A stretch of 42,384 nt of DNA from an uncultured Deinococcales bacterium (GCA_964244895.1 CAXTKV010000015.1:1-42384); one strand, 5' to 3'; positions 1-42,384 are shown, numbered from the stretch's first letter. Translations and numbers: made by a program. The notes: generated by a model not told the origin, from the letters alone.

Positions 1-2
1 AT

Positions 3-428
3 GTTGCGCAGATTGGCTTAGAGGGCGTGCTAGACAAATTCAAACAGGCTCTAGAAGCGGATTTCTCTTCCGGCATCACGTTTGACAGTGCAGGCAAGTT
101 GTGGATCACGGACAGTGGCGGCGTCAAGAAGTACGAACCGCCAACCGCGAGTGGCAAGCCAGCCCCGCTATTTACCCTGAACCGATCTGCTGGTTCTGGC
201 GGTCCTGCCGCTGACGGTTTTGTCAACGCAAGTGCAACCGCGTTTGACAAGGCGGGCAACTTATGGGTTCACGACAACTTTGGCATCTACGAGTTCACCG
301 TCGCGCAAATTACGACGCCCAAAACGGTTCTCGTCGCTACCCCAGATCAAAAACTTCTTTTTAGTGCCCTCAAAAATTACGCCTTGCGGTTTTACCCAGT
401 GCCAACCAACACGCCGCTCTACCACTGA
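3..428 (+). CDS. 5'-partial beta-propeller (NHL/virginiamycin-lyase-like repeat) protein
   Basis: Frame is open from the window edge; two GITFDSAGKLWI / ATAFDKAGNLWV blade repeats. Confidence 0.6.
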   Translation, partial: VAQIGLEGVLDKFKQALEADFSSGITFDSAGKLWITDSGGVKKYEPPTASGKPAPLFTLNRSAGSGGPAADGFVNASATAFDKAGNLWVHDNFGIYEFTVAQITTPKTVLVATPDQKLLFSALKNYALRFYPVPTNTPLYH

Positions 429-492
429 CCCGCTCGAGGGAAAACCAATCCGTCCGGTTCGAGGTTGAACGCTCAAGCCGTGCCCAAAGGAG

Positions 493-1021
493 ATGGTGAT
501 GACCCAGCAACCAAACTGGCAGGGCACGCTCGAGGCTCCCATGTTGAGACGCGATGCGCTGCGCGTGGCGGCGGGCGATGGGGGCGCTTGGATTACCGTT
601 CGTGCGATCCGCTGCGCTGGCTCAGAGCGCGGCAGAAACGGCGACCGATTACACGCTGCGATTGGCGCAACAGCCGCCCGCGACGATCCTGACGGACGTG
701 AGAGCCCGCAAGGGCAACAAGGAAGCCTGGGCGGTGCTCGAGGGTGTGTCCATCGCGCAGGTCGAGGTTTCGGTCGGTGGCTGGCGAGCGCCGCGCCTGC
801 ACACGAATACGCCGGAACTGGCGGTCGTGTTAGCGGGCACGGTGAAGGCGGGGCTGCAAACGCCACGGAAAGAATGGCTCGAGGTGGACCTTGAGGCGGG
901 CGATTGCGTCTACTTCCCGCTGGGCTGGCCGCACTGGTTCCGCAACGCGGGCAGCGGCGTGCTGAGGGCGTACTTCAACTACGGGCACGCGCGACCCAAG
1001 ACCATTGAGGTTCAAAGCTAG
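493..1021 (+). pseudogene. Cupin (oxalate decarboxylase/germin-like) with Tat-type signal, frameshifted near 570-578
   Basis: AAGGAG directly before ATG493 (in-frame ATG499 better spaced); LRRDALRVAAG in one frame continues as AMGALGLPFVRSAALAQ in the 554 frame; cupin motifs RAPRLHTNTPE and GDCVYFPLGWPHWFRN. Confidence 0.6.
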
Positions 1022-1154
1022 ATCGGCCTTGAATTTCGAGCCGCCCGAGAACACCGTCCAGTACGGTGTTCTCGGGGTCAGACGCGACAGCTTCGCGCGC
1101 TGGCGACACGGGTTCGTCTTGACCGGTGCGCCCAGGGGGAACGTGGAGGTCGGA

Positions 1155-1500
1155 TTGAAACAACGGTTGCTGCTGGGGGTGCTGGTGCTCTGCGCGATGC
1201 TGTGCGCGGGGTCAGGCGGGCGCGCCGAAGGGTTCTGCGTGGGGTTCGGGTTCGGCTTACCCACCTTCGCCGAGGTGCAGTTGGGCTATGCCGAACAGGA
1301 CTTCGGCGTGAGCGTCTACAGCGGGTCTTTCCTCATCACCGCGCTCGGGGTGGACGGCTACGGGCGCGTTCCGACCGACTGGGTGCGTGGCACGTCGACG
1401 GTGGCGTGGCGTACCTCAACGAGGGGTTCACCAAAACGTCCTGGCTGGCCCTCCGTGCCCTGCTGGGCGCGGAGTGGCGTCTGAGCGATGACGTAGCGCT
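1155..1500 (+). pseudogene. Secreted/outer-membrane beta-strand protein, frameshifted (~1390) and truncated by an IS3 remnant
   Basis: GGAGG then TTG1155; signal peptide MKQRLLLGVLVLCAMLC; amphipathic strands continue in another frame (HVDGGVAYL..LGAEWRL). Confidence 0.45.
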
Positions 1501-1934
1501 AACCAGCCCTCAAACGTTGGAATGTACGTCAAGTCAGCCACCCACTTTTGATTCGGTTTTGGGGCATCGAACCTGCGCTTGAGCTTGTTCTCAACAATGG
1601 CGTGTACGTGCGCGGAATCCGTGGTTTTGCGCCTGAACTTGCCTTAGCGTTTGCCCTCCATTCCAAGCTCACGCATGATGCTCGCTACTCGAGGACAGCT
1701 GCACGATGCCTTGGCCTAGAGTAAGCACGCGTGAATTCGGGCGCTACCGTAGGTTTTTCGGCTGTTCTCGTTCATGGTTTTGATCTTCTCGCTCAAAGCC
1801 TTCTTTTCCTTGGATCGTTTGGATTCCGGCCTTTTTTGCCACGCGTAGTTCCCGCTCTCGCTGACCTCGAGCATCCGGCACATAATCTCGAGGTTGAACT
1901 CGGTGCGGTGATCGTGGATGAGCAGGATGATTAG
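1500..1934 (-). pseudogene. IS3 transposase OrfB fragment
   Basis: MCRMLEVSESGNYAW, TYGSARIHA and WVADLTYIPT motifs; internal stops; ends abruptly. Confidence 0.8.
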
Positions 1935-2269
1935 CGGGTTTCTTTGGTGAAAAAGGCCAGCGCTTTTTTTAGGATTTCCCGTTCCTGGCGGGCAATCTCG
2001 AGTTTTCGTTTGAGTCGCTGGTTTTCTTGTTCCTGCTCGCTTAAGGCGCCATGGCCACGACCCGTGAAGACGGGTCTCGCCCTGCTCGCGCCGTGTTCAT
2101 GCTCGCGCTTCCAGCGTCCAAGCATGTTGGCGTTGATGCCGAGGTTGGTCGCGGTTTTGCTGACGCTTTCGGTTTGGGCGAGTTGCACGGCGTGGAGTTT
2201 GTACTCGGCGGCGTAGGGTTTGTGTTTGACCATGACGACCTCCATTGTGAGGCTGTTCTGGTCGTCCAC
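1931..2269 (-). CDS. IS3-family transposase OrfA
   Basis: YAAEYKLHAVQLA..LGINANMLGRWKR HTH and leucine zipper ENQRLKRKLEIARQEREILKKA. Confidence 0.85.
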   Translation of the reverse strand: MDDQNSLTMEVVMVKHKPYAAEYKLHAVQLAQTESVSKTATNLGINANMLGRWKREHEHGASRARPVFTGRGHGALSEQEQENQRLKRKLEIARQEREILKKALAFFTKETR

Positions 2270-2553
2270 AAAATCTTAGTCAGATCAGTGTACGAAGTTT
2301 CGTGTCCGTTGGTCATCCTGAACACCAGCTCAGGAGCACCAGTTTGAGAAGACCGTACGGGATGCTAAATCGCGTCTGCACCTAAGACGGTGTTCTCGCA
2401 GGGCACCGGCAACGGGTTCGTATTCGGCCTGCCCGGAAACCTGACGAGGCTCGAGCCCTACCATCGCCCCAGCGCGCGTCCGGGCCAGGTCGTTGATCAC
2501 CACTCGAGTTTCGCGTGACCACCATCGTCAACCTATGGTTCAAAACCGCTCCG

Positions 2554-3477
2554 TCACCTCGAGAGCAGCGTCAGCAAGGCTTTGCAGCACGTCGCGGCTA
2601 CCGCAGCCGTGATGTCGTGAACGTCCCTGACCGGGTTGAGTTCGACGATATCTGCACCGACCACGCGCGTCTCGATCTGCCACAGCGCGTTCAGCACCTC
2701 GCGCACGCTCAGACGGCCCGGCTCGTGATGCGAGACGCCCGGCGCCAGGCCCGGTTCGATCACGTCTAGATCGAGCGATACGTACACCGGCCCCATAAGC
2801 CTCGGCAGCACACCGCGCCAACTTCGAGCCTCGATGATCTCCACGCCGTACTGGTGGGCTTGCTCGCGCTGGTGCGGGTTTAGGGTGCGAATACCGACCT
2901 GCACCAAGCGACGCACCAGTCCAGCCTCCGTGATCCGCGCGAACGGCGAGGCGTGCGAGTATGGGTTTCCCTGGAAGTCCGCGCAGAGGTCGCTGTGAGC
3001 GTCCGAGTGCAGGAGTGTCAGGTCAGGGTGATGCTCGGCAAAGGCCCGGATGATCGGGTAGGTGATCGAATGATCGCCGCCGAGGGCGAGCAATTTCGCG
3101 CCCGATTCGAGTACGTCGTTCACGGCTTTTGTGATCTGCTCCGCAGCGGTCTCGCCTTGACCGAGGGTCACATCGCCGAGGTCGCGCCAGCGTCCTTCGA
3201 GGTTCGTGCCATCCTCGCTCGAGGAATTGTCCGAGCCGCTGTGCAACACCTGCCGGATGCGGCTCGGGGCGAGCGCGGGGCCGCGCAAGAACGAAGAGTT
3301 AGAGTCGATTGGGAAGCCCATCAGGGCAACCTCGCCAGCTTGGAGGTTCGTGTGACGATTCTGACGTGGACTTGCCTGCGGCGCAACTCGTCGCGATGGG
3401 CAAGGGTCTAACCCTCGTCCCTCAAACGAACGCGCATACGTGTAGCTCAAGGCGGCTCGGCTGAGCCGTAAGAACAT
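2554..3477 (-). CDS. Agmatinase/arginase-family ureohydrolase (start uncertain)
   Basis: GGDHS, DAHSD, SHAS and DLDVIEPGLAPG motifs. Confidence 0.85.
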   Translation of the reverse strand: MFLRLSRAALSYTYARSFEGRGLDPCPSRRVAPQASPRQNRHTNLQAGEVALMGFPIDSNSSFLRGPALAPSRIRQVLHSGSDNSSSEDGTNLEGRWRDLGDVTLGQGETAAEQITKAVNDVLESGAKLLALGGDHSITYPIIRAFAEHHPDLTLLHSDAHSDLCADFQGNPYSHASPFARITEAGLVRRLVQVGIRTLNPHQREQAHQYGVEIIEARSWRGVLPRLMGPVYVSLDLDVIEPGLAPGVSHHEPGRLSVREVLNALWQIETRVVGADIVELNPVRDVHDITAAVAATCCKALLTLLSR

Positions 3478-3581
3478 GGGCTGATTGACAGGACAAACGC
3501 ACAAGGTCGGGGGAAGTTGCCCCGGCGCCAGAACTCGCCCCTGCTCGTGAGTTTATGGCCAGCGACTCGAGGGAACGGGTA

Positions 3582-3899
3582 ATGGAAACCGTGCCGGCCC
3601 ATCCGACTGCGGTCGAGTTCCTGTCGACCATCTTTGGAGAGCTAGCGGTGGAAGAGATAAAGACTTCCACCACTAAAACCAAACTCTTCGAGTTTAGAGG
3701 CTGCCAATCAAAACAAAACTTCATCGACGATGAGTTTCAGGTCGATGTTGCCTCTGGTCGCCTTCGACTACGGGCAGACCTGATGCTCTTTTCCCCATCT
3801 ACCCCGTGCTCTGCCGATGACAACTTTCCAGAACCGTGTAAAAGGCTCCCGCTCAATTCGGGTCGGTCACCTCGAGGGTCAGTCTGGTTTGGTCGATGA
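3582..3899 (+). CDS. Hypothetical protein
   Basis: GAGGGA before ATG; lower-GC ORF with protein-like composition; no recognised motif. Confidence 0.3.
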   Translation: METVPAHPTAVEFLSTIFGELAVEEIKTSTTKTKLFEFRGCQSKQNFIDDEFQVDVASGRLRLRADLMLFSPSTPCSADDNFPEPCKRLPLNSGRSPRGSVWFGR

Positions 3900-3914
3900 A
3901 CGCACTGACCGGGT

Positions 3915-4637
3915 TCACGTCTCGGCCTTGAGCCTTCGCGCGGCCCTCTCGCGCGGAGCACGCTCGACCCGAGCCTGCACCGCCCGCAGCGCGCCCGTGT
4001 CCTCAGGGGCGTCCTCGCAGGCCGCACAAATCTCTGGGTAGCGCTCGCGCCAAGCGGCCCAGCCCTCGCGCGGGTAGACTTTCTTAGCCTCCGGCGCGAA
4101 CAGTTCCGCCGCCTCGCGCTCGAGGTCCGGAAACGGGCACGCCAGAACCTTCGTCCTCTCGTATGCCGGGTGCTGGTTCCACGCGATCATTCGACCCGCG
4201 CCGCCCCACGGGTCGTCGCAGGCCCACACGACGCGCCCGATCTGAACCATGCCGATTGCGCCGCCGCACATCAGGCACGGCTCGAGCGAGGAGTAGAGCG
4301 TGCAGTGCTCGGGCGTTTCGAGGCGCTTGACCCGGTAGAAGGCGTCCATCTCGGCGTGGGCGAAGCTCGAGTTGCCGACGCGCTGCGGCGTTTTGGGCCA
4401 CGGCTCACCGCTCTTGTTGCGTCCCTCACTGATGATCGTGCCGTGCCCATCCACGATCACGCACCCGATCGGGCTCGAGCCGCGTTGCACGCTCTGGCGG
4501 GCGAGTTCGAGTGCGCGTTCGAGCATGGCGCGATCAAGCCTTTGGGGGGTTGAGCTCGTGCGCTGATTCCTTGCGGGATCCGTGGCGGCCTCGGGCGATC
4601 TCGAGGCGGAACGCGCTGAACGCTTCGATTTCAACAT
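3915..4637 (-). CDS. Zn-dependent nucleoside/nucleotide deaminase (TadA/guanine deaminase-like)
   Basis: PIGCVIV, HAE and LYSSLEPCLMC motifs. Confidence 0.9.
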   Translation of the reverse strand: MLKSKRSARSASRSPEAATDPARNQRTSSTPQRLDRAMLERALELARQSVQRGSSPIGCVIVDGHGTIISEGRNKSGEPWPKTPQRVGNSSFAHAEMDAFYRVKRLETPEHCTLYSSLEPCLMCGGAIGMVQIGRVVWACDDPWGGAGRMIAWNQHPAYERTKVLACPFPDLEREAAELFAPEAKKVYPREGWAAWRERYPEICAACEDAPEDTGALRAVQARVERAPRERAARRLKAET

Positions 4638-4648
4638 GTCTTCACCCT

Positions 4649-6136
4649 TCAGTTAGTCGACGACGCGGGAACCCAAGTGGACACCTTGCCTGCCGGACAG
4701 CAGAATTCAGCCCAGCCCTCTTGGTTGGTCGTGATCGGCTCAAGGATGTGCTCCGTCAGGTCGCGGTACACAGTGTTGGGCTGCCCGACCTGCATCCACT
4801 TGCTGCCCGCATCACCGTTGCTGATCACCACCGCCATCCCGCCGGGGTGTTCATCGTTGCCGAGCCTGGTCCAGCCGATGCAGTTGGTGTGATCGAAGTA
4901 ATCGTACTGATCGCTGAAGGCGAACCGCTGGCGGGCCTCAAGGAACTTGTCGATCAGGAACTTCTGCGCGTCGATGACGATCTCGTAATCGTTGCCGTCG
5001 CGCCCCTTGTCTTTGTACTCGGCTCCGTAGTAATCGGCATAGAACAGGCACGGGTAGCCGTCGCGTCGCAGCAGGATCAACGCGTAGGCCAACGGCTTGA
5101 ACCATCCCTCGACCTGGGATTCGAGCGCCTGCAGGGGCTGGGAGTCGTGGTTGTCGACCAGCGTCACCGCCAGGGTTGGGTGCCGCGCCACCAGCGAACC
5201 CTCGAAGATGCGGCGCAAGTCGTACCCGCTGCCCGCTTGGCTGGCCTCGTGGAAGTTCTTGTGGAGCGGAGCGTCGAACAGCGTGATGCGCCCGTCGGTG
5301 CTCTCGATGAAGTGCTGGAGCGCCTCGAGTTCGTAGGACCAGTACTCGCCAACCGCGAACAAATCTTTTCCCGTTTGCTGGCTGACCGCGTTCAGCCAGT
5401 CGCGGAAGAAGCCGTGTTCGACGTGCTTGACCGCGTCGAAACGGAATCCATCCACCCCGGTCAGACCGACGAACCACTCGCCCCAGAATTGCAACTCGCC
5501 GAAGACCTCGGGGTGTTTGACGTCCACGTCGCAGCCCATCAAAAAGTCAAAATTGCCCTTTTCCTGATCAACGTTCTCGTCGAAGGACTTGCCCTTGAAG
5601 AGGTAGATCGCGTCTTTGTCGGGGTCGGCGGCGTCGTGGTCGATCGCGTCGAAGTGGTACCAGTGCCATTCCATGCTCGAGTACTGGCCCGCGCGTCCGG
5701 GAAAGGTGAAGTGCGTCCAGACCCTGACCGGTCCGTACTCGCCCACGACCGCGTTGCGGTCTTCGGGGTGCAAGGGCGTGGCCTCAGCATCCTCTTCGAC
5801 ATCCGCGCCCATGCGGTGGTTGAAGACTGCATCAGCATAGACGCGGATGCCAGCCTCGCGCGCGGCGGCGCAGGCGACCACGAACTCGTCTTTGGTGCCG
5901 TACTTGGTGCGAACCGAGCCCTTCTGGTCGAACTCGCCGAGGTCGAACAGGTCGTAGACGCCGTAGCCGACATCGTTGCCGCCAGCCGCACCCTTGTAGG
6001 CCGGAGGCAACCAGAGTGCGGTCACGCCGCGCTCCGCGAGTTCCTCGGCATTGTCGGCCACTTCTCGCCAGAGGCTGCCGTCGGCGGGCGTGTACCAGTG
6101 AAAGTACTGCATCATGACCCCGTTGAGTTCTGCCAT
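4649..6136 (-). CDS. amyA: Alpha-amylase, GH13_5 (AmyA/AmyS-like, no signal peptide)
   Basis: NGVMMQYFHWY, DVGYGVYDLFDLGEF, GFRFDAVKH, VGEYW, VDNHDSQP. Confidence 0.95.
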   Translation of the reverse strand: MAELNGVMMQYFHWYTPADGSLWREVADNAEELAERGVTALWLPPAYKGAAGGNDVGYGVYDLFDLGEFDQKGSVRTKYGTKDEFVVACAAAREAGIRVYADAVFNHRMGADVEEDAEATPLHPEDRNAVVGEYGPVRVWTHFTFPGRAGQYSSMEWHWYHFDAIDHDAADPDKDAIYLFKGKSFDENVDQEKGNFDFLMGCDVDVKHPEVFGELQFWGEWFVGLTGVDGFRFDAVKHVEHGFFRDWLNAVSQQTGKDLFAVGEYWSYELEALQHFIESTDGRITLFDAPLHKNFHEASQAGSGYDLRRIFEGSLVARHPTLAVTLVDNHDSQPLQALESQVEGWFKPLAYALILLRRDGYPCLFYADYYGAEYKDKGRDGNDYEIVIDAQKFLIDKFLEARQRFAFSDQYDYFDHTNCIGWTRLGNDEHPGGMAVVISNGDAGSKWMQVGQPNTVYRDLTEHILEPITTNQEGWAEFCCPAGKVSTWVPASSTN

Positions 6137-6592
6137 GTCGATCCTCCAGTTTCACGTGCCACGCACCGATTTCGCGCGCCAGTCCAGGCTAGGGTCTGCT
6201 CTTTTCGGGGACTGTGTTGCACCCTCAAAACTGTCTTGTGCGCTCGCACGGAAAACCATTTTTAAATCACTCAGCAGTTTCGCGTTTGTGCAGGCGTTGT
6301 GCACGGGCTGGATCGGTCACGTTCGTGGCGAACATTGGCCTCTTCAGCCCCGACCCACTGCCGCCAGATCCAGATCGCGACGCGAGCGAACGTTTGCTCG
6401 ATCTCTCGATCCGGAGGCGCTGATGACGCGCCGTTCGGCGATCACATGTTTTTTGTCACCACCTGTAGCCGGAGGCCGGGGCAACCGCGTCGAACCGGGG
6501 CTCAGCCGAACCTCAGGTTCCCCACAGACGAGTTTCAGGCCGGGGGGAGAACATTTGGTCGCAAGCAAATCCAACTTCGAGAGGTGAACACC

Positions 6593-7120
6593 ATGGGACG
6601 CATCACGACCGTGTTCGACAACCAAGCCGAGGCCACGCAGGCCGTCAACGACCTCCGCGCGATGGGCGTTTCTGACGCCCACCTGTCCTTCGTTTCCAAA
6701 CATATCCAGAGCGGCGAGGTCGGCGACGCAGCGAAAGCCGCAGACACGAGCGACAACGTCGCCAAGGGTGTCGGGGCCGGGGTGGCCGTCGGTGCGCTGT
6801 TCGGTATCGCAGCGGCGTTGATCCCTGGTGCGGGGCCGTTCATCGCCGCAGGTGCCCTGGCGCACACGCTCGGCGCGGTCGGCGGCGGGGCGGTCGCGGG
6901 AGCCGTGGTGGGCGGTACGGCGGGCGGCCTCGCCGGCGCCTTCGCCAACGCCGGCTACGACCGCGCCGAGGCCGATTACTATGGAGGTGCCGTCGAGCGC
7001 GGTGGAACGGTTGTTGTGGCCGATGTCACGGATGCGCAAGAATCGCAGGTTCGCGGTGTGCTCGAGCGCCACGGTGGACGTAACTCGAGCGCGGCCAGCG
7101 GTGTGGGCATCGCACCCTGA
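6593..7120 (+). CDS. General stress protein (YflT-like, glycine-zipper membrane protein)
   Basis: GAGGTG RBS; VFDNQAEATQAVNDLRAMG, IPGAGPFIAAG, YYGGAVERGGTVV. Confidence 0.85.
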   Translation: MGRITTVFDNQAEATQAVNDLRAMGVSDAHLSFVSKHIQSGEVGDAAKAADTSDNVAKGVGAGVAVGALFGIAAALIPGAGPFIAAGALAHTLGAVGGGAVAGAVVGGTAGGLAGAFANAGYDRAEADYYGGAVERGGTVVVADVTDAQESQVRGVLERHGGRNSSAASGVGIAP

Positions 7121-7325
7121 ACCGTTCGCTTTTCAGGGCGACCGATCGCCTTTGAAAACGGCGGGGTCGATCGGCCTTGCGGGCAACGTTGTTCGAGCTT
7201 TTCCAGCGAACACAAATTCATGCCACAGCCGAACCGCGAAAGCTGGCTGAGGTGAGGCATCCGCAGCGAACATGATTGGGCAACCATCACACACCAGACG
7301 AAAGTCTCAGCGCGAAAGGATCACC

Positions 7326-7820
7326 ATGAAACTCGAATCGCTCAAAGATCTCTACGTCGAACAACTTCGCGACCTCTACAGCGCCGAGAGCCAGCTCGTC
7401 GAGGCCCTGCCGAAGATGGCCAAGGCTGCAACGCATCCCGAACTGAAGCGGGCCTTCGAGGCTCACCTCGAACAGACCAAACGCCAGAAGAGCGACCTCG
7501 AGCAGATCATCGTCGGCCTTGGAGCCAAACCGGGCGGGCACACCTGCAAAGCGATGAAAGGACTCGTCGAGGAGGGCGCGGAGTTAATCGAGGAGAAAAA
7601 GGATTCCGAGCGCAATGTGCTGGATGCCGGCTTGATTGCCGCCGCACAGCGGGTGGAGCACTACGAGATCGCGGGCTACGGCACGGTTCGCACCTACGCC
7701 GAAATGCTGGGCGAGAACGAGGCGGCCGCCGTACTCGACCGGATCGCGCACGAGGAGGGCGAGACGGACCACAAACTTACCAAGCTCGCCCTGGAGGTCG
7801 TTAACCCGGCGGCGGCCTGA
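7326..7820 (+). CDS. yciF: Ferritin-like DUF892 stress protein
   Basis: AAGGA RBS; LRDLYSAESQL, HLEQT, DAGLIAAAQRVEHYEIAGYG. Confidence 0.92.
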   Translation: MKLESLKDLYVEQLRDLYSAESQLVEALPKMAKAATHPELKRAFEAHLEQTKRQKSDLEQIIVGLGAKPGGHTCKAMKGLVEEGAELIEEKKDSERNVLDAGLIAAAQRVEHYEIAGYGTVRTYAEMLGENEAAAVLDRIAHEEGETDHKLTKLALEVVNPAAA

Positions 7821-7827
7821 CTGCGCT

Positions 7828-7847
7828 GATGGGCTCTTAAGCCCATC
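7828..7847 (+). terminator. Hairpin after yciF
   Basis: GATGGGCT-ctta-AGCCCATC; weak U tail. Confidence 0.4.
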
Positions 7848-8023
7848 GACGCTGTTTCACGCAGCTGCGCGCGGCCCGAAACCAGGCCTGTGGCTACAAA
7901 GTGGGCCGCGCGAATCCGCCGTGAGTCGTTCGACATCGACTCAACTGCGTTGGACGTGAACCTCACCATTAAGGGTTGTCGAGTTGACGGGCGCAGAGCG
8001 ACCCGACCCGGAAGGAGCACGAC

Positions 8024-8287
8024 GTGGCGACCTACGAGCACTTTCAGGAGGCCAAGAAATCCGAGAGCTTGCCAGATGGGGCTCACGTCGGTGCGTGCCT
8101 GACCTGCAAGCATTGGGATGCGCCCACCCCCCGCGTGGAGGTGATGACCCGCGAGGTCGCGGTCTGCTTGTACCGCGACCTGAGGCGCTATGCGCTCCTG
8201 GTCAATGGTTCGAGCGCCTGCAACCAGTGGGAGGAGCATCCCGACGCTGGTGCAGAGGCGAATGTTTACGCTGATCGAGGCCGATGA
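8024..8287 (+). CDS. Small four-cysteine protein (possible Fe-S/Zn binding)
   Basis: AAGGAG RBS before GTG; CLTCKHW...C...VNGSSACNQW. Confidence 0.7.
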   Translation: MATYEHFQEAKKSESLPDGAHVGACLTCKHWDAPTPRVEVMTREVAVCLYRDLRRYALLVNGSSACNQWEEHPDAGAEANVYADRGR

Positions 8288-8882
8288 GCTTCGTGCTGCC
8301 ACGCTCAGGAAGTCATCCTCAACGGCCTCAGGGCGAATTCCAAGATTATCGAAGATGCCTCGGTTTAGGGAGCCATGTTGAACTCTGAGATGCCTAAAGA
8401 GACCACCAGCAAAACCTGGGATGAACCCTCGCTACTCCTCGATCGCTTCGGATCATATGAACGTCAGAACGGTTCCTCACCACGTGAGAAGTCTTGGGTG
8501 CCATATTTTGTTTTCCAAAAACAAACAACAAAGTTCCCGGTAATTGCGGAACCAAAGCAAGTCGTCCCAGGAATTTTTGTAGTACACCTGTCAAAACTTT
8601 TAGCTCTCCAAAATGATTTTTTTATTAAGACCTAAATGTTTTATAAAATTGAAATCATTTAAGGCTATCAAATTTCGGCATGTTTAAAGATAAAGAGTGG
8701 ACACGAAGCAGTAACAGGGGTGACAACTCGGACTTCATTCAATCAGATTGTGAAACTTATTCCGAATGACAATATGATTAACTCGAGTTGATAAGCATGA
8801 CGAAAACGCTGTTGGTAAAGAAGGCGAAGAAATCGTTATTCCAGTTTTTAGGCTTCGCCCCACGAGCTGAGAGGAGCGTTCT

Positions 8883-10193
8883 ATGAATGTAGCCCAACGC
8901 CGCGTCACCGACGCTTCGTCATTTCGAGAAGCCGTCGAGCAAAAAAATGGCGACATCGAGATTGTAGGGGTCATCACCGACCTCCAAAGTGTGACCTTGG
9001 CGCCCGGAACGCGGCTTCGCGGCGCAGACGCAGGTGCAGAATTACATTTCAAGGAAGCCCAGCCGGGACTGCTTCTCAGTGCCAATCACGAGATTTCTGC
9101 CCTTCGTCTCGTCACTGACGATACCCAGATCGCGCTGGGCCTTGCTGACGAAGTCGACGATCTTGGGACAATCGTCGTCAGCGACGTCACGACTGTTGGT
9201 CGAGTTCATCTGGAGGGCAGCAAGGCCAGGAGCGGGCACATCGCCTTGACCAACGTTCATGTCGAGCGAGCCGATGCGCGAATGGCGGGCAATCGGCCCG
9301 CAGGGTTCGGCGTCGAAGTTCTGTTGGGTGCAATCACGGTTTATAATGCGTCGAAAGACGAAGCGAGCCGCTGGATCCTTGAAGCCGACAATTTGTCGGG
9401 CGGCACGAACGAGCAGCCTCTGCGCGGCAGCGGCGTGTTCGTTTTCGGCGGATGGTTTATCCCGATCGATGCCGACATGACCAAGGCTCCCGCTCCGACA
9501 CAAGAGGGTGGCACCATTGAACTACGTCGATTGACGACAGGCGACCTCTACAGTGACGGCGGCATTCCCAAGGGTATGAGTACGCTAATCGCAGGAGGCG
9601 TTTTCGTTGGTTCCGGCGTCGATGCCCAAGAGGTCATTAACGAAGGCACTACGACAACGTACGGGCCGAATGACATGGTACTCGACAATTGGGGCAAGGT
9701 GGACAGCTGGGTTTCGAAGAGGCTGGTCAAGTCGTTCGGTCCCAGCGGCATCGGCTTCGTTAATTTTGGCCAGCTCAACACGCTCAAAGTTGACGCGCCA
9801 ATCGAAACGAGAGGCATCGGAGCGCGTGGCTTCAACTTGTACGACGGTTCGCTCGATCACGCCGACCTGGAAAGCATTACGACTTACGGCGACGGCGCCA
9901 TCGGCATTCAACTTTCAAAGCCTTTCGGGAGGATCAGGATAGGGCATGACGTGCGCACGAAAGGCGGTGAGGGAGACAGCCTAGTGAAAGGTAAGGTCAC
10001 CCACCTCAAGGCCCATGCCATCAGCCTGAAGCAAGGAACCCGCGGTGACGAAATCAGTGTTGGCGGCGAGGTCGTGGCTGAGAACCAATCGATTCCGAGC
10101 TGGGACTTCGATGCCCCCGCGAGCTCGGTTGATCGAATCGAGGTCGGCGGACGACCATTCGATGCGGCGACCGTCGAGGGCGGGTCGCCGTAA
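8883..10193 (+). CDS. Hypothetical protein, probable right-handed beta-helix
   Basis: GAGGAG RBS; 436 aa; repeated [T/S]xGxxxxG[I/F] units. Confidence 0.8.
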   Translation: MNVAQRRVTDASSFREAVEQKNGDIEIVGVITDLQSVTLAPGTRLRGADAGAELHFKEAQPGLLLSANHEISALRLVTDDTQIALGLADEVDDLGTIVVSDVTTVGRVHLEGSKARSGHIALTNVHVERADARMAGNRPAGFGVEVLLGAITVYNASKDEASRWILEADNLSGGTNEQPLRGSGVFVFGGWFIPIDADMTKAPAPTQEGGTIELRRLTTGDLYSDGGIPKGMSTLIAGGVFVGSGVDAQEVINEGTTTTYGPNDMVLDNWGKVDSWVSKRLVKSFGPSGIGFVNFGQLNTLKVDAPIETRGIGARGFNLYDGSLDHADLESITTYGDGAIGIQLSKPFGRIRIGHDVRTKGGEGDSLVKGKVTHLKAHAISLKQGTRGDEISVGGEVVAENQSIPSWDFDAPASSVDRIEVGGRPFDAATVEGGSP

Positions 10194-10329
10194 TAAAATG
10201 CTGACCGACCTAATTTAACCCTGACCGCCTTCAAGAAATACAAGAGCGTATCCGAGGCGGTGAAATTGAACGCAAAGGTAAAACCGTGCAGCTGAGTAAC
10301 GGTAAATTTGCAAACGAATCTGTTCCCGA

Positions 10330-10578
10330 GAGCGTGGCGCGAGGGCAAAGTTGTGCGGCAGCACCGCATTGAGGCGGAGCGGGCACGGGACGAAAGCTCG
10401 ATCCAGGCGAGGTTCCGCATCACGTCAACGGGGACAAGTCGGGCAACCGCGTCGAAAACTTTCGGGTGTTGATCTCGCAGCGCCAGGACAATCCCTCGAG
10501 CACTTCGAGCAGCGCGAGGCTCGAGGGATTGTGCATTTGTTCGATCTCGAGACATGGTTCGGGACGATCCTTTCCTGA
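10330..10578 (+). pseudogene. HNH endonuclease remnant (two frameshifts)
   Basis: GKVVRQHRIEAERA / GRKLDPGEVPHHVNGDKSGNRVENFRVL / LEHFEQREARGIVHLF in successive frames. Confidence 0.7.
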
Positions 10579-10623
10579 CGTCCAGGTCACGTATCGGGCT
10601 GCAAACGCGTCGATGCTCAGCTG

Positions 10624-10945
10624 TGATTTGATAAAGATTTTGTGGACGACCAGAACAGCCTCACAATGGAGACCGTCATGGTCAAACACAAACGCGACCC
10701 AGCCCAATACAAACTCCATGCGGTGCAACTCGCGCAAACCGATGGCATCCGGAAAACCGCGAGACACCTCGGGGTCAACGCCAACATGTTTGGATGTTGG
10801 AAGCGCGAGCATGAACGTGGCACGAACAGCCAGACCCGCCTTCACTGCTCGTGGCAAAGCCACCCTGAGTAAACCGGACAAAAAGAACCAGCGACTCAGA
10901 CGAGAACTCGAGACTGCCCGTCATAAACGGAACATCCTAAAAAGA
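10624..10945 (+). mobile_element. Degenerate second copy of the IS3 element (left end plus broken orfA)
   Basis: TGATTTGATAAAGATTTTGTGGACGACCAGAACAGCCTCACAATGGAG closely matches the 2287 end; orfA frameshifted. Confidence 0.85.
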
Positions 10946-11081
10946 GTGTTCACGGCCCCTGGGCGAAATCGAAGCTCGGGTCGCCTACCGGTGTTCGTGG
11001 CATGGTTCCGGAGCAAAGACGCGTCAGTCTGCAGCGCCCCGCATCCTCGCCGAGCGTTTTAGCGTAAATACGAACCCTGTT

Positions 11082-11305
11082 TTAACCCGCGATCTCGTAA
11101 TGCTCCACGCGCTGCGCGGCGGCGATCAATCCCGCGTCCATCACGTCCGCGTCGATCTCGCCCTTCTTCTCAAGCAGCTCCTGGCCTTCCTTGATCAGCT
11201 CCTTCATCGCCTGGCACTCGTGGCTCTCGGGTTTTGCGCCGAGTTTCTCGATGATGCCCGCCACGTCCTCGCGCTGGCGCTTGGTCTGCTCGAGGCGCGA
11301 CTGAA
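11082..11305 (-). pseudogene. Internal fragment of a second yciF/DUF892 gene
   Basis: LEQTKRQ..HECQAMKELIKEG..DAGLIAAAQRVEHYEIAG then stop. Confidence 0.8.
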
Positions 11306-11466
11306 GGCTGATTGGTCGAGGTTTGCGAGGATGCACGCCTCCCGTCCCAACGGTATCTATGACGACTCGCCCTGAATTGCGCTCAAGGGCGTTCAGAGGT
11401 AAGCAGAGGGTAAGCTGGAGATGATCGCCGGCGATGAGAGCGCCCGCGTTTTGTGCCGCGAGCGGT

Positions 11467-11916
11467 TCAGCCATCCAGTTGATCAGCGATTTCGAGCATC
11501 ATTGCGAGTTGATCCGGGCGGAGTTTCTTAAAAAAATATTCCTGAACGGCCCGAGCGTGAACCGGCTTTCCTTGCCGTGCGAGGCGGCGACCGCGTTCGG
11601 TGACGGTGACGGTCACACCTTTACTTCCTGCGGGGCGACGTTCAACCAGTCCGCCGCCTTCCATGCGCCTGAGCAGGTGCGACATTCGACTTTTGTCCCA
11701 ACCGGCGATGCTGGTCAATTCAACTTGTCGCGCTGAGCCCCCACCGACTTCCTCGAGTAGACTGAGCACGCCGTATTCGGGGGCGCTCAGACCCGTGGCT
11801 TCGGTCAATCGGCGGTTGACTGAATCGCCGAGCCGATCCCACGCTTTGCGAAAGGTTCGCCAGAGATGGGTTTGCTCTGGGGCCAGCGATTCGGGTTCGG
11901 GTGGCGATTTTGTCAC
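11467..11916 (-). CDS. MarR-family regulator
   Basis: GLSAPEYGVL..WDKSRMSHLLRRMEGGGLVERR winged HTH. Confidence 0.9.
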   Translation of the reverse strand: MTKSPPEPESLAPEQTHLWRTFRKAWDRLGDSVNRRLTEATGLSAPEYGVLSLLEEVGGGSARQVELTSIAGWDKSRMSHLLRRMEGGGLVERRPAGSKGVTVTVTERGRRLARQGKPVHARAVQEYFFKKLRPDQLAMMLEIADQLDG

Positions 11917-11936
11917 GCTTCAAGTTTACTACGGCG

Positions 11937-11987
11937 ATGGTTGACATATCAACCAAACTCGAGTAGTTTGGTTGATATGTCAACCAT
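11937..11987. promoter_or_regulatory. Divergent promoter with a double MarR-type operator (perfect 23-bp inverted repeat)
   Basis: ATGGTTGACATATCAACCAAACT-cgagt-AGTTTGGTTGATATGTCAACCAT; TTGACA-17-TAGTTT. Confidence 0.8.
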
Positions 11988-13188
11988 AGATCGCTTCGAA
12001 ACGGACAATCACCTCAACGCCAAGCAGATCGCCATCATCGGTGGCGGTCTGGGCGGACCTATCCTCGCCCGAATCCTGCAACTCCACGGCATACCAGCCA
12101 CCATCTACGAACTCGACGCCCACCCGCACGCCCGCCATCAGGGGGGGCTGCTCGACATTCACGAGGACTCCGGTCAACGCGCCCTGCGGGAGGCGGGCTT
12201 GACCAGCGAGTTTCTCCAACACGTCCTAAACGGGGGTGAGGACATGCGGATACTCGACGCGGACGGGACGATTCTGTACGACGAGATCAGCGATGGGCGC
12301 AGCCTGGATCGCCCGGAAATTGATCGCACAGCGTTGCGCGACATGCTGGTCAGTTCGCTCAAGCCCGAACGGATCGCTTGGGGGCGCAAGCTCGCCTCCG
12401 CCGAGACGGGCGCGGATGGGCGGCACACGCTGACCTTCACCGACGGCAGCACCATCACGCCCGATCTGGTGGTCGGGTCCGACGGCGCTTGGTCAAAGGT
12501 GCGCCGTCTCGTCTCGAGCGCCGCGCCCGAGTACACGGGCATCTCGTTCCTTGAGCTGAACCTCTGGGAGGTTGATCAACACCACCCGCGCGTCGCGTCG
12601 CTCGTCGGGCAGGGCATGACATTCGCGCTCGCGGAAGGTCGGGGCTTTCTGACCCACAAGGGCGGCGACGGCAGCGTTCACGTCTACGCCGCCCTCAAGG
12701 TTCCCGAGGACTGGCTGAAGACGTGCGGCGTGGACTGGACGGATGCGTCAGCCGCCCGCGCGAAGCTGCTCGAGATGTTCGCGGGCTGGGAAGACGGGTT
12801 GCTCGATCTGATCCGCCACTGCGACGACGAGATCACGCCGCGCCCGATCTACGCCCTGCCGAGCGACCACGCTTGGTCGCGCGTGCCCGGTGTGACGCTG
12901 CTGGGCGACGCCGCGCATGTGATGTCGCCGTTCGCCGGAGCGGGCGCGAACCTCGCCATGCTCGATGCGACGGAACTCGCCTTAGCGATCATCGCCCATC
13001 CCGACGATCTCGAGGCGGCGCTGACCCAGTACGAGACCGCCCTGTTCCCGCGCAGCGCAGCGGCGGCAGCTCAATCCGCCGAGAGCCTCGAGATTTGCTT
13101 CCGCGCGGATGCCCCGCAGGGACTGCTCGAGATGTTCGAGGGTTTTCACGGGCAATACACCGAAATTCTTGAGCGCCAGTTCCCTTGA
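11977..13188 (+). CDS. FAD-dependent monooxygenase, TetX-like family
   Basis: GGGLGG, GGLLDIHEDSGQRAL, RPEIDR, DG motif, LLGDAAHVMSPFAGAGAN. Confidence 0.88.
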   Translation: MSTIDRFETDNHLNAKQIAIIGGGLGGPILARILQLHGIPATIYELDAHPHARHQGGLLDIHEDSGQRALREAGLTSEFLQHVLNGGEDMRILDADGTILYDEISDGRSLDRPEIDRTALRDMLVSSLKPERIAWGRKLASAETGADGRHTLTFTDGSTITPDLVVGSDGAWSKVRRLVSSAAPEYTGISFLELNLWEVDQHHPRVASLVGQGMTFALAEGRGFLTHKGGDGSVHVYAALKVPEDWLKTCGVDWTDASAARAKLLEMFAGWEDGLLDLIRHCDDEITPRPIYALPSDHAWSRVPGVTLLGDAAHVMSPFAGAGANLAMLDATELALAIIAHPDDLEAALTQYETALFPRSAAAAAQSAESLEICFRADAPQGLLEMFEGFHGQYTEILERQFP

Positions 13189-13482
13189 TCGTTACCAATC
13201 TTGCGCCGTTTATCTCTTTAAGCTCGAGCCAAAGCTGTTCAATTCGCTTCCAACACTTGTTCGATAGCTGCGTCGGCTTGGACGCCGAGCTGATGCCGAG
13301 ACAGGATCGGCCCGAGTGGAAGTTGCGCGTGCGGGTCGCCGGAATCACCACTGTTCGTCACCCCGCAAAACCTCAAGCCAGCAAAGCTCGGGAGTCCAGA
13401 TCGAGGAGACCATCATGAAAAACGTCATCTCAAACGCCCGAATTATTAACGGAGAGCCCAGGATCGAGGCGCGCAAGACCTG

Positions 13483-13575
13483 TTGATTGCTTGCGTGGAT
13501 GGTTTGAAAGGATGCCCTGAGGCCATCGAGACGGTGTTTCCTCGCGCTCAGGTGCAGCTCTGCATCGTGCATATT
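13483..13575 (+). mobile_element. IS256-family transposase fragment
   Basis: IACVDGLKGCPEAIETVFPRAQVQLCIVH. Confidence 0.75.
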
Positions 13576-13786
13576 GCGCTCCTGCTGATGCGGCGCTTTG
13601 CTGGGCAGTCAGAGCGCACCCTCAGCATCGTCGCCAGTGTTGATGGTGGTCCTCTCGTGCTTCGCCCCGATCCAGTTGCTCATCACGCTAGCTGACCCGC
13701 TCGACGCTGATCCTGCTGTCGATGCACGTGGCCACCGCCTGGATCATCGTGGCGGGACTGACCCGCCAGTCCACCGCGAGGCAACC

Positions 13787-14605
13787 ATGAAACCTCAGCG
13801 CATCATCGTTTTCGGTTCGACTGGACGGGTCGGCGGTCACTTCCTCCAGTACGCCCTTCAAGCGGGGCGCCACGTCACCGCCTTCGCCCGCAATCCCGCC
13901 AAAATCACGAAGCGGCACGCCAACCTGATGACCGTCCAAGGCGACACCCTCGATCCCGAATCGGTTCGTCGCGCCCTCGAGCCAGGCTTCGACGCGGTGG
14001 TGATGGTCGTCGGGGTTGACCCGCTGAAGCCCTCAACGGTCGTGCAAGACAGTGTACGCACCATCTTCGAGGCGATGACGGCTGCCGGAATCAGCCGTTA
14101 CCTCGGGATCAGCGGCACGGCGCAAATGCCCGCCACGCCGTTGGGAGCGGTCACGCAATTCTTCATTCGTCGGGCCATCGCCGCCGCCAGCGACCATCAA
14201 CGCGCCTTCGAGCTCGTGGCGGGATCGAAGCTCGACCACGCGCTGGTCGCCTGCCCGTACATCAAAGACGGCACACTCACGCGCCGTTACCACCTCGAGC
14301 CTGGACGCTTTCCGGGCGGGTACAAGACGATCTCGCCCGAGGATGTCGCCAATTTTCTGGCGCGGGAGGGTGGCGAATCGCGTTATCACCGCCAGACCGT
14401 TGCAATCTGGTTTGGAAGGCGGCACGGTCGGGGTCGTCGACAACCTCGTGGTCGGGGGTTTCATCGGCGGGGTGCTCGGGCTGCTGCGCGTGCCGCTGGC
14501 CGGGCTGGCCTTTTTGGCGAGCGCCACGGCGCGTGCGCCACCAGCGGCGCGCGTGGTTCCGCTTCAGCGAACGCTTCAGCAGGGGTAGGCCATTGCTTGC
14601 CTTGA
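13787..14605 (+). CDS. NAD(P)-binding flavin-reductase-like oxidoreductase with aberrant read-through tail after ~14410
   Basis: IIVFGSTGRVG, VTAFARNPAK, ISPEDVANFL; low-complexity Arg/Gly tail. Confidence 0.75.
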   Translation: MKPQRIIVFGSTGRVGGHFLQYALQAGRHVTAFARNPAKITKRHANLMTVQGDTLDPESVRRALEPGFDAVVMVVGVDPLKPSTVVQDSVRTIFEAMTAAGISRYLGISGTAQMPATPLGAVTQFFIRRAIAAASDHQRAFELVAGSKLDHALVACPYIKDGTLTRRYHLEPGRFPGGYKTISPEDVANFLAREGGESRYHRQTVAIWFGRRHGRGRRQPRGRGFHRRGARAAARAAGRAGLFGERHGACATSGARGSASANASAGVGHCLP

Positions 14606-14758
14606 CACCAACGGTTTGTCACAGCCGTTCGCCACGCCACCTCCGACTGGTCGCAAGGAACCCTGGGCATGCGCTCGAGGGACGAGTTCTGAAAGGCAAG
14701 ATCGGTCGTGAGGCCTGAAAACGAACCGTACGTCCAAAAATTGAACCGATCCCATCGT

Positions 14759-15613
14759 TCAACTCGCCTCCGGGGAGAACGCGCGCTTGAAGTCCCGCAC
14801 GAACGCCCGCGCCGCGATCGGTTCTCGCCCGAGGATGCGCCGCACCTCCCCGGTGACTCGAGCCGCGAGGCCGAAGCGGTTCGTGTTGTAAATCAAAATC
14901 ATCACGTTCACGAACTCCGGTTTGATCCCCCGCCGTTGCATCTCGATCCCGAACGCGAGCGGCGCGGGATTCGAGTAGGTGATCTCCCGCCCGAGGACCT
15001 CGGTGAAGAGTGCGGCCACCTCACCGTAGGTCAGCGCCTCGGATCCGGTCAGGTCGATCCCGCCGTCGACGATGTGCGGCACACTCAGCGCGCGCACCGC
15101 GACGGCGGCCACATCCCTCGCGTCGATGAAACTCGTGCGGCCATTCCCGGCGGGCACGAACAGGTCGCTGCGATCGCGGATGTCCTCGAGGTGGGTGGTC
15201 GAGAGGTTCTGCAAGAAGAAACTCGGGCGCAAGAACACGTGCGGAATGCCGAGCCGCTCGATGGCGAGTTCGAGTTTGCGGTGCGGCACGACCGGGTTGC
15301 CCTGGGCGCCGAGCAACGAGAGGAACACCAGCTGCTCGAGATCGAGGCGCTCGAGCGCCTCGAGGAAGGGCTGAAAGACTTTCGGGTCGCCCATCGCGGG
15401 TGGTCGCATCAGGAACACCCTGGTGACACCCTCGAGCGCCGCAGCGAAACTGCTCGGGTCGGTGAAGTCGAACCGCACCGGGTTCGCGGCCTCGGGAAGC
15501 CTCGCGGCGCGAAGCGGGTCGGTCACGGCGGCGCGCACCGGTGCGCCGAGGTCGAGTAAACCGCGCAGCACGTCGCCGCCGACGTTTCCGGTCGCTCCGG
15601 TCACGAGGATCAC
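14759..15613 (-). CDS. NmrA-like atypical SDR
   Basis: ILVTGATGNVG, LRPSFFLQN, FIDARDVA. Confidence 0.9.
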   Translation of the reverse strand: MILVTGATGNVGGDVLRGLLDLGAPVRAAVTDPLRAARLPEAANPVRFDFTDPSSFAAALEGVTRVFLMRPPAMGDPKVFQPFLEALERLDLEQLVFLSLLGAQGNPVVPHRKLELAIERLGIPHVFLRPSFFLQNLSTTHLEDIRDRSDLFVPAGNGRTSFIDARDVAAVAVRALSVPHIVDGGIDLTGSEALTYGEVAALFTEVLGREITYSNPAPLAFGIEMQRRGIKPEFVNVMILIYNTNRFGLAARVTGEVRRILGREPIAARAFVRDFKRAFSPEAS

Positions 15614-15622
15614 GGCTCGAGC

Positions 15623-16516
15623 CTACCCGACCCGCGCGAAGGCATCGCGGTGCGAGCGCACCCAATCCTCGAGCCGGGTCAGGTTGACGGGCAATTGCTC
15701 GAGCACGCCGGTCATGTCCACGGCCATCGCATCGTCCGGTTGGGCATTCGAATGCGCGTAGGCGACGCGGATACCCTCTTCCGCCTCGGGTCCTACAATG
15801 GCCGACATCGTGTCGGCGAAGACTTGCGGGCTGATGCCCTCGTATCGAATCTCTCGCCCGAGACCCGCGCTGAAGGCCCGAGCGATGGCCGGCCCATCCA
15901 GGGCTTCCGGGCCGCCGAGCGTCAAGCGCTGCCCGGCCAGCTGCGGTCGCTCGAACGCGGCCACGGCGAGCGAACCGAGGTTCTCGCTGGCGATCCACGA
16001 GACGCGCATTTCAGCGCGGTGCGGGTAGGCGACCGCGTTCTGAGTCTTGATGCTCGGTAGACACCACGGCCCCAGAAGGTTCTCCATGTACACGCCGGGA
16101 CGCAGGATCGTATTCGGGATGCCGCTGTCCGCCACGAACTGCTCGAGCCCAATCCGGAAGTCCAGCATCGGGATGCCGGTCGGCGCGGCTGGCGGGTGGC
16201 CGCTCGCGTTGAACACGAGGTGGTTCACGCCCGCACCGCGCGCCGCTGTCAGCGCGTTCGCCAGGAGATCGAATGGGTTGCCGCGTGCGCTAAATGGAAG
16301 CATCAAGAATACGGCGTCCACGCCGGCGCTGGCGCGTTTCAAAGCCTCGAGGTCGCCCAGGTCGCCCTGCACGAGCTCCGCACCATTGGCCTTCAACGCT
16401 GCGGCGCGTTCGGGGTGGCGAACCACCACGCGAACCCGATGTCCGGCTTCGAGCAGCTTGCGGGCGACGGGTTCGCCTTGCGAGCCGGTGGAACCGTAGG
16501 TGAGGATCAATGACAT
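15623..16516 (-). CDS. NmrA-like NAD(P)-binding protein
   Basis: AGGAGG RBS; YGSTGSQG, ILRPGVYMENL. Confidence 0.9.
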   Translation of the reverse strand: MSLILTYGSTGSQGEPVARKLLEAGHRVRVVVRHPERAAALKANGAELVQGDLGDLEALKRASAGVDAVFLMLPFSARGNPFDLLANALTAARGAGVNHLVFNASGHPPAAPTGIPMLDFRIGLEQFVADSGIPNTILRPGVYMENLLGPWCLPSIKTQNAVAYPHRAEMRVSWIASENLGSLAVAAFERPQLAGQRLTLGGPEALDGPAIARAFSAGLGREIRYEGISPQVFADTMSAIVGPEAEEGIRVAYAHSNAQPDDAMAVDMTGVLEQLPVNLTRLEDWVRSHRDAFARVG

Positions 16517-16608
16517 GCGACCTCCTGAAGTCCGGTGTGGCGCCCGGATCGTGAGCAGCTTTTTGCGAAAATGGCTCGATCTCGAGTGATCTCAATCGCC
16601 ATTGAACG

Positions 16609-16674
16609 CGCTATTGTTCATTTTGTGAAGTAGTTACAAAAAAGTGTTATCGTTACGCAAAATGAACAATAGCG
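16609..16674. promoter_or_regulatory. 17-bp perfect inverted repeat bracketing the hxlR promoter and start
   Basis: CGCTATTGTTCATTTTG-N32-CAAAATGAACAATAGCG. Confidence 0.55.
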
Positions 16675-17063
16675 TCTCAGCCAAGTCCGGCAAGATCGGT
16701 GCCAAAAACTCCCAGCCAAAAGAACGAGCGCTGGCCGACCTCAAGCATCACGAGCGCATCAAGGCGCAACCCGAATGCACGGTCGAGCGCACGCTGGAGG
16801 TCATCGGTGGCAAGTGGACGACGTTGATCTTGCGAGACCTGCTGGGCGGCACCAGGCGCTTCGGCGAATTGCGTTCGAGCCTCGGGAAGATCCCACCGAA
16901 AACCCTGACCGAGCGCCTGCGCGACCTCGAGCAACGCGGCGCCCTCGAGCGCGTGCAATATCCTGAGATCCCACCCCGAGTCGAGTACACGCTGACCGAG
17001 AAGGGCCGAGCCTTGGGCGCCATCATCGATGCGATGGCGCGCTGGGGTGGGGAGTGGACTTGA
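16662..17063 (+). CDS. HxlR-family winged-HTH regulator
   Basis: CTVERTLEVIGGKWTTLIL, PPRVEYTLTEKG. Confidence 0.9.
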   Translation: MNNSVSAKSGKIGAKNSQPKERALADLKHHERIKAQPECTVERTLEVIGGKWTTLILRDLLGGTRRFGELRSSLGKIPPKTLTERLRDLEQRGALERVQYPEIPPRVEYTLTEKGRALGAIIDAMARWGGEWT

Positions 17064-17276
17064 ATCCGCCCGCACCACGTTCCGACCACGCCCACCTCGA
17101 CCTCAGCGCTCCAGACCGCGTCTGGCCTTCGAGAGCATTTTGGCTCTCATTGATCGTCTAGGGTCGAGTCGTTCTCCTCAGTCTCGAAGTGGGCGATCAA
17201 CGTCTATTTAGCTCGCCACGTGCCAATGGTCGCACGAAGTTCTTTGCTTTGCGCGCTGCGCTCGAGCGCAAAACCA

Positions 17277-17675
17277 TCACGGCAAGCGCACCAAACTCGC
17301 ACGACGACCGATCAGGGTGTACGCGATAAACGCGCAAAGGCAGCCGAGCACCAGGCTCGGAACGGCCTGAACGATCTCGCCCATCGCCAAGTGGGTCCCG
17401 AACGCGCCGAGCATGATCACGGTCAGCCCAACCGCCGCGAGCGGTGTCAACCGAGGCTGGATGTTGAGGGCCGCAGGCAGGATCAGCCCGAGCGCTCCGA
17501 GCACCTCCGCGACCCCGATGAGACCCAGGAAGCCTCTCGAGAACGGCATTTTTTCCAACACCGCCTGCACCCGTGGCAAGTGAACGGGCGCCAAGCCATA
17601 AGCGGCGAAGAGTGAGCCGTGCAGCGCAAAAACGAGCGCGAGCAACCCGAGCGCGATCCAGACCCATCTGGGCAT
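17277..17675 (-). CDS. DoxX-like membrane protein
   Basis: GGAGG RBS; IGVAEVLGALGLILP, LTPLAAVGL, GAFGTHL. Confidence 0.85.
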   Translation of the reverse strand: MPRWVWIALGLLALVFALHGSLFAAYGLAPVHLPRVQAVLEKMPFSRGFLGLIGVAEVLGALGLILPAALNIQPRLTPLAAVGLTVIMLGAFGTHLAMGEIVQAVPSLVLGCLCAFIAYTLIGRRASLVRLP

Positions 17676-17748
17676 TCCTCCACCTCCATTTCACGGCGAG
17701 AGGGGCTCAATTTCCGGTGTCCTCTTGCGGTCGTTCATCGCTCGCGTC

Positions 17749-18075
17749 TCAGCCACCGCCGGACACGGCCTGCGCGTAGCGCGCCGCGCGGCGCAGGTGC
17801 GCCACGCCGCGCCAGGTTCCCGCGCCCCAGGCCACAGTGACGATCAAACCAGCCAAGAGCGTGTAGTGGCGCAACACCGCCCCGAGGGCGGTTCCGCCCA
17901 GCACCGTGCCGAGCAAGCCCAGCGTCAGCGGCAGGTGGCACGGGCAGATCAGGAACGATCCCATGACCCACAGCAAGCCGCGTTTTTCCGTGTTCGCATC
18001 GACGGCTGGGAGGGCGCAGGCGGGCGCGATATCTGTTGTCCGACCCGAGGGTTTGTTCTTGTCGATCTTCAGCAC
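17749..18075 (-). CDS. MerE-like small membrane metal transporter
   Basis: AGGAG 7 nt before GTG18075; LLWVMGSFLICPCHLP..VLGGTALGAVL resembles MerE LTCPCHLP..LAGTTAGAFL. Confidence 0.7.
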   Translation of the reverse strand: MLKIDKNKPSGRTTDIAPACALPAVDANTEKRGLLWVMGSFLICPCHLPLTLGLLGTVLGGTALGAVLRHYTLLAGLIVTVAWGAGTWRGVAHLRRAARYAQAVSGGG

Positions 18076-18139
18076 GCTCTGGCTCCTTTTCGGGGTGTAT
18101 CGCAGTATTTCCAACGCATTGTGTAATGCTTTTAAATGG

Positions 18140-18220
18140 TCATCGGTTGCGGTTTCGCGTGCGAACCCAGTAGATCAATCCTCCGAGTCCGGCGGCAGCG
18201 GCGATGCAGGCAAAAATCAT
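18140..18220 (-). CDS. Putative 26-aa single-pass membrane peptide
   Basis: AGGAG 8 nt before ATG; MIFACIAAAAGLGGLIYWVRTRNRNR. Confidence 0.4.
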   Translation of the reverse strand: MIFACIAAAAGLGGLIYWVRTRNRNR

Positions 18221-18338
18221 GGCTCACGCTCCTGTTCTCTCGGCTCGAGTGACCGAGTCGCCAGCAGTCTGCGGTGCGGGTGTTGCAGAACTGTTGAAGC
18301 ACTGAATCCCGGTGCGATCCGCGAAGTAGCATCCTGGG

Positions 18339-19019
18339 GTGAACGGCGAGCGCGCGAAACAAACCGTCCTGATCGTCGAGGATGACAGCGACCTGGTCGA
18401 GATCTTAGAGGGCTACCTCGGGCAGGCAGGGTACGGCACCATCGTCGCCGGTGACGGCTTGATGGCGCTCGAGCAGTTTTACCGTCACGACCCGGCGCTG
18501 GTGCTGCTCGACCTCAATTTGCCCCGGCTGTCGGGACTCGAGGTGCTGCGGACGCTGCGCGAGGATTCGCGCGTGCCGATCATCGCGCTGACCGCGCGGG
18601 TCGGGTTTGAGGATCGGTTGCGCGGCTTCGAGGGCGGTGCAGACGATTACATCCCCAAACCGTTCTGGCCGCTCGAGGTCGTCGCGCGGGTCGAGGCGGT
18701 GCTGCGGCGCGTGCAACCGCCCAGTGCGCATCCCCTGTTGGGGGGCGGCGGTCTGGTGGTCAGCCTGCTGTCCAGGACGGTCGTGAAGTCCGGAACGAGT
18801 GTGCGCTTGCGGCCCGCCGAGTTCGAAATTCTGGCCTGCTTGATGCGCGCACCGGGTCGTGCTTTTACGCGAGCCGAACTGATCGAGGCCTGCGCGGGCA
18901 GCGATTCGAACGCGCTCGAGCGAACCATCGACAGCCACGTCGCCCGGTTGCGCTCGAGCCTCGGTTTGGATCACGCGATCCAAACCGTTCACGGCATCGG
19001 TTACCGCTATGACGGTTAA
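18339..19019 (+). CDS. OmpR/PhoB-family response regulator
   Basis: VEDD, LLDLNLP, GADDYIPKPF, TVHGIGY; leaderless TAGCAT-6-GTG. Confidence 0.92.
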   Translation: MNGERAKQTVLIVEDDSDLVEILEGYLGQAGYGTIVAGDGLMALEQFYRHDPALVLLDLNLPRLSGLEVLRTLREDSRVPIIALTARVGFEDRLRGFEGGADDYIPKPFWPLEVVARVEAVLRRVQPPSAHPLLGGGGLVVSLLSRTVVKSGTSVRLRPAEFEILACLMRAPGRAFTRAELIEACAGSDSNALERTIDSHVARLRSSLGLDHAIQTVHGIGYRYDG

Positions 19020-20145
19020 CACCTCCGCGCAGAAGACCGGCCCCGTGAAGGCGTCCACGGCGCTGTGGGTGCAGCTCGCCCGCTTGTTGGCGGCGGTGGC
19101 GACGGTCGGCGTGCTGGCCGAATGCGCGTTGTTGTTCGGCGTGGTGGCGCGCACCCTCGAGCGCCTGCCGCCCGAGACGGCGTTGGCCGTCCGCCGCGCC
19201 TTGCCGATCCCTGGCGCGGGCGGCGATCTCTCGCTGGCGGGCCAGTTCGCGCTCGTTTCAGTCTGCGGCTTGCTGCTCGGTGTCGGGGTCAGCCTGGGGC
19301 TGGCGGTGATCGCGGCGAAGCGCTTCGCCGCGCCGCTCGAGCTGGCTGCCGTGGCCGCGGAATCGCTGGCTGGCGGCAAGCTCGAGACGCGCATCGCGCC
19401 CAGCGCTGGCTCGAGCACCGATTCGAGCGAGGTGGGTCGCGTGTTGGCCAGCTTCAACGCGATGGCGGAGCGTCTCGAGAACACCGAGGCCGAGCGCCGC
19501 TACGCGAACGCGGCGATCGCGCACGAACTGCGTACTCCCATCGCCGCGATCCGCGGTCGGCTGGCGGGCATCCGCGACGGTGTGTTCGAGCCGTCGCAGG
19601 CGGAACTCGAGAAAATCTTGAAACCCCTCGAGACCCTGACGCGCCTGGCGGACGACCTGCAACTGGTGATGCTCGGTGAGGCTGATGCCCTCCGTCTCGA
19701 GCTGCAACGCCTGAACTTGAGCGCACTCCTCGAGGTGATCGTCACCGGAATCCCCGAGGTGGCGCGAAGGATCGATCTCGAAGGCGAGCCCACCGTGATG
19801 ATCGTGGCTGACCCGGTGCGGTTGACGCAAGCGATCGGTAACGTGCTCGAGAATGCCCTGCGTTTCACACCACCTGACCAGCCTGTGCGCGTGCGACTGG
19901 TCAGTGCGCGCGGCATGGCACGCCTGAGTGTGGCCGATGCTGGTCGCGGTGTCGCGGCTGCCGAACTGGAACGGATCTTCGACCGCTTTTACCGCGGCGA
20001 TGCGTCTCGCTCGAGGGATACGGGCGGGAGCGGCTTGGGCTTGGCGGTCGTGCGCGCCGTGATCGAATCTCACGGAGGTGAGGTCAAGGCGAGGCGTTCA
20101 GACCTGGGCGGTCTAGAGATCCGGATGAGCCTGCCGACGGTCTGA
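19009..20145 (+). CDS. HAMP sensor histidine kinase (BaeS/AdeS-like)
   Basis: Two TM segments, HAMP, AHELRTP, NALRF, DAGRG, GSGLGL. Confidence 0.92.
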   Translation: MTVNTSAQKTGPVKASTALWVQLARLLAAVATVGVLAECALLFGVVARTLERLPPETALAVRRALPIPGAGGDLSLAGQFALVSVCGLLLGVGVSLGLAVIAAKRFAAPLELAAVAAESLAGGKLETRIAPSAGSSTDSSEVGRVLASFNAMAERLENTEAERRYANAAIAHELRTPIAAIRGRLAGIRDGVFEPSQAELEKILKPLETLTRLADDLQLVMLGEADALRLELQRLNLSALLEVIVTGIPEVARRIDLEGEPTVMIVADPVRLTQAIGNVLENALRFTPPDQPVRVRLVSARGMARLSVADAGRGVAAAELERIFDRFYRGDASRSRDTGGSGLGLAVVRAVIESHGGEVKARRSDLGGLEIRMSLPTV

Positions 20146-20349
20146 TGCGGGTTGACCAATGGCACGTGCAGTCGAAGGAGCGCGGTACAGGTACCGGCAT
20201 GGCTGAAAGTATTCCACCCACCGAATCCTTGAATCATTCCCGGCGAAGGATTACCAGATCTCGAGGCGACCCAGTCCGTCAGCACCCCAACCCCGCCAGC
20301 GCCAACAGAACGATGGGTGATGTCTGTCGGGGGCAAGAAGGTGCATGTT

Positions 20350-20509
20350 CAGGGTCAAGAGGAGGGTGCCAGAGTGATGACTCGGCGATCAATCCGTGCT
20401 GCACGAGCCTTCGCGGCATCACTGAGCGACTGACAATGTAGGGTCATGATTGGAAAGCGGCGTTGAATCAGTTCAGTGTCAAGTACGAGGATCGGATACC
20501 GGTGTGAAA
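20350..20509 (+). mobile_element. Decayed IS256 transposase C-terminal remnant
   Basis: SDDSAIN..LRGITERLTM*GHDWKAALNQFSVKYEDRIPV*. Confidence 0.6.
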
Positions 20510-20626
20510 TGCTAAGCGACACGGAACGCTCGACGCGCCCGGTGATTGGGAGGGCCATGAGAGCCTCTTGCGGCGAACCGCTCCCATAGCCTCGAATGGG
20601 AAGCGTCGGTCGGGGCCGTATGTTCG

Positions 20627-21640
20627 TCAAGTTCGGTTGCCTGCATCGATATGGAGTTTGAAGGTTTGCAGCGCGCCGGGTTCGAGCATTGTGAGCGTCC
20701 CCGCTGCGCGCTCAGAGGCGCGACCTCGCACCCCCACGTTGCCCGGCTCGAGTCCTAAAACGTAATCCCCGGCGCCAAATTGTTGCCACTGCGTAAAACG
20801 GTTGAGCGCTCGCTCGTAGGCGATCTCCAGGCGCAAGGTGCTCGAGGTGACGCCGAGACGCACCCAGCCATCCGCATCGGGCCGCATCTCGTGCTCGATC
20901 ACGCAGACGGAGGCCTCCGCATCGGGCGCCGGCATGGTTTCCCAGTGCGCCTCCGCCCCGAGATTGACGGTGCGTTTCGCGCTCGGCGCGTCGAGCCTCG
21001 AGTCGGGGCCGATCAACGGCCAGCCGAGGTTGATGTGATAGAGGATCATCAGTACCGCCGGTTTCGAGCCGATGTTTTCGACGACATCCTCGAGTTCAAT
21101 CCTGGCCTCGCCGAGTTTCGCGCGGATGGTGCGGGTCTTCTCGAATTTGTCGCCGTAGAGTACGGCCTCGCGCGTCTTGCCGCGAACCGTCATGAGGTAC
21201 TCGTCACCGATCCACTCGCCCCAAGCGGCGACCTCGAAGGCGGGCGCGCTCGAGGCGCGCCCGTGCTGAGGGTACTGAACGCCCTCGTCCAGGTTGGGGT
21301 CGCCGACGTTGGACAGCCCGCAGGTGGTCAGCAGCCCGCCGCCGAAGGCGCGCAGGAAGCCCGAATCGGGCGCGCCATCGACCAAACCTGGGTGGGCGAA
21401 ACCCGCGCTCGAGAGCCACGAAAGCGGCTGACCGTTGAAGCGCGCAGCACCCAGGTCGAGCCCTCGAGACGGCAAGACCTCCAGTTCGAGTCCAGCGCCG
21501 GTGCGCAACTCGATCGCTTCGATGCCGTCCTCGACGCCCTCGAGCCACCGCACGCGCCGCACGCCACCCACTTGCGTGACGTTGCCGACGCGTTCGAGAA
21601 GCTGGTTCTTCGTCAGGCGCTCGCCCCACAAGGTCGGCAT
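20627..21640 (-). CDS. Aldose 1-epimerase-like protein (DUF4432)
   Basis: AGGAGG RBS; RGLDLG, FGGGLLTTCGL, HGR, LYHINLG, YVLGLEPG. Confidence 0.88.
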   Translation of the reverse strand: MPTLWGERLTKNQLLERVGNVTQVGGVRRVRWLEGVEDGIEAIELRTGAGLELEVLPSRGLDLGAARFNGQPLSWLSSAGFAHPGLVDGAPDSGFLRAFGGGLLTTCGLSNVGDPNLDEGVQYPQHGRASSAPAFEVAAWGEWIGDEYLMTVRGKTREAVLYGDKFEKTRTIRAKLGEARIELEDVVENIGSKPAVLMILYHINLGWPLIGPDSRLDAPSAKRTVNLGAEAHWETMPAPDAEASVCVIEHEMRPDADGWVRLGVTSSTLRLEIAYERALNRFTQWQQFGAGDYVLGLEPGNVGVRGRASERAAGTLTMLEPGALQTFKLHIDAGNRT

Positions 21641-21650
21641 GGATTCCTCC

Positions 21651-22395
21651 TTAATTACTGACTTCGAGCAGCACGCCCGTCCAGGCTCGAGCCTCGATCT
21701 CGAATTGCAGTTTCCCGTTCGTGATCGAGAGCGCCTGACCCGTGGTTCCAGCCAGATTCGCCCGATGCGCGGCGCGCAGTTTCAACCAGCCGTCCCGGAT
21801 CTGAATCGTGCGCGGCGCGTCAGTCGGATTGAGCAGTCGCAGTTGTACACCCGATCCGCCGTGCTCGAGTCCGGTCAGCATCACGCCATTGAGCTCGAGG
21901 TCGAGCAGCTGCGCGCGCTCGTGCTGGCGCGAACCTCGATGCTTGTACCAGTACAGTTGCGGCGAAACCACATACGTTAGGGCGCTCTGGATTGAAGTTT
22001 CGAGCCACTCGGCTGCGTGGGGGATCAAGCGGAAGGTCTGGCGAATCTGCCCGGATTGATCGGCCTGGAAGTTCGTGTCCCAGTAATTGTTCGTGAGCCA
22101 CGCGACCAGCATCGCATCGCCGCGCTCGACCTCGCCCATCGCGTGGCGCCCGAAGGTGAAGCCCCCGACCTGCCACAGCGGCGTGTCGGGGCAGGCGACC
22201 GTCAACCCGCGATGATCGTCCTGGAGCCGGATGAAGCGCTGGGTGGTCAGGAAGTGCTTGGAGGTGTTGGGCAATTGCTCGCGGTCGAGTTCGACCACCG
22301 CGCCGGCGGTCTCGAAATGGCAGCGCGCCGCCCCGTCCATCGCGAGCGGAAAGCTCACGTACAGCGCGTGCGGGTCGTCCAGTCCGACCTTAAGG
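21651..22395 (-). pseudogene. C-terminal fragment of a GH38 alpha-mannosidase-like glycosidase, 5'-truncated
   Basis: HALYVSFPL, DREQLP, WLTNNYWDTNFQADQ, LRLLNP; catalytic N-terminal domain absent. Confidence 0.65.
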
Positions 22396-22622
22396 GATAA
22401 GGATTAAGACGCTCACGAAGTCTATACACCACCGTTCTGGCCACATTTTCTCGATTGAGACGAAAAATCGGCAGACCTGCAGCGGTGAGGGCGAGGAGCC
22501 TGCAGTTAGGCGGTTGACATTCGGTTACGCCGACGACGGCATCAGGATTACGTTGGTGAGCGCCGAGATCATCCGCGACGCGGATCTGGTGAAGCCAAAT
22601 CCCGACGTTCGGGTCTTCGAAC

Positions 22623-25427
22623 ATGCGCGCCGAGTGCTGCGGCGTTCGCATTCTCACCCATCGTTGCCCGAATCTTGCCATATTCATGGGTGTGAACCCC
22701 TCGGCTCCATCGGGAACCGGGTTCGAGGATTCCACCCGACCCGGCCCGCGCACAAGCGCCTCCCTGGCCCGCTACGGCTCGGCCATCGCTCTGGCTTCGG
22801 CGGGAGTAGCGATGGAGGCGGCGTTTGAACCGATCATCGGGACACGGCCAACGTACATCGTACCCGTTATCGCGACGACGCTCGCTGCCTGGCTCGGCGG
22901 CCTCGGCCCTGGACTGGCGGCGACCGCGACCGGAACCCTGCTCACACTGTACTTCCTGGTGGCTCCGCGGGGCAGCCTGCAGGTCGCCTCGTCGCAGGAC
23001 GCGTGGCGGATCGCGCTCTCCGTGGTCGAAAGCGTGATCGTGTCCGGCATCGCCGCGAACCTTCACGCGTCGATCCGTCGGTTCGAGCGGGCTGCCCAGA
23101 GGGCCACGGCCCTCCAGCGCGTGACCGCCAGCCTCGGTACCGCGAACACGCCCGACGAGGTCGTCGCGGCGACCCTCCGCGAGGCCCTGACCGTTCTCGG
23201 TGCGAGCGCGGGTGGCGTGTTCACCAGGTCGTCCGACGGCGCGTGGCTCGAGATGATCGGCAGCTCCGGCTACCCGAGCGACCTCGCCGACCAGTTCCGG
23301 CGCGTGGATGCCGCCTCCGATTTGCCCGTCGTGCGGTCGGCTGCGACGGGACAACCCGTGTTCCTCGGCGAGGTCGGTTTGAGCGCGCAGCAGGATCTCA
23401 GGCGCGGCGTCGCGCGCACGGGCAACAGGGCCGTGGCCAGCCTGCCGATGATCGTCGAGAATTACACCTTCGGGGCGATGGGCCTGAGTTTCGCCGAACC
23501 CCGCGCGTTCCCGCAGGCCGAGCGAGAGTTCATGCTTTCGCTGGCCGGGCAGTGCGCTCAGGCGCTCGAGCGCGCCCGGCTGCTCGAGGCCGAGCGCGCG
23601 GGACGGGTCGAACTGGCCGAGACGGCCACGCTGCTCGCGACGCTGCTCTCGAGCGCTCCGATCGGTTTCGCCTTCATCGACCGGGAGCTGCGTTACCGCG
23701 AGTTCAACCGCGCGCTGGCCGCGATGAACGGCTCCGACCCCGAAGCGTTGATCGGCAAAACCGTGCGGGAGGTCGTGCCGCAACTCGCCGACCAACTCGA
23801 GCCCGCCCTGCGCCGCAGCCTCGAGTTGGGTGAGCCGACGCTCGACCTGGAAATCGTGGGCGAGGGACCCGACGCCGGGCGCTTTTGGCTCGAGCACATC
23901 TACCCGGTTGTGAACCCTTCGGGAACCACGCTCGGGGTGGGCGTGGTGGTCGAGGAGACCACGGCACGCAGACGGGAGGCCGCCGAGCGGGAGGCGAACC
24001 TGCGCGCTCGGCTCGAGGCGATGCCCCACCACGTCTGGACGGTGCCCGCGGATGGGGGCAGCGTCGATTGGTACAACCGTCGTTGGCACGAGTACACCGG
24101 GCTTTCCGAAAAGGACATCGCGGTGGACGGCGGCCAGGGCATCGTTCACCCCGGAGATACGACCGATTTGGCGCGGGCCTACGAAATCGGCCTGCGCGAG
24201 GGCCGGGCCTTCGAGACGGAGGTGCGTTTGAGGGCGCGCGACGGCGGCTACCGGTGGTTCGCGATTCGCTGCGAACCGATCCTCGACGCCGGGCGGATCG
24301 TTGGATGGATCGGTACGAACACGGACATCCACGAGCGCAGGCTCGCCGAGGAGGCGACTCGCGAGCGCGAGGCGCGCTTCCGCTGGCTGGCCGAGGCCAC
24401 ACCGCAGATGGTCTGGATCTTCGACGCCGACGCGCGCCTGACGTACGTCAACCCCGCGTTCACTGAACTCACGGGTTTGAGCCTCGAGCAGGCGCAATCC
24501 GGCGACGTCAACGTGGTTCACCCCGAGGACATGCCCGCCTTTCTCGAGCGCGGGGCGGAGGCCACGTCGACGGCCTCGACCTTCAGGCTCGAGATGCGCC
24601 TGAGGCACGCCGAGCGCGATGGGTACCGATGGTTTCTGCACCAGGCCGTACCGATCCTGCAAGATGGCGCGATCACGGGCTGGTACGGCACCTCAACCGA
24701 CATTCATGCCCGCAAGGAGGCCGAGATCGCCCTGCGCTCGGTCGCAGAGGCGCAGCGCCGCTTCGTGTCGGATGCCGCACACGAACTGCGCGCCCCGCTG
24801 ACCGCCATCCAAGGCAACCTCGAACTCGTGGAACGCTTTCCCGAGATGATCGAGGCGGATAAGCGCGAGGCGTTGCGCGACGCCTCGCGAGAAGCGGCCA
24901 GGCTCGGGCGGCTCGTCGGCGACATGCTCGCGCTGGCGCGGGGTGAAGCGGGAACCCAGAGCAAGGCTGAGGAACTCGATCTGGCGACCGTCCTCGAATC
25001 GGCGCTCGAGAGCGCGCGCCCGTTGGCGACGGGCCGCACGCTGAAACGAAGTGAACTGCCACGCGTGTTGGTCGAAGGCGACCGCGACCAATTGAAACAG
25101 CTCGCGCTGATCCTGCTGGACAACGCGCTGAAGTACACCCCGGAGGGCGGTACGGTCTCGCTCGAGGCCAGTCGCGGCCTCGACGGCGCGGAGTTCCGCG
25201 TTTCCGACACGGGCATCGGCATTCCGCGCGCCGATCTCGAGCGCGTCTTCGAGCGCTTCTACCGGGTGGACGCCTCGCGTTCACCTGGTCAGGATCCGGG
25301 CGGCACCGGCCTGGGCTTGCCGATCGCGCGTCAGATCGCGCGCCACCACGGCGGCGAGATACGCCTGGTGAGCGTCGTCGGAGAGGGCACCACCGCCATC
25401 GTCACGCTTCCGCTTGCCGAGGTTTAA
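22623..25427 (+). CDS. DUF4118-GAF-PAS sensor histidine kinase (start uncertain, possibly ~22687)
   Basis: TM region with GGLGPGL, a GAF domain, three PAS domains (two with HPxD), AAHELRAPL, DNALKY, DTGIGI, GTGLGL. Confidence 0.92.
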   Translation: MRAECCGVRILTHRCPNLAIFMGVNPSAPSGTGFEDSTRPGPRTSASLARYGSAIALASAGVAMEAAFEPIIGTRPTYIVPVIATTLAAWLGGLGPGLAATATGTLLTLYFLVAPRGSLQVASSQDAWRIALSVVESVIVSGIAANLHASIRRFERAAQRATALQRVTASLGTANTPDEVVAATLREALTVLGASAGGVFTRSSDGAWLEMIGSSGYPSDLADQFRRVDAASDLPVVRSAATGQPVFLGEVGLSAQQDLRRGVARTGNRAVASLPMIVENYTFGAMGLSFAEPRAFPQAEREFMLSLAGQCAQALERARLLEAERAGRVELAETATLLATLLSSAPIGFAFIDRELRYREFNRALAAMNGSDPEALIGKTVREVVPQLADQLEPALRRSLELGEPTLDLEIVGEGPDAGRFWLEHIYPVVNPSGTTLGVGVVVEETTARRREAAEREANLRARLEAMPHHVWTVPADGGSVDWYNRRWHEYTGLSEKDIAVDGGQGIVHPGDTTDLARAYEIGLREGRAFETEVRLRARDGGYRWFAIRCEPILDAGRIVGWIGTNTDIHERRLAEEATREREARFRWLAEATPQMVWIFDADARLTYVNPAFTELTGLSLEQAQSGDVNVVHPEDMPAFLERGAEATSTASTFRLEMRLRHAERDGYRWFLHQAVPILQDGAITGWYGTSTDIHARKEAEIALRSVAEAQRRFVSDAAHELRAPLTAIQGNLELVERFPEMIEADKREALRDASREAARLGRLVGDMLALARGEAGTQSKAEELDLATVLESALESARPLATGRTLKRSELPRVLVEGDRDQLKQLALILLDNALKYTPEGGTVSLEASRGLDGAEFRVSDTGIGIPRADLERVFERFYRVDASRSPGQDPGGTGLGLPIARQIARHHGGEIRLVSVVGEGTTAIVTLPLAEV

Positions 25428-25598
25428 GGGCGCGGTCGGGCGGGGCGAACTCGGGGCCGTTCGCCGACGGGAGCAAAGTCAGCCTTTCGTCCGTGAGGAG
25501 CGAAGCCCGTCCTGGTCTGCCCATCCGGATTAGCTCAGCCTCCGGTTCCATCAGACGCCGCTCAGCCCGCACTCAACGCGCATTGCGAACCTGGGAAT

Positions 25599-26612
25599 GT
25601 GATCGCGTTGCTCGCAAAAACCTACAGGGAGTGGATCGAGGATCACGTCCCCGTGCAGGCGGCAGCGCTCGCGTACTACACGATTTTCTCGGTCGCGCCT
25701 TTATTGCTGGTGATCATCGCCGTCGTCGGGCTGATCGCGGGCCGCGACGCGACCCGCGACGCGATTCTGCACGAGGTCGGTGGTCTGATCGGCAGCGACG
25801 GAGCGGGGCTGGTCGCCGGAATGCTCGACGCGGCCTCCAAGAGCCCGCAGCAGGGCGTGCTCGGGCTGGCGCTCGGGCTCGGGGCGCTCCTGGCTGGTGC
25901 CACGGGCGCGTTCGTCCAGCTCCAGCAGACGCTCAACACCATCTGGGACATCAAACCCAGAGCGGGCATCGCTGCGCTCGTGCGCGTGCGGATCGCGTCG
26001 TTCGGCCTGATCCTGGTCGCGGGGTTCTTGCTGCTCGTCTCGCTGGCGGCGAGCGCGGCGGTGACGGCCCTCGTGGCGGGCGTGGGCGTGTCCGTCCTCG
26101 CGCCACTCGCGGACTTCGCGGTGTCCGCGCTGGTGGCGTCGCTGCTGTTCGCGCTGATCTACAAGTTCTTGCCGGACGCGCCCATCGCCTGGGCGGACGC
26201 GCTCTGGGGCGGCGCTCTGACTTCGGTGCTGTTCAACCTGGGCAAGCTCCTGATCGGGCTGTACCTCGGGCGCAGCGCGGTGGCGAGCGCTTACGGGGCG
26301 GCGGGTTCGCTGGTGGTGACGCTGTTGTGGATTTATTACTCGGCGCAGATCGTGCTGTTCGGAGCCGAGTTCACCCAGGTTCGCTCGCGGGCTCGAGGGC
26401 GAGGGGTCGCTTCTTCGAGCGAGACGAACCCGATGAAACTGGAGGCGGGTGTGCGAGAACCCGAGGGGCAATCCGCCGTTGGTGCGCTGTGGGTGTTGCT
26501 GGGCCTCGGCATCGTGTGGATCGCACTCTCGAGGTTCGATCCCGACGGGCGCATACAGACTCGAGGCGGCTCTGGCGGGCGCGGTGATGCGACTCCCACC
26601 CTTCGGCGCTGA
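25599..26612 (+). CDS. YihY/virulence factor BrkB family membrane protein
   Basis: AAALAYYTIFSVAPLL, YGAAGSLVVTLLWIYYSAQIVLFGAEF. Confidence 0.9.
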   Translation: MIALLAKTYREWIEDHVPVQAAALAYYTIFSVAPLLLVIIAVVGLIAGRDATRDAILHEVGGLIGSDGAGLVAGMLDAASKSPQQGVLGLALGLGALLAGATGAFVQLQQTLNTIWDIKPRAGIAALVRVRIASFGLILVAGFLLLVSLAASAAVTALVAGVGVSVLAPLADFAVSALVASLLFALIYKFLPDAPIAWADALWGGALTSVLFNLGKLLIGLYLGRSAVASAYGAAGSLVVTLLWIYYSAQIVLFGAEFTQVRSRARGRGVASSSETNPMKLEAGVREPEGQSAVGALWVLLGLGIVWIALSRFDPDGRIQTRGGSGGRGDATPTLRR

Positions 26613-26683
26613 TCCCAGCGCACCAGAGGAACTGCTGATCGTGCCGACTTCAGCGAACGTCGCCCGGACAGGGCGCGTCAAGT

Positions 26684-27626
26684 GAAGTGCGGCTTTCCAG
26701 TTATGAACCGGCATCGTCCAACGCTTCGTGATGCTCCGCAAGCCCAGGTACAAGAGCTTGATCGCCACCTCGTCGCTCGGGAATGACCCTCGAGCCTTCG
26801 TGATCCTCCGCAACGAAAAGTTCGACGATTCAACCGAGTTGGTTATATACACCGCCCTTGTGATCGCGGCTGGATACGAGAAGCACGGAACCACTCGAGA
26901 CCAATTTCTGCGCCGGGACTGGCTGATCGAAGGGTACTTTGCGTCCCACTTGGCCGCGAACGCCTCGAGTCCAGCCTCAGCCGCCTGCTCGGTCGGAGCT
27001 TTGTAAATCGCTTTGAGGTCCTCACCACGGCTTTGCGTTCCTTCCACGACACGAAGTTCAGGCTGTAGCGCACCAAGTGAACGATGCAGAGTTGCACCTG
27101 AGCGCGAGGTAACACCGTCTCGATGGCTTCTGGAAACCCGTTTAAACCGTCCACGCACGGGCGTGCAATCCACGCCCGTGCGTGACGAACACGTCGTTCA
27201 CCCCCTCGGTTCTTGAGTTCCGTCAGGATCGAGAGCCAGAACTTCGCATTTTCCGTCCGAGCAATCCAAAGCCCAAGCACGTCCTTGACGCCCGTCGCAC
27301 CGCTACGCGAGCGGGTTCATCCCGCGCAGCGGGGTGCGAAGAGATTCACGCCGATGGCGTCATGCAACGCATGCAGGGCATGGCGTACACGGCCTTGGTT
27401 TTGACCGCCCCATCATCCATGATTTTCGAGTGCAAACAGTCGAGGTGAACGATTGGGTAGCGCGAATGGCCCGTCAGGTGCCGTCTAGTGAGCAAGAGGG
27501 TCGCTTCGAGCGACCTGGATTGCCAGGTCTTGATTTCGAACGACACCGATGCTGTTTCGGACGAGATCAGTCCGGGCTGACCTCGACCACAGACATCTCC
27601 TCGAGATGCGCCTGGGTTTCTCGGGT
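26684..27626 (-). mobile_element. IS256-family transposase pseudogene (multiple frameshifts)
   Basis: STRETQAHLEEM..VSPD, YPIVHLD, VLGLWIARTENAKFW, CVDGLNGFPEAI, ITNSVES, GSFPSDEVAIKLLYL, WTMPVHNWKAAL. Confidence 0.85.
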
Positions 27627-27830
27627 TGAGATTCCCAGGTTTCGGTAGACTCGAGCAACCTCAAACCGCGCTGCTGATCTCGAACTGGACCGGACTCTGA
27701 AAGCCCAGGCTCGAGTGTAACCGCTGCCGATTATAGAAAACCTCCATCCACTCGAACACCAACCGCTGGGTCTCGAGTTCCGTCCCCCAAGCCTTGTCCA
27801 GGTCAAGCTCGAGTTTCAAGGTTGAGAATC
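27627..27830 (-). mobile_element. IS3 right-end fragment abutting the IS256 remnant
   Basis: FSTLKLE..WMEVFYNRQRLHSSLGFQSPVQFE* followed by an end reading TGAGATTCCCAGGTTTCGGTAGAC on + at 27627. Confidence 0.8.
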
Positions 27831-27993
27831 TGGTTGCGTGGTGGGATGTGTCGCGCCTCGCGGACGACAAGGGCGACCTCGCCTTCTGATGAGCTGGGTT
27901 CGCTCAATGTGATCGGTCTGGCCAGTCTCGTAAGGCTTGAAAACTTACACTCAAGTTTCGATCCTAAAAAGTAGATGGATTCTCGAGCCGCCT

Positions 27994-28464
27994 TCAACCC
28001 TCGTTACCGAGTTTGAGCATGCGTTTGAGCAGCCCCAAGAGCTGAGCCTGCTCCTGGTCGGACAACGCGGCGGTGATCTCGCCCTCCGCACGTCGAATTT
28101 CTGGCAGCGTCTGCGCCAACAGTTCAGCGCCCGCCGTGGTGATGGCGACGCTGTGCTTGCGGCGGTCTGTCGGATCGGGATGTCGCCGCACGAAGCCTCG
28201 CTCCTCGAGCAGGTCCACCGTTCGCATGACGTTGGTCGGATCCAAGCCCACCCGTTGGCTGAGCGCGATCTGGGCCTGCGGCCCCTCGCCTTGGAGGAGC
28301 ATCAGCAGGCCGTACTGCCGCCGATTCAGGCCGTGGGCGAGGCTGACCCGCTCGACTTGAAGGTTGATGCTCTCGGCGACTTTGTTCACGACGAATCCGA
28401 TGTTCTCGAGGAAGCCGGCGGGGAACGCCGAGGCGTCCGGCAGGGTCGCTGGGAGGTCAGCCAT
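27994..28464 (-). CDS. MarR-family regulator
   Basis: VGLDPTNVMRTVDLLEERGFVRR, DPTDRR; leaderless TAGAAT-6-ATG. Confidence 0.92.
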   Translation of the reverse strand: MADLPATLPDASAFPAGFLENIGFVVNKVAESINLQVERVSLAHGLNRRQYGLLMLLQGEGPQAQIALSQRVGLDPTNVMRTVDLLEERGFVRRHPDPTDRRKHSVAITTAGAELLAQTLPEIRRAEGEITAALSDQEQAQLLGLLKRMLKLGNEG

Positions 28465-28470
28465 GATTGT

Positions 28471-28504
28471 ATTCTATTACACTTGTAATCATCTCAAATG
28501 TAAT
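28471..28504. promoter_or_regulatory. marR -10 element and putative operator
   Basis: ATTACA-ct-TGTAAT palindrome 28476-28489 plus a degenerate second box. Confidence 0.55.
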
Positions 28505-28647
28505 TAATATACTTCCATCAGCGGCCCACGCCTTCCCGAGGAGCCCACGCCCGTTCATGCCACTGATTGTTTCACATCCGTCCGAACCTCCGCACATCTC
28601 CACTCCGGCCCAGACCACGGCCTTCACCCGACGACAGGAGTCACACC

Positions 28648-29562
28648 ATGACCCAGACGATCCTCTTGGCCGGAGCCACCGGCAAGCTCGGCAGCCGCAT
28701 CGCCTCACATCTTCTCGAGCAATCCGAAACCAAACTCCGCGTGCTGGTTCGCGACACCGAGAACCCAGTCAAGCGAGACGCGCTCCGACCCCTGCTCGAC
28801 CGAGGGGCCGAAGTACTCGAGGGCCATCTCGCCGACCGCGACTCGCTCGACCGCGCCACCAAGGGCGTGGACGTGATCGTGTCCGCCGTTCAGGGTGGCC
28901 CAGACGTGATCATCCACGGCCAGGTGACGCTCGCCGAGGCCGGAAAGCGCAACGGCGTGCGCCGCATCCTGCCGTCCGATTACGCGCTCGACCTGTTCGA
29001 GGCCACCCCAGGCGAGCACCTGATGTTCGACCTGCGCCGCACCGCCAACCAGCAGATCGCCGACATCGGACTCGAGCAGGTCAACGTCCTGCAAGGGGCC
29101 TTCATGGAGATGTTCGCGCCCGGCGCGGGAACCATCGACTACGACGCCGGAACCGTGAGTTACTGGGGCGACGGCAGCCAGGTGATCGAACTGACCAGCC
29201 TCGAGGACACCGCCCGCATGATCGCGCATGTCGCCCTCGACCAGGGCATCGCGGGCGGCAAGTTCGCTTTCGCGGGCGACCGGATCTCGATGCTCGAGGT
29301 CGTCAAGGTGATCGAGGCGCAGACCGGGCGCACCTTCGAGCGCCACTCGATGGGATCGGAGTCCGATCTTCGCGCCGCGCACGGGCGGGCGCTCAAAGAC
29401 ACATCCAACCCGTTCGGCTCGGTGATGCTGGCTTACCAGCTTTACATGCTCACCGGGCAGACCGCGCTCACGAACCTCCAGAACGACCGCTACCCGGACC
29501 TGAAGCTCGAGAATTTCGCGCAGTTCGCCGCGCGAGCGCTCCCCCACGCCGCGACCGCCTGA
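28648..29562 (+). CDS. NmrA/isoflavone-reductase-like oxidoreductase
   Basis: AGGAG RBS; ILLAGATGKLG, GVRRILPSDY. Confidence 0.9.
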   Translation: MTQTILLAGATGKLGSRIASHLLEQSETKLRVLVRDTENPVKRDALRPLLDRGAEVLEGHLADRDSLDRATKGVDVIVSAVQGGPDVIIHGQVTLAEAGKRNGVRRILPSDYALDLFEATPGEHLMFDLRRTANQQIADIGLEQVNVLQGAFMEMFAPGAGTIDYDAGTVSYWGDGSQVIELTSLEDTARMIAHVALDQGIAGGKFAFAGDRISMLEVVKVIEAQTGRTFERHSMGSESDLRAAHGRALKDTSNPFGSVMLAYQLYMLTGQTALTNLQNDRYPDLKLENFAQFAARALPHAATA

Positions 29563-29652
29563 TCCGCAGACCGATGGATGCGTTCAGAACGAACGGTTTC
29601 GGGGAACGGGGGCCGGAGAACCCCGCGCCGCAACCGCCCACGAGGAGGAATC

Positions 29653-30183
29653 ATGACAACTGACCATCACGCCGGAACGCCGCCCAGCCCAGGTTCGACT
29701 CCCTTTTCCCACTCGGTCGATACCGCGCCCGCCTACTGGATGCAGGACGGCCTGTGGATCATGCTGGCCGACGCCAACGACACCGGAGGCCGCTTCTCGC
29801 TGATGGAGCAACTGTTTCCACAGGGATCAGGGCCGGGGCCGCACAAGCACACCTGGTCGGACGAGACCTACTACATCCTCGACGGCGAGATCACCTTCTT
29901 GATCGGCGACGAGATCCACACGGCCAAAACGGGCGACTTCGTGACGGTCCCGCGCGACACCCGCCACGCCTTCCGGGTTGACAGCGAGACCGCCCGCTTC
30001 CTCAACGGCTACACGCCCGCCAGTTGGGAGGCCCTCATCGCCGACATGGGAACCCCGACGACCGAGCGCACTCTGCCGCCGAAGGGACTCAAGCCTGATC
30101 CCAGTCGCAAGCCGAACCCCTCCGCCAAGTACGGCCTCGACTGGTTGCCCGGCCCCGACCCGCTGCGCCCCGACGGGCACTGA
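29653..30183 (+). CDS. Cupin protein (quercetin 2,3-dioxygenase-like)
   Basis: AGGAGG RBS; PGPHKHTWSDETYYILDG, VPRDTRHAF. Confidence 0.88.
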   Translation: MTTDHHAGTPPSPGSTPFSHSVDTAPAYWMQDGLWIMLADANDTGGRFSLMEQLFPQGSGPGPHKHTWSDETYYILDGEITFLIGDEIHTAKTGDFVTVPRDTRHAFRVDSETARFLNGYTPASWEALIADMGTPTTERTLPPKGLKPDPSRKPNPSAKYGLDWLPGPDPLRPDGH

Positions 30184-30263
30184 ACTGGACGGGCACTCGA
30201 GAATTGAATTCGGGCGGACTGTACACCCGACCAGCCACCCGCAGCGAAAGGAAGGATAACGCT

Positions 30264-31175
30264 ATGGCACAACCCACGATCGTGCTCGCGGGCGCGACGG
30301 GCGACCTCGGCACACGCATCGCCAAGGCCCTGGTCGCACGCGGCGCGACGGTTCGAGCGCTGGTTCGCCCGGACCTGTCCGACGCCGACCGCTCGCGCCT
30401 GACCGCCCTCAACCTGACCCTCGCCACCGCAGACCCGACCGATGTTGCTTCGTTGGCCGCCGCCATGCGCGGCGCGAGCTGCGTCGTCTCTGCCCTCAAT
30501 GGACTGCACGAGGTGATCGTTGACCGCCAGAGCGTCCTGCTCGAGGCCGCCGCGAAAGCGGGCGTGTCGCGCTTCATCCCGTCGGATTACTCCGAGGATT
30601 TCACCAAAACCAATCCGGGCGACAACCGTAACCTCGACCTTCGGCGCGAATTCATGGCTCTTGCTGACAAGGCTCCGATCAAAGTCACCTCGATCCTCAA
30701 CGGCGCGTTCATGGACATGCTGGGGGCTGAGATGCCGATCATCCAGCCGAAAATCCACCGCGTGCTGTACTGGATCAACGCCGATCAACCGCTCGACTTC
30801 ACCACCAAGGACAATGTGGCTGCCTATGTGGCCGCCGCCGCGATGGACGACACCACGCCGCGCTTCCTGCGGATTGCCGGTGATACGCTGACGGCTCGAG
30901 ACCTCGCCGGGGTGCTGAGCGACGCGACGCAACAACGCTACAAAACCCTTTGGGTCGGTAGCCTTGGAATGCTGAGCTTCATGATCCAAGCGGCGCAGCG
31001 TTTCGCGCCGGAACCAACCGCGACGTTCCCAGCGTGGCAAGGGATGCAGTACATGCGCGACATGTTCAGCGGACGCGGCAAGCTGACGCCGCTCGACAAC
31101 GCCCGCTATCCAGAGTTGCGCTGGACCTCGGTGCGCGAGCGATGGGCCAGCCAGATCGCGCGCCGGATGCCCTGA
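30264..31175 (+). CDS. NmrA/isoflavone-reductase-like oxidoreductase
   Basis: AAGGA RBS; VLAGATGDLG, GVSRFIPSDYS; paralog of 28648. Confidence 0.9.
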   Translation: MAQPTIVLAGATGDLGTRIAKALVARGATVRALVRPDLSDADRSRLTALNLTLATADPTDVASLAAAMRGASCVVSALNGLHEVIVDRQSVLLEAAAKAGVSRFIPSDYSEDFTKTNPGDNRNLDLRREFMALADKAPIKVTSILNGAFMDMLGAEMPIIQPKIHRVLYWINADQPLDFTTKDNVAAYVAAAAMDDTTPRFLRIAGDTLTARDLAGVLSDATQQRYKTLWVGSLGMLSFMIQAAQRFAPEPTATFPAWQGMQYMRDMFSGRGKLTPLDNARYPELRWTSVRERWASQIARRMP

Positions 31176-31302
31176 GCATCGCGGCTCAAAGGTTCCAGCG
31201 CTCCTGGCTCTACGCCAGGAAATGGACACCGCTCTCCCTCCCTTGCAGCGCAGTACGAAGATGCCAGGGCGGTGTTGGCATGGAACGACCCAGGAGACAC
31301 GT

Positions 31303-32037
31303 ATGCAGGATTTCAAAGGACAGGTGGCGTTGGTGACCGGTGCGAACAAAGGCTTGGGTAAGCAACTGGTGCTGAGGCTCCTCGAGCATGGACTGACGGT
31401 TTACCTGGGCAGCCGCGACCGCGAACGCGGTGAGGCGGCGCGGCTCGAGCTTCAAGGATCAGGTCGGGATGTTCGACTGCTGGTCTTGGACGTCACGAAC
31501 GCCGAGAGCATCGCGGAGGCTGTCGGCACAATCGAACAGGACAGCGGCAAGCTGGACATCCTGGTCAACAACGCGGGCGTCAGCCTCGGCGGAGCGCCGC
31601 CCTCGAAAACACGCATCGAGGATCTGCGAGCGGTCTACGAAACCAACTTCTTCGGCCCGTTCCTGCTGACCCAGGCGCTCCTGCCGCTGCTCCGGAAGTC
31701 CGACGCGCCCAACATCGTCAACGTCTCGTCGGACCTGGGATCGCTAGCGCTGATGGGCTACCCCGAGTACGCCTTCGCACGGACGCAACTGTTCCCGTAC
31801 CAGTCCTCCAAGGTGGCCCAGAACAGCCTGACGGTGATGCTCGCCAAGGAATTGCGCTCGGAGGGCTTCCGGGTGAACGCGGTCAATCCCGGCTTCACCG
31901 CGACCGACATCACCGGCTTCCGGGGCGACCGAACCGTCGAGGTCGCGGTCGAGGAATCGATCCTCAAGTATGCGCTGCTGGGCCGGGACGGTCCGAGCGG
32001 CGGCTTCTTCACGGGCAGGGGAACCCTGCCCTGGTGA
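31303..32037 (+). CDS. SDR carbonyl-reductase-like oxidoreductase
   Basis: TGANKGLG, NNAG, YQSSK, NPGFTATD. Confidence 0.92.
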   Translation: MQDFKGQVALVTGANKGLGKQLVLRLLEHGLTVYLGSRDRERGEAARLELQGSGRDVRLLVLDVTNAESIAEAVGTIEQDSGKLDILVNNAGVSLGGAPPSKTRIEDLRAVYETNFFGPFLLTQALLPLLRKSDAPNIVNVSSDLGSLALMGYPEYAFARTQLFPYQSSKVAQNSLTVMLAKELRSEGFRVNAVNPGFTATDITGFRGDRTVEVAVEESILKYALLGRDGPSGGFFTGRGTLPW

Positions 32038-32380
32038 CGAGCACGTTCTCAAAGAACTCAGAACGCACCGGGGTCATGACCGCAGCCGCCTCCCGAGGTT
32101 GCGGCAAGACCACCAAATCCAGTCACAGGACAGCAGCGGTCCGATGGGTGTGAGAATTCCCCAGGGCCGGAACCGGACCTCGACTCGAGGCAAGGCGCTC
32201 GAGACCGATAGGGGTTTCCTCGTGATCGCAGTCAGCCTTCCAACCCAGGCTAGGGCCGCATCCACCTGAGGTTCGACGGTGCTCGTTTGACGACCCTCGG
32301 CGATGAAATTCGGAGCGAGTCAAGTCGTGTGCTGATTGATTGCACCCTATTGGCAAGCTCGAGATGGCTGGTGGAACACC

Positions 32381-32815
32381 TCAACCGAGATCCGCATCCA
32401 TGATGCGACACAGCAGGTCGAGCAGTATGGCGCGGTCTTTTTTGGAGAGTGTCGCGAAAGAAACCTCGAGGATGCCGTTGGCGATCGGGCGTCCCGCCTC
32501 AAGGATTTTTGTGCCCGCTCGGGTCAGGTGATGTTCAACCCGCCGTCCACGGCCCGCCCGTCGTTCGATCAAATTCTGTGTGGCCAGGCGATTGGCGAGC
32601 GTTCCGAACGCCTGATCGCTCTGGAACGTCTCGAGCGCCAGTTCGTGGGCTGAGGAGCCGGGGACTCGGTTGATCGCACGCAGTGCGTCCCATTGGGCGA
32701 GCGTCGTGCCCACGGTGGAGAGTCCGGTATCCAGGGCTCGGTGATGCCGGGATTGCGCTCGCTTGATGGCTCGACCTAAGGTTTCCAATTCGTCTGGCGC
32801 GGTTGTGGCGGGCAT
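32381..32815 (-). CDS. MarR-family regulator
   Basis: TTLAQWDALRAI, FQSDQAFGTLANRL; leaderless TAGACT-6-ATG. Confidence 0.88.
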   Translation of the reverse strand: MPATTAPDELETLGRAIKRAQSRHHRALDTGLSTVGTTLAQWDALRAINRVPGSSAHELALETFQSDQAFGTLANRLATQNLIERRAGRGRRVEHHLTRAGTKILEAGRPIANGILEVSFATLSKKDRAILLDLLCRIMDADLG

Positions 32816-32935
32816 GAGCGCAGTCTAACGGTTTGAATCAACTTGCGTATATAAATATATTGATTTAATCTGGTACCGATGGCGTGAAAACGAAAGTAAC
32901 GCACCGACCGAACCTGCACCGAAAGGAACACCGAT

Positions 32936-33775
32936 ATGACCACTCCGACCTCGCTCGCCACGACCCACACCGTTCAACCCTGCCCGGACCTCGAAATTAC
33001 GCTGACCGAGGCCGGTCAGGGGCGTCCCGTCCTGATTCTGCACGGTGGCGGCGGCCCATTCACCGTCGCCAGCATCGCCAACCACCTGAGCGGAACGCAC
33101 ACCATTACCCCGACCCATCCCGGCTGGAACGGCACGCCCCGACCCGACTGGTTCCGTGGCATTGACGATCTCGCCCTGGCGTACCTGCACTACCTCGAGG
33201 ACAACGACCTCCACGACGTTCTGGTCATCGGTTCGTCCATCGGCGGGTGGATCGGTTCGGAAATGGCCCTTCGCGATGGCGCTGGTCTGATGACCGGCTT
33301 GATCCTGATCGATGCGGTCGGCGTGAAGGTCGAAGGCGCGCCGATCCGCGATTTTTTCAGCCTCGATGCTCGAGGAATCGCCGAGTACGCCTATCACGAT
33401 GCCGACCGGTTTTACACTGACCCGGCCAGCGTGCCCGCCGAGCAGGTCGCCCACCAGAAGGCCAACACTGCTGCCCTGCGCGTTTTCGCTGGCGACCCGT
33501 ACATGCACGATCCCAAACTCCTGCGCCGCCTCTGGCGGGTCGAGATCCCGACGCTCGTGCTCTGGGGTGAGCGTGATCGCATCGTCACCGTGTCCTACGG
33601 GGCTGCTTACGCCGCCGCGTTCGAGCATGCGCGCCTCGAGGTCGTCAAGGAGGCTGGCCACCTTCCACACATCGAACAGCCCGCCGCCACGTTCGCCCTG
33701 ATCGATGACTTCGTCAACCGTCCAAGTCGGACAGGTAATGATTCTCGAGCGTTTGGCCGCGCTTCAGCGACCTGA
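32936..33775 (+). CDS. Alpha/beta hydrolase
   Basis: AAGGA RBS; LHGGGG, GSSIGG nucleophile elbow, WGERD, AGHLPHIE. Confidence 0.92.
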   Translation: MTTPTSLATTHTVQPCPDLEITLTEAGQGRPVLILHGGGGPFTVASIANHLSGTHTITPTHPGWNGTPRPDWFRGIDDLALAYLHYLEDNDLHDVLVIGSSIGGWIGSEMALRDGAGLMTGLILIDAVGVKVEGAPIRDFFSLDARGIAEYAYHDADRFYTDPASVPAEQVAHQKANTAALRVFAGDPYMHDPKLLRRLWRVEIPTLVLWGERDRIVTVSYGAAYAAAFEHARLEVVKEAGHLPHIEQPAATFALIDDFVNRPSRTGNDSRAFGRASAT

Positions 33776-33864
33776 GGTGAAGGCGCCAATCGAGTCTGCG
33801 CTGGACGCGAAGTCTCGAGCGTTGGCAGACGTATGCGCCGAATTTCGAGTGATCGTGGCCGCGA

Positions 33865-34611
33865 TCAACGGGTGTTGATCATCCTGAACACGTTCTCGTA
33901 GCCTCCGCTCGCCTCAGCGAAGCGCAACGGTTTGACCCGTTCCACGATGATCTCGGTCGCGTCGGGCGAGGTCTTCAGCAGTTGCACGGTTTCGCTGATG
34001 TAGTCCTTCAGCGGCATGGCGTGCGGGTCGCTCGCCTGGTGCGCCCCCATCAGTTCGGTCTGCACGTACGGCGGGATCAGTTCGATGACTTGCACGGACG
34101 TGCCCTCGAGCTGATGGCGCAAGGCTTGGGTGTAGGCGTGAATCGCGGCTTTGGTCGCGCTGTACGTCGGCGTCATCGCCATCGGCACGAACGCCAGCCC
34201 AGAGGATACGGTCATGATCGTCGCCTGCGGTTGCGCCTCGAGCTGCGGCAGCAAGGCCGCCGTCAACCGGATCGGCCCGAGCAAATTCGTGGCGATGGTC
34301 GCCTCGGCGTCCCCCAGCTCACCCTTCTGCACGACTTCCGCCCGCATGATGCCCGCGTTGTGAATCACGACGTTGAGGCTCGAGAACTCGGTTTTGAGCT
34401 GTTCCGCGAAGCTGCGAATGGCGTCGGCGTTCTCGATGTCGAATACCACGGATTTCATGCCTGGGTTTACCGCCGTTGTTTCCTCGAGCAGTTCCTTGCG
34501 CCGACCCGCGATGATGACCTGGTTTCCTTCGGCGTGAAACGCTTCGGCCAGTGCGCGACCGATGCCGGAACCGCCGCCGGTGATCAGGATGGTGTTGCCC
34601 GTCATTTGCAT
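33865..34611 (-). CDS. SDR oxidoreductase (DltE-like)
   Basis: GGAGG RBS; GNTILITGGGSGIG, YSATK, ELIPPYVQTEL. Confidence 0.92.
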   Translation of the reverse strand: MQMTGNTILITGGGSGIGRALAEAFHAEGNQVIIAGRRKELLEETTAVNPGMKSVVFDIENADAIRSFAEQLKTEFSSLNVVIHNAGIMRAEVVQKGELGDAEATIATNLLGPIRLTAALLPQLEAQPQATIMTVSSGLAFVPMAMTPTYSATKAAIHAYTQALRHQLEGTSVQVIELIPPYVQTELMGAHQASDPHAMPLKDYISETVQLLKTSPDATEIIVERVKPLRFAEASGGYENVFRMINTR

Positions 34612-34705
34612 GATCTGTCCTCCAGTGTTGGATTGTAGGATGGTCGCGCACCGATGGGAAGTAGGCACCTGAACGCGCCATACTGACCGAAAGGAGAGTG
34701 AACCA

Positions 34706-35152
34706 ATGTCCAGCACACTCGAGAAACCCAGGCGCGCCTCTGAAATTCTTACGCTGCCCCCGGAACCACCGAAGATCGACGATCCCGAACTGGACGCGCT
34801 CGTTCGAGAAATCATCGGGCGGATCGCTGACAAATGGACGATGCTGGCGCTGGAAGTGCTGGCCGATCACGGCCCGTTGCGCTTCACGCGGCTCGGGGAA
34901 CTGATCAGCGGCGTCAGCCAGAAAATGCTGACCAAGACCGTGCGGCAGATGGAGGCGGACGGGCTGGTGGTGCGCACGGTGTACCCGGTCATCCCGCCGA
35001 AGGTCGAGTACAAGCTGACCGAGATCGGTCTGAGCCTCGGTCAGGCGTTCTGCGGCGTTTGGGTCTGGGCCGAGCAGCACCGCGAGACGATCAAGCAATC
35101 GCGCAAAGCTTTCGAACAGCGCGCAGTGGAGGCTTTGGAAACGGGCGCGTGA
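34706..35152 (+). CDS. HxlR-family regulator
   Basis: IADKWTML, GVSQKMLTKTVR, PPKVEYKLT. Confidence 0.9.
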   Translation: MSSTLEKPRRASEILTLPPEPPKIDDPELDALVREIIGRIADKWTMLALEVLADHGPLRFTRLGELISGVSQKMLTKTVRQMEADGLVVRTVYPVIPPKVEYKLTEIGLSLGQAFCGVWVWAEQHRETIKQSRKAFEQRAVEALETGA

Positions 35153-35186
35153 ACCCTTAGAGCGGTCCTCACAAGGGTTCACGCGC
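35145..35186. terminator. Hairpin overlapping the hxlR stop
   Basis: GCGCGTGAACCCTT-N14-AAGGGTTCACGCGC, 14-bp perfect stem. Confidence 0.6.
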
Positions 35187-35452
35187 GAAAACCCTTGCTC
35201 AGTGGAGGGCGCGATTGATCGCGCCCTCTCGAAGCGCACAGTCCGCAATACATTGCGCCCCTACGAACATCGGTTCTGCCTCAAGGTTTCTGCGCGCCGC
35301 TGCAGGCGGTGCGTGATTGGAACGCGCGACACCGTCTCCGGATTTGGGTTCGAGGTGCGCGGCGATTCGCGCCTCGGGCGCGACGAGCGCTTTACGCAGC
35401 GCTCAGGTCTGGCATCGTCTCCTCGAGCAGGACGGCACGAAGCCTCACGCTT

Positions 35453-36022
35453 TCAATGGAAGGCTTCGCCTCGAGCCAGTTGGGCCACCATCTGCGCGAT
35501 TCGCTTCCGTCGCGTTTCCGGGCGTCTCACGGTTTGAATGCGGTGGTAGATCGCGTACAGATTTTGGCGGTTCAACCCTGCAAAAAACTGCTCTGCCACA
35601 GGGTTCTTCCGCAGTTCCTCGAGGAAATCATCCGGGATAACCATCGCGGCTGACCCCGAATACGCCCGCTCCCAGCGCCCATCCTGTCGCGCCGCCTCGA
35701 TGTGCGCCAGTCCGGGTGCTTGCATTCGCCCTTCGCGCATCAGCCGCTCGGCGTGTTCGCAGTTCCTGGTTGACCAAGCCGATTTTGCACGGCGCGGGGT
35801 CAGGCGCTGTAAGAACGAAACGTCGTCGAGCGACTTGCGTTGACCGTCAATCCAGCCCCAGGCGAGCGCCGCGACGACGCAATCGTTCCAGTCCACCGTC
35901 GGCGTTCCCGAATCTTTTTTGAAGATGCGAACCCAGAGTTCGCGTTCGGTCGCATGATTCGCGCTCAGCCAGGTCTCGAGTTGGTCTGGGGTTTCAAAGG
36001 CGTGCGCTTGGGGTGCTTGCAT
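35453..36022 (-). CDS. YdeI/OmpD-associated family protein
   Basis: LAWGWIDG, TPRRAKSAWS, IPDDF, PETRRKRI. Confidence 0.9.
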   Translation of the reverse strand: MQAPQAHAFETPDQLETWLSANHATERELWVRIFKKDSGTPTVDWNDCVVAALAWGWIDGQRKSLDDVSFLQRLTPRRAKSAWSTRNCEHAERLMREGRMQAPGLAHIEAARQDGRWERAYSGSAAMVIPDDFLEELRKNPVAEQFFAGLNRQNLYAIYHRIQTVRRPETRRKRIAQMVAQLARGEAFH

Positions 36023-36167
36023 TACCTGCCTTCCAGTGCAGAAACGTTCGTAATGATTTTACAAAGGCGGCAGCCGCCATTCCATACTGAGCGCACGGCA
36101 ACTCGAGCTTCACGATCTCCGATTCGCTGCCCGAGGGGTCACGCGATACCTGGCGCGGCTTGCGCCC

Positions 36168-36584
36168 TCAACCGACCAATACGAGGCTGGCGCTGATGAT
36201 CAGGCTCGAGAGGAGGAAGTAAGGTCCGTTGACGAGTCCGTAGAACAGCGGACGGGCGAAGACCGGGTTGATCGCAATCTGGAAGGTCATCGCCACGAGG
36301 TAGCCGATGCCGACGACCGCTCCGAACTGCAAGGCAGCGCCGATGGTGTCAATTTTGAGAGCGCTGATGAGCAAAGCGCTTGCGATGACGATGACGACGT
36401 TGCAGACGAGCGGTCCGGCGATGAACAGCGGTCCCGATGGGGCTGGCGCATTTGGATCTCTGCCAACCGCCGTGGCGTACGCTTTGCCGACGACAACCGT
36501 GAACCACAGACCAGCGAGGACGGTGACAATGACGGTCGCGACGAGGACGCCCCACCAATTGATGCCTGCGAAGTTCTCAAACAT
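36168..36584 (-). CDS. DUF1761-like membrane protein
   Basis: INWWGVLVA..LAGLWF; four hydrophobic segments. Confidence 0.85.
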   Translation of the reverse strand: MFENFAGINWWGVLVATVIVTVLAGLWFTVVVGKAYATAVGRDPNAPAPSGPLFIAGPLVCNVVIVIASALLISALKIDTIGAALQFGAVVGIGYLVAMTFQIAINPVFARPLFYGLVNGPYFLLSSLIISASLVLVG

Positions 36585-36663
36585 GGTTCAACCTCTTTCT
36601 GTGACGTGGTACCGATGCGACGAGGGGTCGCTCGAGCGGCGGCAGGATAGTTCTGATCGGGAT

Positions 36664-36709
36664 TCTCGAGTGGTGAATGCGGGACACTGCACGCGTTCAC
36701 CACTCGAGA
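36664..36709. other. Intergenic 18-bp stem-loop
   Basis: TCTCGAGTGGTGAATGCG-N10-CGCGTTCACCACTCGAGA (one mismatch). Confidence 0.6.
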
Positions 36710-36713
36710 CAAA

Positions 36714-37148
36714 TCAGTAGTTCACTTGCAGGTCCAGCACCCAGGTCACACCGAACTTGTCCTTGAGCATCCCATAGAGCGGAGCGCCCCACGTTGCGGG
36801 ACCGAGATCCGCCACGACGGTCGCGCCCGCTTTGAGACCGTTCCAGTAGGACGCGACCTCATCGGCTGAGTCGCCACGAACAGAGACGAAAACCGGTTTG
36901 TCGCCCGCGTCGTATGAGAGTGCCGAGGGCACGTCGTATGCCATCACGTGGAAGCCCTTGTCGCTGAGAACCTGACCCCACATGATCTGGTTCGCCTCGT
37001 CCGCCGTGGCGAGTCCGCCTTCGCTCTGCACGTTGTGCGCGTCTGCGAAGGTGATCGCGGCGACCTGCCCGCCGAACACGGCGTTGTAGAACTCGAGGGC
37101 CGCGCGAGCCGTGCCACGGAAGTTGAGGTGGGTGGTGGTGGTAATCAT
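36714..37148 (-). CDS. VOC/PhnB-like glyoxalase-family protein
   Basis: AAGGAG RBS; HLNFRGTARAALEFYNAVFGG, YGMLKDKFGVTW. Confidence 0.9.
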   Translation of the reverse strand: MITTTTHLNFRGTARAALEFYNAVFGGQVAAITFADAHNVQSEGGLATADEANQIMWGQVLSDKGFHVMAYDVPSALSYDAGDKPVFVSVRGDSADEVASYWNGLKAGATVVADLGPATWGAPLYGMLKDKFGVTWVLDLQVNY

Positions 37149-37291
37149 GATGTTCTCCTTTGCAGGTACAGAGGGGCGAGCAAGCGCGATGAAACGCTCG
37201 AGGCTTGTCGAGCCAGCGCGGATTCGCCGACCCATAAGGTGATGACCACCGGTCTTTGACCGGTCGAGTCCGAATGGTTCCCCGAGTGGGG

Positions 37292-37912
37292 TTAACGCCG
37301 CAGGGCGGGCATGAGCACGGCGTCTACGATCAACAAGAGGAAATCCAGGTCGAACGGTTTGTGCAGAACGAGGACGCGATAGGCGTTCAACGATGGGAGG
37401 ATCTGGGAGAGCGTTTCGATGTCGGCGTCTGCCGCGATTTCGCCGCGTTTGGCCGCCCGTTGCATCAGCGCGAAGTGCGCATCGGACCATGGTTGGATCA
37501 CGGCAGCGTTGGCGGACTCGGTGAGTGCCGGGTCTTGCGAGATCAGTGAGGCAATCGCGGCCATGATCTTGAGCCTGCGCTCGGTCTCCTCGATTGGTAT
37601 CGGCTTAAACAGGGCAAGCAGGTCGCCACGAAGGGTACCTGTATCGGGCAGGGCCTCGAGGTCCACCTGGATGTTTTTTAGGTGCGCGATGGCATCGATG
37701 AACAGCTCGGTTTTTGAGGCCCAGCGTCGGTAGATGGTGGCTTTCCCGGCTCCGGCTCGCGCGGCCACCAGGTCCATCGTCAATCCCGTTGCACCGACTT
37801 CGGCCAGTACCTCGAGGGTGGCTTCGAGGATGATCGCGTCGCGCGAGTGGTCGCGTTTGCGTCCGAGCGGTCTCGGCTCGGGGGTGGCGGTATCGGCTTT
37901 ATTTAGAGCCAT
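37292..37912 (-). CDS. TetR/AcrR-family regulator
   Basis: GAGGAGG RBS; LTMDLVAARAGAGKATIYRRW, PDTGTLRGDL. Confidence 0.92.
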   Translation of the reverse strand: MALNKADTATPEPRPLGRKRDHSRDAIILEATLEVLAEVGATGLTMDLVAARAGAGKATIYRRWASKTELFIDAIAHLKNIQVDLEALPDTGTLRGDLLALFKPIPIEETERRLKIMAAIASLISQDPALTESANAAVIQPWSDAHFALMQRAAKRGEIAADADIETLSQILPSLNAYRVLVLHKPFDLDFLLLIVDAVLMPALRR

Positions 37913-37947
37913 GCCATCGATTCCTCCTCAACACAAATGATACTACC

Positions 37948-37977
37948 CAGTTCCGAAACTGTCAAGTTCCGATACTG
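37948..37977. promoter_or_regulatory. Tandem putative TetR operator boxes
   Basis: CAGTTCCGAAACTG and AAGTTCCGATACTG, imperfect palindromes 16 bp apart. Confidence 0.5.
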
Positions 37978-38113
37978 GGGTGGCGCGAGCTGATCGAGCG
38001 ACTTCTCCAGTCAAGATACGCACTGAAAAGCTCGCTGCCAGACAAGCGCCCGAAACTCATACGCTCGTGAGCGACATGAGTGATTGCATCCACGCTGCGG
38101 TGCTGCAGAGCAT

Positions 38114-38330
38114 TGAAGTGGCTGGGTTGAACGAACGTCGGTGCACGCTCGAGCATCGACACGAGGAAACCCGAATGGAAAGCAAGAAATGCATCACGCG
38201 CACCGAAGTCCCGAGTTCAAACGCGAAACCATCGGGTCCAGCAACCAGCTGGACAACACCGTCACGGGCCTGGCTCCAGACCTCGGCACGCCCCAGAGCC
38301 TGCTGCAAGGGTGGCGGACGAGGTGGGTCG
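38114..38330 (+). mobile_element. Decayed IS3-family orfA remnant
   Basis: SPEFKRETI..TVTGLAPDLGTPQSLLQGWR resembles the OrfA HTH. Confidence 0.5.
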
Positions 38331-38354
38331 GCTGGCGTGAACGGCGATTCAAAG

Positions 38355-39764
38355 CTAGACTGACTTGCCGCGCAGCAGCTGGAGCGCCTCCGCATCTTTT
38401 CCGACCCTGTAAAGACTCAACACGCGAGATTTGAACTCGCGCGGGTCGGCCAGCTGGATGATCAGGCGCGAGCGCAGGCGCTCGACGTCCTGCGCGTGGA
38501 GGCCGTCGCGCTTGATGAAGAACGACAGCGCCTCGATCGTCAGGTCGACCTGGCGGCTCTTGGGCAAGGCCACGTACTCGCGTTCAGCCTGAAGCTCCGC
38601 CTGACGATCCACATCGCGCTCGAGTTCCACCTGGGCGTGCCGGGAGGCGAGCGTGGTCGTGAGCTGAGCGGCGCTCTTGAAGCCCGGCGGGTCGGCGTAC
38701 TTCGTCTCGGCGTCCCGGATCACGTCGACCAGCAGCGCGACCCGGTTGCGGGGGTTGAAACCGCTTTTGAGGATCGCCTCGTATTTGCGCACGCGATCGG
38801 CCACGTGGGCCTCGCCGAGGGCCCGGACGAGCTCGAGCCCGACGGGGCGGCTCATGCCGCGCCGCAGCAATTCGCCGAGTATGGCGGGATCTGCTTGGGC
38901 GTTCGCTGCGGCGAACAGGTAATTGATCGTTTGCGACTTGCCGCGTCCGACGAACCCGACGTCGCGCAGGTAGCCGCGAGCGATCAATTCCTCGTGCGCG
39001 GCGGACAGGGTGCGCCGGATGCGATCCGGAGCCTGGTCGACGATCTTGCACTCCTGTCCCCACTCGACCAGGTTGCGGCTGTAGACATCGAGTGGCACGC
39101 CGAAATCGAGCCCCTCCGGGTCGTAGCGCTTACCGTCGAGCAGCCGATAAAGGGCTCGCGTGAGCGGGCGGGTCAGCGAGATCAGGAACTCCAGGTCGAG
39201 CGGTTTGAGGTGGCTGGCCCGGATCGAGCGGACGATCACGTCCGAGAGCTTGACCACCAGTTCGCTGCCGCGCACAAACTCCGTCCCGTCGGATTCGATG
39301 AAGTTGAAGGCCTCGAGGTAGTTGAAGGTGACGGTCGTCCACTTGCGGCGGCTGCGGTCCATCCAGGCCTCGCTGGCCGTGTAGAGGGCCGAGCGCAGGC
39401 GGAAGAGGCTCTCTCGGAGCGCCTTGTAGTAGTGGCCCTTGTCGGAGAGTCCGGCGCGCTTGAGCAGGCGGTAGGCGGTCGTCGAGACCGTCCCATCCTC
39501 TGGAGCGCCGGCCTCGATGTAGAGATCCATAATGGCGGTCGCGATGTCACCGTCGAGCCCGTGAGGCACGCCACCGTATTCCTTTGAGGCCACGCAGGTC
39601 AGACGCGAGGGGCGGCCATCGACGATGAAGTTAACTTCCCAGCGGGTGAAGTCCTCCGGGATGCGCTCGTGAATCGAGATCAGGCCGAGGCGGGCGACGT
39701 TGGCCTCGTCGTAGGCCTTGAGCCGGGTCTCACGTTGCTGCGGATTCGGATCCGATTTCGCCAC
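38355..39764 (-). CDS. repA: Plasmid replication initiator protein
   Basis: DEANVARLGLISIHERIP, GGVPHGLDGDI, LTRPLTRALYRLLD, typical of Deinococcus plasmid Rep; adjacent iterons. Confidence 0.88.
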   Translation of the reverse strand: MAKSDPNPQQRETRLKAYDEANVARLGLISIHERIPEDFTRWEVNFIVDGRPSRLTCVASKEYGGVPHGLDGDIATAIMDLYIEAGAPEDGTVSTTAYRLLKRAGLSDKGHYYKALRESLFRLRSALYTASEAWMDRSRRKWTTVTFNYLEAFNFIESDGTEFVRGSELVVKLSDVIVRSIRASHLKPLDLEFLISLTRPLTRALYRLLDGKRYDPEGLDFGVPLDVYSRNLVEWGQECKIVDQAPDRIRRTLSAAHEELIARGYLRDVGFVGRGKSQTINYLFAAANAQADPAILGELLRRGMSRPVGLELVRALGEAHVADRVRKYEAILKSGFNPRNRVALLVDVIRDAETKYADPPGFKSAAQLTTTLASRHAQVELERDVDRQAELQAEREYVALPKSRQVDLTIEALSFFIKRDGLHAQDVERLRSRLIIQLADPREFKSRVLSLYRVGKDAEALQLLRGKSV

Positions 39765-39809
39765 CGTGGGCTGAGTCTACCAACCGACGGGATCGTTTGA
39801 GCGGTGAGT

Positions 39810-39862
39810 GTTGAGATTTAAAAGATGGTTTTAAACCTAAAAACAATGATGTCATCATCAGG
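39810..39862. other. AT-rich DNA unwinding element of the origin
   Basis: AGATTTAAAAGATGGTTTTAAACCTAAAAACAATGATGTCATCATCA between repA and the iterons. Confidence 0.65.
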
Positions 39863-39906
39863 CGACGAGCGAGAGACTCGTGCAGAACGGGCTTTGGGTC
39901 GTCAAT

Positions 39907-40264
39907 CCGCCGAGTATGGCGGGTTTTTTAGGGCGATAATCACCGGGTATGGCGGGTCTTTTGCCGCGTGATCCGCCGAGTATGGCGGGAAAGCGTCGAG
40001 CGAATCCGCCGAGTATGGCGGGAAAGCGTCGGCGAATCCTCCGGGTGTGGCGGGAAGCGCTGAACCGACTTTCCACCGGGTATGGCGGGCTTTTCGAGCT
40101 TTCCCTCCGAGTATGGCGGGAATCAGCGGGGTTCATTCCGCCGAGTATGGCGGGTTCATGCTGCCGGTGAAGGCACTTCGATGAGGCCGTCAGCCACGGT
40201 TGTATTGCATTTTCCACCGAGTATGGCGGGAATGTGAGCGAGCGAACCCACCGAGTATGGCGGG
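39907..40264 (+). repeat. Iteron array: ten 17-bp repeats CC(G/A/T)CCG(A/G)GTATGGCGGG
   Basis: Copies at 39907, 39940, 39973, 40006, 40038, 40073, 40104, 40138, 40214, 40248. Confidence 0.9.
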
Positions 40265-40351
40265 TTTCCCCTTACTGGACGCCCGATTCGGTGCGCGAAA
40301 GCCCCTTCGGCTCTCGCGGTGCCGAGATTGACGAGGAGGCAGATGCCTTGT

Positions 40352-40379
40352 AGTCTACCCGCATCGATGCGGGTAGACT
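40352..40379. repeat. Perfect 28-bp palindrome
   Basis: AGTCTACCCGCATCGATGCGGGTAGACT. Confidence 0.85.
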
Positions 40380-40474
40380 CGAACCTTGAAGGTGCAACGT
40401 GAATCGTCCAGGACGATGTTTCTTGGCTTCAGGACTGCTCGCTGGGGGCTGTTCGGTGCAGGTTCTGGCAGTCG

Positions 40475-41149
40475 ATGTGCTGCCCCTCTGGTCGTTTCGA
40501 GACCGACAGCGTCGGGGCTCGGGTCGGCTCTCGAAGATCAGGCTCCAACGCGCCGGCGACCGTCCGTCTGGCGCGCCAGGATGAGGCGATGGATCCCCTA
40601 GAGCGGGTCGAGTTCGTTTTGGCGGCGGTCTCCCGAGCGCTTGGGGTTTCAGAGCGGGAGGCTGCCCGGATGATCCGCAGGATCGACAATGAACGCCGTG
40701 GCCACGTCCAGGGACGGACGGGTAGGGATCGGGCGCGCGAGATCACCAGCCTGGTCAATGCTGGCGGTTGGAGTGTGGGCGAGTTCGTCGAGCGCAAGCT
40801 GCCGCTCTTGGGGCTTCCCGAGGATCTTCGGTCGTTGGTGCGTCGTGGTCGTTTGGCACCGACCAAGGCGCTGGTTCTCGGACGGATTGCCGAGGCTGAA
40901 CACCGCCGCGCGAAGACCCAAGAGGTGATCTCGCGGCGCATCAGTCTTCGCACCTTGCGCGAGTCGGCTCACGCGAAAATGAAGTTCGCCGGTCAGGAGG
41001 AGCTTCAAGGTGAGTTCGATTGGATCGCGCGCGAGCTGACTCGACACCTCGGTCTGCGGGTTCGCCTCTCCCCCACCGATGTTCGCATCGAGTACAGCGA
41101 ACCCGAGCAGCTGAGCGGATTGCTCGAGCGGCTCGGGCTGGAGTTGTAG
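40475..41149 (+). CDS. ParB/Spo0J-like protein lacking the N-terminal CTPase domain (start uncertain)
   Basis: MDPLERVE, LPLLGLPEDLRSLVRRGRL..KALVL, LTRHLGLRVRL..VRIEYSEPEQLSGLLERLG. Confidence 0.7.
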   Translation: MCCPSGRFETDSVGARVGSRRSGSNAPATVRLARQDEAMDPLERVEFVLAAVSRALGVSEREAARMIRRIDNERRGHVQGRTGRDRAREITSLVNAGGWSVGEFVERKLPLLGLPEDLRSLVRRGRLAPTKALVLGRIAEAEHRRAKTQEVISRRISLRTLRESAHAKMKFAGQEELQGEFDWIARELTRHLGLRVRLSPTDVRIEYSEPEQLSGLLERLGLEL

Positions 41150-41230
41150 GAAATTTGGGGGCTTTGGGCGAACACTGCTTGCGGTCGTGGCCGATCCGCG
41201 AATCGGTGTGCGATTGCGGCTGGCGATGGG

Positions 41231-41572
41231 TTAGAGTTCGCCGTGAGTTTCGAGGTACGCTCTGAGCGCGAGCTCTACGATATCGCGAACTTCGCGGTCG
41301 GTTTTGACGGCGTGCAGTTTGAGCGGTTTGTGGATCGATTCTCGGATGGCCACGTTGATGCGCCGTTCGACGAGAATGTCCGGCGTGGGCGCCGGTTCAG
41401 CCTTGAGCGGTGGCGGCGCGACGTGTTCTTGTGCTGCAGTGTTTTGAAACATTGGTGTTGCGACAAACGGTTGCTCGGGCTCGTCGACGGCGCTCGGTCG
41501 CCTGATCTGGCTCGAGCGACCTGCAGTGCCGAGCAGTGCATTCAGATCGGTGGTCGGCTTGCGTTTAGACAC
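41231..41572 (-). CDS. ParG-like ribbon-helix-helix partition adaptor
   Basis: Disordered N-terminus; RRINVAIRESIHKPLKLHAV..VRDIVELALRAYL; overlaps the parA stop. Confidence 0.8.
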   Translation of the reverse strand: MSKRKPTTDLNALLGTAGRSSQIRRPSAVDEPEQPFVATPMFQNTAAQEHVAPPPLKAEPAPTPDILVERRINVAIRESIHKPLKLHAVKTDREVRDIVELALRAYLETHGEL

Positions 41573-42149
41573 GGACGCCCACCCCTTTCAAGGCATCCCT
41601 GAAGGGCTGAAGGAGTGATTCGGGGATCAGCCCGCCGAAAGCGCGACGGTACTCGACGCTCTTTTTGATTCGCGCCACCAGAGGATAGCCGAGCTGCGCT
41701 ACGGCCTCCGGCATTGCTCCTGAGAGGTTGTCGTGCTCCATGAAGTTGAGGATGATGCCGAGCCGGGCGTTTTCCTTGAAGTGCCCATCCCTCAGGACTT
41801 CGATGCTCGGCTCGAGGCGATCAATCTCTCCCCTGCCCGGTTGCAGCGGCATCAGAATCACGTCACTCTGTTTGGCAGTGCTCGCGAGCGTCTTTGGGTC
41901 GTTGGGCGGGGTGTCGACCACCAGGAACTCAACTTCCAGTTTCCCTGCCGCCTCGATCGGCGCGTAGACCGAATAGGGAAGTGCCAATCCGTCTGCCAGC
42001 GCATCGTTTGCCCAGGCGCGCGCGGATCCTTCCGGGTCGAGGTCGAGCAGTGCGACTTTGTGGCGTCTGGCGAGCACTTGGGCAACGCCGATGGCGCAGA
42101 GTGTTTTGCCGACACCACCTTTTCGGGAGAGGAGGCTGATCGTTTTCAC
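41565..42149 (-). CDS. parA: Short (type Ib) ParA partition ATPase
   Basis: SRKGGVGKT, LDLDPEGS, VVDTPP; no N-terminal HTH; leaderless TAGTAT-6-GTG. Confidence 0.92.
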   Translation of the reverse strand: MKTISLLSRKGGVGKTLCAIGVAQVLARRHKVALLDLDPEGSARAWANDALADGLALPYSVYAPIEAAGKLEVEFLVVDTPPNDPKTLASTAKQSDVILMPLQPGRGEIDRLEPSIEVLRDGHFKENARLGIILNFMEHDNLSGAMPEAVAQLGYPLVARIKKSVEYRRAFGGLIPESLLQPFRDALKGVGVRV

Positions 42150-42286
42150 ACAGCGATACTATCACACTGTCACATGAGTGTTTTGATGTCGCTGCGTATT
42201 GCGTGATGTGAGTCAAATACCTCGTCCTAGTGGGTAAATGCGCCGAGGGATAAGACCGCTATTGCGCGTGAACCTATTTGTGTGGC

Positions 42287-42326
42287 AGTACATTTGTGTG
42301 TCATAACCTTGACACACAAATGTACT
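42287..42326. repeat. Perfect 17-bp inverted repeat with 6-bp spacer upstream of parA
   Basis: AGTACATTTGTGTGTCA-taacct-TGACACACAAATGTACT. Confidence 0.8.
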
Positions 42327-42384
42327 CATACATGGAAGTTGTAGTGTTGAGAAACACGAACAAACCAAAGGCACAGACGGGAAG

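Follow-up and report, generated by a model that had tools for sequence, protein, structure and literature searches.

What has filled a stretch of Deinococcales DNA with copies of one six-base palindrome? The window analyzed here, a 42,384-nucleotide sequence from an uncultured Deinococcales bacterium, encodes a replication initiator A like those of Deinococcus/Thermus megaplasmids (Table 1) and so probably belongs to a megaplasmid or chromid. A sequence-only reading had estimated about 160 copies of CTCGAG, compared with about 15 expected at an assumed GC content of about 65%, and had asked whether a system like the cyanobacterial palindrome HIP1 operates here. The exact count was also 160 (first site at 433, last at 41811), and CTCGAG was the commonest hexamer of the window. 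At the actual GC content of 62.6%, 14.2 copies were expected under an order 0 model, rising to 22.5, 35.0, and 70.0 under orders 1, 2, and 3. At order 4, the maximal order, the ratio fell to 1.16 (window) and 1.25 (genome), because the 5-mers inside CTCGAG derive mostly from CTCGAG itself.

Based on our own gene calls, 82 sites in the window read Leu-Glu (frame 1), 8 fell in frame 2, 19 in frame 3, and 51 in intergenic or uncalled DNA, matching the mixed placement described earlier. The cluster of eight sites previously placed between 15185 and 15705 was recovered, as were sites in an insertion sequence remnant and at both feet of a hairpin. One detail was corrected: the site said to mark the center of an operator is off-center (11958-11963), lying partly in the left 23-nt arm, at its end, and partly in the 5-nt loop of an inverted repeat that is likely the MarR operator. 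Homologues of the IS256/Mutator remnant were too distant (63-69% identity over a fifth of the query) to time site gains, and an Rfam search of the window returned no match. The site-poor stretch likely represents recently acquired DNA.

Table 1. Features of the window, numbered from its first nucleotide.
Feature	Position	Strand	Remarks
CTCGAG, 160 dispersed copies	433..41816	no strand	Exact count, 3.78/kb; genome 4.27/kb
REP-like hairpin, one copy of a genome-wide family	1044..1076		Feet are one-off variants of CTCGAG
Site-poor, lower-GC stretch	7503..10494		One site (8782); GC 0.54 at 8001-10000
Perfect 23-nt inverted repeat	11937..11987		Separates marR (-) from an FAD-binding monooxygenase-like gene (+)
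Densest stretch, 8 sites by count	15185..15703		Two adjacent NmrA-like genes (14759-15613, 15623-16516, - strand)
IS256/Mutator transposase remnant	26686..27296	-	Three CTCGAG (26789, 26894, 26964)
Hairpin, 18-nt arms	36664..36709		Both feet carry CTCGAG (36665, 36703); a short distance downstream of a glyoxalase-family gene (- strand)
Replication initiator A, Deinococcus/Thermus megaplasmid type	38355..39764	-	
ParA-family partition ATPase	41565..42149	-	

The excess extends throughout the host genome, which carries 21,883 CTCGAG sites, or about one per 230 bases. CTCGAG was its top hexamer by count, by order-0 ratio (12.7x), and by order-2 ratio (9.8x), with densities of 2.4-6.8/kb on all 190 contigs of at least 10 kb, while most other 6-bp palindromes were depleted. 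Such an excess could follow from codon choice, from how often Leu-Glu occurs, or from TCGA bias, as the low order 4 ratio and the 73% of coding sites that read Leu-Glu might suggest. However, synonymous shuffling of 3,950 genes left 2,944, 61, and 446 sites in frames 1, 2, and 3, compared to 10,728, 776, and 3,141 observed, an excess of 3.6x, 12.7x, and 7.0x, respectively. Leu-Glu was itself the top dipeptide of the genome (observed/expected 2.11, compared to 0.99 for Glu-Leu), and CTC made up 67% of Leu codons before Glu but only 10-41% before seven other residues. Deinococcus orthologues wrote Leu-Glu as CTCGAG in 0-2 of 18-43 pairs. Outside genes, density reached 6.3/kb overall and 5.4/kb (17.5x) in spacers without the REP-like family, and repeat-free spacers were enriched 16.5x under order 2 with CTCGAG masked. 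Of 54,042 TCGA tetramers, 21,883 lay inside CTCGAG; since GTCGAC and TTCGAA occurred at or below chance, the excess is not a TCGA effect. It therefore survived the controls that the sequence-only reading had named as capable of abolishing it, with protein and codon usage held fixed, in non-genic repeat-free DNA, and after accounting for TCGA bias. Shuffling, spacers, and orthologues together refute a codon or dipeptide by-product, to which we assign next to no likelihood.

Alternatively, the sites could have been left behind by mobile DNA, such as the REP-like hairpin family. That family has 2,926 core hits in the host genome, 2,578 of them intergenic, often with CTCGAG at its feet, and spacers containing it are denser in sites than those without (7.1 versus 5.4/kb). 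Two thirds of all sites, however, sit in-frame within genes without indels, and the REP core had 0-1 matches in seven loci of the host's bacterial family that are as rich or richer in CTCGAG. With repeat-free spacers and coding sites largely refuting it, this explanation is very improbable.

Across the order, genomes differed widely in CTCGAG content. All 18 other genomes of the host's family carried 4.6-6.8 CTCGAG per kb, compared to 0-161 copies of the reversed word, and the enrichment persisted at 45-54% GC. Meiothermus-like and Trueperaceae genomes were intermediate, Thermus-like genomes near-neutral, Deinococcaceae-like genomes low, and Deinococcus depleted. Deinococcus and Thermus are known to be polyploid; as neither has the excess, copy number cannot explain it by itself. 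A Meiothermus plasmid (6.9x) and the Meiothermus phage MMP17 (7.7x) carried CTCGAG at host level, suggesting that the responsible process is intracellular. Viral contigs found through a pattern of three sites, and thus selected for the trait itself (80 of 131 loci listed), had unknown hosts and often contained the reversed word as frequently, and were set aside as evidence. In 800 kb of the single-contig genome of the host's family (G168), restriction-type palindromes were almost totally lost, with six of them at 1-5 copies. We found no published description of this CTCGAG excess in the literature searched. These data establish CTCGAG as a genome-wide, family-wide highly iterated palindrome favored at the DNA level strongly enough to change proteins, and support the earlier suggestion of a HIP1-like force outside cyanobacteria.

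Gain and loss were measured in congeneric pairs from two related genera of the host's family, rather than in the host itself, over 179+303 and 101+140 codon columns with 95% bootstrap intervals. Glu following CTC was spelled GAG in 0.94 of cases, compared to 0.30 and 0.18 in controls. CTCGAG was gained at 3.1x and 3.9x the control rate in the two genera, although these intervals are wide (1.5-8.4 and 1.0-11.7), and was lost at 0.085x and 0.059x, about 11-17 times more slowly. Observed over predicted turnover was 0.53-1.48 and 0.28-2.0 for a selection-or-drive model, 0.28-0.83 and 0.10-0.61 for a gain-only model, and 1.41-4.66 and 1.02-7.8 for a protection-only model. The gain and loss rates thus reject a gain-only mutator and protection alone, whereas slower loss combined with faster gain fits selection or biased gene conversion. 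The same signature is equally expected from ordinary binding-site selection or uptake bias. Of the earlier proposal that a methylation- or repair-driven process, or else a DNA-binding or uptake function, creates or keeps the motif, the DNA-level force stands, while pure creation by mutation and pure protection do not.

Gains and losses at aligned codons of orthologues show that CTCGAG arises by substitution, not insertion. In nuo orthologues, 24 Leu-Glu columns differed from the Deinococcus majority (19 of them spelled CTCGAG), compared to 8 in the reverse direction. Among relatives, CTCGAG was the most conserved of 532 hexamers (0.83 versus a median of 0.53), and amino acid divergence near sites was higher (0.10 versus 0.055-0.07), as expected if the burden lands where proteins tolerate change. 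Synonymous divergence did not vary with distance from a site (observed/expected 0.92-1.04); with no such fidelity gradient, sites show no trace of surrounding conversion or repair tracts.

A methylation-directed mismatch-repair ratchet, as in the Elhai model, would have an orphan methyltransferase mark CTCGAG and repair keep the marked strand. The mark exists in cultured relatives: the type II enzymes M.Mru1279II of Meiothermus ruber, M.Mch9957IV of M. chliarophilus, and M.Mhy14884I of Marinithermus hydrothermalis produce CTCG(m6A)G at levels of 99.5%, 94.1%, and 94.6%, respectively, and no cognate nuclease is listed for them (PMC4752239, S3 table). The main text of that paper mentions neither Meiothermus nor Deinococcus; the only CTCGAG clusters it describes lie near the Nocardia origin. 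Orphan-looking gamma-class methyltransferases occurred in 12 of 12 g4, 2 of 2 g7, 23 of 40 f5, and 1 of 40 f2 genomes, MutS and MutL motifs are present in the host, and saturation and even spacing are both expected under the model (PMC4390886, section 3.4). The names recorded for a second group of orphan methyltransferases indicated no specificity. However, the host methyltransferase that the sequence-only reading called for, specific to CTCGAG or TCGA, did not emerge. None of three candidate enzyme types, including a PaeR7I-like methyltransferase, was found in the host genome, although the assembly, at 91% complete, could hide one, and a CTCGAG enzyme may also belong to an unrecognized family. 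A search for an XhoI-family nuclease gave no match in the host, nor any in control genomes. Host methyltransferase matches were limited to Eco57I (2, type I-like, which by our reading of their neighbors appear BREX-like), N6_N4 (1), D12 (1, adjoining a NotI-family nuclease), and N6_Mtase (5 places on 4 contigs). There was no C5 methyltransferase or Vsr motif match, and a loose methyltransferase motif screen added nothing.

Across the host's family, the candidate enzymes gave only three weak partial matches in 18 genomes and none in G168. Family-wide matches (Eco57I in 18 of 19 genomes, N6_N4 in 17 of 19, C5 in 5 of 5, D12 in 5 of 5) were to mixed enzymes; a Dam-like D12 gene was common to three of five family genomes tested, and clustering of the retrieved loci (at most 30 per search) revealed no methyltransferase group shared across them. 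For M. silvanus the S3 table (PMC4752239) lists no CTCGAG enzyme, yet its plasmid is 3.7x enriched. The M.TaqI-like orphan of G043 was rejected as a cause, being present in 29 of 151 genomes, of which 27 were g3 (27 of 27), a barely enriched group; NucS (75 of 121 genomes, 17 of 26 f2, 0 of 8 g4) does not track the excess either. Together with the flat divergence around sites, these results make the ratchet distinctly unlikely. Because no such enzyme is common to the most enriched family, the orphan methylation of CTCGAG seen in cultured relatives probably plays an accessory or protective role and is not the engine.

Spacing bears on two further explanations. CTCGAG ranked 1 of 61, 1 of 62, and 2 of 62 for evenness among abundant hexamers in the host, and in G168 it came first of 23 whichever of three tile sizes was used. 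Neighboring Leu-Glu sites within 120 bp were jointly occupied at 0.74-0.94x the permuted level. In 800 kb of G168, no spectral peak indicating long periodicity rose above the null (best 6.5, compared to a null 95% maximum of 9.5), power at 10-100 kb was mildly elevated (1.4-1.6x), and helical phasing at 10-11 bp was absent.

One possibility is an uptake or transformation signal, read outside the cell or at its surface, that accumulates by uptake drive as DUS/USS do. Even spacing and the drive-like gain and loss pattern are compatible with it; so are motif-level matches in the host to type IV pilins and ComEA-like, DprA-like, PilT/PilB-like, and ComF-like proteins, and the near-elimination of restriction-type palindromes suggests heavy sorting of exchanged DNA. 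Yet the well-known transformable genera of the order are those without the excess. Uptake drive is now proposed for HIP1, which is reported to boost transformation in Synechococcus PCC 7002 (10.1101/2024.09.10.611283). A 6-bp palindrome at 4-7/kb, however, is far denser than one site per kb-sized fragment requires, the effect on spacing weakens past about 120 bp, phage MMP17 matches its host in density, no sequence-specific receptor was identified, and a crude regular-expression screen of the host found no ComEC motif, leaving an uptake signal unlikely.

Selection could instead keep sites bound by a nucleoid, condensin-like, or other chromosome-organizing protein. Selection-or-drive rates fit this equally, spacing is even with slight local exclusion, and density peaks just after stop codons and in convergent spacers and is lower in divergent ones. 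Against this, neither a spectral peak nor helical phasing was detected in G168, phage and plasmids match host levels, and Deinococcus does without the excess altogether. In our judgment, chromosome-binding selection is not a likely answer.

We tentatively prefer, as the leading explanation, a HIP-like molecular drive by a putative site-recognizing protein acting on heteroduplex DNA. Sites would arise one base change at a time, and heteroduplexes would form when incoming homologous DNA pairs with the chromosome or when a cell's own chromosome copies pair with each other. A putative host protein would recognize CTCGAG, such that the site-bearing strand wins slightly more often, amounting to biased gene conversion. 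We only infer this bias, because no recognizing protein was identified. It would override weak codon and amino acid constraint, with a scaled strength of perhaps 3.5-4 in the two related genera and 1.7 in the host, and may saturate slightly within about 100 bp. A bolder version, possible but on balance doubtful, is that Deinococcales, independently of cyanobacteria, have a methylation-independent 'self' word, read by a putative protein and steering recombination toward DNA bearing CTCGAG; this drive would rewrite proteomes (Leu-Glu doubled) beside a near-total purge of restriction palindromes, having been turned up in the host's family and lost or reversed in Deinococcus. If true, gene conversion directed by sequence would gain a new class, and HIP words in general would have an explanation.

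Several known systems share features with CTCGAG. Very-short-patch repair requires a C5 methyltransferase and Vsr, and depletes C-to-T variants. Vsr bias is an instance of repair that enriches one word, but the host lacks matches to both components and its T variants of CTCGAG are enriched, not depleted. XhoI/PaeR7I-type restriction-modification leads to site avoidance, whereas here the site is enriched and neither enzyme type was found. Chi sites are polar and strand-biased, whereas CTCGAG is its own reverse complement. As with Chi (RecBCD/AddAB), it is a short over-represented word, and a recombination tie has been proposed for HIP1 (10.1101/2024.09.10.611283). Orphan CTCGAG methyltransferases, known from cultured bacteria of this order (Blow et al. 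2016, PMC4752239), target the word itself, but none was found in the host. The DUS/USS of Neisseriaceae and Pasteurellaceae resemble CTCGAG in even spacing, accumulation by point mutation under drive, and intragenic presence, but are non-palindromic words of 9-12 bases with preferred flanks at about 1,500-2,000 per genome (PMC1939737), compared to a 6-bp palindrome with only weakly biased flanks at 12,000-35,000 per genome.

CTCGAG likely parallels, in another phylum, the HIP1 of cyanobacteria, which itself still awaits an explanation. For thirty years HIP1 has had no settled function, and it has been treated as a cyanobacterial oddity. HIP1 (GCGATCGC) and alternate cyanobacterial HIPs are, like CTCGAG, palindromes and top over-represented words of genes and spacers (PMC4390886, PMC13756078, 10.1101/2024.09.10.611283). 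Both spread by substitution, are conserved beyond controls, are lineage-wide with exceptions, and overlap an orphan methyltransferase target in some members while other enriched genomes have no recognizable enzyme. By broad HIP criteria, CTCGAG is the top palindromic word (4,270 per Mb), occurs in all frames and spacers, originates by substitution, and, in the two related genera rather than the host itself, is conserved beyond matched controls. Strict HIP1 membership turns on over-representation of GCGATCGC, which is not enriched in the host (283 copies, 1.67x order 0, 0.28x order 2). CTCGAG also differs in word and phylum, in having no conserved cognate methyltransferase found in the most enriched family, in showing no significant periodic peak in 800 kb of G168, and in its density of 4,300-6,800 per Mb, compared to 300-2,700 per Mb for HIP1. 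This denser second case, in Deinococcota, provides an independent natural experiment on HIP words. A single order spans extreme, intermediate, near-neutral, and depleted genomes, and cultured M. ruber has a named orphan CTCGAG methyltransferase (Mrub_2385), making uptake, repair bias, and protein binding directly separable. A DNA-level force that alters proteins genome-wide also matters for codon and dipeptide models, binning, and host assignment of plasmids and phages.

CTCGAG is the commonest hexamer of the window, with exactly 160 copies, where base composition predicts 14.2 and an order-2 model 35. The count of about 160 and the roughly 10-fold excess proposed in the sequence-only reading were therefore confirmed, as were a local cluster of eight sites, sites at both feet of a hairpin, and sites in IS remnants, three of them within an IS256 remnant. 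One site, thought to lie at the center of an operator, is instead off-center in an inverted repeat that is likely a double MarR operator. By our own gene calls, 82 of the 160 sites encode Leu-Glu and 8 and 19 fall in the other two frames, leaving 51 between genes or in sequence without a gene call.

Coordinates of features in the window, in its host genome (G000), and in related genomes (L numbers are fetched loci)
Feature	Position	Context	Detail
Inverted repeat, perfect, 23-nt	11937-11987	between marR and FAD-binding gene	each arm with internal near-palindrome
CTCGAG cluster	15185-15705	window	8 sites
Hairpin	36664-36709	window	CTCGAG at both feet
REP-like hairpin	1044-1076	window copy	
At least five NmrA/NAD(P)H-binding paralogues, two short-chain dehydrogenases	13598-16516, 28567-31175	window	with MarR, TetR, and cupin genes
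Methyltransferase and partner gene	L007:5621-7760	G000:C114	GC 0.43; zero CTCGAG over 2.35 kb
D12-class methyltransferase adjoining NotI-family nuclease	L006:6753-8665	G000:C6	inserted in pyruvate dehydrogenase-like operon
Vsr-annotated nuclease adjoining D12 methyltransferase	L490:26062-27388	Meiothermus phage MMP17	CTCGAG richness equals host genus
Six restriction-type 6-bp palindromes	G168:C1:1-800000	single-contig family member	1-5 copies each in 800 kb

The window is contig C15 of the host assembly (5.12 Mb, 328 contigs, 91% complete). NuoD from this genome matches its best Deinococcales bacterium proteins at 73-76%, with Deinococcus next, and the window's replication initiator matches megaplasmids of Deinococcus, Thermus, and Meiothermus. 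Based on these affinities, the window is likely a piece of a megaplasmid or chromid from an uncultured Deinococcales family (f1).

The host genome contains 21,883 sites (4.27/kb), at 2.4-6.8/kb across all 190 contigs of at least 10 kb. Enrichment was 12.7x at order 0, 9.8x at order 2, 3.4x at order 3, and 1.25x at order 4, the last ratio being low because the sub-words consist of CTCGAG itself. The sequence-only reading had allowed that Leu-Glu usage and codon bias might explain the excess. Leu-Glu is indeed the most over-used host dipeptide (2.11x, compared to 0.99x for Glu-Leu), with 59% of pairs encoded as CTCGAG. However, synonymous shuffling of 3,950 genes (of 4,466 called by our dicodon model, those <300 bp or low-scoring being removed) left an excess of 3.6x, 12.7x, and 7.0x in the three frames. 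The 30 confident window genes carry 77, 8, and 18 sites, compared to 36, 0.5, and 2.9 after shuffling, and repeat-free spacers showed 16.5x enrichment with CTCGAG masked in the model. Spacer density was 6.3/kb, or 5.4/kb without a REP-like family, and peaked directly 3' of stop codons and within convergent spacers. Given the shuffling, dipeptide, and spacer controls, Leu-Glu usage and codon bias do not account for the excess.

The REP-like hairpins (~50 bp) have 2,926 core matches genome-wide, 2,578 of them intergenic; they often have CTCGAG at their feet and are almost missing from seven other family loci. One-off variants of CTCGAG were mildly enriched in host spacers, transitions (1.8-2.7x) more than transversions (1.2-1.45x), and may represent decay of sites. 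The enriched transition variants argue against Vsr-type repair. Most other 6-bp palindromes are depleted in the host, a few nearly to absence (CGGCCG, 30 copies; CCCGGG, 60; GGGCCC, 129), and the rarest, CGGCCG, is a possible target of the D12/NotI-family pair.

Across 13 nuo proteins compared with the Deinococcus majority, 24 Leu-Glu columns were specific to the host, 19 of them encoded as CTCGAG, versus 8 in the opposite direction. Control dipeptides gave 12 versus 9 (Glu-Leu), 12 versus 7 (Leu-Asp), and 29 versus 31 (Leu-Ala); Leu-Gln was also skewed toward the host (9 versus 1, small numbers). Compared to its family members, the host has a net Leu-Glu deficit (53 versus 76), and these relatives encode 74-100% of nuo Leu-Glu as CTCGAG, indicating a weaker force on CTCGAG in the host.

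Since the host has no congener, gain and loss were measured in relatives. From G161, 60 kb was aligned with five congeners of ~86% identity, and from G154, 40 kb with other members of its genus; 5 of 20 regions were used. At the Glu codon following CTC, sites were lost at 0.085x and 0.059x the rate of matched controls and gained at 3.1x and 3.9x that rate in the two genera. A one-parameter selection-or-drive model (S of 3.6 and 4.2) predicted turnover in both; neither a gain-only nor a protection-only model stayed within the 95% bootstrap range for either genus, the latter missing it narrowly in g24. The same odds ratio applied to the host gave ~1.7. CTCGAG was the most conserved among 532 hexamers; amino-acid divergence was elevated near sites, and synonymous divergence around them showed no gradient.

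Sites are spaced more evenly than almost every other abundant hexamer, and neither helical phasing nor a significant period was detected in 800 kb of G168. Neighboring sites slightly exclude each other within ~120 bp (0.74 at 9 bp, 0.84-0.94 at greater distances); joint occupancy of 0.25 at 6 bp is confounded with avoidance of the reversed word, GAGCTC. Collectively, a DNA-level force both protects and creates sites, in all frames and on plasmids and a phage, with slight local saturation. We tentatively favor biased heteroduplex resolution, in which a putative site-recognizing protein would bias the outcome toward the strand bearing CTCGAG. The data fit selection and drive alike, and selection for a chromosome-binding protein is a less likely alternative.

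All 18 other family genomes had 4.6-6.8/kb, with 0-161 copies of GAGCTC per genome, part of an extreme avoidance of restriction-type 6-bp palindromes in this family. We also surveyed 150 genomes of the phylum, with densities calculated from rounded genome sizes and group labels inferred partly from named homologues. Densities were 1.4-3.4/kb in Meiothermus-like (g4), g6, and g7 genomes (20), 0.7-2.9/kb in f4 (8), 0.6-2.4/kb in f5 (12), 0.6-1.6/kb in Thermus-like g3 (27; GAGCTC about equally common), and 0.01-0.46/kb in Deinococcaceae-like f2 (82). At nuo loci, five family-level records at 45-54% GC had 5.3-6.9/kb, five Trueperaceae-type loci 0.6-2.0/kb, and 28 Deinococcaceae loci 0-3 sites each. 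Avoidance by Deinococcus suggests that the trait was lost or reversed there. In Deinococcus loci of 11-21 kb (0-3 sites), CTCGAG writes 0-2 of 18-43 Leu-Glu pairs. Named plasmids and phage track the level of their host: enrichment was 6.9x and 3.7x on plasmids of Meiothermus taiwanensis and Allomeiothermus silvanus, 2.3x on a Thermus brockianus plasmid (reversed word higher), 0.8x on a Deinococcus peraridilitoris plasmid, and 7.7x in Meiothermus phage MMP17. The low-GC methyltransferase segment on C114 is likely a recent arrival, still unameliorated.

Judged by sequence, the order holds three orphan-looking candidate groups of gamma-class methyltransferases, one M.TaqI-like and two Eco57I-family, one of the latter presumably PaeR7I-like. 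The M.TaqI-like group occupies a fixed housekeeping locus in 27/27 g3 genomes and occurs in two other genomes. In Thermus-like genomes, where it is apparently a fixed orphan, the protein is 52-58% to one from G043 and mostly lies between a PLP-enzyme-like gene and gyrB. Together, the Eco57I-family groups were found in 12/12 g4, 2/2 g7, 23/40 f5, 1/40 f2, 1/23 f4, 0/22 g3, and 0/2 g6 genomes. They appear mutually exclusive in Meiothermus-like genomes, and many Trueperaceae-like genomes also have the M_Eco57I_C group, close to a primase gene. The search for a host CTCGAG methyltransferase envisaged by the sequence-only reading found no member of the three groups in the 91% complete assembly, and the 18 family genomes gave only three weak partial matches. 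Blow et al. 2016 (PMC4752239) list CTCGAG as m6A-methylated in Meiothermus ruber, M. chliarophilus, and Marinithermus hydrothermalis by type II enzymes without cognate nuclease, and tabulate no such enzyme for M. silvanus. Several lineages thus pair CTCGAG with its methylation, but no methylation was found at the highest densities of the word; a methylation-directed repair ratchet is, in our judgment, rather unlikely.

No account of the CTCGAG excess was found in literature outside subscription journals. CTCGAG is not Chi, nor by its form a DUS (PMC1939737). Drive by uptake is to us a less likely explanation of the excess. Although it is not HIP1 itself (PMC13756078; 10.1101/2024.09.10.611283), CTCGAG behaves like HIP1 and shows four of the features by which highly iterated palindromes were tested, in line with the HIP1-like system outside cyanobacteria first proposed. 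The likeness extends to enriched genomes without a recognizable cognate methyltransferase, as some HIP1-rich genomes lack a CGATCG enzyme (PMC4390886).
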